Source: Sulfuritalea sp. | Lineage (GTDB): Bacteria > Pseudomonadota > Gammaproteobacteria > Burkholderiales > Rhodocyclaceae | Reading direction: 5' to 3' | Assembly: GCA_044344175.1 (NCBI GenBank) | Contig: JBIJDJ010000001.1 | Coordinates: 114 to 64,113 of the forward strand | DNA: 64,000 nt | Shown: piece by piece, positions 1-64,000 of the stretch | Position numbering within the stretch: the stretch's first letter is position 1 | How the letters are laid out: every line of letters starts with the position of its first letter | Made by a program: the position numbers and the translations under genes | Notes under the pieces: generated by a model | The model's database searches: none | Seen by the model: the letters and a program-made list of their open reading frames with translations, nothing else | What the model was told of the DNA's origin: nothing

Positions 1-190
1 ATCCTTAATATTAGCGTCATTCAAACCGTAACCAAGATACTGAAATGGCTCTAGTATGGCCCGTCACCTCCCTGCCGTAAAATTCAATACGGCAAGCAAT
101 TTCTGATCTTGCGATATTGGGCAAGCCAGAATCGCCGTTGAACCCGAAGCGCCTGTCACTCAGGCATCGTTACTGATCCACACCCGACAA

Positions 191-913
191 ATGCATGAGA
201 ACCCTGTTGCCCGTCGTTATCTGAGCGGTGAGTATGCTGAAAGGAATCCGGACTGGGATTCCATTGATTCGCCATGGAAGGCGGATCGCGTTGTCGAGAT
301 GCTAACCCGCCACGGAATATGCCCTGCGTCGATTGCGGAGGTCGGCTGCGGTGCCGGGGGAATTCTGGCTGCTTTGCGTCCGCGCTTTCCCGATGCTGAG
401 ATTGAGGGATTCGATATCGCTCCTGAGTTGCCCGCGCTGTGGACAGCGCATGCCGATGCCCGCATACGATTTACGCTGGGCGATTTCTTTTCCCTGAATC
501 AACAGGCGTTCGACCTCCTTCTTGTACTGGACGTCTTGGAGCATCTCGGGGATCCATTCAGTTTTCTCGAACAATTGCGGACACACGGAAAGCAGGTAAT
601 TTTTCACATCCCGCTCGATCTTTCAGCGATGACCGTACTTCGAGAGTCGCCGCTACTGTATGTGCGTGAAAAGGTCGGCCACATACACTATTTCACCAAA
701 GGGCTTGCGCTTGCCCTGCTGGAGGAGTGTGGCTATGAAGTGATTGACGCTCGCTTTACCGGCGCGGCTTTCAACGGGCCCGGGCGCTCTCTACGGACAC
801 GGATTGCTGGCTGGCTGCGTCGAATCGTGTACGCAATGGATCGAGATGTCGGTGCCCGGCTGTTGGGAGGGGAGACGCTAATGGTTTTGGCGCGCCCGCG
901 GAGAGATTCTTGA
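191..913 (+). CDS. class I SAM-dependent methyltransferase (polysaccharide cluster)
   Basis: EVGCGAG motif I and DVLEHL motif; overlaps the next gene. Confidence 0.8.
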   Translation: MHENPVARRYLSGEYAERNPDWDSIDSPWKADRVVEMLTRHGICPASIAEVGCGAGGILAALRPRFPDAEIEGFDIAPELPALWTAHADARIRFTLGDFFSLNQQAFDLLLVLDVLEHLGDPFSFLEQLRTHGKQVIFHIPLDLSAMTVLRESPLLYVREKVGHIHYFTKGLALALLEECGYEVIDARFTGAAFNGPGRSLRTRIAGWLRRIVYAMDRDVGARLLGGETLMVLARPRRDS

Positions 914-1929
914 CGTTGATTATTCACGCGCCGAATGTGCATCAGGGTGGAGGCCGTGCCTTGCTGGTGCCACTGCTTGAGGCGGCGGCACGCTCATCAT
1001 CCATCGCTATTCTCGATGGAAGACTCGCCCGGTCCGAAACATTGCCACCCGGCCTAACGGTGATTCGTGTTTCACCAACGCTGACAGGAAGGCTGCTTGG
1101 AGAGTGGCGCTTGAAGAATCTTGCCAAGGCGGGCGATGTGGTGCTTTGCTTCGGAAACCTGCCTCCTCTGTTCCAAATCTCTGGACACGTGAGGATTTTC
1201 CTGCAAAACCGCTATTTGTTTGGGCGGCGCGATTTCACCTCATTTGGCTTGCGTGCGCATGTGCGCCTCTTGGTCGAGCGGTATTGGCTTTACTTCAGGC
1301 TGAAGAAGACGATGCAGGTCTATGTGCAAACAGCCGCCATGGCTCGCGAGCTGGAGGTGGAAGCAGGCGTGCGAGCCCGCGTTCTGCCGTTCTTCCCGGT
1401 CGTTACGCCATTCGAATCGAGGCGGGAGTTGAAGCGCTTTGATTTCATCTATGTGGCGACAGGCGAACCCCACAAAAATCATCGAAATCTTGTCGAAGCA
1501 TGGAAACTTCTGGCGAAGGACGGCTTACATCCGTCTTTGTGCCTGACGCTCGATCCGGACAAGGATCGCCAATTACTGGATTGGGTCGAAGTCCAGGCGC
1601 GTGCTGACGGCTTGCAAATCGAGAACGTCGGTCTGATGTCACGAGCGGATCTTGATCAGCATTATCTTGAGTCTGGCGCGCTGATTTACCCATCGACCCT
1701 GGAATCGTTCGGTCTTCCACTTCTGGAAGGCGCAGCGGCAGGATTGCCGATACTCGCTTCAGAACTGGACTATGTGCGGGACGTGTCGGTGCCTGTCCAG
1801 ACGTTTGATCCCGGATCACCGGTATCCATTGCTCGTGCCGTAAAGCGCCACCTGGGTGTGGCGGAAGTACCGGCACAGCCGTTATCGCCAGCGGCCTTCC
1901 TGCAGGCAGTTCAGGTTTCGGGCCAATAA
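910..1929 (+). CDS. GT4-family glycosyltransferase
   Basis: HKNHRNL and ESFGLPLLE GT-B motifs; TTG start overlaps the upstream stop. Confidence 0.85.
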   Translation: MTLIIHAPNVHQGGGRALLVPLLEAAARSSSIAILDGRLARSETLPPGLTVIRVSPTLTGRLLGEWRLKNLAKAGDVVLCFGNLPPLFQISGHVRIFLQNRYLFGRRDFTSFGLRAHVRLLVERYWLYFRLKKTMQVYVQTAAMARELEVEAGVRARVLPFFPVVTPFESRRELKRFDFIYVATGEPHKNHRNLVEAWKLLAKDGLHPSLCLTLDPDKDRQLLDWVEVQARADGLQIENVGLMSRADLDQHYLESGALIYPSTLESFGLPLLEGAAAGLPILASELDYVRDVSVPVQTFDPGSPVSIARAVKRHLGVAEVPAQPLSPAAFLQAVQVSGQ

Positions 1930-3176
1930 TGCGCCTGTTGGTTTTCAGCCAATATTACTGGCCAGAGACCTTTGGCATCAATCACCTTGTGAGCGCCTTG
2001 GTTCGGGCGCGGCTGCAGGTGACGGTCCTGACGGGAAAGCCGAATTATCCGGATGGAAAAGTGTTTCCCGGATACACAATGCTAGGGATCCGACGCGAAG
2101 ATCATGCGGGCGCGGAAGTGGTGCGAGTGCCGTTGATTCCGCGCGGCAACAGCTCTCCTTTCCGATTGGCCATGAATTACCTGTCGTTCATATTATCCGG
2201 ATACTTGCTTGCGCCTTTTGCCTTGCGTGGCAAGGCATACGATGTGGTTTTTGTGTATGCGCCGTCTCCCTTGCTGCAGGCATTGCCGGCAATCTTTCTT
2301 GCCTGGTTGAAACGGGCGCCCCTGGTTGTCTGGGTGCAGGATCTGTGGCCGGAGAGTTTATCCGCGACAGGATTCGTGCGTAGTCGGTATGCGCTAAGTG
2401 CCGTTGAATCCGTGGTGCGGTATATATATCGCCACACGGATCTGATTCTGGTGCAATCCGAAGCCTTCCGTGGTCCCGTATCCAGAATGGTCGACGCTGC
2501 CGACAAGATTCACTATCTTCCGAACTCGGACGACGCAGTCGTCAGCTCGACCGACCCGGGCGAGGGCGCGCCTGCTGAGCTGGTTTCGGCGATTCGAAAC
2601 TGCTTTTCGGTAGTCTTCACCGGGAATGTCGGTACGGCGCAGGCGGTTGAGTTGATGGTGGAGGCTGCGGACGCATTGAGGGGCTATCCCAATATTCGGT
2701 TTTTCATAGTGGGGAGCGGGAGTCGGGATGATTGGCTGACGACGGAAGTCCGCAATAGGAATCTGGACAATGTCGTGCTGACAGGCCGATTACCTGCGGC
2801 AGCAATGCCGCCGATATTATCGGCAGCTTCGGCGCTGCTGGCGACGCTGCGCGACGAGCCGATCTTCGCCTATACGATCCCGAGCAAGGTGCAGGCCTAT
2901 CTGGCGGCAGGGCGGCCGATCATCGCGTGCATGAACGGCGAGGGTGCGCGTGTGGTCGTTGCAGCAGGCGCTGGAATCGCCTGCGCTGCGGGAAATTCAG
3001 AGACACTGGCAAAGGCGGTTCTGGCGATGGAAGCAATGACACCGCAGGAAAGGGCGCAACTGGGGGAGAATGGGAGGCGTTACTTTTCCGAGCACTATGA
3101 ACCTCAGAAGCTAATGGAACAGCTGATCGGACATCTTGAGTCTTTGCGCGCGCCGCGCGGCGGGAGCACGGAATGA
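1929..3176 (+). CDS. GT4 glycosyltransferase, WbuB/WbjE-like
   Basis: SQYYWPE, TGKPNYP, VQDLWPES and PSKVQAYLAAGRP motifs. Confidence 0.88.
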   Translation: MRLLVFSQYYWPETFGINHLVSALVRARLQVTVLTGKPNYPDGKVFPGYTMLGIRREDHAGAEVVRVPLIPRGNSSPFRLAMNYLSFILSGYLLAPFALRGKAYDVVFVYAPSPLLQALPAIFLAWLKRAPLVVWVQDLWPESLSATGFVRSRYALSAVESVVRYIYRHTDLILVQSEAFRGPVSRMVDAADKIHYLPNSDDAVVSSTDPGEGAPAELVSAIRNCFSVVFTGNVGTAQAVELMVEAADALRGYPNIRFFIVGSGSRDDWLTTEVRNRNLDNVVLTGRLPAAAMPPILSAASALLATLRDEPIFAYTIPSKVQAYLAAGRPIIACMNGEGARVVVAAGAGIACAAGNSETLAKAVLAMEAMTPQERAQLGENGRRYFSEHYEPQKLMEQLIGHLESLRAPRGGSTE

Positions 3177-4027
3177 AAGTACTGGTCCTTGGGGCTTCGG
3201 GCATGCTGGGGAACGCGATGATGCGCGTTTTGTCCAGAAATCCGGAGCTCGAAGTGTGGGGGACGACGCGATCGCCTTCGGCAAAGCAGTTCTTTTCACC
3301 GGATATCAGAGAACGAATCGTTGCCGGAATCGACGCCGAGAACCAGGATATATTGACTCGCGTGTTTGCCGAGCTGCGGCCAGCGGTACTGGTGAATTGC
3401 ATAGGCCTGGTCAAGCAGCTTGCGAGCGCCGACGATCCTCTGCTGGCTTTGCCGGTTAACTCGCTGCTGCCGCACCGCTTGGCTCGCTTGTGCGAGCTAG
3501 GTGGCGCTCGTCTGGTGCACGTGAGCACGGATTGCGTATTCAAGGGTACCAAGGGAAACTATCGCGAGTCCGACCCTTCGGATGCAGAGGATTTGTATGG
3601 GAAATCAAAGTTTCTCGGTGAAGTGTCATACCCGCATACGGTAACACTGCGGACGTCCATCATTGGACACGAACTTGCGAGCGCCCACGGTTTGGTCGAC
3701 TGGTTTCTTGCGCAGGACGGGCGTGCCAAAGGCTACAGCCGCGCCATCTTCTCCGGTTTGCCGACGGTAGAACTGGCAACAGTGGTGCGCGATGAGGTGT
3801 TGTCGCGCCCGGAAATCACGGGAATTTATCATGTCGCTTCGCAGCCTATTGCTAAACTGGATTTGCTCAGACTGGTGGCGCAGGTTTATGGAAAGTCCAT
3901 AGCGATCGTGCCCGATGATACCGTGGTGATCAACCGATCGCTTAACGCGGATCGTTTCCGTGAGGCGACCGGGTATGAGGCACCACAATGGCCAGAACTC
4001 GTTAATCGAATGTACGAATTCAAGTGA
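3173..4027 (+). CDS. RmlD-like nucleotide-sugar 4-reductase (WbvR/QnlA-like)
   Basis: GASGMLG, STDCVF and YGKSK motifs; 284 aa, no cupin tail. Confidence 0.85.
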   Translation: MKVLVLGASGMLGNAMMRVLSRNPELEVWGTTRSPSAKQFFSPDIRERIVAGIDAENQDILTRVFAELRPAVLVNCIGLVKQLASADDPLLALPVNSLLPHRLARLCELGGARLVHVSTDCVFKGTKGNYRESDPSDAEDLYGKSKFLGEVSYPHTVTLRTSIIGHELASAHGLVDWFLAQDGRAKGYSRAIFSGLPTVELATVVRDEVLSRPEITGIYHVASQPIAKLDLLRLVAQVYGKSIAIVPDDTVVINRSLNADRFREATGYEAPQWPELVNRMYEFK

Positions 4028-4038
4028 AAGAAGACTCC

Positions 4039-5049
4039 ATGTTTGCTGGGAAAATTCTGATGATTACCGGCGGTACCGGTTCCTTCGGCAATGCCGTCCT
4101 TGGCCGGTTCCTGAATACCGATGTACGGGAGATCCGCATCTTCAGCCGAGACGAGAAGAAGCAGGAGGACATGCGGATTGCTCTGAACAATTCGAAGCTC
4201 AAGTTCTATATTGGTGATGTGCGAAATCACGAAAGCGTTCACGAGGCGATGCAAGGGGTGGATTACGTATTCCATGCGGCCGCTCTGAAGCAGGTTCCGT
4301 CGTGCGAGTTTTATCCGATGGAAGCGGTGCGCACAAACGTTCTTGGAGCGGAAAACGTGATGAACGCCGCTGTAGCCCGCGGCGTTCAGCGCGTCATTGT
4401 GCTCAGTACGGACAAGGCCGTTTATCCCGTCAACGCCATGGGCATATCCAAGGCGATGATGGAAAAACTGATGGTGGCCAAGGCCCGCATGCGACGCGAA
4501 GGAGAAACGGTACTTTGCGCCACCCGTTACGGGAACGTGATGGCCTCGCGCGGTTCGGTTATTCCCTTGTTTGTTCGTCAGATCAGGGAAGGCAATCCTT
4601 TGACGGTTACGGATCCGACCATGACGCGCTTCCTGATGTCGCTCGAAGATTCGGTGGATCTGGTATTACACGCTTTCGAGCATGGGCGGCAAGGTGACAT
4701 CTTTGTGCAAAAGGCTCCGGCATCGACGGTGGGTGATTTGGCTCAGGCGCTCAGGGAATTGTTCGCGAGCGATGTACCGGTGCGCATCATCGGCACCCGC
4801 CACGGAGAGAAGCTCTATGAATCATTGTTGTCGCGCGAGGAAATGGCCCGGGCGACAGATATGGGCCGTTATTTCTGTGTGCCGGCCGATGATCGGGACC
4901 TCAACTACAACAAGTATTTTGTCGAAGGGGAGCCCCAGGTTTCTTCATTCGACGATTACACGTCGCACAATACCGAGCGGCTCGACGTCGCCCGGATCAA
5001 GGCCCTGCTCATGAAACTGGACTTCATCAAGGAAAATATTGATGCTTAA
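4039..5049 (+). CDS. fnlA: UDP-GlcNAc 4,6-dehydratase/5-epimerase (FnlA/WbjB/CapE)
   Basis: TGGTGSFG, SRDEKKQ, HAAALKQVPSCEF and RYGNVMASRGS motifs. Confidence 0.9.
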   Translation: MFAGKILMITGGTGSFGNAVLGRFLNTDVREIRIFSRDEKKQEDMRIALNNSKLKFYIGDVRNHESVHEAMQGVDYVFHAAALKQVPSCEFYPMEAVRTNVLGAENVMNAAVARGVQRVIVLSTDKAVYPVNAMGISKAMMEKLMVAKARMRREGETVLCATRYGNVMASRGSVIPLFVRQIREGNPLTVTDPTMTRFLMSLEDSVDLVLHAFEHGRQGDIFVQKAPASTVGDLAQALRELFASDVPVRIIGTRHGEKLYESLLSREEMARATDMGRYFCVPADDRDLNYNKYFVEGEPQVSSFDDYTSHNTERLDVARIKALLMKLDFIKENIDA

Positions 5050-6169
5050 GGTAATGACCATCGTCGGCACGCGACCGGAACTGATCAAGATGAGCCGCGT
5101 GATTGCCGAACTGGACGCGTATACCCAGCACGTCCTGGTCCATACCGGGCAGAACTATGACTACGAGTTGAACCAGGTATTTTTTGATGAACTGGGTATT
5201 CGCAAACCCGATCATTTTCTCAACGCCGTCGGCGATACAGCCGCGCAGACGATCGGTCAGGTGATCATCAAGGCCGACGAAGTGCTGGCCCGGGAGACCC
5301 CGGACGCCGTGCTGTTTTACGGGGACACGAATTCCTGTCTTGCCGTCATCGCTGCCAAGCGGCACAAGATACCCGTGTTTCACATGGAGGCCGGCAATCG
5401 TTGTTTTGACCAGCGCGTACCGGAGGAACTCAACCGCAAGGTGCTGGACCACCTCAGCGACATCAATCTGGTCCTTTCGGAACACGCAAGGCGCTACCTG
5501 ATCGCCGAAGGCATTCGTCCTGAAACTATCATCAAGACCGGTTCGCACATGCGCGAGGTGCTTGATTTCTACATGCCGAAAATTGTCGAGTCCGATGTGT
5601 TGTCACGTTTCGGCCTGCAGGCGGGAAAATATTTTCTTGTCAGCGCCCATCGCGAGGAAAATGTCGATGTGCCGGAGAATCTGCGCGATCTGTTGAGTAC
5701 TCTGAACGCCCTGGCAGAGAGTTACGGATTCCCGGTTCTGGTATCCACGCATCCGCGTACCCGCAAGCGTCTCGACGAGTTGGGTGCCGGGCCGCTCAAT
5801 CCGCTGGTTCAGTTCGCCAAGCCCTTCGGTTTCTTCGATTACAACAAACTGCAGATGGACGCGACGTGCGTGGTCTCTGACAGCGGTACCATTACGGAAG
5901 AAGCATCGCTGCTCAATCTGCCGGCGGTTACCATTCGAAATGCCCATGAACGTCCGGAAGGCATGGATGTCGGCACGCTGATCATGTCCGGCTTGAAAAT
6001 GGAGGGCGTGCTTGATGCCGTACGTATTGTGTTGGCTCAACATGATCGCAAATCCAGAACCATGCGGCTCGTCGAGGATTACGACGCCGGCCCGGTTTCA
6101 AAGCAGGTCCTGCGAATTGTCTTGAGCTATACGGATTACGTGAATCGCACGGTCTGGCGCAAGACCTGA
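5042..6169 (+). CDS. wecB: non-hydrolysing UDP-hexNAc 2-epimerase (FnlC/WbjD/QnlB type)
   Basis: GTRPE, HTGQNYD, HMEAGNR and SDSGTITEE motifs. Confidence 0.9.
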   Translation: MLKVMTIVGTRPELIKMSRVIAELDAYTQHVLVHTGQNYDYELNQVFFDELGIRKPDHFLNAVGDTAAQTIGQVIIKADEVLARETPDAVLFYGDTNSCLAVIAAKRHKIPVFHMEAGNRCFDQRVPEELNRKVLDHLSDINLVLSEHARRYLIAEGIRPETIIKTGSHMREVLDFYMPKIVESDVLSRFGLQAGKYFLVSAHREENVDVPENLRDLLSTLNALAESYGFPVLVSTHPRTRKRLDELGAGPLNPLVQFAKPFGFFDYNKLQMDATCVVSDSGTITEEASLLNLPAVTIRNAHERPEGMDVGTLIMSGLKMEGVLDAVRIVLAQHDRKSRTMRLVEDYDAGPVSKQVLRIVLSYTDYVNRTVWRKT

Positions 6170-6185
6170 TCGGCCGGAACAGTCG

Positions 6186-7028
6186 ATGCGTGTGCTCTTG
6201 ACCGGGGCGAGCAGCCAGATTGGATTGTTTTTGATTCCGCGCCTGTTGCGCGATGGCCACGAACTCTTTGCGATAAGTCGGCACCGGCGGGACGGCGACA
6301 GCCGGGTGAAGTGGCTGCTTGACGACGTCTCGTCGGCCGCCCTGCCATGGCCGCCGGTCGATGCCCTGATTCACATCGCGCCCCTGCGACTTCTGCCTGT
6401 CCTGTTACCGGGTTTCCTGGCCAGGGGCGGGCGCCGCGTCATTTGCTTCGGAACCACCAGCCGTTATTCCAAGGCAATCTCGGGAGACCCCAAGGAACAG
6501 GCGTTTGCGGCGGAGCAGATCGCGGCCGAGTCGAAGGTGGCGGAGTTATGCCAGGCTGCGAACGCGGCATGGACGGTGTTCCGCCCGACGCTGATCTACG
6601 GTGCGGGGATGGACCGGAATGTCACGGTGATTGCGCGGCTCATTCGTCGCTTCGGCCTATTTCCGCTACTCGGCGCCGCATCGGGGCGGCGCCAGCCCGT
6701 ACATGCCGACGATTTGGCGGCGGCCTGCGTCGCGGCGCTGGCGGAGCCAAAGGCGTTCAACTCGGCTTACGATTTGGTGGGTGGGGAAACCCTGACTTAT
6801 CGCCAGATGGTGGAACGTATCTTTGCTGCGGAAGGGCGGACACCTCGATTCGTTCCGGTGCCATTGTCCGCATTTCGCGCGGCGATGTGGTGTGTGTCGC
6901 GAATTCCGCGTTTCAAGGATTTTAACGTTGAGATGGCGCGCCGGATGAACGATGATCTGGTGTTCGATTTCAGTGACGCAGCGCGTGACTTTGGGTTCGC
7001 ACCCCGAAAATTCGAGCCGGAGTCATGA
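6186..7028 (+). CDS. NAD-dependent epimerase/dehydratase family protein (atypical SDR)
   Basis: LTGASSQIG, RPTLIYG and RQPVHADDLA motifs. Confidence 0.75.
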   Translation: MRVLLTGASSQIGLFLIPRLLRDGHELFAISRHRRDGDSRVKWLLDDVSSAALPWPPVDALIHIAPLRLLPVLLPGFLARGGRRVICFGTTSRYSKAISGDPKEQAFAAEQIAAESKVAELCQAANAAWTVFRPTLIYGAGMDRNVTVIARLIRRFGLFPLLGAASGRRQPVHADDLAAACVAALAEPKAFNSAYDLVGGETLTYRQMVERIFAAEGRTPRFVPVPLSAFRAAMWCVSRIPRFKDFNVEMARRMNDDLVFDFSDAARDFGFAPRKFEPES

Positions 7029-7076
7029 GAGCAAACCTGCACTGTGTCCCCTAAATTGATAGTGATGCCAAGTCCC

Positions 7077-7640
7077 ATGTTGAAGCGAGCTTTTGATCTG
7101 TTCCTTGCATTGTGTCTTGGTGTGCTGCTGCTCCAGCCGATCTTGACAGTGGTGTTGGCTGTGCGAATAACATCTCCCGGCCCCGTCTTGTACTGGAGCG
7201 ACAGGGTCGGCCGGCGTAACCGCATTTTCAGAATGCCAAAGTTCCGCAGCATGAGGATGGAAACTCCAGTGGTTGCAACCCATTTGCTTGATGATCCGGC
7301 GGCTTATTTGACGCCGATCGGCTCGTTTCTGCGCAAGACAAGTCTTGATGAACTGCCGCAACTCTGGAGTATCTTCAAGGGCGACATGAGTTTCGTAGGG
7401 CCTCGTCCCGCCCTGTTCAACCAGAACGACCTGATTGCCATGCGCACGGGCCAAGGTGTTGATAATCTGGTCCCTGGCCTTACTGGCTGGGCGCAGGTCA
7501 ACGGTCGTGACGAATTGTCCATTGCGGAGAAAGTCAGGCTGGATGCGGAGTACTTGAGCAGGCAGTCCATCTCATTTGATCTCTTGATTCTTTGGCTCAC
7601 CTTTTTGCGGGTTCTTCGGAGAGAAGGCGTTTCCCATTAA
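7077..7640 (+). CDS. monotopic phosphoglycosyl transferase (bacterial sugar transferase)
   Basis: [28 protein letters not shown] and [12 protein letters not shown]; alternative starts at 7044 and 7065. Confidence 0.9.
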
Positions 7641-7732
7641 GGGTGAGGGATTCAAGTAAAGAGACTGAATAGGCCAATTTTGCGGAAAGCCCTTCCAGAA
7701 TTGGCAACCGTGGCGCGTAAAATGCCAACTTG

Positions 7733-9556
7733 ATGAATCCGCGTTCCCTCACTGCTTCCATCCACGACCTTTGCGCCGCTGTCATTGCATGGATGGCGGC
7801 CTATGCCTTGCGCTTCAACTTTGACATTCCGCAAAACTTTGCGGATGCAATGCTGCGCAATCTGCTGTGGATTATTCCGCTGCAGGCGGCGATATTCCAC
7901 GGCTTCGGTTTGTATCGGGGCATCTGGCGCTTTGCCAGCATTCCCGACTTGCGAAGGATCGCACTGGCAGCGGGTACGGTAGCGCTGGCGATCCCCGCGC
8001 TGTTGCTCATGCTTCAGCGCCTGGGTGACGTGCCGCGCTCGGTTCTGGTGCTGCATCCCGTATTGTTGGTTTTATTCATGGGCGGCAGCCGCTTTCTTTA
8101 CCGGGCATGGAAGGACGGACAGCTGCTTTCTCCGCGGCAGTTTGATTCGGAGCCGGTGCTGGTGATGGGCGCCGGGTCGGCCGGGTCGGCGCTGTTGCGG
8201 GATATGGCGACCAGCCGGCGCTGGCGCGCGGTCGGGCTGCTCGATGACGATCCGGCCAAGCTGCGCTTGCAGGTCCAGGGCGTGTCCGTGCTGGGCCGAC
8301 TGGATAGCGTGGCAAAGTTTGCAGCGGCGCATCAGGTGCAGTCCATAATCATCGCCATGCCGTCCGCTGCGCCGTCGGCTCGTCGCCATGCGGTCGAGTT
8401 GATTGTGGGTGCGGGCCTCAAGGCCTTGACCGTACCGGCGCTGTCGGATGTGCTGTCCGGTCGGGTGACTGCTGCCGAGGTGCGGCAGGTGGAGCTGGAG
8501 GACTTGCTCGGGCGCGAACAGGTGCTGCTCGATGATGCCGGGCTGAAGGAGCAACTGGCCGGGAAGTCGGTTCTTGTAACCGGTGCCGGCGGCTCAATTG
8601 GCTCCGAACTGTGTCGCCAGATCGCCCGCTTCGGTCCGCGCAAGCTGGTTTTTCTCGAGCAATCCGAGTTCGCGCTCTACAGCATCGAGCAGGAGTTCGC
8701 CGGGCAACCGGTGACCTGCGTGATGGGCGATGTGAAGGATGCCAAACGAATGGACTCGGTGTTTGCCGACCATCGTCCGGATGTAGTGTTTCATGCCGCA
8801 GCTTACAAGCATGTGCCGCTGATGGAGCGTGCCAATGCGTGGGAGGCGGTGCGCAACAACGTGCAGGGTACGCTGAACGTGGCGCGTGCCGCCCTTGCCA
8901 GCGGCACCAGGGAGTTCGTTCTTATTTCGACCGACAAGGCGGTTAATCCGACCAATGTCATGGGCGCCAGCAAGCGCCTGGCCGAGGTTGTGTGCCAGGC
9001 GGTGCAGGCGCAAGGGTCGGCGACACGCTTCGTGATGGTGCGCTTCGGCAATGTGCTGGGTTCGTCGGGTAGCGTGATTCCGCGCTTTCGCGAACAGATT
9101 GCGAAAGGCGGCCCGGTCACCGTGACCCACCCCGACATCATCCGCTACTTCATGCTGATTCCCGAGGCGGCGCAGCTGGTGTTGCAGGCGGGTCTGATGG
9201 CGGCGCGCGAAGCTGAGGGCGGACGGGTGTTTGTGCTCGACATGGGCGAACCGGTGAAGATCGTCGACCTGGCGCGTGACATGATCCGGCTTTCGGGGTT
9301 TACCGATGACGAGATAAAGATCGAATTCACCGGTTTGCGTCCGGGCGAGAAACTCTACGAGGAACTGCTGGCCGATGGCGAGTCGACCTTGCCGACGCCG
9401 CATCCCAAGCTGCGCATAGCCAAGCCTTCGGCGGCACCCGATCAGCAATGGCTCGCCGACCTTGAAGAATGGCTGGCGGCGCCCTGGCGCGATGAGGCGG
9501 CGGTCAAGGAAGGGCTCAGGCGCTGGGTGCCGGAGTACCGGCCCGCAACCCACTGA
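7733..9556 (+). CDS. membrane-bound nucleotide-sugar dehydratase (WbpM/CapD/PglF)
   Basis: N-terminal TM helices; TGAGGSIGSE, HAAAYKHVP, STDKAVNP and RFGNVLGSSGS. Confidence 0.92.
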   Translation: MNPRSLTASIHDLCAAVIAWMAAYALRFNFDIPQNFADAMLRNLLWIIPLQAAIFHGFGLYRGIWRFASIPDLRRIALAAGTVALAIPALLLMLQRLGDVPRSVLVLHPVLLVLFMGGSRFLYRAWKDGQLLSPRQFDSEPVLVMGAGSAGSALLRDMATSRRWRAVGLLDDDPAKLRLQVQGVSVLGRLDSVAKFAAAHQVQSIIIAMPSAAPSARRHAVELIVGAGLKALTVPALSDVLSGRVTAAEVRQVELEDLLGREQVLLDDAGLKEQLAGKSVLVTGAGGSIGSELCRQIARFGPRKLVFLEQSEFALYSIEQEFAGQPVTCVMGDVKDAKRMDSVFADHRPDVVFHAAAYKHVPLMERANAWEAVRNNVQGTLNVARAALASGTREFVLISTDKAVNPTNVMGASKRLAEVVCQAVQAQGSATRFVMVRFGNVLGSSGSVIPRFREQIAKGGPVTVTHPDIIRYFMLIPEAAQLVLQAGLMAAREAEGGRVFVLDMGEPVKIVDLARDMIRLSGFTDDEIKIEFTGLRPGEKLYEELLADGESTLPTPHPKLRIAKPSAAPDQQWLADLEEWLAAPWRDEAAVKEGLRRWVPEYRPATH

Positions 9557-9579
9557 GTCATTCAGAAGCTCGCCGGCCC

Positions 9580-10416
9580 ATGGCTACTTATGCAATCGGC
9601 GACCTGCAGGGCTGTTACGACCCGCTGCGCCGCCTATTGGACTATATCGACTTCGATCAGGCCACCGACCACATCTGGTTTGTCGGCGACCTGGTCAATC
9701 GCGGGCCCGCATCGCTCGAGGTACTGCGCTTCGTCAAATCTCTGGGGGCTGCGGCAACCGTGGTGCTCGGCAATCACGATCTGCATCTGGTGATGCAGGC
9801 CGAGGGCTATGGCAAGCCGAACAAGGAGGACACGCTCGAAGAGATCCTTGCCGCCCCGGATCGCGACGAGTTGCTGGCCTGGTTGCGGGCGCAGCCCCTG
9901 TTTCATGTCGAAGGCAACTGGGCGATGGTTCATGCCGGGTTGCTGCCGAGCTGGACGGTGGCCCAGGCGCAGGCCCTTTCCGACGAGGCCTCCGCTGCGC
10001 TGAGCGGAGCCGGCTACCGCAAGTTTCTGGCCCACATGTGGGGTTCTGACCCGGCAGCATGGCGCGACGATCTGGCGGGGTGGGATCGCCTGCGCGTGGT
10101 GGTCAATGCGATGACGCGCATGCGTTATGTGACGGCAGACGGTTCCATGGAATTTCGCGCGGCCGGTGCCAAGGCGCCGCCCGACAAGGGCCCTGCCGGA
10201 TGTCTGCCGTGGTTCGAAGCACCGCAGCGCGCCAGCGCGGACCATTCGATTGTCTGCGGGCACTGGTCGGCGCTCGGTTACCGGGACGAGGCGAACATTC
10301 TCGCGCTTGATACCGGCTGTCTCTGGGGCGGCTGCCTCACCGCCGTGCGCCTGGAAGACCGCCGGATATTCCGCCAACCCTGTCCGCAGCAGGCCAAGCC
10401 CTCAGGCTGGGCCTGA
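9580..10416 (+). CDS. apaH: symmetrical bis(5'-nucleosyl)-tetraphosphatase
   Basis: GDLQGC, GDLVNRGP, GNHDLH and DTGCLWGG. Confidence 0.95.
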   Translation: MATYAIGDLQGCYDPLRRLLDYIDFDQATDHIWFVGDLVNRGPASLEVLRFVKSLGAAATVVLGNHDLHLVMQAEGYGKPNKEDTLEEILAAPDRDELLAWLRAQPLFHVEGNWAMVHAGLLPSWTVAQAQALSDEASAALSGAGYRKFLAHMWGSDPAAWRDDLAGWDRLRVVVNAMTRMRYVTADGSMEFRAAGAKAPPDKGPAGCLPWFEAPQRASADHSIVCGHWSALGYRDEANILALDTGCLWGGCLTAVRLEDRRIFRQPCPQQAKPSGWA

Positions 10417-10417
10417 T

Positions 10418-11353
10418 TTACCAGAGATTGTCGCCGAATGCCGCGCGGTAACGCCCGGCAATGTCATCCCGCGTCAGCTTGTGGTTCTGGCCGCCACGGT
10501 GCGCGATCTTGATCGAGCCCATCAGCGATGCCAGCCGCCCGGTTTTCTCCCAGCCCCAGCCCTTGTCAATGCCGTAAAGCAGTCCGGCGCGGTAGGCATC
10601 GCCGCAGCCGGTCGGGTCTATCAGTGCATCCGGAGTGGCAACGGGGATCTCGATGCGGCGGCCCTTGCTGTAGATATGCGATCCGCTGCCTGCCAGAGTC
10701 ACGATCAGTGCCTCGACTTCGACGGCCAGTTGTTCCAGCGTGCGTCCGGTGCGCTCCGTCAGCAGCTTGGCTTCGTAGTCATTGACGGTGCAGTAGTCGG
10801 CAAGTTTCAGGAAAGCCATGAGCTCTCCGCCATCGAACATCGGCAGGCCCTGGCCGGGATCGAAAATGAAGGGGATGCCCGCCTCGCGAAACTCGCGCGC
10901 GTGCTGCAGCATGCCATCACGACCGTCGGGCGAGATGATGCCGAGGCCCACGTCATGGGCGTCGGTTACCTTGTTCCGGTGCGATTGTGTCATCGCTCCG
11001 GGATGGAAAGCGGTGATCTGGTTGTCATCAAGATCCGTGGTGATGAAGGCCTGTGCGGTAAAGGCACCGGGCACATCCTTGACGTGTGTCGCATCGAGCC
11101 CGAGTTGCTTGAGGCGGTGCATGTAGGGTGCGCTGTCGTCGCCGATGGTGGCCATGATCAGCGGCTCGCCGCCCAGCAGTTTGAGGTTGTAGGCGATGTT
11201 GCCGGCGCAGCCGCCGAACTCGCGCCGCATATCGGGCACGAGGAAGGCAACATTGAGGATGTGGATCTGCTCAGGCAGGATGTGGTTCTTGAAGCGGTCA
11301 CCGAATACCATGATGGTGTCGTAGGCTATGGATCCGCAGATAAGTGTCTTCAT
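10418..11353 (-). CDS. PfkB-family carbohydrate/nucleoside kinase
   Basis: GGCAGNIAY and DPTGCGDAYRAG. Confidence 0.9.
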   Translation of the reverse strand: MKTLICGSIAYDTIMVFGDRFKNHILPEQIHILNVAFLVPDMRREFGGCAGNIAYNLKLLGGEPLIMATIGDDSAPYMHRLKQLGLDATHVKDVPGAFTAQAFITTDLDDNQITAFHPGAMTQSHRNKVTDAHDVGLGIISPDGRDGMLQHAREFREAGIPFIFDPGQGLPMFDGGELMAFLKLADYCTVNDYEAKLLTERTGRTLEQLAVEVEALIVTLAGSGSHIYSKGRRIEIPVATPDALIDPTGCGDAYRAGLLYGIDKGWGWEKTGRLASLMGSIKIAHRGGQNHKLTRDDIAGRYRAAFGDNLW

Positions 11354-11368
11354 GCTGGCTTTCGCAGG

Positions 11369-12280
11369 TCAGGGATAGAAAAGATACAGCCGGTAGCCGC
11401 TGGCGGCGATCTCGCCGGAGTCGATGCCGATGGCGACCGGGATGTCCGCGTTGGGCTTCATGCCGTCGGCGATCAGGGCTGATGACGGCAGGTAGTCTGC
11501 AGGCGCCAGCACCTTGCGCGCGATGGCCTGGTCGGCCGTGTCGGTCAGCGTGAGTTCGAGATGCGGAAACTGCTGGGCGAAGGGCGCGCGGTTCTTCAGC
11601 GTCGCCGCCAGCACCAGGCGGCCCTTGTGCTCGCTGTCGGGATGAAGATCGGAGGCCTCGATGCCAACCAGCCCGACCTTTGCCGGCAGGCCGACTTCGC
11701 AATCGACAAACTCGCACAGGGCGACCAGTGCCGGCTTGCCCTCCGGCCACAGCACCACCAGTTCGACGCGAAACGCCAGCAACGCCTGCAGCACAATCGC
11801 GGCGAGCGCGACAAGGCTGCCGATCACCCATGGCCAGCGCCGTGGCGTTGGCGGCGGTTCGGGGAAGGTGCTGCTCCAGTCTTCTGTCGCGGCTTCCGCC
11901 GTCGCATCAGCCTCGGTGACTTCCGGTTCGGCGCTAGCGAGAGGCTCTGCGACGGGTTCGTCAGCTACCGGTCCGACTGCATCAGGTTCGACCGACTGGG
12001 GTTCGGTCGCTTCGGGTGGTTCCGGGATCGGCGCTTCCTGCGTCCCGGACTGCGATGCAGGGTGTTCTTCGAGTGCTTCCGGCACCGGCTCAAAAGTCGG
12101 CGCTGGCGGAACGGCGACTGCGGCCATCGGTGCCGCCATGACCACGGGTTCCTCGATCAGGCTGTCGAGGGCATTGAATACGTCCTGGCATTCGCCGCAG
12201 CGCACGCGTCCGCTGCGCGCCTTGAGTTGCTCCGGCGTGACGCGGAAATGGGTCGCGCAGGACGGGCAGCGGGTCAGCAC
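11369..12280 (-). CDS. zinc-ribbon and DUF3426 domain protein
   Basis: CPSC...CGEC zinc ribbon, Pro/Glu linker, TM helix, GYRLYLFYP C-terminus; usual position after prmA. Confidence 0.88.
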   Translation of the reverse strand: MLTRCPSCATHFRVTPEQLKARSGRVRCGECQDVFNALDSLIEEPVVMAAPMAAVAVPPAPTFEPVPEALEEHPASQSGTQEAPIPEPPEATEPQSVEPDAVGPVADEPVAEPLASAEPEVTEADATAEAATEDWSSTFPEPPPTPRRWPWVIGSLVALAAIVLQALLAFRVELVVLWPEGKPALVALCEFVDCEVGLPAKVGLVGIEASDLHPDSEHKGRLVLAATLKNRAPFAQQFPHLELTLTDTADQAIARKVLAPADYLPSSALIADGMKPNADIPVAIGIDSGEIAASGYRLYLFYP

Positions 12281-13185
12281 TGCCGACCCTCCAGCCGCAC
12301 CCAGCCATCGTGTTCCGCACCTACATGCAGCGCAATCAAGGGTGCATAGGCGGCGATGACCTGTTCCGCCTGAGCGGCCAGCACGCCGGACAGCGCAATG
12401 CGCCCGCCACGGGCGACGCGCCCGGCCAGCAGCGGCGCGAGGACGCAGAGCGGATTGGTGAGGATGTTGGCGACCACGATGTTGAAGCGTTCGTCCAGCG
12501 GTTCTTTCGAGTGGCGCAAGGCAAGCGTCACCTGGTTGTTGGCGGCATTGTCGCGGGCCGCGATCAGGGCATTGTCGTCGATATCGACTCCCAGCACCGA
12601 GGCCGCACCCAGCTTCGCTGCGGCAATGCCGAGGATGCCGGAACCGCAGCCGTAGTCGAGCAGGCTGAGTTGCGTCTCCCGGCTACCATGCAGGATTTCG
12701 CTCAGCCATTGCAGGCAAAGGAAAGTGGTCGGATGCGAGCCGGTGCCGAAGGCGAGGCCAGGGTCGAGCACCAGGTTGATGGCGCTCGCGTCGGGTGCGG
12801 CGTGCCAGGACGGCACGATCCATAGCCGGTCATTGACCCGGATCGGGGCGAATTGCGCCTGGGTGAGCCGCACCCAGTCCTGTTCCGCGACGTCTTCCAG
12901 TTCGATTTCGGGCAGGTCGTCGATGCCGGCTGCGACCGTGGCTGCGGCGATTCGTCCGATTAGGTCCGGCGCCGGGTCGAACAGCGCCACAATGCGGCTC
13001 TCGGCCCACAGGGGAACGATGGGCTGGTCGTTGGCGCCACCCGGTTCGCCGAATTGCGGCGTTTCTTCGTCGGTTCCCGCCTGCGCGTCTTCGACGCTGA
13101 CGGAAATCGCGCCGGCCGCGAGCAGGGCTTCGGAAAGCGAGTCCGCATGCGCGGCATCGGTCTCCAGGGCGACGCTGACCCACAT
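12274..13185 (-). CDS. prmA: ribosomal protein L11 methyltransferase
   Basis: DPGLAFGTGSHPTT and DYGCGSGIL. Confidence 0.95.
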   Translation of the reverse strand: MWVSVALETDAAHADSLSEALLAAGAISVSVEDAQAGTDEETPQFGEPGGANDQPIVPLWAESRIVALFDPAPDLIGRIAAATVAAGIDDLPEIELEDVAEQDWVRLTQAQFAPIRVNDRLWIVPSWHAAPDASAINLVLDPGLAFGTGSHPTTFLCLQWLSEILHGSRETQLSLLDYGCGSGILGIAAAKLGAASVLGVDIDDNALIAARDNAANNQVTLALRHSKEPLDERFNIVVANILTNPLCVLAPLLAGRVARGGRIALSGVLAAQAEQVIAAYAPLIALHVGAEHDGWVRLEGRQC

Positions 13186-13189
13186 CCGG

Positions 13190-14557
13190 CTACTTGCCCT
13201 TCAGTGCATCGCTCTTGGCGGCGAGCTTTTCTTCGAGGTAGTGAATGCTGGTGCCGCCCTTGATGAAGCGCGGGTCCAGCATCAGGTCCTGGTGCAGCGG
13301 GATATTGGTCTTGATGCCATCCACCATCATTTCCGACAGGGCGATCCGCATCCGCTTGATGGCCTGTTCACGGGTGTCGCCGTAAGCAATCACTTTGCCG
13401 ATCATCGAGTCGTAGTGGGGCGGCACGGTGTAGCCGGAGTAGGCGTGGGAATCGACGCGAATGCCCGGGCCCCCGGGGGGGTGCCAGTTGGTGATCTTGC
13501 CGGGTGACGGCGTGAACTTGAAGGGGTCCTCGGCATTGATGCGGCACTCGACCGCGTGGCCGCGGAATTCGATGTCGCGCTGCTTGAACCAGAGCTTCTC
13601 ACCGGCGGCGATGCGGATCTGCGCCTGGACAATGTCGATGCCGGTGATCAGTTCGGTGACCGGGTGCTCGACCTGGACGCGGGTGTTCATCTCGATGAAA
13701 TAGAACTCGCCGTTTTCAAAGAGGAACTCGAAGGTGCCGGCGCCGCGGTAATTGATGCGGCGGCAGGCCTCGGCGCAGCGGTCGCCGACGCGGGCGATGA
13801 CGCGGCGGTTGATGTCGGGCGCCGGGGCTTCCTCGATCACCTTTTGGTGGCGGCGCTGCATCGAGCAGTCGCGCTCGCCCAGGTAGACCGAGTTGCGATG
13901 GGCGTCGGACAGCACCTGGATTTCCACGTGACGCGGATTTTCGAGGAACTTCTCCATGTACACCGTGGAGTTGTTGAAGGCGGCACCAGCCTCGGCGCGG
14001 GTCATGTTGACCGCGTTGAGCAGCGCGGCTTCGGTGTGCACCACACGCATACCGCGCCCGCCGCCGCCGCCGGCGGCCTTGATGATCACCGGATAGCCGA
14101 CGGCGCGGCCGATCTTGACGATTTCCTTCGGGTCATCAGGCAGCGCGCCTTCGGAACCGGGGACGCAGGGCACCCCGGCTTCACGCATGGCATTCTTGGC
14201 GCTGACCTTGTCGCCCATCAGGCGGATGGTTTCCGGGCGCGGACCGATGAAGGCAAAGCCCGACTTTTCGACCCGCTCGCCGAAATCGGCATTTTCCGAG
14301 AGGAAGCCGTAGCCGGGGTGGATGGCCTCGGCATCGGTGACTTCGGCCGCGGAAATGATCGCGGGGATGTTGAGGTAACTCTGCGCCGACGGCGCCGGCC
14401 CGATGCAGACCGATTCGTCGGCGAGCTTGACGTATTTCGCTTCGGTATCGGCTTCGGAATGCACGGCAACCGTGCGTACGCCAAGCTCGCGGCAGGCACG
14501 CAGGATGCGCAGGGCTATCTCCCCGCGATTGGCGATAAGAACCTTACCGAACATCAT
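13190..14557 (-). CDS. accC: acetyl-CoA carboxylase biotin carboxylase
   Basis: [17 protein letters not shown] and [10 protein letters not shown]; start at 14557 or 14554. Confidence 0.96.
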
Positions 14558-14665
14558 GCCTCCGCAGGGCCGCCCCAAGGGGGCATGCGTTGTTGAACCG
14601 GACGCAGCAAAGCTGCGGAACCATCGCCACCCCTTTCCTCGGGAAAGGGGATGGGGGATAGGTCT
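14558..14665 (+). repeat. family-1 structured repeat, copy A (accB-accC junction, antisense to the genes)
   Basis: GGCCGCCCCAAG motif, GCAGC-AAA-GCTGC hairpin, CCCCTTTCC-TCG-GGAAAGGGG hairpin and G-rich tail; homologous to copies at 33.3, 34.0 and 56.9 kb. Confidence 0.75.
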
Positions 14666-14671
14666 TCATGC

Positions 14672-15130
14672 TCAGCCGATCACGAACATGGGCTGTCCGT
14701 ACTCCACGGCCTGGCCGTTTTCAACCTGGATGGCCTTGATCACGCCGGAAATGTCGGCTTCGATCTCGTTCATCAGTTTCATCGCCTCGATGACGCACAG
14801 GGTGTCGCCGGCCTTGACGGTCTGACCGACCTCGACGAAGGGCGAGGCGTCCGGGCTGCTGGCGCGATAGAAGGTGCCCACCATCGGCGCTTTCATGATG
14901 TGGCCCTCGAACTGGACAGGAACGACCTCCGCAGCAGAAGTCGGCGCCGGCGCCACGGCGAGCGGGCCGGTCGCCGCGGCCGTCAGCGGCATGTTGACTG
15001 TGGTGGTGGCCGGCGCCGCCGTGAAATGCTTGGCGATGCGGATTTTTTCTTCGCCTTCGCTGATCTCGAGCTCCGAAATGCCGGAGTTCTGCACGAGGTC
15101 GATCAGGGTCTTGAGCTTTCTCAGGTCCAT
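14672..15130 (-). CDS. accB: biotin carboxyl carrier protein
   Basis: [13 protein letters not shown] and [10 protein letters not shown] biotinylation motif. Confidence 0.96.
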
Positions 15131-15184
15131 GGGGACTCCTAAAACGAGGAAACAGCGGCCGTGGCCGCCGCAATTTCAGATGGG

Positions 15185-15673
15185 TCAGGCGACGCGCAAG
15201 CGCGCCAATGCCGCTTCCAGAGCCAGTTCGTAGCCTTGCGCGCCAAGACCGGAGATAACGCCGACGGCGATATCCGAAAAATACGAGTGACGGCGGAAGG
15301 TTTCCCGCGCCTGCACATTCGACAGATGGACTTCTATGAACGGTATGGCGACGGCCGCCAATGCATCGCGCAAGGCAACACTGGTATGGGTATACCCCGC
15401 CGGGTTGATGATGATGAAGCGCACGCCCTGTTCGCGGGCTGACTGCACCCGATCGATCAGTTCGCCTTCGTGGTTGCTCTGGAAACTCTCGAGCCGGATG
15501 CCGAAGGCACGGGCGCGTGCTTCCATGGCGGTGTGAATCGTGGCGAGCGTGGTGCGGCCATAAATCTCCGGCTCGCGGGTCCCCAGCAGGTTCAGATTCG
15601 GGCCGTGGAGTACCAGAACAGCATCGTTCGACCCTTGGCCGGCATTTGCTTTAGTGCGTGTTTGCTTCGTCAT
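15185..15673 (-). CDS. aroQ: type II 3-dehydroquinate dehydratase
   Basis: [13 protein letters not shown] and EVHLSN. Confidence 0.95.
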
Positions 15674-15711
15674 GGGTGCAAGTTTGCCGCAAATGACCGC
15701 ACTTTGTCCAG

Positions 15712-16251
15712 TTACCGTGAAATCAGTTCAGTCAGTTGCCGTTCCAGTTCAGGCTCGGACAAGCGTCCCAGTTTGGTTGCAGAGAGACTGCCTTCACGGT
15801 CAAACACTGCCGTGAAAGGCAATGCCTGGCGGACGTTGCCCAGCTTGGCGCTGTTCTCCATGATGCTGATGTCACCGATCAACAAGGGATAAGTCACCGG
15901 GGTTGTTTTCTGAAATTCGATGATTTTGTCTACAGTATCGATGCTGATGCCTACAAATTGAACGCCTTTGTCGCGATATTTGTCCTGCAGGCGGGAAAAC
16001 CCGGGCATCTCCTCGCGGCAGGGATGACACCAAGTAGCCCAATAGTTGACGATCAGCACTTTGCCGCGCCATTGGCCGAAGCTTTGCGTTTTCCCGGTCA
16101 GATCGGCTAGTGCCAGTTCAAAAATCGGCAGTGCCGGGGCCGTCGTGGTTGCAGTCCTGGCACTTTTTCCTACTACACCAAGTTGATAGCCGGCCACTGC
16201 GGCAAGCAGGGTGATGCCGCCGAGCGCCGGCCAGAGTATGGAACGCTTCAT
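15712..16251 (-). CDS. TlpA-family thiol:disulfide oxidoreductase
   Basis: N-terminal anchor; [15 protein letters not shown]. Confidence 0.9.
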
Positions 16252-16853
16252 TTGGATGTTTCGCGCAGCAGTTCGAGCACAGCCTCGGCGCGGACTCGTT
16301 GGCGACTGCGTCCGCCATGGGAATTCTTCGGTTGCTGACGCTCGGCGACCGGAGGGTATACCGAGATCAATACCGGAAAATCATTCCAGTCCAGACGTAA
16401 CTGGGAATCAGCGCCAATTCGCCGGTTATCCATCGTATCGTAGGAGATGCCGTGAGATAACAGCGCAATCTCTACATCTTTACTGCTGTCAGCATATAAA
16501 TCCAGCTCCACGGCGGAGTAGCGACCGGCGGTGCCATCCAGCGCACCACCGGTGAGGTAGGGATGGAATTCGGCCAGCAACTGCATCACTTCAAGGGCTG
16601 TCGCCCGCAAGTCATGGACGCGCTCACCCTGCTCGTCTTCCTGGTAGAGCGATTGCCAGGCGCGCAGCTCGATCTCGACCTCTTCGTTGGTCGGCAGCGC
16701 TGCTCCTTCCGCGGCACCCAGGCTGCGCGCCGCCTTGCGTTTCGCGGCCCCGTAGTCGCTGATCCCTTCTTCCGCCATGAGGCGTGCCGCCGCGCCGGCG
16801 ATGGCGCGACGCAGGTGGCTGGAGGCTGAAGGGGCAAGCTTGCGGCGTGGCAT
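16248..16853 (-). CDS. conserved hypothetical protein, possible nucleotidyltransferase-like fold
   Basis: AARLMAEEGISDYGAAKRKAA and LTGGALDGTAGRYSAVELDLY; ATGA overlap with tlpA. Confidence 0.7.
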   Translation of the reverse strand: MPRRKLAPSASSHLRRAIAGAAARLMAEEGISDYGAAKRKAARSLGAAEGAALPTNEEVEIELRAWQSLYQEDEQGERVHDLRATALEVMQLLAEFHPYLTGGALDGTAGRYSAVELDLYADSSKDVEIALLSHGISYDTMDNRRIGADSQLRLDWNDFPVLISVYPPVAERQQPKNSHGGRSRQRVRAEAVLELLRETSK

Positions 16854-16971
16854 GGCGCGGATTGGCGTAGTTCGGCAAATGCGGCTGGCGGTTGTTTGCG
16901 GCGCCTTCAGGGTGGCGGACGGTATCCCCTGGCGGGATAGAATCCGCTTCATTATTTCACGGAACGGCGAC

Positions 16972-18330
16972 ATGCATATCCACATCCTCGGCATTTGCGG
17001 CACTTTCATGGGCGGTATCGCCCTGTTGGCGCGTGCCGCGGGACATCGCGTTACCGGCTGCGACGCCAATGTCTATCCGCCGATGAGCATCCAACTCGGC
17101 GCACAGGGCATCGACCTGGTCGAAGGTTATGGTTCCGACCAGGTCGCGCTGAACCCGGATCTGTTTGTCATCGGCAACGCCATATCACGCGGCAATCCCT
17201 TGCTGGAAGCCATTCTTGAGCGCAATCTGCCCTATGTTTCCGGCCCGCAATGGCTGGCGGGGAACATTCTGCGCGGCCGCTGGGTGCTTGGCGTGGCGGG
17301 AACGCACGGCAAGACGACCACTACGTCGCTTCTGGCGTGGATTCTTGAAGAGGCTGGGTTGGCTCCGTCTTTTCTGGTCGGCGGAGTGCCGCAAGGCTTC
17401 GGCGTTTCGGCCCGATTGACCGATTCGCCCTTCTTCGTCATCGAGGCCGACGAGTACGATAGCGCCTTCTGCGACAAGCGCTCCAAGTTCGTGCATTACC
17501 AGCCACGGACGGTGATCCTGAACAATCTGGAGTTCGATCATGCCGACATCTTCGTCGATCTTGCTGCTATCGAGACCCAATTCCATCATTTGGTGAGAAC
17601 TTTGCCGGGGAATGGCCTGATTGTCGCCAATGCTCGGGAGGAGTCGTTGCGGCGCGTGCTGTCCCGTGGCTGCTGGACTCCCGTTGAATGGTTCAATGGG
17701 GCGGAGGGTTGGCAGGCCGGCGAGTCCGACGCTTCGGGAGGCTTTGAAGTAAGCCTGGCCGGCAAGTCCCAGGGCCGGGTGAATCGCTTCGACCTGGCGG
17801 GCGCCCACAACCGGGCCAATGCCGTGGCGGCGCTGGCGGCCGCGAGGCATGCCGGCGTCCCGGTGGCTGTCGGCCTCAAGGCACTGGAAAGCTTCAGCGG
17901 CATCAAGCGGCGACTGGAGACGCGCGGCACCGTGCGCGGGGTCACCGTCCTCGACGATTTCGCCCACCATCCGACGGCAATCCGCGTCACGCTGGAAGGC
18001 CTGCGCCAGAAGCTTGGATCTGCCCGCATTCTGGCGGTGCTGGAGCCGCGTTCCAACACCATGAAACTCGGCGTGATGAACGAGCAATTGCCCGGCAGCC
18101 TGGTCGAGGCCGATGCGGTGTTCTGTTATGCCAACCAGCTGGGTTGGGATGCCGCGCAGGCTTTGGCGCCGCTGGGCGAGCGGGCGCGGGTTTTCGCCGA
18201 CCTGGGCGAATTGGTCGCCGCCGTGGCTGCAGCCGCATACAGCGGGGATCACGTGCTGGTGATGAGCAATGGAGGTTTTGGCGGGGTTCATGACAAGCTG
18301 CTGGCCGCGCTGGCGGCCCGATCCTCATAG
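16972..18330 (+). CDS. mpl: murein tripeptide ligase
   Basis: MHIHILGICGTFMGG, GTHGKTTT and DDFAHHPTAI. Confidence 0.95.
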   Translation: MHIHILGICGTFMGGIALLARAAGHRVTGCDANVYPPMSIQLGAQGIDLVEGYGSDQVALNPDLFVIGNAISRGNPLLEAILERNLPYVSGPQWLAGNILRGRWVLGVAGTHGKTTTTSLLAWILEEAGLAPSFLVGGVPQGFGVSARLTDSPFFVIEADEYDSAFCDKRSKFVHYQPRTVILNNLEFDHADIFVDLAAIETQFHHLVRTLPGNGLIVANAREESLRRVLSRGCWTPVEWFNGAEGWQAGESDASGGFEVSLAGKSQGRVNRFDLAGAHNRANAVAALAAARHAGVPVAVGLKALESFSGIKRRLETRGTVRGVTVLDDFAHHPTAIRVTLEGLRQKLGSARILAVLEPRSNTMKLGVMNEQLPGSLVEADAVFCYANQLGWDAAQALAPLGERARVFADLGELVAAVAAAAYSGDHVLVMSNGGFGGVHDKLLAALAARSS

Positions 18331-18463
18331 GTAAGTGGAATTCACTACCCGCTCCTTGCGCCCTGCAAGAAGACATCCGTTACCGAGAAAAAGCCGGCAG
18401 GCGTGAGGCATGCCACCCGATTGTGCAATGCACATCGTTTATACCAATAATTTCACATCTAAA

Positions 18464-18477
18464 TTGATTCAGATCAA
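18464..18477. promoter_or_regulatory. FNR/Anr-family binding box upstream of the cox operon
   Basis: perfect TTGAT-TCAG-ATCAA in AT-rich intergenic DNA. Confidence 0.8.
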
Positions 18478-18616
18478 AAGGACTGTGTTAACCTTCGGGC
18501 CTGTTGAGAAACAGGAACGGGGTTCGCGCGGGTTCTTTTTGGCAGATATTCGAACACGCCAGCAACTCGCGCCAACGCTTTGCCGCGTGGCGCGCAACTG
18601 GCGCGGAGGGGGAGAG

Positions 18617-19786
18617 ATGGTACGACACACAAATCACAATGGTGACGCCGGCCGCTTGCCGTTCGGCCCTGCGGGACTGATGCTGGCGGGATTGCTCGGC
18701 CTGTTCAGCAGCGCAGTGAACGCCGCCTGGGAACTCAATCTGCAGATGCCAGTTACCGCCCTGGCGCGCCGTGTCTACGACCTGCACACCCTCCTGACGT
18801 GGGTTATTTTCATCATTTTCGTCGGTGTCTTTGCCGTCGTTACCTGGTCCCTCATTTTTCATCGCAAGTCCATCGGGCACAAGGCGGCCGATTTTCACGA
18901 CAACACCGCGGTCGAGATTGCTTGGACCATCGTGCCGACGCTGGTCCTGATCGCCATCGCCTTCCCGGCGACCTCGACCCTGGTGGAAATGCGCGACAGC
19001 TCACAGCCCGACCTGACGATCAAGGCTACCGGATACCAGTGGAAGTGGGGTTACGAGTACGTCACCGGCGATGCCGCCGGGGTCAAGTTCATGAGCGTGC
19101 TGTCCACGCCCCGCGAGCAGATCGAAAACAAGACACCCAAGGGCGAGCATTATCTGCTGGAGGTCGATCACCCGCTGGTGGTGCCGGTCGGCAAGAAGGT
19201 GCGCATGCTGCTCACGGCCACCGATGTGATTCACAACTGGTCGGTGCCGGCATTTGCGGTCAAGACCGATGCGGTGCCGGGGTTCCTGCGCGACACCTGG
19301 TTCCGTGCCGAGAAGGAAGGCACCTACCGCGGTCAGTGCTCGGAACTCTGCGGCAAGGACCACGGTTTCATGCCGGTGGTGGTCGAGGTGGTATCCGCTG
19401 AGAAGTACGCGGCCTGGGTTGCGGAACAAAAGAAGACAATGGCTGCAAGCGCCGACGATCCCGCCAAGGTCTGGAAGATGGATGAGCTGATGGCTCGTGG
19501 TGAAAAGGTCTATACCGCCAACTGTGCGGCCTGCCACCAGCCGACCGGCGCCGGTCTGCCGCCCGTATTCCCCGCGCTCGACGGTTCGAAGATCGCGAGG
19601 GGGCCGAAGGCGGCTCACCTCGATATCGTCATGAAGGGCAAGCCGGGCACTGCGATGGCAGCCTTTGGCACCCAGTTGAGCGACACCGACATTGCGGCCG
19701 TTGTAGCCTACGAACGCAACGCTTGGACCAACAAGCTCGGCGAGCTGATTCAACCCGCCGAAGTCAAGGCACTTCGCGGCAAGTAA
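18617..19786 (+). CDS. coxB: cytochrome c oxidase subunit II with C-terminal cytochrome c domain
   Basis: CuA motif DVIH...CSELCGKDHGFM; CAACH heme c motif; GGAGAG RBS. Confidence 0.93.
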   Translation: MVRHTNHNGDAGRLPFGPAGLMLAGLLGLFSSAVNAAWELNLQMPVTALARRVYDLHTLLTWVIFIIFVGVFAVVTWSLIFHRKSIGHKAADFHDNTAVEIAWTIVPTLVLIAIAFPATSTLVEMRDSSQPDLTIKATGYQWKWGYEYVTGDAAGVKFMSVLSTPREQIENKTPKGEHYLLEVDHPLVVPVGKKVRMLLTATDVIHNWSVPAFAVKTDAVPGFLRDTWFRAEKEGTYRGQCSELCGKDHGFMPVVVEVVSAEKYAAWVAEQKKTMAASADDPAKVWKMDELMARGEKVYTANCAACHQPTGAGLPPVFPALDGSKIARGPKAAHLDIVMKGKPGTAMAAFGTQLSDTDIAAVVAYERNAWTNKLGELIQPAEVKALRGK

Positions 19787-19817
19787 TCGCGCCACCGGCC
19801 TTCAGGAGAATCTGATT

Positions 19818-21431
19818 ATGCAAGCAGCCCAGCACGCCGGCCACGCCGGCAACCACGACCACGACAGCCATGCCAGCGGTCCGACCGGAATCATGCGCTG
19901 GATCACCACCACCAATCACAAGGACATCGGGACCATGTATCTGTGGTTCAGCTTTGCGATGTTCCTGGTTGGCGGCGCGATGTCGCTGGTCATCCGCGCC
20001 GAACTGATGTCACCCGGATTGCAGTATGTGGCCCCCGAGTTCTACAATCAGATGCTGACGCTGCACGCGCTGATCATGGTATTCGGCGCCATCATGCCGG
20101 CCTTCGTCGGCTTTGCCAACTGGATGATCCCGCTGATGATCGGCGCACCAGACATGGCTTTCGCGCGGATGAACAACTGGAGCTTCTGGCTGCTGCCCCC
20201 CGCCGCCATCCTGCTCACTGCATCACTCTTTGTGCCCGGCGGCGCAGCAGGCACCGGCTGGACACTGTATCCGCCACTGTCGGTGCAGATGGGCATGGGC
20301 ATGGACATGGCCATCTTCGCCGTGCACATCCTCGGCATGTCCTCGATCATGGGGTCGATCAACATCATCACCACCATTCTCAACATGCGCACACCGGGCA
20401 TGACGCTGATGAAAATGCCGCTGTTCTGCTGGACCTGGCTGGTGACGGCTTTCCTGCTGATCGCTTCGATGCCGATCTTGGCAGGCGCTGTGACAATGTT
20501 GCTGACCGACCGCCATTTCGGCACCAGTTTCTTCAACGCGGCCGGCGGCGGCGATCCGGTGCTGTTCCAGCACATCTTCTGGTTCTTCGGGCATCCCGAG
20601 GTGTACATCATCGCCTTGCCGGCGTTCGGCGTGGTTTCCCACGTGATCCCGGCGTTTTCCCGCAAGCGCCTGTTCGGCTACACCTCGATGGTGTATGCAA
20701 TTGCGGCGATCGGCCTGATCTCCTTTTTCGTCTGGGCCCACCACATGTACGTGACGGGCATCCCGCTCACCGGCCAGCTCTACTTCATGTATGCCACCAT
20801 GCTGATCGCGATCCCGACCGGGGTGAAGGTCTTCAACTGGGTCACCACCATGTGGCGCGGCTCCCTGAGCTTCGAGACACCGATGCTGTTTGCGCTGGGC
20901 TTCCTCGTGCTGTTTACCATCGGCGGACTCACCGGTCTGGTGCTGGCCATGACCGCGGTGGACATCCAGTTGCAGGATACCTATTACGTGGTCGCGCACT
21001 TCCACTACGTGATGGTCGCCGGGGCGCTTTTCTCCGCCTATGCCGGCCTCTACTTCTGGTTGCCGAAGTGGACCGGGCACATGTATCACGAGGGTCTCGG
21101 CAAGCTGCACTTCTGGCTGTCGATGATCTTTTTCAACATCGCTTTCTTCCCGCAGCACTTTCTCGGACTTGCCGGCATGCCGCGCCGGATTCCGGACTAT
21201 GCGCAGCAGTTCGCCGACTTCAACATGATTTCCTCGCTAGGATCTTTCGGCTTCGGTTTCAGCCAGTTGCTGGTCTTGGTGGTGGTGTTCAAGGCGATGA
21301 AAGGCGGCGTCAAGGCCGACGCCAAGCCGTGGGACGGCGCGCACGGACTGGAATGGACCGTGCCGTCGCCGGCGCCGCACCACACCTTCGAGGATCCGCC
21401 TCCTTTCGATCCGGCCGAGGCACACGGATGA
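19818..21431 (+). CDS. ctaD: cytochrome c oxidase subunit I (A1 type)
   Basis: TNHKDIG, GHPEVY, WAHHM and VAHFHY. Confidence 0.97.
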   Translation: MQAAQHAGHAGNHDHDSHASGPTGIMRWITTTNHKDIGTMYLWFSFAMFLVGGAMSLVIRAELMSPGLQYVAPEFYNQMLTLHALIMVFGAIMPAFVGFANWMIPLMIGAPDMAFARMNNWSFWLLPPAAILLTASLFVPGGAAGTGWTLYPPLSVQMGMGMDMAIFAVHILGMSSIMGSINIITTILNMRTPGMTLMKMPLFCWTWLVTAFLLIASMPILAGAVTMLLTDRHFGTSFFNAAGGGDPVLFQHIFWFFGHPEVYIIALPAFGVVSHVIPAFSRKRLFGYTSMVYAIAAIGLISFFVWAHHMYVTGIPLTGQLYFMYATMLIAIPTGVKVFNWVTTMWRGSLSFETPMLFALGFLVLFTIGGLTGLVLAMTAVDIQLQDTYYVVAHFHYVMVAGALFSAYAGLYFWLPKWTGHMYHEGLGKLHFWLSMIFFNIAFFPQHFLGLAGMPRRIPDYAQQFADFNMISSLGSFGFGFSQLLVLVVVFKAMKGGVKADAKPWDGAHGLEWTVPSPAPHHTFEDPPPFDPAEAHG

Positions 21432-21544
21432 GTGAGGACGCATCCCGCGCGCAGGCTAACCGACGCATCGCGATTGGCCTGGCACTGTTCGCTGCCGCCG
21501 TGTTCCTGAGCGTCATCTTTCGGCAGTGGACGGCTGGCGCGTGA
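21428..21544 (+). CDS. small single-TM cytochrome oxidase-associated protein (38 aa)
   Basis: [38 protein letters not shown]; ATGA and GTGA overlaps with both neighbours. Confidence 0.7.
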   Translation: MSEDASRAQANRRIAIGLALFAAAVFLSVIFRQWTAGA

Positions 21545-22140
21545 GTCCTCAACTCGCACCGACTGGAGCGACCGCTGCGCACCTGCTGCCGCGAGGCGGT
21601 GGCAACCGGCGCATCGTTGCCGGCCTGTTGGCCGTGATAGTCGGCAGCCTGCTGTTTGTCTCGATTCAGCCGAGCCTGTACAAGGCGTTTTGCGAATGGA
21701 CCGGTCTCTACGATATAGATCGCGCGCAGCGGGTTGCGGCGTCGGCGCTGCCCGCCCGCCCGGTGACGCTCGAGTTCGATGCCAACAGCCATGACAACGG
21801 CCTGCTTTTCCGGCCCGAGACTACCAGCCTTGCGGTCAAGACCGGGGACATCGTGCACGTGACCTATCGGGTCGAAAACACCCGCGACACCACCGTGATC
21901 GGCCAGGCGGTGCCCAGCTACGGACCGCAGCATGCGGGTGGCTACGTGAAGAAGCTGGATTGCTTCTGCTTCAAGCAGCAGACCTTCGCTCCGCACGAGG
22001 TGCGCGAGATGCCCGTGGTCTTCGTCCTCGACAAGGCGCTTCCTGAAGACGTGAACACCCTGACGCTGTCCTACACGTTTTTTGAGGTGCCGGCCGGAAA
22101 CGTAACATCACCGGCAATTTCTCCAGAGAGCCGGAAGTGA
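21541..22140 (+). CDS. ctaG: cytochrome c oxidase copper assembly protein CtaG/Cox11
   Basis: LYKAFCEWTG, CFCF and TLSYTFFEV. Confidence 0.92.
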   Translation: MSPQLAPTGATAAHLLPRGGGNRRIVAGLLAVIVGSLLFVSIQPSLYKAFCEWTGLYDIDRAQRVAASALPARPVTLEFDANSHDNGLLFRPETTSLAVKTGDIVHVTYRVENTRDTTVIGQAVPSYGPQHAGGYVKKLDCFCFKQQTFAPHEVREMPVVFVLDKALPEDVNTLTLSYTFFEVPAGNVTSPAISPESRK

Positions 22141-22143
22141 TCG

Positions 22144-22353
22144 ATGTCGCCGCCGAATCCACCGCCGCCCAGGGGCCGACTGCTGCGCACCATTCGCACT
22201 GTGGCCTGGGGCCTGTTGGGCGTGCGCGGGCACAAGCTCCACGAGCAGGACGCACCGTCCCTGTCGCCGCTGCAGATCCTGATCACGGCACTGGTCTTCA
22301 TGCTGGTATTCGTGCTGACACTGGTAACCGTGGCGATCAATATCAGCAAGTAG
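22144..22353 (+). CDS. DUF2970-like small membrane protein
   Basis: VAWGLLGVR motif plus TM helix; usual position in the cox operon. Confidence 0.75.
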   Translation: MSPPNPPPPRGRLLRTIRTVAWGLLGVRGHKLHEQDAPSLSPLQILITALVFMLVFVLTLVTVAINISK

Positions 22354-22415
22354 TGACGGGACGCATGAACAAGGCAATCGGGCAATAACGACAAGATGAT
22401 TTCAAGGAGGTCAAG

Positions 22416-23270
22416 ATGAGTCACCCCGCATCCACAAACCGCTATTTCGTTCCCGACCCGTCGCATTGGCCGCTGGTAGGTTCGCTCGCCTTGCTCCTGC
22501 TGGCAAGCGGCGCCGTGATGACGATGAACTCGATTGCCAGCGGCGGGTTGGTGCTGCTGGGCGGGTTTGCCGTGCTTGCCGTCATGTTGTTCGGCTGGTT
22601 TGGGCGCGTCATCGGCGAATCCGAGAGCGGTAGCTACAACCCGCAGGTCGATCGCTCATTCCGCTGGGCGATGGCTTGGTTCATTTTTTCCGAAGTCATG
22701 TTTTTCGCGGCATTTTTCGGCGCCCTGTTTTATATCCGCGTGCTGTCGGTGCCGGAACTCGCCAGCCCTGATCAGGCCGGACTTTGGGACGGTTTCAAGA
22801 ATCATTGGCCAACCGCCGGACCTGCGGCCAAGGATCCCTTCACGCCGATGCATGCCTGGGGCATTCCGGCGATCAACACCCTGTTGCTGCTGAGTTCGGG
22901 GGTCACGTTGACGTGGGCGCACTGGGGATTGATCGCCAACAAGCGGCAGCAACTGATCATCGGCCTGGCCCTGACCGTTGCGCTCGGCCTCCTGTTCATC
23001 AGTCTGCAGGCCTACGAATACGCCGAAGCCTACAGCCACATGAATCTGAAGATGACAAGCGGTGTCTACGGGTCCACCTTCTACATGCTGACCGGTTTTC
23101 ATGGCTTTCACGTGACGCTCGGCGCCACGATGCTGATCGTGATTCTGGTACGCGCGATGAAGGGCCACTTTACCGCGGAGCGTCATTTCGCCTTCGAGGC
23201 GGTGGCCTGGTACTGGCACTTTGTGGACGTCGTCTGGCTCGGCCTGTTCGTCGTCGTCTATTGGCTCTAA
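22416..23270 (+). CDS. coxC: cytochrome c oxidase subunit III
   Basis: WFIFSEVMFF, TGFHGFHV and WYWHFVDVVW. Confidence 0.96.
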   Translation: MSHPASTNRYFVPDPSHWPLVGSLALLLLASGAVMTMNSIASGGLVLLGGFAVLAVMLFGWFGRVIGESESGSYNPQVDRSFRWAMAWFIFSEVMFFAAFFGALFYIRVLSVPELASPDQAGLWDGFKNHWPTAGPAAKDPFTPMHAWGIPAINTLLLLSSGVTLTWAHWGLIANKRQQLIIGLALTVALGLLFISLQAYEYAEAYSHMNLKMTSGVYGSTFYMLTGFHGFHVTLGATMLIVILVRAMKGHFTAERHFAFEAVAWYWHFVDVVWLGLFVVVYWL

Positions 23271-23315
23271 GCCCCGGTTTCGCGGTGTGCGTGGCGTGCG
23301 CCGCGAGTTCTTGAA

Positions 23316-23513
23316 TCAGAGGCGTTCGCCTATCCAGCCAAACCGGTAGGCGGCCATCAACAGCAGGAAAAGAACAAGGGAAAGACCCACGCGCAAGGTC
23401 AGCGCCTTGACTGCCCGGGTCTTGTCCTGGCCACGGTCGCGATAGACAAATACCAGTGCACTGCCCAGGCTAGCTATGATGGCGATCAGCATCAGTATGA
23501 CGAAGATGCGCAC
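23316..23513 (-). CDS. twin transmembrane helix small protein (DUF2909-like)
   Basis: IIASLGSAL...ALTLRVGLS; usual antisense position after coxC. Confidence 0.8.
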   Translation of the reverse strand: MRIFVILMLIAIIASLGSALVFVYRDRGQDKTRAVKALTLRVGLSLVLFLLLMAAYRFGWIGERL

Positions 23514-23595
23514 GGCTTTTCCTTTCGACGAATACGCCAAGTCTAACCGACCCGGCGTTTGCAGACGACCCCGACCGAGCCCCACCCTTCCGCCT

Positions 23596-24294
23596 ATGCC
23601 GCTTTTGTCCAGCCAGCGCAGCTACCTGCGTCCGCTCCTGATCCTCCTGCTGATTATGACCTGCCTCGCAATGGCCGCGCTGCAATACTGGCGCGCCGCA
23701 ACCCGCGGCGAGCGGTTCGAGCGCGAGCAGGCGGCGCTGCTCTCGACACCGGTCAGCCTGTCTGTGCAGCAGCGTGATCGCGAGAAACTGCTCGACAGGG
23801 CGGCGATTGCCCGTGGGCACTGGCGCGCCGAGAAGACCCTGTTTGTCGACAACAAGATCCATCGCAGCCGCCCCGGCTATCATGTGCTCACCCCCTTGCA
23901 GTTGTCCGGCAGTGAAGTGGTCGTGCTGGTCAATCGCGGCTGGGTGCCCGCGCCGCGACTGCGTTCCGAGCTTCCGTCGGTTCCGACGGCGACCGGCGAA
24001 ATCGAGGTTTCCGGGGTGACCCGCAGCTTCGAGACGCGGATCTTCGAGTTGCAGGAAACCCCGCCGCAGGGCGCCGTGTGGCAGCATGTGCGGGAAATGG
24101 ACTACCGCAGGCACAGCGGCCTCGACGCGTTGCCGGTGCTTCTGCTGCAGACCGGTGCGGACAATGACGGGTTGATTCGCGACTGGGGTTCCGCGGAGAA
24201 CCCGGCGACCAAACACCATGGATATATGGCGATGTGGCTGGTTTTCGCCGTCATGGCGGCGGCCTATGGCTTCTTTGCATGGCGGAAGAAATGA
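23596..24294 (+). CDS. SURF1 family protein
   Basis: GYHVLTPL, VLVNRGWVP and HHGYMAMW. Confidence 0.88.
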   Translation: MPLLSSQRSYLRPLLILLLIMTCLAMAALQYWRAATRGERFEREQAALLSTPVSLSVQQRDREKLLDRAAIARGHWRAEKTLFVDNKIHRSRPGYHVLTPLQLSGSEVVVLVNRGWVPAPRLRSELPSVPTATGEIEVSGVTRSFETRIFELQETPPQGAVWQHVREMDYRRHSGLDALPVLLLQTGADNDGLIRDWGSAENPATKHHGYMAMWLVFAVMAAAYGFFAWRKK

Positions 24295-24899
24295 CAGAAG
24301 ACAGGCACACCGGAATCGAAACCGCGAACAACTCTCCGGCGGCGGCGCGGCGCGGTGGGTTACAGGGCAGATTGATACTGCTGGCCATCGTTGCGATCGG
24401 CGTGTTGCCGCTTCTGGCCGCCTTGTACTTCCGCTATGTCTCGCCGCCCGAGGTCGCGGCGACGGTCGGCCAGCCGCTCGACCCGGTGCGCCTGCCGTTC
24501 GAACTCCTGCAGCGTGCCGACGGGGCGAAGCTGGAGCATCCTGAAGTCGGCGGCAAGTGGTTGGTCATCCTGGCGGCGCCGGGTAGTTGCGACGAGCGCT
24601 GCCGGCATGCGCTTTACCTGACGCGCCAGGCACGCACGGCGCAGGGGCGCAACATGGCGCGCATCGATCGCCTCTGGCTTGTCACTGATAACACGGAGCC
24701 AGCGGCAGAACTGATGACTGCACACCCGGACCTGGTCCTGATCAGGGCGACGGATGGCAAGGTGCTTCAACTCCTGGGGGGAGGTGAGCGCCGTTATATC
24801 AATCTGGTCGACCGCAGAGGCCTGCTGGTTTTCCGCTACGCCGACGATCCCGAGCCGAAGGCTTTTATTCGGGAACTCGGCAAGCTGATCAAGTTCTGA
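24291..24899 (+). CDS. membrane-anchored thioredoxin-like cox accessory protein
   Basis: TM helix, CDERC, RQARTAQG and ELGKLIKF; follows SURF1. Confidence 0.75.
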   Translation: MTEDRHTGIETANNSPAAARRGGLQGRLILLAIVAIGVLPLLAALYFRYVSPPEVAATVGQPLDPVRLPFELLQRADGAKLEHPEVGGKWLVILAAPGSCDERCRHALYLTRQARTAQGRNMARIDRLWLVTDNTEPAAELMTAHPDLVLIRATDGKVLQLLGGGERRYINLVDRRGLLVFRYADDPEPKAFIRELGKLIKF

Positions 24900-25206
24900 T
24901 CGCGGAAATGGTCGACGAAATTCAGCGTTCCGCCCCGTGGCTGCGATCGGGGCGTGCGCCGGGGAAGCTTGCAAACGAACTGGTTTCGCGGACGCCGTAT
25001 CGCCAGCGCCGACTTTTGCGAGGTGTTCCTTGCAGTGGGTCCGCAGCGACTGCCGACGGCGGTATCTGCGCGCTCTCAAGCGGCTCCGGCAGCGACCGCC
25101 AGCCAATGCGCATCGCGCTTCGGCTGCGGTCACTCGCGACATTCAAAGCCGGGGTGCGTGCTAAACTCGCACCCTCATTCCGGCTTCAACCGTTCATTCC
25201 TCAAGC

Positions 25207-26106
25207 GTGAAATCCACTACCTTTAAACTGCAATCCGGCTCCGATCGACTGCGCCACTATTTCCAGTTGACCAAGCCGCGCGTGGTATCGCTGATCGTGT
25301 TCTGCGCGGTGATCGGCATGTTCCTCGCCGTGCCGGGCATGGTGCCCTGGCGCATCTTGATTGCCGGCACGCTGGGCATCGCGCTGGTGGCAGGCGCGGC
25401 GGCGGCGGCGAATTGCCTGATTGAACAGAAGATCGATGCGCTGATGGCCCGTACGCGCGGCCGGCCCCTGCCGCAAGGCGAAGTCAATTCGCTGGAGACC
25501 CTGCTGTTCTCTGGCCTGATCGGCGGCAGCGGACTGTTCCTGCTCTACACTTGGGTGAACCCCTATACCATGTGGCTGACCTTCGCCACCTTCGTCGGTT
25601 ATGCGGTGATCTACACGATCTTCCTCAAGCCCAATACGTCGCAGAACATTGTCATCGGCGGCGCTTCCGGCGCGATGCCTCCGGTGCTCGGTTGGGCCGC
25701 GGTGACCGGCGATGCGCCGGGCGAGGCCTGGCTTCTGTTCCTGATCATTTTCGTGTGGACGCCGCCGCATTTCTGGTCGCTGGCGCTGTACCGGACCAAG
25801 GAATACGCTGCGGCCGGCCTGCCGATGTTGCCGGTGACCCATGGCGCCGAATACACCCGGCGCCACGTGTTCTTGTATACCGTCGGCCTGACGCTGATTA
25901 CCCTCGTACCCTACGCAATCGGGATGTCAGGCTGGTTCTATCTGACGTCCGCCGTGTTGCTCGACACCATTTTCCTCGGCTACGCCTGGCTGATCTGGAA
26001 AGACTATTCGGACGCCGTGGCGCGCATCACCTTCCGCTGGTCGATCCTTTATCTCGCGCTGTTGTTTGCTGCGCTGCTCGTCGATCACTACCTGCCGGCC
26101 TGGTAA
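25207..26106 (+). CDS. cyoE: heme o synthase (protoheme IX farnesyltransferase)
   Basis: [20 protein letters not shown] and WTPPHFWSL. Confidence 0.95.
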
Positions 26107-26208
26107 TTCCGGTTCGCACTAGAACCGATACTTTGTCGACTGCGCCTTGCCGTGCTACAGCACTGTCTGCGGCTTGTCTTCGCGTCTCGCTTCTATTGCG
26201 AACCGGAA
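26107..26208. mobile_element. MITE-like element (family 3) at the cyoE stop codon
   Basis: 18-bp TIRs TTCCGGTTCGCACTAGAA / TTCTATTGCGAACCGGAA (1 mismatch), TAA on both sides. Confidence 0.65.
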
Positions 26209-26226
26209 TAAGCGAGGAGGGGGCAT

Positions 26227-26271
26227 AAAAACGAAGGGCAGCCGGTGACACGCGGCTGCCCTTTTCGTTTT
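26227..26271. terminator. bidirectional intrinsic terminator between cyoE and rpoH
   Basis: AAAAACGAAGGGCAGCCG-loop-CGGCTGCCCTTTTCGTTTT between convergent genes. Confidence 0.8.
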
Positions 26272-26281
26272 GGCAGAACGC

Positions 26282-27178
26282 TTACGCCGCGAGCTTGCCC
26301 TTCATTTTCTGCATGGCCTTGACTTCGATCTGGCGGATCCGCTCCGCCGAGACGCCATACTCGGCCGCCAGTTCATGCAGCGTCGCGGCTTCTTCGCCGT
26401 CCGCCACCAACCAGCGCCTTTGCACGATGGTGCGGCTGCGCTCGTCGAGGCTTGCCAGTGCGGAACTCAGACCCTCGTCCTGCAGGCGATCGTATTCCTT
26501 GCGCTCCAGTATGGCCGAAGGCTCGATGCTGCGATCCGCGGCCAGGTAGGCGATCGGTGCGTAGCTGTCCTCATCGTCATCCGTCAGCGGTTCCAGCGAC
26601 ACGTCGGCGCCGGTCAGGCGCGTTTCCATTTCGACGACTTCTTCCGGCTTGACGCCGAGTTTCTTCGCCACCGCCTGCACTTCTTCCGCGCCCAGCGTGT
26701 TGAACCCCTGTCGCGAATCCGCGTCCTGGGCGAGAGCCGCCTTGATGCTGCGCAGGTTGAAGAAAAGCTTGCGCTGCGCCTTGGTAGTGGCAATCTTGAC
26801 CAGGCGCCAGTTCTTCAGGATGTACTCATGAATCTCGGCCTTGATCCAGTGCATGGCGAAAGACACCAAGCGCACTCCGCGATCTGGATCGAAGCGCTTG
26901 ACCGCCTTCATCAGGCCGATGTTGCCTTCCTGAATCAGGTCGGCGTGCGGCAAGCCATAGCCCAGATAGCCGCGCGCAATCGCGATCACCAGGCGCAGAT
27001 GGGATGTAACCAACTGGCGCGCTGCATCCAGATCATCTTCCTCGCGAAAGCGGCGGGCGAGGGATTGCTCTTCAGCTTCGCTCAGCATCGGTACGCGATT
27101 CGCGGCCGAAATGAACGCTTCAATGCTGCCGCTGGCGGCGAGCATGGGCAAATGGTCAAGAGACATGGTATGACTCAC
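26282..27178 (-). CDS. rpoH: RNA polymerase sigma-32 factor
   Basis: DLIQEGNIGLMKAV and RpoH box QRKLFFNLR; GGAGG RBS. Confidence 0.96.
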   Translation of the reverse strand: MSHTMSLDHLPMLAASGSIEAFISAANRVPMLSEAEEQSLARRFREEDDLDAARQLVTSHLRLVIAIARGYLGYGLPHADLIQEGNIGLMKAVKRFDPDRGVRLVSFAMHWIKAEIHEYILKNWRLVKIATTKAQRKLFFNLRSIKAALAQDADSRQGFNTLGAEEVQAVAKKLGVKPEEVVEMETRLTGADVSLEPLTDDDEDSYAPIAYLAADRSIEPSAILERKEYDRLQDEGLSSALASLDERSRTIVQRRWLVADGEEAATLHELAAEYGVSAERIRQIEVKAMQKMKGKLAA

Positions 27179-27202
27179 GGTACAACCTCCTTGAACATAA
27201 TA

Positions 27203-27229
27203 TTAGCACTCCTTGACTGAGAGTGCTAA
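27203..27229. promoter_or_regulatory. CIRCE element (HrcA operator) upstream of rpoH
   Basis: perfect TTAGCACTC-CTTGACTGA-GAGTGCTAA. Confidence 0.93.
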
Positions 27230-27374
27230 ACGTCGCGGAAGTTCCCGATGAATTTTGTCGGGGATTGCCGATCCTTCAAGTGGGCCATGGCAGGATCGAC
27301 ACCCGGCCACGCCATGACGGGATGCGCATTCTTGCTTTCTGGATCAGGTCGCCCGCAACGAAAGGCGGGGCGGG

Positions 27375-27767
27375 TCAGCCTCCGGTTTTCGGCGGGGCCC
27401 CGGGCGGGCGCTTGGATTTTTTGAAAAAGCGCTTCGAAGGCTTGGCTCCCGGTACCGGGTCCTGCCGCCTCGCCTGCTCCGGGCGTCGCCCCTGACCTTG
27501 GCCGGCACCCTGACGTCGTCCCGGTTCCGGCGGCATGCCGGGGGAACCCTGAACGCGGTTGCCCGGTGCCAGACAAATCTCAAGCTCGATAATCTCATCC
27601 CAGATGGCATCGGTGCGCTGATGGTCGGGGATGGCCAGCAATTCGCGCAGGCGACGTCGCGGATCCGGTGCCTGCGGTTCATTGCGTACCGGTTCAGCCG
27701 GCGGCTGCTCGCCGGGCGCAGGGTCTGCCACGGGTTGCTCGATGGGTTGTTCTTCGTTCATCTGCAT
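27375..27767 (-). CDS. hypothetical low-complexity protein
   Basis: ATG ORF of 130 aa with a short ordered core RRRLRELLAIPD...WDEIIELEI. Confidence 0.6.
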   Translation of the reverse strand: MQMNEEQPIEQPVADPAPGEQPPAEPVRNEPQAPDPRRRLRELLAIPDHQRTDAIWDEIIELEICLAPGNRVQGSPGMPPEPGRRQGAGQGQGRRPEQARRQDPVPGAKPSKRFFKKSKRPPGAPPKTGG

Positions 27768-27916
27768 ATTATCGCCCGAATAATCGGTTCCGTTCCAGTG
27801 TTGTTGGTTGAGCCCGACGTAATGTGGGGTTTTTGCCTACGGACTCCGCGCTAATTGACCTTGAAGCCGGCATAAGCCGCCGCCGAGACTCCGCTTTGCT
27901 GCGCATTTTTCAGATA

Positions 27917-28816
27917 TCAGTTTTGCCTGAGGTGCTGGCGCAGCGAGATCATCGCTCCCAGCCAGCCCAAGCCGGCGGCAAAGGCCAGCAGCAGGGCCGA
28001 ATCCCGGGCGTCAAGTGACTGGAGAACCAGCGTAAGGTCATACAGCCGCACCAGTTCGCCGAGGGGCGCGCGCAACCAGAGTGCGGCGGAGCCAACCAAC
28101 AGCCAGGCGACGATACCGCCGCCCAATCCCAGCAGGAGTCCGTAGTAAAGAAACGGTCGCCGGATGAAGCCGTCGGTGGCGCCGAGCAGCCGGCTCACCT
28201 CGATTTCCGTGCGATGGGTCAGTACTTGCATGCGGATAATACTGAAGCTGATTGCAATCAGTCCGGCACTCAGCAGCGCGCCGAGCACCAGCACCGCCGT
28301 GCGCCCCAGCTTGAGCAGGGCATCGAGCCGGCGTACCCAGGCCGAATCGAGCTGTACATGTTCGACCTTGGGCCACTGGCGGAACTCCACGGCGAGCTGT
28401 TCCATCGCCTGCGGACGCTCATCCGCGGCGGTAAGCACGAAGGCATCGGGAAACGGGTTGGCGGGAAGGGCCTCGATCACTTCGCGCAGCCCCGGGTTGG
28501 TTTTCATGCGTGCCAGGGTTTCTTCCCGCGGCAGAAACTGAATCCGCTTTACGTCGCCGCGCTTCTTCAGGCGGGATTCGATTTCCGTTGCCATCCCGCG
28601 GTCGGCCCCGGATGTCATGAAAATTGAAATCTGGGGTGCTGTCGAGGTCGTACCGGCCAGGCGCACGGCGTTGGCGAGCAGCATCTGGCCGCCTGCCGGC
28701 AAGGCGAGGGCGACACCAATGGCGAGCAGGTAGAGCAGGCTGTTCACGGGCGCTGCGCTCAGCCGGCGCATTGCCAGCAGGGCGGCGTCGCGGTGATGGG
28801 TCAGCCAGATCATCAT
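27917..28816 (-). CDS. ftsX: cell division permease FtsX
   Basis: IGVALALP, NPFPDAF and LLGATDGFIRRPFLY. Confidence 0.93.
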   Translation of the reverse strand: MMIWLTHHRDAALLAMRRLSAAPVNSLLYLLAIGVALALPAGGQMLLANAVRLAGTTSTAPQISIFMTSGADRGMATEIESRLKKRGDVKRIQFLPREETLARMKTNPGLREVIEALPANPFPDAFVLTAADERPQAMEQLAVEFRQWPKVEHVQLDSAWVRRLDALLKLGRTAVLVLGALLSAGLIAISFSIIRMQVLTHRTEIEVSRLLGATDGFIRRPFLYYGLLLGLGGGIVAWLLVGSAALWLRAPLGELVRLYDLTLVLQSLDARDSALLLAFAAGLGWLGAMISLRQHLRQN

Positions 28817-29460
28817 GGCAGCAGCCTGCCGTGATCGAGCTGCAGGCGCCGCGCGCCGGGAAACAGGTCACCGGCATACGTGGCGATCAGCACCGTAACG
28901 CCGACGTGATTGAACTCCGTGAAGATTCGTGCAACATCGGCCGCGGTGTCCGCATCGAGATGGGCGGTGGGCTCATCTGCGAGGAGCAGGTTCGGCCGGC
29001 TCACCACGGCACGGGCAATTGCCAGGCGCTGCTGCTCGCCACCCGAGAGCATCACCGGCAGGGCTTTCTCGCGGCTGGCCAGGCCCACCTTGTCCAGCGC
29101 GGCGCGCACCCGCTGTGCGGCTTCCCTGGGCGGGAAACCGGTGATCGACAGCGGCAGCATGACGTTCTCGAACACACTCCGATCGAAGAGCAGTTTCTGA
29201 TCCTGGAACACCATGCCGATGCGCCGCCGCAAATAGGGCAAGGCCGAGCGGGCGAGCCCGCTTACATTCTGGCCGCCAACCAGAACCGCGCCGCCGGTGG
29301 ACTTTTCGACTGCGGCAATGAGTTTCAGCAGGGTCGACTTGCCGGCCCCCGAATGGCCGCTGACCAGCACCATCTCGCGCTCGGCCACCTCGAAACTGAT
29401 GTCGGAAAGCGCATCGAGGCCCGGCGGATAACGCTTGGAGACGCGGTCGAAACGAATCAC
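28813..29460 (-). CDS. ftsE: cell division ATP-binding protein FtsE
   Basis: GHSGAGKST and LSGGEQQR; GTG start overlaps the ftsY stop. Confidence 0.93.
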
Positions 29461-30440
29461 CCGGAGGTTCCCAGCAGCGCCTCGACAAACTCGCCGGCGC
29501 GGAAGGCCTGCAGGTCGTCGATTCCCTCGCCGACACCGATAAAGCGCACCGGTTTCGGACACTGGCGCGCGATGGCAGCCAGCACGCCGCCCTTGGCGGT
29601 GCCGTCAAGCTTGGTGATCACCAGTCCGGTGACGCCGATCGCCTTGTCGAAGGCCTTGACCTGCTGCACGGCGTTCTGGCCAATGTTGGCGTCAAGCACC
29701 AGCAACACTTCATGCGGCGCCGAGGCGTCGACCTTCTGGATCACGCGGCGCACCTTGGCGATTTCTTCCATCAGGTGCAACTGCGTCGGCAGACGGCCCG
29801 CGGTATCGGCCAGTACGACATCGATCTTGCGCGCGCGGGCGGCATTGATGGCGTCGAATACCACCGCTGCCGGATCGCCGGATTCCTGGGCGATGACCAT
29901 GACGCCGTTGCGCTCGCCCCAGGCTGTCAGTTGTTCGCGTGCCGCGGCGCGGAAGGTGTCGCCGGCGGCCAGCAGCACAGTCTTGCCCTGGCTCTGGAAA
30001 TGCTTGGCCAGCTTGCCGATCGAGGTGGTTTTGCCGGCGCCGTTGACGCCGGCGATCATGATCACGAAAGGGTGCTGGCCGTGGGCTTCGAGAGCCTGCT
30101 CAAGCGGCGCGAGCAGGGTTTCCAGGTTCTTCGCCAGTGCAGAGCGCAATTGGGACGGGGTTTCCAGCTTGTCGCGCTTGACCGTGGCCTTCAGTTCCGC
30201 CAGCAGCCAGTGCGTCGCCTCGACGCCGCAGTCCGCCATCAGGAGTGTGGATTCAAGATCCTCGAGCAGTTCGTCGTCGATCTTCCCCCGGCTGAAAAGC
30301 TCCGTCAGCGGCGTGTTGAGGGTGTCGCGGGTGCGCGACAGGCCGGCCTTGAGGCGCTCGCCCCAGGAGGTGCGCGGTGGTGCCGGGGTCACGGCAACCT
30401 GTGCGGCGGTGTCGTCCTTTGTTTTCAGGAAACCAAACAT
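29457..30440 (-). CDS. ftsY: SRP receptor FtsY (short form)
   Basis: GVNGAGKTT, DTFRAAA, DTAGR and TKLDGTAKGG. Confidence 0.96.
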   Translation of the reverse strand: MFGFLKTKDDTAAQVAVTPAPPRTSWGERLKAGLSRTRDTLNTPLTELFSRGKIDDELLEDLESTLLMADCGVEATHWLLAELKATVKRDKLETPSQLRSALAKNLETLLAPLEQALEAHGQHPFVIMIAGVNGAGKTTSIGKLAKHFQSQGKTVLLAAGDTFRAAAREQLTAWGERNGVMVIAQESGDPAAVVFDAINAARARKIDVVLADTAGRLPTQLHLMEEIAKVRRVIQKVDASAPHEVLLVLDANIGQNAVQQVKAFDKAIGVTGLVITKLDGTAKGGVLAAIARQCPKPVRFIGVGEGIDDLQAFRAGEFVEALLGTSG

Positions 30441-30539
30441 GCGGAATGCGGTCGGAGGCTGGAGCCGCGCTAAGATGCGCGACCGAGGAATTCTAACAGA
30501 CGCACTTTCTCCCTAACCGAGCAAAAATCAAGACCCGCC

Positions 30540-31904
30540 ATGAAATCATTGCTTGCCCCTCTTGTTCTGCTGGCTTTCGCCGTATCGTCAGCGCCGACTT
30601 TTGCCAACCCGTTCGAGACGAAACTGGCCAACGGCCTGCGCGTCATCGTCAAGGAAGACCATCGTGCGCCGACCGTGGTGCATATGGTCTGGTACCGCGC
30701 CGGCAGCATGGATGAAAAGGACGGCACCTCGGGCGTGGCCCATGCCCTCGAGCACCTGATGTTCAAGGGCACGAAAAACCTCAAGTCGGGCGAATTCAAC
30801 CAGCGCGTGGCCGAGGCCGGCGGACGCGACAATGCCTTCACCAGCCACGACTACACCGCCTACTTCCAGATCGTGCCCAAGGCTGCGCTGCCGGAAATGA
30901 TGAAGCTCGAAGCCGACCGCATGGCCAACCTCACCCTGGACGCAAAGGAATTCGCCGCAGAAATCAAGGTGGTCATGGAAGAAAGGCGTCTGCGCACCGA
31001 CGACAATCCGACTTCGCTGGTGCATGAAGCGCTGAACTCGGCAATGTTCCAGGCGCATCCATACCGGCGCCCGGTCATCGGCTGGATGGATGATCTCGAG
31101 CACATGACCTGGCAGGATGCCCGCGACTGGTATCGTCAATGGTATGCACCCAACAATGCCTATGTCGTGGTGGTGGGCGACGTCGATCACCGCGAGGTGT
31201 TCCGCCTGGCGCAGAAATATTACGGTGCGAACAAGGTGCAGGCCTTGCCCGAACGCAAGCCGCAGAACGAACCGGAGCAGGCCGGCATTCGCCGCGTCAG
31301 CGTCAAGGCGCCGGCCAAGCTGCCCTACCTCGCCATGGCCTGGAAGGCGCCCAAGCTGCGCGACGTGAACAAGGACCGCGACCCGTATGCGCTGGATGTG
31401 CTGGCAGCAGTGCTCGATGGTCACGACGCATCGCGCTTAGCCAGGAACCTGGTGCGTGGCAGCCGCGTCGCCCAGTCGGCAGGTGCCGGCTATGACGGCA
31501 CGCTGCGCGGCGAAGCCAGCTTCACCCTCGACGGCCAGCCGGCGGAAGGCAAGTCCATCGCCGACCTGGAAGCGGCTTTGCGCGCCGAGATCAAGCGCAT
31601 CCAGGACGAAGGCGTCTCGGCCGAGGAACTGGCGCGGGTCAAGACCCAGTCCATCGCGGCACAGATTTACAAACGCGATTCGTTGATGGCGCAGGCCATG
31701 GAAATCGGCGGCGCCGAAGCGGCCGGAGTGTCTTGGCGCGATATCGACCTCCTGCTGGAAAAGCTGAAAAGCGTCACTGCGGAAGAAGTCCAGGCGGTGG
31801 CGAAGAAATATTTTTCGGACGATACCCTGAGCATTGCGGTGCTTGATCCGCAGCCCATTGAAAACAGCAAACCGAAGAAACCCTCCGGGGCAGCGAGGCA
31901 CTGA
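30540..31904 (+). CDS. M16 family zinc metallopeptidase (active subunit)
   Basis: signal peptide; HALEH (HxxEH), NAFT and EERR. Confidence 0.92.
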   Translation: MKSLLAPLVLLAFAVSSAPTFANPFETKLANGLRVIVKEDHRAPTVVHMVWYRAGSMDEKDGTSGVAHALEHLMFKGTKNLKSGEFNQRVAEAGGRDNAFTSHDYTAYFQIVPKAALPEMMKLEADRMANLTLDAKEFAAEIKVVMEERRLRTDDNPTSLVHEALNSAMFQAHPYRRPVIGWMDDLEHMTWQDARDWYRQWYAPNNAYVVVVGDVDHREVFRLAQKYYGANKVQALPERKPQNEPEQAGIRRVSVKAPAKLPYLAMAWKAPKLRDVNKDRDPYALDVLAAVLDGHDASRLARNLVRGSRVAQSAGAGYDGTLRGEASFTLDGQPAEGKSIADLEAALRAEIKRIQDEGVSAEELARVKTQSIAAQIYKRDSLMAQAMEIGGAEAAGVSWRDIDLLLEKLKSVTAEEVQAVAKKYFSDDTLSIAVLDPQPIENSKPKKPSGAARH

Positions 31905-33298
31905 TGAAGCAAAGCAAATTGAAGGCCCCCCACCCCCACCCCCATCCCCGCCCCCGGGCGGGGCTACTGGCCAGTTCGCTTCGCTCGATTATCGTGGGGC
32001 GCTCACGAGCTCGTTTCACGTTGATCTGTCTGCTGACGTCACTGGCATCGAGCCTGGCCCTGGCCGGCGTAAAGATCGAGCACTGGACGGCGCCCACCGG
32101 GGCCCAGGTGTATTTCATCGAGACCCGGATGCTGCCCATCCTCGACGTGCAGATCGATTTTGCCGGCGGCGGCGCCTTCGTTCCGGCCGGAAAGTCGGGT
32201 CTTGCCGGCCTGACCCGCAGCCTGCTGGAAGCGGGCGCCGGCGACATGGATGAGGAAAAGATTGCCGGACGCGTAGTCGACCTTGGCGCACGCCTGGGCG
32301 GCGGTGCCGACAGCGACCGCGCCAGCATCAGCCTGCGCACGCTTTCCTCAAAAACTGAACGCGAAGGCGCGCTGGACCTGATGCGCACCGTGTTGTCAGC
32401 GCCGACTTTTCCGCAAGCGGTGCTGGAGCGCGAAAAGGACCGCACCATTGCCAGCATCCGCGAGGCCGAAACGCGGCCCGATGCGATCGCCGGCAAGCGC
32501 TTCGCGGCCGCCATCTATCCCGGCCATCCGTATGGCGTCAGCCCGACCGTGAACAGCGTCGGCGCCATCACGCGCGACGATCTCGTCGCTTTTCACAGCA
32601 GGCACTATGGCGCGAAAGGTGCCGTGGTCTCGATCATCGGCGATGTTTCCCGCGCCGAGGCGGAGGCGATCGCCCGGCGCCTGACCGAAGCACTGCCGCC
32701 CGGCGGCGCAGAAATGGTGCCGCCACCGGTCAGGAAGCCGCAGCGCGAGACGATCAAGATTGCCCATCCGGCCGCGCAAAGCCACGTGCATGTCGGCCTG
32801 CCGGCGATCAGCCGTAGCGACCCCGACTATTTCCCGCTGCTGGTGGGCAACTACACGCTTGGCGGCGGCGGCTTCGTTTCGCGCCTGATGAAGGAGGTCC
32901 GCGAAAAGCGCGGCTATGCCTACAGCGTGTATTCCTACTTCGCTCCGCGCAAGCTCGAAGGCCCCTTCGAAATCGGGCTGCAGACCAAACGCGAGCAGGT
33001 TGATGATGCGCTCAAGGTGGTCGACCAGGTGTTGACCGAATACATCGCAAAAGGCCCGACGCCGCAGGAACTTGCGGCAGCGAAGAAGAACATGGTCGAT
33101 GGCCTGGCGCTGCGCATGGACAGCAATGCCAAGTTGCTCGGCTATCTTTCGGCGATCGGCTTCTACGGCCTGCCGCTGACCTACCTCGACGATTTTCCGG
33201 GCAAGGTCAAAGCCGTCACCGCCGCGCAGGTCAAGGCCGCCTTTGCCCGTCACGTGAAGGCGGAAAATTTGGTCACTGTGGTGGTTGCGGCGGACTGA
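31904..33298 (+). CDS. M16 family peptidase-like protein (non-catalytic partner)
   Basis: no HxxEH; SRLMKEVREKRGYAYSV; repeat-like N-terminal extension. Confidence 0.9.
   Translation: MKQSKLKAPHPHPHPRPRAGLLASSLRSIIVGRSRARFTLICLLTSLASSLALAGVKIEHWTAPTGAQVYFIETRMLPILDVQIDFAGGGAFVPAGKSGLAGLTRSLLEAGAGDMDEEKIAGRVVDLGARLGGGADSDRASISLRTLSSKTEREGALDLMRTVLSAPTFPQAVLEREKDRTIASIREAETRPDAIAGKRFAAAIYPGHPYGVSPTVNSVGAITRDDLVAFHSRHYGAKGAVVSIIGDVSRAEAEAIARRLTEALPPGGAEMVPPPVRKPQRETIKIAHPAAQSHVHVGLPAISRSDPDYFPLLVGNYTLGGGGFVSRLMKEVREKRGYAYSVYSYFAPRKLEGPFEIGLQTKREQVDDALKVVDQVLTEYIAKGPTPQELAAAKKNMVDGLALRMDSNAKLLGYLSAIGFYGLPLTYLDDFPGKVKAVTAAQVKAAFARHVKAENLVTVVVAAD
31922..32010 (-). repeat. divergent family-1-like repeat, copy E, inside the 5' end of the second M16 gene
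   Basis: reverse strand GAGCGAAGCGAAC, CCCCGCCC/GGGCGGGG hairpin and G-rich tail. Confidence 0.45.
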
Positions 33299-33319
33299 CG
33301 CCGGGTCGGGGCCGTGAGC

Positions 33320-33501
33320 GCTGCCCGCAGGGCCGCCCCAAGGGCGGCGCCGCCAGGTTACGGAGCTGCGCAGCAGCGAATCGCCGTCACCCCCTGCCTT
33401 GGGGCGAAGGCAGGGTTTCGCGGAGCACTGCTCGGCGCTGCCCTAGCCGGCCGGCTATGCAGAGCCGGCAGTGGGGTCGGGGTTGGGGGGAGGGTAGTCC
33501 G
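33320..33501 (+). repeat. family-1 structured repeat, copy B, with nested hairpin
   Basis: CCGCAGGGCCGCCCCAAGGG shared with copy A; CGGAGCTGCGCAGC and GTCACCCCC shared with copy C; GAGGGTAGT tail. Confidence 0.78.
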
Positions 33502-34035
33502 GTGAGCCGCATCCGCATCACCGGCGGCGAATGGTGCAGCCGCCTGGTCCATGTACCCGATGCGCCCGGATTGCGACCGACCCCGGACCGGGTGCGCGAG
33601 ACCCTGTTCAACTGGCTGGGGCAGGAACTCGACGGGCTTGCCTGCCTTGATCTCTTCGCCGGCAGTGGAATTCTCGGTTTCGAAGCGGCCTCGCGTGGCG
33701 CGGACTACGTTGCTTTGGTGGAGCGTTCGCAGCCGGCATTCGCGGCGCTGAAAACGCATGCCGATGGCTTCGCCTGTCCGCGACTGGAACTGTTTTGCTG
33801 CGATGCGCTAAAATTCGACCCCCCATCCGGTCGGCGCTTCGATGTGCTGTTTCTTGATCCACCCTATGGGCAAGGCTGGCTGGGCCGGGTAGAGTCCCGC
33901 CTGGAGCAACTGGCCGCGCCGGGCGCGAGGCTGTACGCGGAGGCCGAGATGCCGCTGGAAAAATTGGGTCGCTGGACGGTGACGAAGCAGGGACGGGCTG
34001 GCCAGGTTTTCTTTCACCTGCTGGAGCAGGCATGA
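33502..34035 (+). CDS. rsmD: 16S rRNA m2G966 methyltransferase
   Basis: LRPTPDRVRETLFNWL, DLFAGSG and FLDPPY. Confidence 0.94.
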   Translation: MSRIRITGGEWCSRLVHVPDAPGLRPTPDRVRETLFNWLGQELDGLACLDLFAGSGILGFEAASRGADYVALVERSQPAFAALKTHADGFACPRLELFCCDALKFDPPSGRRFDVLFLDPPYGQGWLGRVESRLEQLAAPGARLYAEAEMPLEKLGRWTVTKQGRAGQVFFHLLEQA

Positions 34036-34037
34036 GC

Positions 34038-34141
34038 CCCGCACGGCCGCCCGAAGGGGCTCCAGCCAATGCACGGAGCTGCGCAGCGGCGAACCGTTGT
34101 CACCCCCTCCCGTGGGGAGGGGGCTGGGAGGAGGGTAGTTA
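34038..34141 (+). repeat. family-1 structured repeat, copy C (rsmD-coaD junction)
   Basis: GGCCGCCCGAAG, CGGAGCTGCGCAGC, CCCCCTCCC-GTG-GGGAGGGGG hairpin and GAGGGTAGT tail. Confidence 0.8.
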
Positions 34142-34633
34142 GTGAGCAAGAGCATTGCGGTTTATCCGGGGACCTTCGATCCCCTGACCAGCGGTCACGA
34201 GGATCTCGTGCGGCGCGCTTCGACCCTGTTCGAGCGGGTCATCATCGGCATCGCCGAGAGTCGCACCAAACAACCCCTGTTTTCGCTGGCAGAGCGGGTC
34301 GTCATCGCCCGCGAGGTGCTGACAGGTTATGCCAATGTCGAAATTCATGGCTTCGATTGCCTGCTCATGGATTTCATGCGCCAGCACGGCGCCAGCGTCA
34401 TCATGCGCGGCCTGCGCGCCGCATCGGATTTCGAATATGAATTCCAGATGGCGGGCATGAACCGCAATCTTTACCCCGATGTCGAAACCGTATTCCTCAC
34501 GCCGTCGGATCAGTACATGTTCGTCTCGGCAACGATAGTGCGGGAAATCGCATCGCTCGGCGGCGATGTCTCCAAGTTTGTTCCGCCGCTGGTCCAGAAA
34601 CGACTGGCCGATAAGATTCAGCACCGCAACTGA
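34142..34633 (+). CDS. coaD: pantetheine-phosphate adenylyltransferase
   Basis: [12 protein letters not shown] and [12 protein letters not shown]. Confidence 0.96.
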
Positions 34634-34641
34634 CCGTTTAG

Positions 34642-34911
<270 letters not shown>

Positions 34912-34915
34912 CGGC

Positions 34916-35740
34916 CTAGCGCTGGCAGCCGGCGCAGAAGAAAGTGGCGCGCTGGCCCTGGCGCAGCTCCCTGATCGGGCGGCCGCAGGTGTGGCAGGGT
35001 TCGCCGCTGCGCCCATAGACAAAATACTGCTGCTGAAAATAGCCCGAGCTGCCGTCGGAATGAATGAAATCGCGCAGACTGCTGCCGCCGGCGTCGATGG
35101 CGGCTGCCAGCGTGGCCTTGATCACCGGCACCAGGCGTTCCAGGCGTTTGAGGGAAATCCTGCCGGCGGGGGTGCGCGGATCGATGCCGGCACGGAACAG
35201 ACTTTCGGACGCATAGATATTGCCGATGCCGACGACGCGGTGGCTGTCCATCAGGGTCGGCTTGATTGCCGCCGAGAGCCCGGCCAACTCCTGCTTGAGC
35301 CACCCGGCGCTGAATTCATCCGTCAGCGGCTCGATACCGAGCACTGCCAGCAGCGGATGAATCGGCGCATCGCGCCCGAGCCAGAGAATCGCGCCGAAAC
35401 GCCGCGGGTCGCGCAGGCGCAAGGCCACTTTTCTGCGCCCGATGCCGAATACCAGGTCGAAATGATCATGTTTTTCGGCGGGCAGGCTGGCCGGCACCAG
35501 CCGCAAGCTGCCGGACATGCCGAGGTGCATCAGCAACTGACCGCAACCGAAGTCCAGCAACAGGTATTTGCCACGACGGCTCACAGCCACCAAGCGTTGT
35601 CCGCCGAGTTTTTGCGCCAGGTCTTGCGGCAAGGGGTAGCGCAGTGCCGGCGTCCGGGCAATCACGGCGCAGACCCTGTTACCGGTCAGGGTGGGTGCAA
35701 TTCCACGGCGCGTGACCTCGACCTCGGGCAGTTCAGGCAT
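34916..35740 (-). CDS. mutM: formamidopyrimidine-DNA glycosylase
   Basis: MPELPEVE, GIGNIYASE and C-terminal zinc finger. Confidence 0.96.
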   Translation of the reverse strand: MPELPEVEVTRRGIAPTLTGNRVCAVIARTPALRYPLPQDLAQKLGGQRLVAVSRRGKYLLLDFGCGQLLMHLGMSGSLRLVPASLPAEKHDHFDLVFGIGRRKVALRLRDPRRFGAILWLGRDAPIHPLLAVLGIEPLTDEFSAGWLKQELAGLSAAIKPTLMDSHRVVGIGNIYASESLFRAGIDPRTPAGRISLKRLERLVPVIKATLAAAIDAGGSSLRDFIHSDGSSGYFQQQYFVYGRSGEPCHTCGRPIRELRQGQRATFFCAGCQR

Positions 35741-35818
35741 GCATGGGCTCGCACGAAACAGCTGACGAAACTGCTAACATCGCTGCATTGTATTTGGTTT
35801 CGCTCGGGTGCCGCGCCA

Positions 35819-37555
35819 ATGAATCTCCGTTCCTCAGTCCTTGCGCTCTTGCTCACGCTGGCGGGTGCATGCGCGTGGGCGCAGACGCCTGCGCCGGGCG
35901 CTGCTGCGGCTGAACCGGCCACTGCACCTGCCGCCCCGTTGCCGACGCCGGCGAAAGAAGACGACAAGCTGCCCAGGCAGGACCTGACGGCGCAGATCCT
36001 CTACCAGTTCCTGCTCGCGGAGATCGCCGCTCAGCGCGGCCAGTTCGGCCTTTCGGCCAGCGCGTATCTCGACCTGGCAATCAGCACGCGCGATTTGCGA
36101 ATTGCGCGCCGCGCGGCGGAGGTTGCCTTTCACGCGCGACAGTACGATGTCGCTCTGGAGGCAGTCCGGCTCTGGCTGAGCCTGGAGCCTGAATCCCAGC
36201 CGGCGAAGCAGATGCAATCGACGCTGCTCCTCGCCAGCGGTCGCATCGATGAACTGGCCGCCAGCCTGGCCCGTGATCTGGCGCTGGAAGCGCCAAACGT
36301 CGGCGAAGCGCTGATGCGGATATCGCGTGCTTTCACCCGCTATCCGGACAAACAGGCGATACATCGCCTGTTCGACCAACTGACCCAGCCGTATCTCGGA
36401 CTTGCCGAGGCGCGCTTGGTACGGGCCCAGGCGGAACTTGGCAAAGGAGACGCCGCCCGCGCCCGCAGCGAGATAGACCAGGCGCTGGTTTTGCGTCCGA
36501 ATTGGGACGTGGCGGCCTTGTTCAAGGCGGAACTGTTGCCCAAGGGATCTGCTCAACTTGATTTTCTGAAACCCTGGCTGGAGGCCACTCCCGAAGCACA
36601 GGAGGTGCGCCTGGCTTATGCCCGGGGACTGGTGAGCGAAAAGCGCTACGAGGAATCGCGCGTCGAGTTTCGTCGTCTGCTGGCGGCCAATCCCAACAAT
36701 CCGGACATGCTCTACGCCGTCGGGATACTTTCGCTGCAAGTCAACGATGCCGGCGAAGCCGAGCAGCAACTCAAGCGCTTTGTCGTGCTCGGACGCGGTG
36801 ACGTGAATCCGGCGCGTTTCTACCTGGGGCAGATCGCCGAGCAGGCCGGGCGCCTGGATGAAGCCGTGGGCTGGTATGACCAGGTTGCCGCCGGCGAACA
36901 TGCAATCCAGGCGAGAGTGCGGGCCGCTCTGGTCCTGGTGCGCCAGAACAAGCTTGACGAGGCGCGCGAGAGGCTGGCGACTGCGCGTGCCGGTGACCCT
37001 GACGACCTGCGTCTGGTGGTGGCCGAGGCCCAGTTGCTGCGCGATGCCGGGCGGCATGCCGATGCCTATGCTTTCCTCACCAGGATGCTGGAAGTGCGGC
37101 CGGATGACCCCGAGCTGCTTTACGAGACGGCGCTGGCGGCGGAGAAGCTCGGCTATCTGGATGTCATGGAGCGCCATCTGCAGCGCGTGATTGCCCTCAA
37201 GCCGGATTCGGCACAGGGCTACAACGCGCTCGGTTACTCCTTTGCCGATCGCAACATGCGCCTTGACGAGGCGGCACGACTCATCGACAAGGCCGTGTCC
37301 CTGGCGCCGGATGACGCCGCAATTCTTGACAGCAAGGGCTGGCTGCTGTTCCGCCAGGGCAAACTGGCGGCGGCGGTGGAGTCGCTGCGGACGGCGTTTG
37401 CAAAGATGCCGGATGGCGAAATCGCCGCCCATCTCGGCGAGGCCCTGTGGGCTCTCGACCGGCGCGACGAGGCATTGGCGGTTTGGCGCGAAGCTGCCAA
37501 GGCGCATCCGACCAATGATGTGCTGAAGGCGACGATCAAGCGATTTGTCCCTTGA
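35819..37555 (+). CDS. exported tetratricopeptide repeat protein
   Basis: signal peptide at MNLRSS; NALGYSFADR and EIAAHLGE TPR motifs; usual position before lolB. Confidence 0.88.
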   Translation: MNLRSSVLALLLTLAGACAWAQTPAPGAAAAEPATAPAAPLPTPAKEDDKLPRQDLTAQILYQFLLAEIAAQRGQFGLSASAYLDLAISTRDLRIARRAAEVAFHARQYDVALEAVRLWLSLEPESQPAKQMQSTLLLASGRIDELAASLARDLALEAPNVGEALMRISRAFTRYPDKQAIHRLFDQLTQPYLGLAEARLVRAQAELGKGDAARARSEIDQALVLRPNWDVAALFKAELLPKGSAQLDFLKPWLEATPEAQEVRLAYARGLVSEKRYEESRVEFRRLLAANPNNPDMLYAVGILSLQVNDAGEAEQQLKRFVVLGRGDVNPARFYLGQIAEQAGRLDEAVGWYDQVAAGEHAIQARVRAALVLVRQNKLDEARERLATARAGDPDDLRLVVAEAQLLRDAGRHADAYAFLTRMLEVRPDDPELLYETALAAEKLGYLDVMERHLQRVIALKPDSAQGYNALGYSFADRNMRLDEAARLIDKAVSLAPDDAAILDSKGWLLFRQGKLAAAVESLRTAFAKMPDGEIAAHLGEALWALDRRDEALAVWREAAKAHPTNDVLKATIKRFVP

Positions 37556-38079
37556 GAGTCGGGTTGGTTTTCCTTGTCGTGTTATTGCTGGCAGCCTGCG
37601 CCGAACTCCCGCAGCAATCCGCAGCCTCGCTGGTTCTCGGTCCGCCCTTGCAGCGCTTTACTGCCGAGGGGCGCATTTCGCTGCGCCAGGGCGATCGCCG
37701 TGATCATTTGCGTTTTAGCTGGGAACACGCTCCGGGCAGCGATGTCGTGTTGCTCATGTCGCCGCTGGGGCAGGGTCTGGCCGAGCTGACGCGCGATGCG
37801 TCCGGCGTGCGACTGGTGCAACCGAATCAGGCAACCATCCGCGCCGATACCCTGCCGCAACTGGCGCAGCGCGCATTCGGCGCGCCGGTGCCGCTGGACA
37901 CCATGGCCGAATGGCTGCGCGGCGCACAGCCCGCCCTGAGCGGCGAGATCGACGGCTGGCGCGTGGTGATCAGCGATACCTCGGCGTTCCGCCAGCGCCG
38001 ACTTTTGCGGGTCATGGAAGCCCGCCGCGATGATGTCGAATTCAAGCTCATCGTTGATGACTGGAATGCGCCGGAATGA
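37552..38079 (+). CDS. lolB: outer-membrane lipoprotein insertase LolB
   Basis: lipobox LAAC, SPLGQ and WLRG; precedes ispE. Confidence 0.85.
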   Translation: MRVGLVFLVVLLLAACAELPQQSAASLVLGPPLQRFTAEGRISLRQGDRRDHLRFSWEHAPGSDVVLLMSPLGQGLAELTRDASGVRLVQPNQATIRADTLPQLAQRAFGAPVPLDTMAEWLRGAQPALSGEIDGWRVVISDTSAFRQRRLLRVMEARRDDVEFKLIVDDWNAPE

Positions 38080-38084
38080 ACCTA

Positions 38085-38238
38085 AAAAACCCGGTTGAAC
38101 CACAGAGGCACAGAGATCACAGAGGAAACAAGTGGTCGCCGCGTTTCTGGCACCCAGCTGTTGGGCGATCGTTACTGGATCGACAACCCATGATTCCCCG
38201 CCTTTCTCTGTGCCTCTGTGCCTCTGTGGTGAGGAATT
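38085..38238. mobile_element. family-2 (CACAGAG)3/(CTCTGTG)3 inverted-repeat element, copy 1
   Basis: ends nearly identical to the copy at 57.5 kb; unrelated 75-nt core. Confidence 0.8.
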
Positions 38239-38242
38239 CAGG

Positions 38243-39079
38243 TTGAACGATTGGGACCGCAACTGGCCGGCGCCGGCCAAGATCAACCTGTTTCTGCATG
38301 TCGTCGGACGCCGGGCCGACGGCTATCATCTGCTGCAAACCCTGTTCCGTTTCCTCGATTTCGCCGACACGATCCGCTGCGAGCCACGCAGCGACGGCCG
38401 CATCCTGCTGGCAAACCCGCTGCCCGGCGTGCCGCCCGCGGCGGATCTCACCGTCCGCGCGGCCGAGGCGCTGCGTGCGGTGACTGGCGCCACAGCGGGA
38501 GTGACCCTGCGTGTCGAAAAGCGCCTGCCCATGGGCGGCGGTCTGGGTGGCGGCAGTTCGGATGCGGCGACAACGCTGATGGCGCTGAATCGCCTGTGGC
38601 ACACCGGTCTCGATTCACTTCAGTTGCAGCGGACAGGGCTTGCCCTGGGCGCTGACGTACCTGTCTTCATCCATGGCCGTACAGCCTTCGCAGAAGGAGT
38701 GGGTGAGCACTTCACTGACGTCACCTTGCCTGCGGCCTGGTATCTGGTGCTGGTGCCCGATGTTGCCGTGCCGACAGTTGAAATCTTTCGTTCCACGGAG
38801 TTGCGCCGCGACACGCCGGCCATCGCAGCGGCCGATTGGCGTCCGGGTTCCGGGCACAATGACCTCGAGCCCGTGGCCTGTGCACTCTATCCCGAGGTGG
38901 CCCGCCATCTGGAATGGTTGCGGCAACATGGTGACGCGCGCCTGAGCGGTTCCGGCGCCTGCTGTTTTGTCGGGTTTGCCCGCGAGGCAGCGGCGAGAAC
39001 GGCATTGGCCGCATTACCAGCCGACATGCGGGGCTTTGTTGCCGCCGGATTGGACCGGCATCCGCTCGTCCTGATTTGA
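38243..39079 (+). CDS. ispE: 4-diphosphocytidyl-2-C-methyl-D-erythritol kinase
   Basis: PAPAKINLFL, PMGGGLGGGSSDAA and LSGSGA; TTG start after GAGGA. Confidence 0.94.
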   Translation: MNDWDRNWPAPAKINLFLHVVGRRADGYHLLQTLFRFLDFADTIRCEPRSDGRILLANPLPGVPPAADLTVRAAEALRAVTGATAGVTLRVEKRLPMGGGLGGGSSDAATTLMALNRLWHTGLDSLQLQRTGLALGADVPVFIHGRTAFAEGVGEHFTDVTLPAAWYLVLVPDVAVPTVEIFRSTELRRDTPAIAAADWRPGSGHNDLEPVACALYPEVARHLEWLRQHGDARLSGSGACCFVGFAREAAARTALAALPADMRGFVAAGLDRHPLVLI

Positions 39080-39147
39080 CAGCAGGCCCGAAAACCCCGA
39101 AAATGCGCGTCCTTTCGACCTCCGCTCTCAAGGCGGAGACACGATGT

Positions 39148-39224
39148 TGGGGAGTCGCCAAGTTGGTTAAGGCACTGGATTTTGATTCCAGCATGCGAAG
39201 GTTCGAATCCTTCCTCCCCAGCCA
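39148..39224 (+). tRNA. tRNA-Gln (anticodon TTG)
   Basis: acceptor stem TGGGGAG/CTCCCCA, anticodon arm CTGGA-TTTTGAT-TCCAG, GTTCGAATC and CCA end; usual ispE-prs location. Confidence 0.96.
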
Positions 39225-39299
39225 ACCCATTCACAGAAACGCTGCGGGCGCTTGCAGTTTTGACGGACGCACCAGCCCGCTTTACTTGAGCTGACCGAC

Positions 39300-40250
39300 A
39301 TGGCCTACGACAGCCTGATGGTGTTTACCGGGAATGCCAACCGCAAGTTGGCAGCCGATGTCGTCAAACGCCTGCACATTTCGCTCGGTCGCGCCGATGT
39401 CGGGCGCTTTTCCGACGGCGAGATCAGTTGCGAGATCCTCGAGCATGTGCGCGGCCACGATGTTTTTGTATTGCAGTCGACCTGCTATCCCACCAACGAC
39501 AACCTGATGGAACTGATGGTGATGGTGGACGCCCTGAAGCGGGCCTCTGCCGGCCGCATCACCGCCGCCATCCCGTACTTCGGTTATGCCCGCCAGGACC
39601 GGCGGACGCGCTCGGCGCGTGTCGCGATCACCGCCAAGGTGGTCGCCAACATGCTGCAGACCGTCGGCGTGCAACGCGTGCTGACGGTCGATCTGCATGC
39701 CGACCAGATCCAGGGCTTTTTCGACATTCCGGTCGACAACGTGTACGCGGCGCCGATCCTGCTCGGCGACATCTGGAAGCAGCGCCACGAGGACCTGCTG
39801 GTGGTCTCGCCCGACGTCGGCGGCGTGGTGCGCGCGCGCGCGCTGGCCAAGCGCCTGGAGTCGGATCTGGCGATCATCGACAAGCGGCGGCCGAAGGCCA
39901 ATGTGTCGGAAGTCATGAACATCATCGGCGAAGTCGATGGCCGCACCTGCGTCATCATGGACGACATGGTGGATACCGCCGGCACGCTGTGCAAGGCCGC
40001 TCAGGCGCTCAAGGAAAACGGTGCCAAGCGGGTGCTGGCCTACTGTACCCATCCGGTGCTGTCGGGCAGCGCCGTGCCGCGGATCCTCGAGTCCGAACTC
40101 GACGAACTGGTCGTCACCGACACCATTCCGCTGTCCGACGAAGCCCGTGCCTGCCCGCGCATCCGGCAGATATCGATTGCCGAGTTGATGGCCGAGACCA
40201 TGTTGCGCATCAGCAACGAGTCGTCCGTCTCCTCCTTATTCATGGACTGA
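39300..40250 (+). CDS. prs: ribose-phosphate pyrophosphokinase
   Basis: [15 protein letters not shown] and DDMVDTAGT. Confidence 0.97.
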
Positions 40251-40263
40251 TTTCTTTTTTACC

Positions 40264-40287
40264 CCCTTGCCTGGTCGCGGGCAAGGG
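40264..40287 (+). promoter_or_regulatory. hairpin with GGTCGC loop in the rplY leader (candidate L25 leader)
   Basis: CCCTTGCC-TGGTCGCG-GGCAAGGG upstream of rplY. Confidence 0.5.
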
Positions 40288-40320
40288 ATTTCACCCAAGC
40301 AGCATTTAACGGAGTAAATC

Positions 40321-40980
40321 ATGCAACTAGAATTCAATGCAAACAAGCGCGATGGACAGGGCACCGGAGCGAGCCGCCGCCTGCGTCGTACCGGCCGGGT
40401 TCCCGGCATCCTCTACGGCGGCCCGACGGCGCCGCAGCAGATCGACATCGACCACAACGAGCTGTTTCAGCTGCTGCGCAAGGAGGCCTTTTATTCCTCC
40501 GTGCTCAACGTCAAGATCGACGGCGCCACCGAAATGTGCCTGCTGCGCGATGTACAGCGCCATCCCTACCGGCCGGTGATCCTGCATGCGGATTTTCAGC
40601 GCGTCGATGCGACGCGCAAGCTGCACCAGAAGATCCCCCTGCACTTCGTCAATGCCGATGTCTCGCCGGGCGTGAAGCTCTCCGGCGGCATGGTGCAGCA
40701 CGTCATGTCTGATCTCGACGTGCGCTGCCTGGCGAAGGATCTGCCGGCCTTCATCGAAGTGGATCTGATGGACATGACTGCCGGCCATTCGCTGCACGTC
40801 TCGCACCTCAAACTGCCGGCCGGCGTCGAAGCCATGCTGCACAAGGGCGAAGACCCGGTGGTGGCAACCATCCTGATTCGCGGTGGCAAGGCTGAAGAGG
40901 AAGTCGTTGAAGTCGAGGCGGCGCCTGTCGCTGCTCCGGCCCCGGTCGAGAAGAAGTCCGAGAAGACCGACAAGAGATAA
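40321..40980 (+). CDS. rplY: 50S ribosomal protein L25/Ctc
   Basis: [17 protein letters not shown] and QRHP..HADF. Confidence 0.95.
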
Positions 40981-40984
40981 GCGC

Positions 40985-41599
40985 TTGCAGGCACCATTGC
41001 GCTTGATAGTCGGCCTCGGCAACCCCGGGGCCGAATACGCTGAAACCCGGCACAACGCCGGGTTTTGGCTTTGTGAGCGCCTGGCACGCGAACTCGGCGT
41101 CAATCCCGGCCGCGAGTCGCGCTTTCACGGCCTGGCCGGATTTGCGCGCGCTGAAAGTTTGTGGTTTCTCCTGCCGCAGACCTTCATGAACCGTTGCGGA
41201 CAGTCGGTGCGCGCGTTGACCCAGTTCTACCGCATCGAACCGGCCGAAATGCTGGTCATGCACGACGAACTGGATCTGCCGCCGGGGCAGATGCGGCTCA
41301 AGTTCGGCGGCGGCCTGGGCGGGCATAACGGCCTCAAGGACATTACGGCGCACCTGGGCACCCAGGACTATTGGCGCTTGCGCATTGGCATCGGCCATCC
41401 CGGCGACAAAAACGAAGTCGTGGATTACGTGCTGAAGCCGCCGCGCAAGGAAGAGCGCGGCGAGATCGACGGCGCGCTGGATCGGGCGCTATTGGCCTGG
41501 CCAACGCTTGCCCGCGGTGATTTCGGCGCCGCCACGCAGCGCATCAATTCAAAACCGGCGCCACCGACAACAGAAGCACCCAGGAAAGAAAATTCATGA
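40985..41599 (+). CDS. pth: peptidyl-tRNA hydrolase
   Basis: [22 protein letters not shown] and GGHNGL; TTG start approximate. Confidence 0.94.
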
Positions 41600-42690
41600 G
41601 TCTCAAATGCGGCATCGTCGGCCTGCCCAATGTCGGCAAGTCCACCCTTTTCAATGCGCTGACCAGGTCAGGCATTGCGGCGGAGAACTATCCCTTCTGC
41701 ACCATCGAGCCCAACGTCGGCATTGTCGAAGTACCCGATCCCCGGCTGGCCGCCCTGTCCGCCATCGTCAAGCCGCAGAAAATCCAGCCGGCCATCGTCG
41801 AATTCGTCGATATCGCCGGCCTTGTTGCCGGGGCGAGCAAGGGCGAGGGCCTGGGCAACCAGTTCCTTGCCAACATCCGCGAAACGGATGCCATTGTGCA
41901 TGTGGTGCGCTGCTTTTCGGATGAGAACGTGATCCACGTGGCGGGCAAGGTCGACCCTCTGTCCGATATCGAAGTCATCGATACGGAGTTGGCACTGGCC
42001 GACATGACGGCAGTGGAACGTGCGCTCAACCGTTATTCGAAGCAGGCCAAGGCGGGCGGCGACAAGGAAGCGAAATTGCTGGTGCCGGTCCTCGAGAGAT
42101 GCCTGGTCCAGTTGAATCAGGCAAAAGCCATCCGTGCGCTGGACTTTTCCAAAGAAGAATGGGCGCTACTCAAACCTTTCTACCTGATCACGGCGAAACC
42201 GGTGCTGTATGTCGCCAACGTCAAGGAAGGCGGCTTCGAGAACAATCCTCATGTCGAGGCGGTACGCAGTCACGCCGCAACGGAAAAAGCCGAGGTGGTC
42301 GCCGTCTGCGCCGCCATCGAGGCAGAAATTGCTGATCTGGAAGACGATGAAAAACAGATGTTCCTGGCCGATCTCGGTCTCGCCGAACCGGGCCTGGACC
42401 GACTGATTCATGCCGGCTACAAACTGCTCGGCCTGCAAACCTACTTTACTGCGGGCGTCAAGGAAGTGCGGGCCTGGACGATTCACGCCGGCGATACCGC
42501 GCCGCAGGCAGCCGGGGTAATTCACACCGATTTCGAAAGAGGCTTCATCCGCGCCCAGACCATCGCCTTCGACGATTTCATTGCCTACAAGGGCGAAGCC
42601 GGCGCCAAGGAAGCCGGCCGGATGCGGGCGGAAGGCAAGGAGTACATCGTCAAGGACGGCGACGTCCTTAATTTCCTCTTCAACGTTTAG
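41596..42690 (+). CDS. ychF: redox-regulated ATPase YchF
   Basis: [19 protein letters not shown] and DIAGLV. Confidence 0.97.
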
Positions 42691-42705
42691 CCGGTCAAAA
42701 GTCAT

Positions 42706-42726
42706 GTCTCCGGCTGAGCCGGAGAC
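42706..42726. terminator. hairpin after ychF (likely terminator)
   Basis: GTCTCCGGC-TGA-GCCGGAGAC; no clear U tract. Confidence 0.5.
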
Positions 42727-42749
42727 TCAGGGCCGCTGCGGGCCCTGCC

Positions 42750-43195
42750 TCAGGCCGGGTCGCGTTGCCGTGCTCGTTCCTCGTTGGCAATGCGCAGGGT
42801 AACGTCGGCGATCATCCAGATGCTGTGTGTCATCCCGACCGGCATCTTGCGTCCGAAGAGTTCGGCCCAGAACTGCGTGCCGTCGGCACGCTTCAGGCGA
42901 CGCATGCCTTGCACCAGATGGCCGTGGTCGAAGGTGTTTCGCGGTCGGCGAAGAACTGACCGGCTTACGCGACGTTGAACATGTAGCGGATGGCGATGCG
43001 TACCGCGAGGACCGAGAGCATGTAGGTCGCCCATATTTTCAACAGCGACATCCCGGCGGTCTCGAAAAGAACCAGAAAACACAGAAAAATTCCGATCAGC
43101 GCCGAGATGACGCCCGATGGCAGGCGATCGAAAAGCATCTCGATGCGGCGTACTTCCGCTTCGGCGCTGAGTTCTTGGGAGAACAAGGATTTCAT
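42750..43195 (-). pseudogene. collapsed membrane sensor gene (TM N-terminus plus PAS/PAC C-terminal fragment)
   Basis: 76-aa ORF with two TM helices, then out-of-frame RRLKRADGTQFWAELFG...WMIADVT PAC-like segment. Confidence 0.6.
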
Positions 43196-43243
43196 CGCGG
43201 GGCTATGACAGCAAGCTTAATCGTAGCCCGATTTCTTGCCCCG

Positions 43244-43612
43244 TCAACCGGCAGCTTGTTGTCCTGCGATTTCGGCGCGCACCGCGTCCATGTCGAGGGC
43301 CATGGCCTGCGCGATCAGCTGCTCGAGAGCAGAAGCCGGCAAGGCGCCCGCCTCCGAATAAATGATGATCTGGTCACGAAACATCATCAGGGTCGGGATC
43401 GAGCGGATGTTGAAGGCGGCGGCGATTTCCTGCTGCTCTTCGGTATTGACCTTGGCGAAGACGATGTCGCTGCGCTTCTCCGCGGCGGCTTCGAAGGTCG
43501 GTGCAAAGCCACGGCACGGGGCGCACCAGGGCGCCCAGAAATCTATGATCAGGTTGGCGTTGTCGTTGATCGCCTGCTGGAAATTTCCAGCGGTGAGTTC
43601 CAGCGTGGCCAT
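43244..43612 (-). CDS. trxA: thioredoxin
   Basis: DFWAPWCAPC and IRSIPTL. Confidence 0.88.
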   Translation of the reverse strand: MATLELTAGNFQQAINDNANLIIDFWAPWCAPCRGFAPTFEAAAEKRSDIVFAKVNTEEQQEIAAAFNIRSIPTLMMFRDQIIIYSEAGALPASALEQLIAQAMALDMDAVRAEIAGQQAAG

Positions 43613-43681
43613 GGGCGGCTCCCTTGTTGATTTGATACGAATCCTACCGTTTTGCCGCGCCTCGTGCTATCACTCTGCCCG

Positions 43682-44629
43682 ATGAATACTTCCACTTCTG
43701 TTTATCGCGGTCGCTTCGCGCCTTCGCCCACTGGGCCCTTGCATTTCGGTTCGCTGGTGGCGGCTGCCGGCTCGTTCCTGGAGGCCAGGACCAAGGGCGG
43801 CGAATGGCTGCTGCGCATGGAGGATGTCGACGCGCCGCGCTGTTCCAAAACGGCTGCCGATGAAATCCTGCACACACTGGAGGCTTGCGGCTTTGCCTGG
43901 GATGGCGCGGTGGTCTGGCAGAGTAGCCGTACCGGGGCTTATGCGGCGGCGCTGGAGCGGTTGAAGGCGGCGGGCCGCGTATTTGCCTGTGCCTGTACCC
44001 GCCGCGAACTGGCTGACTCAGCCATCGCGCCTGATGGCGCCGCGATCTATCCCGGCACCTGCCGGCAGGGCCTTGCTGCGGGCCGGCCGGCGCGCGCCTG
44101 GCGGCTACGGGTGGGGGATGTCCGTGTCAGTTTCGACGACGCGATCCAGGGCCGCATCGACAGCGATCTCGCCTTTGATGCGGGCGACTTCATCCTGTTG
44201 CGTGCCGACGGCTTGTTCGCCTATCAGCTGGCGGTGGTGGTCGACGACGCCGCGGCCGGCATTACCCATGTCGTGCGCGGCGCCGACCTGTTGGCCTCGA
44301 CTGCGCGCCAGATCTTCCTGCAGGAATGCCTCGGCCTGCCGACGCCGTGCTACGCCCACCTGCCGGTGGCGGTCAATGCCGCCGGAGAAAAGCTGTCGAA
44401 GCAGACGCGCGCAGCACCGGTGGATGCTTCGCAGCCCGGCTCCGCGCTGTTCGCGGCGCTGGAATTTCTCGGTCAGCAGCCGCCGGCGGAATTTTCCGGT
44501 GCTGGCCCGGACGAACTCTGGGCCTGGGCCATGCGACACTGGCGACTCGATCGGGTGCCGCGCGGTCCGGCGCCTTGCGGGTGGGATAATCGGACTGCCT
44601 CGATAAAGGAAGCACGCCATGATGATTGA
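43682..44629 (+). CDS. gluQ: glutamyl-Q tRNA(Asp) synthetase
   Basis: GRFAPSPTGPLHFGSL, CACTRR and KLSKQ; no anticodon-binding domain. Confidence 0.93.
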   Translation: MNTSTSVYRGRFAPSPTGPLHFGSLVAAAGSFLEARTKGGEWLLRMEDVDAPRCSKTAADEILHTLEACGFAWDGAVVWQSSRTGAYAAALERLKAAGRVFACACTRRELADSAIAPDGAAIYPGTCRQGLAAGRPARAWRLRVGDVRVSFDDAIQGRIDSDLAFDAGDFILLRADGLFAYQLAVVVDDAAAGITHVVRGADLLASTARQIFLQECLGLPTPCYAHLPVAVNAAGEKLSKQTRAAPVDASQPGSALFAALEFLGQQPPAEFSGAGPDELWAWAMRHWRLDRVPRGPAPCGWDNRTASIKEARHDD

Positions 44630-45101
44630 TGATGTCGCCGGCCTGCGCCGGGTTCTGCAGGGCAACCGTGTGGTTGCGGTGGTCGGGCTGTCGCCGAACT
44701 GGAACCGGCCGAGTTATTTCGCCGCCAAATACATGCTGGAACACGGTTATACGGTGATCCCGGTGAATCCCGGAGCAACCGAGATTCTCGGCCGGAAGTG
44801 CTATCCGGATCTTGCCGCGATTCCGGAAAAAGTCGATCTGGTCGACGTGTTCCGCAAGCCCGAAGACGTGATGCCGATTGCCGAAGAGGCGATACGCATC
44901 GGCGCAAAATGCCTCTGGCTTCAGTTGGGTGTGATTCATCGCGAGGCCGCTGGCAAGGCGGCGGCGGCCGGGCTTGATGTGGTGATGGACCGCTGCGTGA
45001 AAATTGAGTACGCACGTCTGTTCGGCGGGCTCAACTACGCGGGAGTAAACACCCGGATCATTTCGGCCAAGCGGCCGCCCTGTCCGCCCCTGATGGGCTG
45101 A
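44619..45101 (+). CDS. CoA-binding protein (YccU-like)
   Basis: VVGLS..RPSY, PVNP, WLQLG and VMDRC. Confidence 0.88.
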   Translation: MMIDDVAGLRRVLQGNRVVAVVGLSPNWNRPSYFAAKYMLEHGYTVIPVNPGATEILGRKCYPDLAAIPEKVDLVDVFRKPEDVMPIAEEAIRIGAKCLWLQLGVIHREAAGKAAAAGLDVVMDRCVKIEYARLFGGLNYAGVNTRIISAKRPPCPPLMG

Positions 45102-45105
45102 GGGT

Positions 45106-45783
45106 TCAGCGTCCCTGGGCGTTATCCCACAGCAGCTTGTGCAGTTGCAGCTGAAATCGCAGCGGCAGGCGGTCATCCAGAATCCATTGCGCCAGTTGCG
45201 TCGGATCGAGTTGCCCCTGCACGGGTGAAAACAGCACCGGGCAGCGCTCGAAAAGTCGGCGCTGGCGACACGCTGACCCGGCCCATTCGTAGTCCTCGCG
45301 CGAGGCGAGAACGAACTTCAGCTCGTCGTGGCTCGTCAGCAGCTCGATATTTTCCCAACGGTTTTTTTCATGTTCGCCCGAACCGGGTGCCTTGAGGTCC
45401 ACGATGCGTGCGACGCGCGGGTCGACGCCGCCGATGTCCAGGGCACCGCTGGTTTCCAGCGATACCGAATACCCGGCATCGCACAGCGTGTCGAGCAGCG
45501 GCAGGCAGCCCTTCTGCGCCAGCGGCTCGCCACCGGTGACGCAGACCGTGCCGCAATCAAATTGCGCGACGCGCTGCAGGACTTCGTCAATCGTCAGAGC
45601 GTCACCACCGCTGAAGGCGTAGGCGGTATCGCACCAGACGCAGCGCAAGGGGCAACCGGTAAGCCGCACGAATACCGTGGGCAGCCCGACGCGGCTGGAT
45701 TCGCCCTGGATGGAGTGAAAGATTTCGGTGACGCGCAGCGTCGTTGCCAACCCGGTGCGCAGCGCGGTGCCGGCGGCAGACAC
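45106..45783 (-). CDS. queE: 7-carboxy-7-deazaguanine synthase (radical SAM)
   Basis: EIFHSIQGE, CPLRCVWCDT and TGGEPL. Confidence 0.93.
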   Translation of the reverse strand: MSAAGTALRTGLATTLRVTEIFHSIQGESSRVGLPTVFVRLTGCPLRCVWCDTAYAFSGGDALTIDEVLQRVAQFDCGTVCVTGGEPLAQKGCLPLLDTLCDAGYSVSLETSGALDIGGVDPRVARIVDLKAPGSGEHEKNRWENIELLTSHDELKFVLASREDYEWAGSACRQRRLFERCPVLFSPVQGQLDPTQLAQWILDDRLPLRFQLQLHKLLWDNAQGR

Positions 45784-46538
45784 TACTTCTTCTTCAGCCG
45801 CAGCTTCGCCTTCTTGCCGGCCTCGCTGCTGGGGTACTTCTCTGCCAGCTGTTCCAGCGTGGTCCGGACACCCTTCCAGTCCTTGGTCGCTTCGAGGCTG
45901 GCGACGCGGCTTTCCAGCGCTGCCGGTGCGCGTTCGTCATTGGGCCAGCCTGCGGCGAACTTGCCGAACAGGTCGGCAGCGCCGGCGTGGTCCTTGGCCT
46001 GAGCGTGGGCGTAAGCACCCCAGTAGTGGGCCGAGGCGGTGAGGCTGCTTTTCGGGTACGCCTTGATGAAGGCGAGGAAGGATGAGGCCGCCTCCTTGAA
46101 TTTGGAGGCCTTGAGCTCGGCCAGCGCCGCTTCGTAGTCGCGGGTTTCCTGCGCAGGGTCGATTTTCGGGGTTTCGGGCTTGGCTTCGACCTTGGCTTCG
46201 ACCGGGGGCGCCTCCAACTTGCGCAGGCGACCATCCAGATCGACATAAAAATCTTTCTGGCGCTTCTGTGCCGCTTCGAGTTCGTAGCTAAGGACTTCGA
46301 TCTGGCCGCGCAGTTTGGCGATGTCGGCCTTGATCGCCTCGGTCTGGTTGGCAAAGTCGATCTGGTTGCGATTGATGGTGTCGGCGCGTTTGGCAAGTTC
46401 GGCAAACTCGACTTTGAGCACCTCGATGCGCTGGCGGGCCTCGTCGTCGTCGAATATGGCTGCCTGGGTGGGCGACGTCAGTGCCGCGATCAGCAGCAGC
46501 GCCGTCAGCAGCGCCCGCAGCCATTCACGCAGCTTCAA
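45783..46538 (-). CDS. cpoB: Tol-Pal TPR protein CpoB/YbgF
   Basis: signal peptide, coiled coil LRGQIE and TPR domain; follows pal. Confidence 0.9.
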   Translation of the reverse strand: MKLREWLRALLTALLLIAALTSPTQAAIFDDDEARQRIEVLKVEFAELAKRADTINRNQIDFANQTEAIKADIAKLRGQIEVLSYELEAAQKRQKDFYVDLDGRLRKLEAPPVEAKVEAKPETPKIDPAQETRDYEAALAELKASKFKEAASSFLAFIKAYPKSSLTASAHYWGAYAHAQAKDHAGAADLFGKFAAGWPNDERAPAALESRVASLEATKDWKGVRTTLEQLAEKYPSSEAGKKAKLRLKKK

Positions 46539-47077
46539 AACTCACCCGAGTAGAGCATGTCGCCGCGGCGGTTCTTGCCCCAGCACTCTTCGCTGGATGC
46601 AGTGCAGGCTGGCTTTTCTTCGCCAAGGCTCACGGCTTCAAGCTGGTCTTCCCTGGCACCGAGCAAGACCAGCGCCTTTCGAACCGCTTCGGCGCGCTTC
46701 TGACCCAAGGCCAGGTTGTACTCGCGGCTGCCGCGCTCGTCGGCATTGCCCTGGATCAGCATTTTCATCTTCGGATTGGCCGAGAGGAACTTGCCGTGGG
46801 CGGTCAGCAGCGACTGGAACTCGTCCTTGACCACATAGCTGTCGTAATCGAAGTAGATGCTGCGCTTCGACAGCGGGCTCTTCGGATCCTTCAGCGCGGC
46901 AATGCTGTTCGGGTCGAACTGCTCTGGCTTGACCTGGACGACCGGCGGGGTGTCGACCCTGACGGCGCCGGGTGTACGCGATTCAACGCCTGCGGGATTC
47001 TGTTCGGGTGCCGGCGGCTGCGAACCGCAGGCGGCAAGCAGCAGGGTGGTGATGGAAAGGCTGATGAGTGCGCGCAT
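46535..47077 (-). CDS. pal: peptidoglycan-associated lipoprotein
   Basis: LAAC lipobox, YFDYD and DERGSREYNLALG. Confidence 0.96.
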   Translation of the reverse strand: MRALISLSITTLLLAACGSQPPAPEQNPAGVESRTPGAVRVDTPPVVQVKPEQFDPNSIAALKDPKSPLSKRSIYFDYDSYVVKDEFQSLLTAHGKFLSANPKMKMLIQGNADERGSREYNLALGQKRAEAVRKALVLLGAREDQLEAVSLGEEKPACTASSEECWGKNRRGDMLYSGEF

Positions 47078-47110
47078 GGTGGATTCCTAGAGAAATTCGG
47101 TGGCGATACC

Positions 47111-48379
47111 TTATCGGACCAGCGGACCCCAGGCAGGTTCCCGCACGTCGGCGGCCTGCACGGAGAGTTTTTGCTTGACCCGGCCATCGCTGGAAACGGC
47201 AGCGAGGACGCCGCGCCCGCCGATCTCGGTGGCATAGAGGATCATGCGCCCGTTGGGGGCGAAGCTGGGCGATTCATCCTTGGTCGAGTCGGTAAGAATC
47301 TGCGTCTGCTTGCTCGCCAGGTCCATCAGCGCCAACTGGAAGCGGCCGCCGTTCCTGGTGATGTAGGCCATGCTCTTGCCATCAGGCGAGAGGCGCGGCG
47401 TGACGTTGTAGCTGCCCTCGAAGGTGACCCGTTCCGTATTGCCGCCGCTCTTGGCGGTGCGATAGATCTGCGGGCTGCCGCCGCGATCCGACGTGAAGTA
47501 GATGAACTGGCCGTCCGGCGCCCAGCGCGGTTCGGTGTCGATGCCGGAGGATGTCGCTATGCGTGTTACGCCGCTGCCGTCGGCGTTCACGACGTACAGT
47601 TGCGACGAGCCGTCCTTGGTCAGGACCACGGCCAGTTGCTTGCCGTCGGGCGACCAGGCCGGCGCCGAATTCGAGCCCTTGAAGTTGGCGGCGACATGGC
47701 GCCGCCCGCTGGCCAGATCATGCACATACACCACCGGCTTTTTCGCTTCGAAGGAGACATAGGCCAGCTTGCTGCCATCGGGCGACCACGTCGGCGAGAT
47801 GATCGGCTCGCGCGAGGCCAGCGCCGCCTGGTCATTGCTGCCGTCGGCATCGGCGATTTTCAGTTCGAAGCGGCCGGTGCTCTTCACCACATAGGCGATG
47901 CGCGTGGAGAACACGCCGGGCTCGCCGGTGAGCTTCTCGTAGATGAAATCGGCGATGCGGTGGGCTGTCGCGCGCAACTGGGCGCCGGTATGCAGGTAGG
48001 CCGGGGTGCCCAGCACGGCCTGCTTCTGCACGTCGGACAGGCGCACCCGGGTTTCGTGGCGGCCGTCGGCGGCCGTCGCCACGCTGCCGCCGGCGACGAC
48101 ATCCGCGCCGCGCGCCTTGAGGTCTTCGAACGGCGGCGTGGCGCTGTCGGACAGCGGGCTGCCGGGATCGACCAGACGGAACAGGCCGCTGCGTTCGAGA
48201 TCGGCGCGCACCACCGAGGTCAGGGCCTGGGCGACGATACGCTCGCCGGTGAATTCGGCGATGGCGACAGGCAGGCGGTTGGCGCCGGCGCCGGTAATTT
48301 CCACCGTGAGTTGCGCGCGGGCGGCAGAACAAAGAGCCAGAGCGGCGGCGCAGGCAAGAAAAAGACGTTGGAATCTCAT
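47111..48379 (-). CDS. tolB: Tol-Pal beta-propeller protein
   Basis: AHRIAD and repeated PxWSPDG motifs. Confidence 0.95.
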   Translation of the reverse strand: MRFQRLFLACAAALALCSAARAQLTVEITGAGANRLPVAIAEFTGERIVAQALTSVVRADLERSGLFRLVDPGSPLSDSATPPFEDLKARGADVVAGGSVATAADGRHETRVRLSDVQKQAVLGTPAYLHTGAQLRATAHRIADFIYEKLTGEPGVFSTRIAYVVKSTGRFELKIADADGSNDQAALASREPIISPTWSPDGSKLAYVSFEAKKPVVYVHDLASGRRHVAANFKGSNSAPAWSPDGKQLAVVLTKDGSSQLYVVNADGSGVTRIATSSGIDTEPRWAPDGQFIYFTSDRGGSPQIYRTAKSGGNTERVTFEGSYNVTPRLSPDGKSMAYITRNGGRFQLALMDLASKQTQILTDSTKDESPSFAPNGRMILYATEIGGRGVLAAVSSDGRVKQKLSVQAADVREPAWGPLVR

Positions 48380-48386
48380 CGCGGCG

Positions 48387-48392
48387 ATTATA
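48387..48392 (-). promoter_or_regulatory. consensus -10 box 7 nt upstream of the tolB ATG
   Basis: minus strand GGTATAAT-CGCCGCG-ATG with no SD sequence. Confidence 0.55.
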
Positions 48393-48463
48393 CCGCCTCG
48401 ATCCCTGCATTCCTGACCCGGAACAGGCCCGGAAATCCTTTGCGCGGCTGGATTACTTGCGGG

Positions 48464-49240
48464 CTATTGCTCATCCAGCGGTCGAAAGCGCAGTTCGAGC
48501 GAGCGCGAGAACAAGTCGGCCGGCTCCGGTTTGGGCAGGGGGTTGGACTTGAGGATGGCGCGTTCGATGGCGGCATCGAGCGCCGCATGCCCGGACGAGC
48601 GCTTGAGGCGCACGGTGACGATTTCGCCGCTGGGCAATTGCGTGACGTCGAACACCGCCTCCGGATTGCCCTTGATTTCGGGCGGCACGACGATGTTGCC
48701 GCGGATCTTGCCGCGGATGCGGCCGAGGTAGTCGGCGACCGCCTTGCTGCGCGCGGTGGCGGCTTGCGCCGCCTTGATCTGGGTGAGTTCCTGCGCGGCG
48801 CTGTCGGCCTGCTTGCGCTGCGTCAGCTGTTCGGTCTCGCGCCTGAGCTGTTCCTGGAAGGGATCGACCCGCGGCTTCGGTTCGACCTTGGGCGGCGGTA
48901 AAGGCTTGGGCTCAGCCTTGGGCGGCGGCTTGGTTTTTTCCTTGTCCTTGATGGCGATGTCGGGTTTTGGCGGAGGCGGCGCCGGCTTGGGGACCGGCGG
49001 CGGCTCGGAAGTCGGCGCCGGCGGCACGGCAATGGGCGGGGCCGGGGTGGCAACGGCGGGGGCGGGCTCGGCGACGGCGCGAACCAGTTCGACCTCGACC
49101 ACGTCGGTGGCCTTGGTCTGCCAGCGCACACCGTAAAACAGGAAGCCGGCCAGCAGCAGGTGTACCGCGACCGCCAGAGCGACGGAAGCACGCTTGCCGG
49201 CCTTGTTCGCAGGCGGCAGGATGGGCGAATCCGCGCTCAC
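48464..49240 (-). CDS. tolA: TolA
   Basis: TM helix with His, Pro/Lys-rich linker, SSG..LD..ERAI C-domain; between tolR and tolB. Confidence 0.88.
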   Translation of the reverse strand: MSADSPILPPANKAGKRASVALAVAVHLLLAGFLFYGVRWQTKATDVVEVELVRAVAEPAPAVATPAPPIAVPPAPTSEPPPVPKPAPPPPKPDIAIKDKEKTKPPPKAEPKPLPPPKVEPKPRVDPFQEQLRRETEQLTQRKQADSAAQELTQIKAAQAATARSKAVADYLGRIRGKIRGNIVVPPEIKGNPEAVFDVTQLPSGEIVTVRLKRSSGHAALDAAIERAILKSNPLPKPEPADLFSRSLELRFRPLDEQ

Positions 49241-49653
49241 TTGGCCGCTGCCACCGGCTGCACCAGCAGCCCTATTCTCGTCACCTGTTGGCGCTGCAGT
49301 TCATCCATCACGCCCAGCACCGCTTCGTACCTGACGCTCTTGTCGCCGGCGATCAGCACCGCCTGCTGCGGATTCGCTGCTTGCGCCTGCTTGATCCGTC
49401 CGGCGAGGTCGGCGCGCGTCACTACCTGTTCTGCGCTGCCCTTGGCGCGATCGCGCAGCGCCAGCGAACTGTCAGCCTTGATGATGACCTCCAGCGGCGC
49501 CACCGGCGGCAGGCTGCTCTTGCCGACACTGGGCAGGTCGACGCTGCCGGGCTGGATCATCGGCGCGGTGACCATGAAGATCACGAGTAAAACCAGCATC
49601 ACGTCGATATAGGGAACGACGTTGATCTCGTTCATGAGCCGGCGCTTACGCAC
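49237..49653 (-). CDS. tolR: TolR
   Basis: EINVVPYIDVMLVLLVIFMVTAP. Confidence 0.95.
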   Translation of the reverse strand: MRKRRLMNEINVVPYIDVMLVLLVIFMVTAPMIQPGSVDLPSVGKSSLPPVAPLEVIIKADSSLALRDRAKGSAEQVVTRADLAGRIKQAQAANPQQAVLIAGDKSVRYEAVLGVMDELQRQQVTRIGLLVQPVAAAK

Positions 49654-50416
49654 GGGAAGCTTCCTTGCGTCCGAGGTAGTGGGCTTTCAGTCGCTCGACA
49701 AGCGACAACGGATCGTAGCTGGCGTTCTTGTCGAAGAAATTCCGTCGCCAGCTCTGGTTCCACAGATGAACCCCGTAACTCTCCGGCGGCAGCACGGTCA
49801 TGCCGCTGATCAGCGCGGCCATGTTCCAGAACGGTACCGGGCAAAACAGGTTCGGATTCAGCAGCGCGGTGGTCATGTTGTACTTCTCGATCGCGCCGTG
49901 CAGCAGCAGGGGGCCGGTCGTTGCGGCACTGCCTGCACCGGCGGAACTGCGGGCAAGGTCGAGGCATTCCTGCGCCAGCGGGCTGCCGGGCGGCGCTTTC
50001 ATCACGCAGCCGGAGGCGCGGATGCGCAGCTTGCCCTCGTCGCCGGCCTGCGCCGGAAGCATTTCCGAGGCGAAGAAATAGTCCATCCCGGCGGCGAAAT
50101 CAAGCGGCCGCAGGCACACCACGTCGATGTCGGCCCAGATGCCGCCGCGCTTGTGCAGCAGCGCATAGCTGAACATGTCGGAGAAGCGTACCGGCGCCGG
50201 GCCGCCTGCCGAACTCTGGGTGTCCGCCTGCGCCGGAAGAATTTCCCTGGCATCGCAAATGCGCAGTCCCTTGGGTGCATTCGCCGGCTTGCCATAGCTG
50301 TACAGGTGAACCTCATGACCGTTCTCCAGCCAGGACGTCAGCGCCAGGCGCTCCAGCGCCGAAAGCGGCCCGCCGACCCAGAGCATCTGCACCACAGCAT
50401 GTGCTGCTGCCGCCAT
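49646..50416 (-). CDS. DxD-motif glycosyltransferase (GT32/Gly_transf_sug-like)
   Basis: LWVGGPLSALE, GHEVHLYSY, FSDMFSY..GGIWADID and VHLWN. Confidence 0.8.
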   Translation of the reverse strand: MAAAAHAVVQMLWVGGPLSALERLALTSWLENGHEVHLYSYGKPANAPKGLRICDAREILPAQADTQSSAGGPAPVRFSDMFSYALLHKRGGIWADIDVVCLRPLDFAAGMDYFFASEMLPAQAGDEGKLRIRASGCVMKAPPGSPLAQECLDLARSSAGAGSAATTGPLLLHGAIEKYNMTTALLNPNLFCPVPFWNMAALISGMTVLPPESYGVHLWNQSWRRNFFDKNASYDPLSLVERLKAHYLGRKEASRA

Positions 50417-50417
50417 G

Positions 50418-51095
50418 CTAGCGGGTCTGCCGTTGCAGGATGTTGGAGAACTCTTCCATGAAGCTCTCGAAGCGCACCGCCACGCGATCCACGTCGTGGG
50501 CGAAGCGGTTGTAGGCGATCACCGCCGGGATCGCCGCGAAGAGGCCGATGGCGGTGGCTACCAGCGCTTCCGCAATACCGGGTGCCACGGCCGACAGCGT
50601 CGCCGTGCTCATGTTGGCCAGGCCGCGGAAGGCGTGCATGATGCCCCACACCGTGCCGAACAGGCCGACGTAAGGCGAGACGGAACCGACCGAGGCGAGG
50701 AAGGCCAGGTGCGCTTCGAGATCGTCGATCTCGCGCTGGTAGGTCGCGCGCATCGCGCGCCGCGCGCCGTCGATCACCGCCGTCGGATCGATGATTTTCT
50801 GCCCGCGCAACTTGGTGAATTCGCGGTAGCCGGCTTCGAAAATCCGCTCCAGCGCGCCGGTCTGGTGACGGTTGTTGACGGCGCTCTGGTACAGCGCATT
50901 GAGGTCGCCGCCGCTCCAGAAGTCGCGTTCGAACTTGTCGGTCTTGCTGCGCGCATCGCGAATGGCGAAGGCCTTGCGGAAAATCCAGTACCAGGAGGTC
51001 AGCGACACCAGCGTCAGCAGCATCATCACCAGCTTGACCACCAGGCTGGCGTTGATGACGAGTTCGATGATGGAAAGGTCTTGGGTGATGTTCAT
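50418..51095 (-). CDS. tolQ: TolQ
   Basis: SPYVGLFGTVWGIM and PGIAEALVATAIGL. Confidence 0.96.
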   Translation of the reverse strand: MNITQDLSIIELVINASLVVKLVMMLLTLVSLTSWYWIFRKAFAIRDARSKTDKFERDFWSGGDLNALYQSAVNNRHQTGALERIFEAGYREFTKLRGQKIIDPTAVIDGARRAMRATYQREIDDLEAHLAFLASVGSVSPYVGLFGTVWGIMHAFRGLANMSTATLSAVAPGIAEALVATAIGLFAAIPAVIAYNRFAHDVDRVAVRFESFMEEFSNILQRQTR

Positions 51096-51517
51096 TGCAC
51101 GGCTTTCGTCAGGGCGGCCAACTGGTCATGGATCGGGCGTGGCATCGGGATGGGCTTTCCGCGTAGCGGATCGATGCAGACGACGCGTATTTTCGCATCA
51201 AGCAGCAACTCGGTGTCACGCAGGACGCGCTGGACAAAGGTCATTTGCGCGCGTCCGAGCGACGCCACTTCGGTTTCGACCCGGAGCAAGTCGTCCAGCT
51301 TCGCCGGCTTGAGGAACTCCGCACTGACCGAGCGTACCGCAAAGGCGATGCCTTCCTGCATCAGGATATTCTGGTCATGGCCAAGCGAGCGCAAGAACTC
51401 GGAGCGCCCGCGCTCGATGAAGCGCAGGTAGTTGGCGTAATAGACGATGCCGGCCGCATCGGTGTCTTCGTAATAGACACGGATTGATATTTGATTGATT
51501 CCAAGCGGTGCGTCCAT
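51092..51517 (-). CDS. ybgC: Tol-Pal-associated acyl-CoA thioesterase
   Basis: RVYYEDTDAAGIVYYANYLRF. Confidence 0.94.
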   Translation of the reverse strand: MDAPLGINQISIRVYYEDTDAAGIVYYANYLRFIERGRSEFLRSLGHDQNILMQEGIAFAVRSVSAEFLKPAKLDDLLRVETEVASLGRAQMTFVQRVLRDTELLLDAKIRVVCIDPLRGKPIPMPRPIHDQLAALTKAVQ

Positions 51518-51532
51518 GCAGAAGCTTCCTCG

Positions 51533-52243
51533 CTATGACAAGGCGTCCGCCGGCAGATTATCCGGAAGTGCGCTGCGCAGAACGTATGTGAGCAAACCGC
51601 GGTGAGGAGAACTGATTGCTGCCCGCCAAAGAATGTGCGAGCCAAACAGCAAGTCGTCTATGTCGCGACGATCCGTCTCGCTGTGAAATTCGATATAGGC
51701 AATGCGTGTCTTTTCCAGAAAAGAGCGGGTGCGGGTCAGAATCGGGAGTTCGCAGCCTTCGGTATCCAGCTTGAGAATGTCGATGTCGCGCCCCTGTAGT
51801 ATCTCCTGGAATGCGGAATACGCATCACGCAGCGGAATGGCAATCCGTTCGTCCGATGAATAGTTGTGGTGGAACAGGGATGCCGTGGCCATTCCCTCGC
51901 ACCCGAGGAACATCGTTGCCGTTTCGTCGCATGAGTGGAGCCCGAAGGGATGAACCATGCAATTTCCTATGCGCTGAGCATTGACCTGCAGGTAACTCAG
52001 CGCTGCCGGCGCCGGCTCGAAACAGTGAATTTCCGCATCGGGGCAGGAAAGGCGGAGGTAGGCGGCGGTCAGGCCCACGTTGGCGCCTACATCCACGATG
52101 ACCCTGGCGTCGTGGACGGGTAGCACGGGCAGGTAACAGCGTTCAGTGAATATTTCCAGGACGAGGAAATCCGTCTGCTTGTCGTCCGGCACGGCAAGCG
52201 ACAGGGTCGAAGCGCCGTTGTTCTGGATGTTCAAGGTGGCCAT
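51533..52243 (-). CDS. FkbM-family methyltransferase
   Basis: VDVGANVG, FEP and LKLDTEGCE. Confidence 0.88.
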   Translation of the reverse strand: MATLNIQNNGASTLSLAVPDDKQTDFLVLEIFTERCYLPVLPVHDARVIVDVGANVGLTAAYLRLSCPDAEIHCFEPAPAALSYLQVNAQRIGNCMVHPFGLHSCDETATMFLGCEGMATASLFHHNYSSDERIAIPLRDAYSAFQEILQGRDIDILKLDTEGCELPILTRTRSFLEKTRIAYIEFHSETDRRDIDDLLFGSHILWRAAISSPHRGLLTYVLRSALPDNLPADALS

Positions 52244-52252
52244 CGCGCCGGC

Positions 52253-53113
52253 CTATCGCCTCACGATCGTATCGTTGTTGTCCGGGCCGCGCTTTGGCAT
52301 TCCGATGTCGTGAACCAGCGCGTAACCCGGCCATTCGACCCGGTCGGTAGTCCGGCACAGCGTTACCGGAATCCCGCGCGCGGCCATTTCCGAATTGATG
52401 CCGTCAAAGATCAAGTCGCCGTAAGTATCCATCATCTGCGTATGGCAGAGGCAGGCCTTGTTGAACCCGAGCAGGACGCATGCGAGATCCCTGCCCTCGT
52501 TGTCGAGAAAGGCAAACATCGCACGTGCCAACTGGGGATACAACCCGTTGAATATGTCATCGATCACGATCAATCCGGTGTGTTCCATGAGGCGCCGCGC
52601 CAGGACCAGATCTGCGCGCAGACCGGCGGCAGTGTGCTCGCCATCGACATGGATGTACCGGTAGCGCCGGGCCGGTGGAATCGCCAGCGCCGCTTCCCGC
52701 GCCGTGCCTGAAAAAAGGGTGATGCCGTGCTGTTGAACGCGTTCGCCCAGGACGGCCGCCAAACTTTTTTTCACGTCCTCCTGTCGCGGCCATGAATCGA
52801 GGAGCCACATGTCTTCAGCGGTTCGCAGATGCCGGGCCATGAGAGCAGCGGAGCGACCTTTCCAGACACCGATTTCAAGCAGACCCGTGCCAGGCAGATT
52901 GGCCTTGTCCTGACCGGCCAGAAAGTAGTCCATGAGCGCAGCGGATTCGCGGGACAACCAGCCTTCGATTGCGTCGATCCGCGGCCAGTCGATACAAAAG
53001 TCGTGGGAAGTAAGCATGCAAGGCTCCGGGTTGGGAAACTCAGGAAACGAGGCGACGACCAGGACCGGAAGCGACGGTTCGGCAGGCGATATGTATGCGC
53101 GCCATGGCTTCAA
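52253..53113 (-). CDS. class I SAM-dependent methyltransferase (Methyltransf_24-like)
   Basis: IEGW, LEIGVWKGRS, IHVDGEH and GLIVIDD; start may be the internal MLTSH. Confidence 0.82.
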   Translation of the reverse strand: MKPWRAYISPAEPSLPVLVVASFPEFPNPEPCMLTSHDFCIDWPRIDAIEGWLSRESAALMDYFLAGQDKANLPGTGLLEIGVWKGRSAALMARHLRTAEDMWLLDSWPRQEDVKKSLAAVLGERVQQHGITLFSGTAREAALAIPPARRYRYIHVDGEHTAAGLRADLVLARRLMEHTGLIVIDDIFNGLYPQLARAMFAFLDNEGRDLACVLLGFNKACLCHTQMMDTYGDLIFDGINSEMAARGIPVTLCRTTDRVEWPGYALVHDIGMPKRGPDNNDTIVRR

Positions 53114-53961
53114 ATTCTTTCTATGTAGCGGGCCGCGATGTCTATTGAGTAGACCATTTTTCGATTCAGGTGCCAGTGCTCTATAAGGCCGTTGATGGGC
53201 GGCGGTTTGATCAACTGTCCAGGCAGGTTGATCTCGACAACGGCGGTCGGTTGCCCGGTCTCCGCAGCCTGCCGGACGATGCGCCTGACTTCGCCATACA
53301 AGCTTTGCCGAGTCTCGAGCGGGAGCGGGCCGCCCACCAGGCGGACCAGATCCAGCTTGGCCTGCATATAGAGCATGTTGATGCGGTGCTGCAAAGCGCG
53401 GTCCTTGATCTCGTGGAAGCGCACCCGCGCCGCATCGTCGTGCGGGATTTCCTCGATCAATGAGGCGGAATACGCGGCAGAAATCCGCCCCAGTAGCGCA
53501 AGTCGCGTCATGAGGTCGTCGTCCTCGCCTCCCCAGCCAACGAAGGCCTCATCGTAGCCGCCGACGGTCTCGAAATCCTCTCGACGGCAGATGAACGAGC
53601 CCCAGTTCTGCGGCGTTACGGGCTGGGCGCGGTAGAAGTGACCCGCTTGCAGGCCCGGTATCACCTTGTTTGCAAGGTCCGGCGCCCAAAGGATATCTGC
53701 ATCGAAAAATGCCAGCCAGGGGGAATCTGCGACGCGGGCGCCGAGATTGCGAGCCCGCGCCGCATTGAAACCCGCCTCGCCGGTCACCCGGACCACGGTG
53801 ACTTGGGGGAAATTGGCGACGACCCAATCGGCGGTGTTCTCCGGGCAGCCATAGTCGACCACGACGCAGGCGACGCCGGGCTGATCGACTACGCGTGGCA
53901 ATGTCTGCTTCAGGTGGGCGAGCCGTCCCTTGCACGTGGTGATGTAACAAAGCGCCGCCAT
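53110..53961 (-). CDS. GT2-like glycosyltransferase with galactosyltransferase C-terminal motif
   Basis: TTCKGRLAHL, VVDY, ARNLG, FFDAD and GGYDEAFVGWGGEDDD. Confidence 0.85.
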   Translation of the reverse strand: MAALCYITTCKGRLAHLKQTLPRVVDQPGVACVVVDYGCPENTADWVVANFPQVTVVRVTGEAGFNAARARNLGARVADSPWLAFFDADILWAPDLANKVIPGLQAGHFYRAQPVTPQNWGSFICRREDFETVGGYDEAFVGWGGEDDDLMTRLALLGRISAAYSASLIEEIPHDDAARVRFHEIKDRALQHRINMLYMQAKLDLVRLVGGPLPLETRQSLYGEVRRIVRQAAETGQPTAVVEINLPGQLIKPPPINGLIEHWHLNRKMVYSIDIAARYIERI

Positions 53962-53969
53962 CTATCCGC

Positions 53970-55034
53970 TCACTCCCGCCACAATTCGGCGCTGCCGCCG
54001 GTGCCTGGCACCGACAGCCCGAAGTGTCGCCAGATGCTCGCCGTCGCCACGCGTCCTCGAGGCGTGCGCTGCAGGTAGCCCTGCTGGATCAGGTAGGGTT
54101 CCAGCACGTCCTCAATGGTGTCGCGCGCCTCGCCGATGGCAGCGGCGAGGTTGTCCACCCCGACCGGGCCGCCGCCGAATTTTTCCAGCATCGCGCCGAG
54201 CAGTTTCCTGTCCATCACGTCGAGGCCGAGATGATCGACGTCGAGCATGGTCAGCGCCGCATCGGCTACCGCGCGCGTGATTTTTCCGTCGGCCTTGACC
54301 TCGGCGAAATCCCGCACGCGGCGCAGCAGGCGGTTGGAAATGCGCGGCGTACCGCGCGAACGTTTGGCGATCTCCACCGCACCTTCTTCAACAATGTCGC
54401 AATTCAGCAGATGGGCCGAGCGGCGCACGATGAGGCTGAGTTCTTCCGGGGTGTAGAACTCCAGCCTGGCGACGATGCCGAAGCGGTCGCGCAGCGGGTT
54501 GGTCAGCATGCCGGCGCGCGTCGTGGCGCCGATCAGGGTGAAGGGCGGCAGGTCGAGCTTGACCGAGCGCGCCGAGGGACCTTCGCCGATCATGATGTCG
54601 ATCTGGAAATCCTCCAGCGCGGGGTAGAGGATTTCTTCGACCACGGGAGAGAGACGATGGATCTCGTCGATGAACAGCACGTCGTGCGGTTCGAGGTTGG
54701 TCAGCATGGCGGCCAGATCGCCGGCGCGCTCCAGCACCGGGCCCGAGGTATGGCGCAGATTGACGCCCATCTCGTGGGCAATGATGTGCGCCAGGGTGGT
54801 CTTGCCCAGACCCGGCGGGCCGAACAGCAGCACATGGTCCATCGATTCGGCGCGCCGCTTGGCCGCCTCGATGAAGATTTCGAGCTGGCCGCGGATTTTC
54901 TGCTGGCCGACGTAATCCGCCAGCCGCTTGGGCCGCAGCGCGCGCTCGAGCACGTCTTCCTGCGTCGACTCCCTGCCGGCTGAAATCAGGCGCTCGGGTG
55001 CGGGCTCGGCGAACTTGTCGGTCTGGATGCTCAT
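53970..55034 (-). CDS. ruvB: Holliday junction helicase RuvB
   Basis: [14 protein letters not shown] and SRGTPRI. Confidence 0.97.
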
Positions 55035-55057
55035 GTGTCGAGTTTAGCCGAGGCGCG

Positions 55058-55654
55058 TCAGGAGGATTTGGAAAGCAGCTTCAAGGCCGCGCGTATGCCG
55101 TCGGAAACGGAAATTTCGGCAGGCAGGCCCTTCATGGCGGTCAGCGCCTCGCGTTCGTTGTAACCGAGCGCCAGCAGGGCGTTCATGATGTCGGACAGGG
55201 CGTCGCTCGCCGTGTCGCCGGCGCCGACTTTTGTGGCTCCGGTCGCCAGCGTCTTCGGCAGCCGGTCGCGCAGTTCCAGCAACAGGCGTTCGGCGGTTTT
55301 CTTGCCGATGCCCGGCACCTTGGTCAGGCGTCCGGCTTCCTGCAGCGTCACCGCCTGCGCCAGTTCCGTCACCGACATGCCCGAGAGCACGGCCAGTGCG
55401 GTTCGCGCGCCGATGCCGGAGATCTTCAGCAACTGGCGGAAGGCAGTGCGCTCGTCCGGCGAGGCAAAGCCGTACAGGTAGTGGCCGTCCTCGCGCACGA
55501 TCAGGTGCGTGTGCAGCGACACTTTCTCGCCGGTGGCCGGCAGGTTATAGAAGGTGCTCATCGGCACATCGACTTCGTAGCCGAGTCCGTGGACATCGAC
55601 GGTGATCGACGGCGGGTTCTTTTCGAGGAGCATTCCGGTGATGCGGCCGATCAT
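55058..55654 (-). CDS. ruvA: Holliday junction branch migration protein RuvA
   Basis: [26 protein letters not shown] and ALLALGY. Confidence 0.97.
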
Positions 55655-56985
55655 GACAGTTCTCCGATACCTGCAGCCGGATGGTTGGGATCCAGAAGTT
55701 CTTCAATACGCCGGACAAGATTGCGAATGATCTGTGACTGATCGAAGGCGGCGTACTTGGCGGCAAAGGCTCGTGCGTTGTCGCGATATCCTGCTTTGTT
55801 AAACAGGCTCGCCAATGAGCCGGCAAGATCGCCGGGCGGTAGTTCGGGGTTAACCAGGATACCGGCACCCATATCTACAACGCGCCGCGCCACCATGAAT
55901 TGTTCCAGATGTCCGGGCAGCATTAGCAAGGGCTTTCCTCCGAGCAGGAAGGCTGTGGTGGTTGCGAGGCTGGCATAGGTAATTGCGACATCAGCTTCCC
56001 GGACCATCTGTTCCATATCAGCCGGTTCATCCAGAAATCTGAGATGAGGGGCAGCAAACCGTTCGACCGTGGCCGGTGGCAGACCGGGAGCGAAAACAAG
56101 TGCCGAAATCTCGAGAGAGCGCAAAGCGGCCAGTGCTGCTTCGTGGTGTGGCGATTCCGGGCGCAGATAGGCAAAACAGCGCCCTTGGCCAACGCTTGGC
56201 CATTTCGCCGGTTTCCCCGTGCCAGCACTCGGCAGGCTGCCCCAATAGCTGGCGGGCCCCCGATCAGGGTAGTGATCCAATTCGGGAAAAGTCACCATGG
56301 TTTCCTCGGCAACATCGAAAAGATTGGCGAGACTCGGCAGCGTTTGACAGTCGAACCGAGTCAGTACGGCATTGATGCTGGTCAGCGCCGCCCGGTCAAT
56401 TTCCTGAATTTGCTGCTCTGGAATCGGTGCCCACGGCCTCATGTTGGGAAGCGGGTTGCGTTTGGGTGGAACAGTAAATCCAAATGAGTACTGCATGACC
56501 GGTATTGACAGCGTTCGGGCTGCAAGCAGGGCCGTGGGCGAGTGATCCGCAAGGATCAGGCTTGCTCCGGTTAGTCGCATCATTTCCCGCCAAGCGCCAA
56601 CCAGACCAAACAAGGTTTTTGGGTCCGCGTAGCCGAAGCGCAGAAGTATATCTGCATAGGTTAGTGGCGGTCCCGGACGGCTGGCCTCCGTGGTTGAGGG
56701 CGCGGCCAGCCAGGTGAAGCCATTCTTGGCCAGAAAATCCCCCACGGCCGCGGGTTGGGTGACTGCCCAGTGCACCTCATGACCTGCTTGCCTCAACTCT
56801 CGCGCCAAGGGCATGAACGGGCCTACATGACCCAGGTTCGCGCCGAATTCCCATGCATAAAGAATGGAGTGCCTTCCCCCCTTCCCCCTTCCCTCGGAAG
56901 GGGGTGACGTCGGTTCGGCCGCTGTGTGGCCTCCGGGCGATTGGCTATGCCGCGCTTGGGGCGGCCCGACGCTTGGCACGGCCAT
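55651..56985 (-). CDS. GT-B glycosyltransferase (GT1/GT28-like) with repeat-derived N-terminus
   Basis: [23 protein letters not shown] and [13 protein letters not shown]; TGATG and ATGA overlaps with ruvC and ruvA. Confidence 0.82.
56870..56982 (-). repeat. family-1 structured repeat, copy D, forming the first ~39 codons of the GT gene
   Basis: minus strand GGCCGCCCCAAG..AGCCAAT..CGGAG..GAACCG..GTCACCCCCTTCC-GAG-GGAAGGGGG aligns with copy C. Confidence 0.8.
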
Positions 56986-57530
56986 CAGATCAGTCTCCCG
57001 CCCTTGACCCGGCGTCCGGCAGTGGCCAGCGTACCCATGCCCTGCCCGCCGTGGGCATGCGCAATCGCGCAGGCCAGCGCATCGGCGGCATCGGGACTCG
57101 GATTGCCGGGAAGGGCGAGCAGGCGGGCGACCATGGCCTGCACCTGCTCCTTCGCCGCCTTGCCGTGACCGACCACGGCCTGCTTGACTTGCAGCGCGCT
57201 GTATTCGGCCACCGGCAGGTTCGCCGTGACCAGCGCGGCAATCGCCGCGCCGCGCGCCTGGCCCAGCAGCAGCGTGGATTGCGGGTTGACGTTGACGAAG
57301 ACGATTTCGACCGCGGCCTGCTGCGGAGAGTAGGTAGCGATGATCTCCACCAGTCCGTCGAGGATGGTCTTGATCCGTTCCGGCAGGCTGCCCGCCGCAT
57401 CGGTCTTGATGCAGCCGCTGGCAACATAGGCCAGCTTGTTGCCGGCCTTGTCGACGACCCCAAACCCGGTCGAGCGCAAGCCCGGATCAATGCCGAGGAT
57501 GCGGATGGGTGTCGAGGTCGGGGGTTTCAT
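56985..57530 (-). CDS. ruvC: crossover junction endodeoxyribonuclease
   Basis: [14 protein letters not shown] and DAADALACA. Confidence 0.96.
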
Positions 57531-57533
57531 GCG

Positions 57534-57669
57534 AAAAACTCGGTTGAACCACAGAGGCACAGAGATCACAGAGAAAAGCGTAGGTGCAAATTGGGTAAAG
57601 GCCGGCCAATCTACAAGACGCAGATTTCTTGCCTTTCTCTGTGCCTCTGTGTCTCTGTGGTGAGGAATT
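57534..57669. mobile_element. family-2 (CACAGAG)3/(CTCTGTG)3 inverted-repeat element, copy 2
   Basis: 33-nt left arm identical to copy 1 and 39-nt right arm with 1 mismatch; unrelated 57-nt core. Confidence 0.8.
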
Positions 57670-57674
57670 TGAAT

Positions 57675-58535
57675 TCATTTCCGCGCAAGATACACGCCCC
57701 ACACGGCGAGCGCCATGCCCGCCAGTGCCATGCCGGCGAGCCGTTCGTCGAACAGGAACCAGGCGATCAGCGCGGTGCTGGGCGGCACCAAGTAGAACAG
57801 GCTGGCGAGATTCACCGCCGTGCCGCGCCGGATCAGCATGTTGAGCAGCGAAATGGCCCCCAGGGAGAGCACCAGCACCAGCCAGCCCAGAGCGAATATG
57901 AAGTCGGGCACCCACTCGACGCGGTAGTTGCCGCTGAGGCCGACAACGATGCCCGTGGCCACGGCGCTGGGCAGGAACTGGGCGATGGCGCCGGTGCGCC
58001 AGTCGAAGCTGGGGCAGAAGCGTTTCTGGTAAAGGGTGCCGGCGGTGATGCCGGCCAGTGCCGCCAGCGCCGGCCACAGCGCATCGAGGCCATAGCCGCT
58101 GCCCAGCTTGCCCGAAACCACCATGGCGACGCCGACAAAGCCGAGCACCAGGCCGAGCCATTGCCGCTTCAGCACCGCTTCGTTCAACAGCCAGCCGGCG
58201 CCGACGGCGGTCAACAGCGGCTGGATGCCGACCACCAGACTGGCCACCCCGGCCGGGAGGCCCTTCGAGATCGACATGAAGACGCCACCGAGATAAATGC
58301 CGTGCACCAGCAGGCCGGCGACACCGATGTGGAACCACTGCCGTGCGTCCCGCGGCCACGGTGCGCGCGTCGCCAGTGCGATCAGCGTCATCAGCGAAAG
58401 CACCAGCAGGTAGCGCACCAGCAGGAAGGAGAGCGGCTCGGCATGCGGCAGGCCATACTTGGCGCCGATAAAGCCGGTGCTCCAGAGCAGGACGAAGAGC
58501 AGCGGGGCGAAGCGGGTCGCGGCGGACGAGGTCAC
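57675..58535 (-). CDS. DMT/EamA family transporter
   Basis: LWSTGFIGAK, about 10 TM helices, YLVPP. Confidence 0.9.
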   Translation of the reverse strand: MTSSAATRFAPLLFVLLWSTGFIGAKYGLPHAEPLSFLLVRYLLVLSLMTLIALATRAPWPRDARQWFHIGVAGLLVHGIYLGGVFMSISKGLPAGVASLVVGIQPLLTAVGAGWLLNEAVLKRQWLGLVLGFVGVAMVVSGKLGSGYGLDALWPALAALAGITAGTLYQKRFCPSFDWRTGAIAQFLPSAVATGIVVGLSGNYRVEWVPDFIFALGWLVLVLSLGAISLLNMLIRRGTAVNLASLFYLVPPSTALIAWFLFDERLAGMALAGMALAVWGVYLARK

Positions 58536-58536
58536 G

Positions 58537-59262
58537 CTATTCGTCGATCGCGGCCGTGGTGTAGACCTCTTGCACGTCGTCGAGGGATTCCAGGGCGTCG
58601 AGCAGCTTCTGCATTTTCAGCGCGTCCTCGCCCTCGAATTCGGTTTCGTTTTGCGGCTTCATCGTCACTTCGCCGAATTCCGGCTTGAAGCCGGCCTTTT
58701 CCAGTGCGTCCTTGACGTTGGCAAAATCGTTGGGCGGGGTGATGACTTCGATCGAGCCATCCTCGTTGGTCACCACATCGTCGGCGCCGGCCTCGATCGC
58801 CGCATCCATCAGCGCGGCCTCGCTGGTGCCCGGCGCGAACAGCATCTGCCCGCAGTGGGTGAACAGAAAGGCGACGCTGCCGTCGGTGCCCATGTTGCCG
58901 CCGTGCTTGGCGAAGGCGTGGCGCACTTCGGCGACGGTGCGTACCTTGTTGTCGGTGAGGCAATCCACCATCACCGCCGCACCGTTGATGCCGTACCCCT
59001 CGTAGCGGATTTCTTCGTAGTTCACGCCTTCGAGTTGCCCGGTGCCGCGCTTGACGGCGCTGTCGATGTTGTCCTTGGGCAGGCTCTGCCCCTTGGCCTT
59101 TTCGATGGCCAGCCGCAGTCGCGGATTGGCGCTGATATCGCCGCCGCCCATCTTCGCCGCGACGGTGATTTCCTTGATCAGCTTGGTGAAGACCTTGCCC
59201 CGCTTGGCGTCCTGGCGCCCCTTGCGATGCTGGATATTGGCCCATTTGGAGTGTCCGGCCAT
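58537..59262 (-). CDS. yebC: YebC/PmpR family protein
   Basis: [15 protein letters not shown] and DDVQEVY. Confidence 0.96.
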
Positions 59263-59342
59263 AGTGGTTTCCCTGGTTGCGCGGGTTTGCCGCGATGTTG
59301 TAATTTAGAATTGCAAATTTTAGCATCCCGGGAATCCCCGCC

Positions 59343-60875
59343 ATGAACCAGTCCCTGCCCATCGCCAGGAGCGGCGAGATCGAGCTCGTCCTGCTGTCGC
59401 AGCTTGCCAACCGTCACGGCCTGATCACCGGCGCCACCGGTACCGGCAAGACGGTGACCCTGCAGCGCATGGCCGAGCAGTTGTCACTGGCCGGCGTGCC
59501 GGTATTCCTTGCCGACGCCAAGGGTGACCTGTCCGGCCTCGGCGCTGCCGGCGCGGCCTCCGAAAAATTGCAGAAGCGGCTGGATAATCTTGGCATCAAG
59601 GATTGGCAGCCACAGGCCAGCCCCGTGATGTTCTGGGATGTGTTCGGCGCGTCGGGTCATCCGGTGCGCGCCACGATTTCCGACATGGGGCCGCTCTTGC
59701 TCGGGCGCTTGCTTAACCTCAACGATACGCAGGGCGGCGTGCTGCAGATCGTATTCAGCGTCGCCGACGACCAGGGCCTGCTGCTGCTCGATCTGAAGGA
59801 CTTGCGCGCCATGGTCCAGCATGTCGGAGAGAACGCGGCCAAATACAAGACCCAGTACGGCAATGTCTCGGCGGCCTCGATCGGCGCCATCCAGCGTGGC
59901 CTGCTGACGCTGGAAGAGCAGGGCGGTACCAGCTTCTTCGGCGAGCCGATGCTCGACATCGAAGACCTGATGCAAACCCAGGATGGCCGCGGCGTGATCA
60001 ACGTGCTGGCGGCCGACAAGCTGATTAATTCGCCGCGACTCTACGGCTGCTTCCTGCTCTGGCTGCTGTCTGAACTGTTCGAGCAACTGCCCGAGGCCGG
60101 CGACCTGCCCAAGCCGAAGCTGGCCTTCTTTTTCGATGAAGCCCACCTGCTGTTCAGCGACGCGCCGCCGGCCTTGCTGGAGAAAGTCGAGCAGGTCGTG
60201 CGCCTGATCCGCTCGAAAGGCGTCGGCGTGTATTTCGTCACGCAAAACCCGCTGGATATTCCCGACGCGGTGCTCGGCCAGCTCGGCAACCGCGTGCAGC
60301 ATGCGCTGCGCGCATTCACGCCGCGCGACCAGAAGGCGGTCAAGGCGGCCGCCGATACCCTGCGCGCCAATCCGGCCTTCGATGCGGCCACGGTAATCAC
60401 CGAACTCGGCGTCGGCGAGGCGCTGGTCTCCTTCCTCGACGAGCAGGGCCGACCGACCGTGGTCGAACGCGGCATGGTGCTGCCGCCCGCTTCGCGCATC
60501 GGACCGATGACGACCGAAGAGCGTAGCGCCGCGATCGCGGCATCGCCGATCGCGGGGCATTACGAGAAGCTGCTCGACCGCGAATCCGCCTATGAAAAAC
60601 TGCAGGGCGCAGCGAATCAGAATGGCGTCGGCGCTGCCCCGGAAGTCGGTGCTGGCGACACGGCGACTCCGGCAGGCGGTGGCTTCTTCGGCGGCCTTGG
60701 CGACACGCTGGGCGGCATGCTCGGCGGTGGTGGAGCACGCAGCACCGGCTCGCGCAGCCGGCAGACGGTGGTCGAAGCGGCGGTCAGCAGCACCGTGCGC
60801 GCCATCGGCTCCTCGCTGGGTCGCGAGATCGTGCGCGGCGTACTCGGCTCGATCATGGGCGGTCGTCGCCGGTGA
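59343..60875 (+). CDS. DUF853/YjgR HerA-like ATPase
   Basis: [25 protein letters not shown] and [12 protein letters not shown]. Confidence 0.92.
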
Positions 60876-61774
60876 TCCTCGCCACCGGCCAGGGTAGCGC
60901 GCATCGCGTCGGAGTTGCCCTGACCGTTGTGGCGGCCTTCGGGTTTTCCTTCAAGGCGATCCTGGTCAAGCTGGCGTATCCGTACGGTGTGGACGCCGTG
61001 ACGCTGCTGGCGCTGCGCATGGCCTTCGCCCTGCCGGTATTTCTCTGGGTCGGTTTTACAGCGTCGCGCAACGCGCCGGCGCTGAGTCTGCGCGACTGGC
61101 TGGTAGTCGCGCTGCTGGGCGTGCTCGGCTACTACGGCGCCAGCATTCTCGACTTTCTCGGCCTCAAGTACATTTCGGCGGGCCTTGAGCGGTTGATCCT
61201 GTTCACCTATCCGACGCTCACGCTGCTGTTCGGCGTGGCGTTGCACGGCCGCGCCATCAGCCGGCGCGAAGGCCTTGCGCTTGTACTGTGCTACGCCGGC
61301 ATTGCAGCCGCATTCGCCCACGATCTGCAATTTGCCGGCGACACGGCGGTGGTGTGGATTGGCGGCGGTTTTGTGTTCGCTTCATCGGTCAGCTATGCGC
61401 TCTACCTTTCCGGCAGCGCCGGCATGATCGCCAGACTCGGTGCGGCGCGCTTCACTGCCTTGGCCATGCTGGTGTCCACCGCCGCCATCGGCGGCCACTT
61501 CCTGGCGACGCAGCCGCTGGCGGCGCTGGTACAGCCGTGGCAGGTGTACGCGCTGGGCGCCGCGATGGGCGTGTTCAGCACGGTGCTGCCGGTATTCGCC
61601 CAGTCGGCGGCGATTCGCCGGATAGGCAGCGGGCAGGCCGCGCTGGTGGGGATGGTGGGACCGCTGCTGACCATCGTCTTCGCCTGGCTGCTGCTCGATG
61701 AAGGGTTTTCAGTTGCGCAGATGATCGGTGCCGCCCTGGTCATCGCTGGCATCGCCACGGTCAGTCGCAGATAG
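60872..61774 (+). CDS. DMT/EamA family transporter
   Basis: FSFKAILVK and [11 protein letters not shown]; multiple TM helices. Confidence 0.9.
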
Positions 61775-61799
61775 CCCCGTTGCGCGTGAACGTTCTGGT

Positions 61800-62627
61800 C
61801 TAGCGGCCCAGACGGCGGCAGATTTCCAGGGTGAGGCCGGCCTGATTCATTGAATAAAAATGCAGACCCGGCGCGCCGCGTGCGATCAGGTGCTGACAGA
61901 GTTCCGTCACCACGTCGAGACCAAACGCCCGGATCGAATCCGCGTCGTCGCCGAAGCCCTCGAACTTGCGCCGCATCCAGCGCGGAATCTCGGCGCCGCA
62001 GGCGTCGGAAAAGCGCGCCAGCTTGGAGAAACTGCCGATCGGCATGATGCCCGGAACGATCGGCACGGCCACGCCGAGCGCCCTCGCCTGATCAACGAAA
62101 TGCTCGTAGGCATCGGCATTGTAGAAGTACTGGGTGATGGCCGAACTGGCGCCGGCATCGACCTTGCGCTTGAAATTCAGCAGGTCTTCGCGCGGGTTCT
62201 TCGCCTGCGGATGCCATTCGGGATAGGCCGCCACCTCGATGTGAAAACGGTCACCGGTTTCGGCGCGGATGAATTCCACCAGTTCGTTGGCATAGCGGAA
62301 CTCGCCGGCGTCGGCCATGCCCGAGGGCAGGTCGCCGCGCAGGGCGACGATGCGGCGGATGCCGCGTTCGCTAAAGGTTGCAAGCATCTCGCGGACACCG
62401 TCGTGGGTCGAGCCGACGCATGACAGGTGTGGAGCGGCGCTATGGCCTGCGGCGGCGATTTCCATCACCGTTGCCAGTGTGCGGTCGCGCGTCGAGCCGC
62501 CCGCACCGTAAGTGACGGAAAAAAACTCGGGCTTCAGTGTCGCAAGCCGGCTCACCGTGGTGCGCAGTTTTTCCATGCCCTCGGCGGTCTGCGGCGGAAA
62601 AAACTCGATGGATAGTTCAAGATTCAT
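61800..62627 (-). CDS. metF: 5,10-methylenetetrahydrofolate reductase
   Basis: SIEFFPP, SVTYGAGGS, LRGD and AITQYF. Confidence 0.95.
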   Translation of the reverse strand: MNLELSIEFFPPQTAEGMEKLRTTVSRLATLKPEFFSVTYGAGGSTRDRTLATVMEIAAAGHSAAPHLSCVGSTHDGVREMLATFSERGIRRIVALRGDLPSGMADAGEFRYANELVEFIRAETGDRFHIEVAAYPEWHPQAKNPREDLLNFKRKVDAGASSAITQYFYNADAYEHFVDQARALGVAVPIVPGIMPIGSFSKLARFSDACGAEIPRWMRRKFEGFGDDADSIRAFGLDVVTELCQHLIARGAPGLHFYSMNQAGLTLEICRRLGR

Positions 62628-62659
62628 TCTGGATTCCTGGATGTTTTTCGGCCACGGCT

Positions 62660-63010
62660 TTACGACTTGGACGGGCTCAGCAACAGTCGCGTCAGCAGCC
62701 ATGAAATCACGCTGTACAGCGTTGAGCCGATGACGCCGGCCATGAAGCTGTCCACCACGAAACCGTCGAGCAACTTCGCCGCCAGCAGAAACATCAGGCC
62801 GTTGATGACGAAGATGAACAGTCCCAGCGTCAACAGCGTGACCGGCAGGGTCAGCAGCAGCAACACTGGCCGGATCACGGCGTTGATCAGGCCCAGCACC
62901 ACTGCCACCCACAAAGCCGTCGCGAAACTCGCGACATGAATCGAGGGCAGCAGATAAGGCAGGGCCAGCAGGGCTGCAGCGTTTATCAGCCAGAAAGCGA
63001 GCAGCCGCAT
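62660..63010 (-). CDS. 4-TM membrane protein (YvlD/'phage holin family')
   Basis: NAVIRPVLLLLTLP..LTLGLF..VING. Confidence 0.85.
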   Translation of the reverse strand: MRLLAFWLINAAALLALPYLLPSIHVASFATALWVAVVLGLINAVIRPVLLLLTLPVTLLTLGLFIFVINGLMFLLAAKLLDGFVVDSFMAGVIGSTLYSVISWLLTRLLLSPSKS

Positions 63011-63047
63011 GCAAATCTCCCTGTGCCGAAAGTCGTGGGTGCCGGGC

Positions 63048-64000
<953 letters not shown>

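Follow-up and report, generated by a model that had tools for sequence, protein, structure and literature searches.

Repeats at operon junctions in Sulfuritalea sp. are probably kept by a stop-free frame that hands ribosomes from one gene to the next

How can strongly hairpinned repeats persist between the closely spaced genes of essential operons? The question is raised by a 64,000 nt stretch of a contig from Sulfuritalea sp., a freshwater betaproteobacterium (JBIJDJ010000001.1, positions 114 to 64,113; "the window"), in which a first-pass annotation had described five repeat-borne mini-ORFs linking an upstream stop to a downstream start, and had proposed that ribosomes are relayed across them. 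Translation reproduced the coordinates and peptides of all five, which are as follows:

34032 to 34142, + strand: relay ORF (a), 36 aa, opening in the ATGA of the rsmD stop and closing with a TAG that overlaps the coaD GTG by 1 nt
38076 to 38246, + strand: relay ORF (b), 56 aa, opening in the ATGA of the lolB stop and closing in the TTGA at the ispE start
33314 to 33505, + strand: relay ORF (c), 63 aa, ending in a GTGA overlap with rsmD
14544 to 14669, - strand: relay ORF (d), 41 aa, ending at a TAA inside accC that is formed by accC codon 3 (GGT) and codon 4
57487 to 57678, - strand: ORF (e), 63 aa, which runs past the ruvC ATG (57530) by 44 nt and makes no bridge

A mini-ORF was scored as a bridge if its start lay -8 to +15 nt from the upstream stop and its own stop lay -12 to +14 nt from the downstream start. 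The ends of (a), (b), (c) and (d) lie at +1, +4, +4 and +11, so these four span stop to start as bridges; (e) ends at +44 and is therefore outside these limits, so that its coordinates and peptide stand and its bridging does not. Gene starts are from our own gene calling, in which some are wrong and one miss was seen. The flanking rsmD, coaD, ispE, ruvC, accB and accC genes pass the NCBIfam cut-off, the matches for lolB (53 vs 59.6 bits) and for the DMT transporter fall below it, and the gene before (c) was read as "M16" from the sequence and gave only a sub-threshold YfmF match; the five mini-peptides had no NCBIfam match.

Profile searches define two repeat families, A and B, that occupy these junctions in the window:

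34037 to 34140, + strand: family A element, forward lineage, rsmD/coaD junction (nhmmer bounds)
33315 to 33501, + strand: family A element, forward lineage, lengthened by an extra module inside it and lying before rsmD (the HMM covers 33315-33414)
14554 to 14668, - strand: family A element, reverse lineage, accB/accC junction, with GGAGG at its end before the accC start
38082 to 38243, + strand: family B element, lolB/ispE junction, with inverted arms of CACAGAG-type units
57532 to 57673, - strand: family B element, DMT/ruvC junction (profile match)
56864 to 56975, - strand: fourth family A copy, after ruvC, with its ATG in overlap with the ruvC stop (TGATG)

The last of these was overlooked in the earlier listing, which was incomplete to that extent; it is in frame with the next ORF (56985-55651, 444 aa) as an N-terminal extension. 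In six cases a family A copy forms an in-frame part of a protein, as is expected if read-through is a condition of survival. Family A elements are GC-rich and have two different ends without terminal inverted repeats, and family B elements are 50% GC and have terminal inverted repeats. Folding z-scores are -4.1 for (b), where the family B element forms one long stem, -2.5 for (d) and -1.7 for (a). An Rfam search of the window found one tRNA and no match to either family. The mini-ORFs do occur in both orientations, as the first-pass annotation had it, but this reflects two lineages of family A, each of which keeps its own orientation.

Is the bridging more frequent than chance would give? Among co-directional copies genome-wide, 34 of 43 in family A and 18 of 42 in family B bridge, compared with 54 of 437 co-directional spacers of 80-230 nt that carry no element and 22 of 144 such controls with a GC content of at least 62%. 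Shuffling the element interiors while keeping both ends and the length gives expectations of 22.7 (family A, of 43) and 7.3 (family B, of 42), and since the former is already so high, part of the pattern is due to geometry and GC richness. In a second genome, G002, 22 of 30 family A copies bridge versus 50 of 325 controls; in public genomes bridging was found at 59 of the 80 family A loci among the matches listed (42.7 expected by shuffling, 7.5 by frameshifting); nearly all of the 80 are from Rhodocyclales or betaproteobacteria. With orthologous duplicates removed, bridging is seen at 100 of 137 junctions with family A. Bridging thus exceeds the shuffled and GC-matched expectations, and the claim that two unrelated families do this holds well for family A and for under half of family B, in which 24 of the 42 copies have no bridge.

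The same junctions also occur without an element. The rsmD/coaD junction is empty in 17 of 18 loci of the genus and is then an ATGA overlap; the junction before rsmD is a 2-15 nt spacer in 15 relatives; lolB/ispE is empty in 22 of 30 loci (overlap of -4 or -8); DMT/ruvC is joined by an ATGA overlap in 15 of the 19 relatives that could be scored; and accB/accC is empty, with a 2-nt spacer, in 12 of 20. Genome-wide, 57 element sites have an ortholog in G002; at 32 of them G002 lacks an element, and 18 of these 32 are overlaps. Filled alleles, unrelated inserts included, bridge in 7 of 7 cases at lolB/ispE and in 8 of 8 at accB/accC, where three are two-step tandems. There are also copies that fail to bridge: G002 carries an independent reverse-lineage family A copy before rsmD and a family A copy at DMT/ruvC, both of which stop short, and G047 (L419) has the same non-bridging (e) copy at DMT/ruvC. 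Comparison of filled with empty alleles shows 4-12 nt repeated, TGA included, in 11 of 14 scorable pairs; the repeated bases are TGA-centred, a TGA is left at both ends of the element, and the mini-ORF start is usually the codon at which the downstream gene used to start. The start downstream of family A is xTGA in 97 of 125 copies versus 1283 of 2789 genes. The accC codon 3 that supplies the relay stop is GGT in all 10 filled alleles and in 3 of the 12 empty ones, but neither related genomes nor related elements count as independent, and p-values therefore overstate the evidence, in this comparison above all.

If it is the open frame that is kept, lengths and indels should respect it. Among the 79 family A copies with xTGA at both ends, 69 have a frame-keeping length, and stops in the 79 number 8 in the relay frame versus 28-47 in any one of the remaining five. 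The majority of family A copies measure 109-118 nt, and the frame is kept over lengths from 73 to 202 nt; counted as distinct lengths, 16 of 26 fit (p = 0.003, overstated as above). In nearest-neighbour pairs that differ by two non-triplet indels the indels cancel in 14 of 14, although this test was conditioned on the both-end xTGA copies and so is not independent of the length test. The shared lolB/ispE copy of two relatives shows a 2-nt and a 1-nt indel, a net change of 3, and an orthologous-pair comparison with G016 (15 shared sites) gave very few indels. The peptides appear to be held less tightly: pN/pS is about 0.6 (0.62), substitutions are spread almost evenly over the codon positions (93/112/113), and some copies shift frame internally, while peptide motifs recur within lineages. 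Judged from these alignments, the conserved feature is the frame and not the peptide, and the pN/pS value and the internal frameshifts speak against the micropeptide role that had been suggested; the tuning of downstream expression suggested alongside it is likewise unsupported.

The stop depletion in one frame, the frame-keeping lengths and indels, and the independent inserts at the same junctions give good sequence-level support to the core of the earlier proposal, namely that the elements persist because they are crossed by an open frame. We consider it probable that the junction repeats are kept by a stop-free relay frame that hands ribosomes across their hairpins, as follows: gene-less and likely mobile repeats would enter stop-start overlaps or very short spacers, and insertion would leave a TGA at each end, so that the old start codon becomes the mini-ORF start and the mini-ORF stop falls on the re-created start. 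Copies probably survive where the one is connected with the other by a stop-free frame. The mini-ORFs would then be translated and ribosomes relayed across the hairpins, which would preserve coupling and prevent polarity; survival would act as a selection filter on insertions and on later indels, and successful copies may seed new ones.

An unlikely but not negligible alternative is that the elements are portable ribosome-binding sites, whose 3' end brings a Shine-Dalgarno (SD) sequence to the re-created start and whose open frame mainly clears hairpins or is secondary. The reverse lineage has an SD-like run at its 3' end, with SD-like 4-mers before the downstream start in 44 of 53 copies versus 119 of 364 overlapped genes, and non-bridging copies do persist. 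Such an excess is slight or absent in the forward lineage (25 of 57) and in family B (9 of 28), yet bridging is as frequent in the forward lineage as in the reverse, and the frame-keeping lengths and one-frame stop depletion are left unexplained. Replication strand was rejected as the cause of orientation in the reverse lineage, whose G002 copies occupy either strand in each replichore; for the forward lineage, found mainly on the leading strand, it may still apply. Less likely again is a neutral by-product of TGA duplication, of GC-rich DNA being poor in stops and of a founder of the right length. The shuffle expectation of 22.7 of 43 and the narrow length range of most family A copies favor it, but it is largely refuted already by the range of lengths that keep frame, by stop depletion in the relay frame only, by the AT-richer family B being above its null as well, and by the convergence of unrelated families on the same junctions.

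We regard as very improbable the idea that the repeats are host-domesticated regulators (attenuator-like leaders) or encode functional micropeptides: recurrent motifs within lineages and a pN/pS below 1 speak for it, but the even codon positions and internal frame shifts, the absence of the element from the same junction in most relatives and the lack of a family match argue the other way. Hardly credible is excision of the hairpins from mRNA, like rRNA intervening sequences, with the overlap restored. The single long stem of family B would suit it, but frame conservation would then be unnecessary; in RNA-library data, seen as assembled contigs only and therefore weak evidence, the element is joined to coaD, element (a) is complete in two contigs, and there is no joint from which an entire element is missing.

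What might mobilize elements kept by such a relay? Family B arms flank GxxExxY (PF13366) genes in relatives, with arm-model matches beside the gene at 16 of 28 loci and variant forms of the arms discernible at some others, and GxxExxY genes with family B arms are inserted in operon junctions of relatives. PF13366 occurs in 22 of 52 genomes of the genus; neither it nor DUF559 had a match in G000 (87% complete). Family B thus appears to be a gene-less form of GxxExxY nuclease cassettes, and the nuclease, whose mobilizing activity is putative, may mobilize it. Searches of genes and flanks found no mobilizing gene for family A, and in G000 and the searched part of G002 the halves of family A enclose no small gene, bar two housekeeping genes between neighboring copies. 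A Y1 transposase of the REP/REPIN-RAYT type was rejected (the single PF01797 match in G000 adjoins no family A or B copy), and DUF559 is not put forward as parent of family A (a model match beside 1 of 30 DUF559 loci, at 12 bits). By eye, DUF559 genes in relatives have C-rich/G-rich hairpin arms like the family A 3' hairpin. Long G002 inserts at three orthologous sites, considered as an autonomous element, proved to be a repeat plus a toxin-antitoxin pair and two ordinary genes.

Mycobacterial MIRUs, the original paper on which reportedly dates from 1997, are not known to have dyad symmetry. The elements here differ in their strong hairpins (scored above), in being unrelated-looking in sequence, and in comprising several families, with two orientation-locked lineages, in-frame copies inside genes and one family apparently derived from a nuclease cassette; their host belongs to a different phylum, and among the 80 records listed with the family A pattern nearly all are Rhodocyclales or betaproteobacteria. 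They share with MIRUs a co-oriented small ORF overlapping both flanking genes (34 of 43 family A, 18 of 42 family B) and insertion at a start codon with -4 coupling (the xTGA starts). Contrary to the first-pass annotation, which recognized no named system, the principle is already known: PMC12548453 proposes ribosome hand-over between genes via a small MIRU ORF, and PMC8876359 describes a second precedent in integron attC/attI (ORF-11), where a short ORF over a stem-loop relieves a downstream translation block by termination-reinitiation and peptide sequence is minor. The attC sites belong to integrase-driven cassette arrays, whereas the elements here are scattered in housekeeping operons. Bacterial MITEs and Rickettsia palindromic elements are likewise small, structured repeats (100-200 bp, non-autonomous) with open frames, lying between genes or in frame within them, for which the accessible part of PMC2229807 describes fusions and not stop-to-start relays; MITE-like TA termini and TA duplication are replaced here by a TGA-centred repeat, and terminal inverted repeats occur in family B and not in family A. 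Family B resembles GxxExxY cassettes in its arms, or variants of them, around genes in operons of relatives, but its copies here hold no gene. The literature searched, mostly outside subscription papers, yielded no further precedent for relay repeats and no paper on repeats around GxxExxY cassettes. The orientation-locked family A lineages, the gene-less family B, the in-protein family A copies and the accC codon that supplies a relay stop appear to be new here.

More speculatively, and with decidedly less confidence than in the relay itself, these repeats could belong to a widespread and undescribed class of mobile DNA, with small nuclease cassettes such as GxxExxY as autonomous members, that actively targets translationally coupled ATGA junctions in the direction of transcription as a natural non-polar cassette; families would compete for junctions, and synonymous codons such as accC codon 3, already present in host genes or evolved there, would end the relay. 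The findings would make of the MIRU idea, in which a coupling ORF conceals a repeat within an operon, a rule that is quantified and convergent, by which several unrelated families in both orientations use the same essential junctions. They would also account for one group of small, spurious "hypothetical proteins" and name GxxExxY as a candidate mobilizer for one family (B), and the alleles of a single junction, whether filled, empty, tandem or broken, form a natural series on the constraint that coupling and polarity place on genome evolution.

The five mini-ORFs that the first-pass annotation had read as relays from an upstream stop to a downstream start, (a) at rsmD/coaD, (b) at lolB/ispE, (c) before rsmD, (d) at accB/accC and (e) at DMT/ruvC, were reproduced exactly on translation, and the flanking genes have the identities it gave them, the lolB and DMT transporter matches lying below the cut-off. 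Relative to gene starts from a caller trained on the genome itself (G000, a 3.03 Mb assembly of 62.8% GC that is 87% complete), (a), (b), (c) and (d) bridge as claimed, their ends falling +1, +4, +4 and +11 nt from the start of the downstream gene; (e) ends 44 nt within ruvC and does not. ORF (e) is disfavoured as a relay because longer overlaps couple far less, excerpts of PMC12548453 describing a steep drop in coupling as the overlap lengthens.

The elements belong to two unrelated hairpin repeat families. The family A unit is ~110 nt long and GC-rich with several hairpins (the long form has an additional module of ~70 nt), and family B (90-170 nt) has a variable core between inverted arms of CACAGAG-type units. 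Folding z-scores are -1.7, -4.1 and -2.5 for (a), (b) and (d). A profile search of G000 found 53 near-full-length family A copies, 45 between co-directional genes, 2 between divergent genes, none between convergent genes and 6 inside called genes; the 54 family B copies comprise 44 co-directional, 7 convergent and 1 divergent placements and 2 at contig edges. Named public records of the family A repeat are nearly all from Rhodocyclales (e.g. Sulfuritalea), and lake and freshwater metagenomes make up most of the sequencing runs that contain the stretch. Insertion is not restricted to junctions, since 6 family A copies in G000 lie in frame inside proteins, of which 5 have an insert-free ortholog. 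These copies (C159:9548, C159:36032, C245:24075, C127:8171, C90:17617 and C99:5861) each add ~30-40 residues, to what we take to be an HrpA-like helicase, MurE, a ROK kinase, MiaB, a NUDIX hydrolase and a thioredoxin-domain protein. In the window, a fourth family A copy (56864-56985, minus strand) forms the N-terminal extension of a glycosyltransferase-like ORF directly 3' of ruvC, and a short CCACACCCC-type repeat (31922-31960), at which assemblies break, reads as a His/Pro run at the start of a second M16-like gene.

Bridging exceeds chance in both families. A copy was scored as bridging if its stop-free ORF starts -8 to +15 nt from the upstream stop and stops -12 to +14 nt from the downstream start, with 2 copies per family omitted (spacer >260 nt). 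In G000, 34 of 43 family A copies bridge (4 are fused in frame, 1 overshoots and 4 do neither) and 18 of 42 family B copies do, versus 54/437 element-free co-directional spacers and 22/144 of those with GC >= 62%. When interiors are shuffled under constant ends and length, 22.7 (A) and 7.3 (B) bridges are expected, a level of 34 being reached in 0 of 200,000 simulations for A, with P ~1e-5 for B; 1-2 nt deletions give 5.7 and 7.3, and inverted interiors 16 and 10, respectively. Among related genomes, family A bridges at 22/30 in G002 versus 50/325 controls (shuffle 17.2, P 0.009), and G016 has 8/11 for A and 7/13 for B. The public family A set (118 loci, 120 copies) contains 80 scorable copies, and 59 bridge versus 42.7 in shuffles. 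Other small repeat families, in G000 and G002 spacers and in L418 and L426, also bridge, among them an 80-130-nt family with the family A tail and a G002 variant of family B (5/7).

After orthologous duplicates are dropped, 137 of 153 family A junctions remain, 100 of them bridging. Length is frame-keeping in 69 of the 79 family A copies whose two ends both carry xTGA (16 of the 26 distinct lengths) and in 10/16 for family B, and the relay frame of family A contains 8 stops versus 28-47 in each other frame. Non-triplet indels separate 22 of 50 nearest-neighbour pairs and are net zero in 16; with exactly two such indels they cancel in 14/14, these being the same both-end-xTGA copies as in the length test. 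Substitutions by codon position are 93/112/113 (crude pN/pS 0.62), and by eye the peptides change frame internally between copies. Judged by sequence comparison, the conserved feature is the frame rather than the peptide.

Of 18 same-genus loci, 17 have rsmD and coaD overlapping as ATGA and the remaining one has the window's insert (one further locus, from another family, was not scorable). At lolB/ispE, 22 of 30 loci have a -4 or -8 overlap, 7 are filled, including the window's own, and 1 holds a 15-nt in-frame remnant; that remnant (L031) resembles a deleted family A copy and leaves a short IspE N-terminal extension. ATGA is found in 15 of 19 scorable DMT/ruvC loci (20 fetched, of 43 relatives having a match), and a 2-nt spacer in 12 of the 20 accB/accC relatives fetched (of 45 having a match). 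With 2.4 of 3.8 Mb of G002 covered, 57 of 85 G000 sites have an ortholog there: the empty ones number 32 (18 being overlaps), and the other 25 are filled or long, several by a different family. In G002, near 3,655,850 (block b2900), the junction that carries a family A copy in G000 is occupied by a family-B-like palindrome and, after it, an antitoxin and PIN-toxin-like pair. Among 14 scorable family A filled/empty pairs, 11 have a 4-12 nt repeat including TGA in the filled allele (the other 3 have no repeat and non-overlapping empty alleles), as does 1 of 3 for family B; therefore the mini-ORF start is usually the codon at which the downstream gene formerly started, and the element's 3' end re-creates a start.

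Different elements arrive at the same arrangement. All 7 filled lolB/ispE alleles bridge, by at least three independent elements. At accB/accC, 8/8 filled alleles end at +11, 3 through family A and 5 through another family that repeats approximately the first eleven accC codons and adds a hairpin (L402, L407, L412, L415, L416), 3 of the 5 being two-unit tandems, one unit passing the relay to the other. The +11 stop requires GGT as accC codon 3, found in 10/10 filled alleles (G000 and G002 included) versus 3/12 empty ones, a contrast inflated by kinship; insertions may have survived on a GGT background only. At DMT/ruvC, 3 of 4 filled relatives bridge, 2 of them depending on an uncertain TTG start; the window copy (e), common to G047, and G002's copy do not. 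A third small repeat family occupies this junction in relatives and also bridges.

Both orientations occur, as first noted, and they split into forward and reverse family A lineages: a tree of 154 copies (few columns, rough support) has 8 orientation changes relative to the operon versus ~50 in shuffles, and thus two lineages, each having its open frame on its own sense strand. An SD-like run is present at the 3' end of 44/53 reverse-lineage copies versus 119/364 overlapped genes, with little or no excess in the forward lineage and family B. Family A starts <=12 nt from the upstream stop in 135/153 copies, and 814/2057 co-directional junctions span <=15 nt, a hint that tight junctions are preferred. 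Family B is best interpreted as derived from a GxxExxY nuclease cassette and lacking its gene, because its arms and variants flank GxxExxY genes inserted in relatives' operons (such as those we take to be trpE-trpG, rarA-serS and ribF-ileS); no parent element was found for family A. DUF559 genes of relatives (L200-L229), read as another kind of cassette alongside GxxExxY, carry arrays of C-rich/G-rich hairpins on their flanks, and several of these genes lie within operon junctions. Three clustered toxin-antitoxin-like pairs lie near a lone Y1 transposase gene in G000 (C9:820-2068 and 6240-6852).

A separate 26-nt motif combines the core AGTCGGCGCYGGC with a conserved ACGGCG tail. It is present 331 times in G000 (in the window near 12095, 14939, 25002, 37991, 45254, 49010 and 55217), equally on both strands, 199 times in coding sequence in several frames, and never among the 331 as close inverted pairs. 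Its 14-mer form numbers 14-375 per genome in 37 genus genomes and 0-3 in 24 other-family genomes, and 66/80 fully aligned coding sites are kept in G002, differences being mostly substitutions. It resembles a DNA uptake sequence.

Families A and B work in the manner of MIRUs, described in PMC12548453 as apparently mobile repeats that insert at start codons and carry an ORF coupled at -4, which probably keeps the damage small; however, host and fold are unlike, and by these two features they are MIRU-like and not MIRU members. Short ORFs relieve attC stem-loops in integrons, according to portions of PMC8876359, and no stop-to-start relays beyond mycobacteria and integrons were described in the literature searched, largely without subscription papers. 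RNA-library contigs of one study contain element (a) intact and joined to coaD, the rsmD portion being just 28 bases; removal of the whole element was not seen in them, which is weak evidence.

Beside the observed insertion anatomy and frame conservation, we infer that the mini-ORFs are translated, that this is beneficial and that an enzyme mobilises the elements. Most likely, elements are copied into xTGA sites, and copies breaking operon translation would be purged. Where an open frame ends near the new start, a terminating ribosome would begin again at the old start codon, pass through the hairpins and reinitiate downstream, in one lineage probably aided by the built-in SD. Surviving copies would then seed others, so that frame and orientation would become fixed in each lineage.
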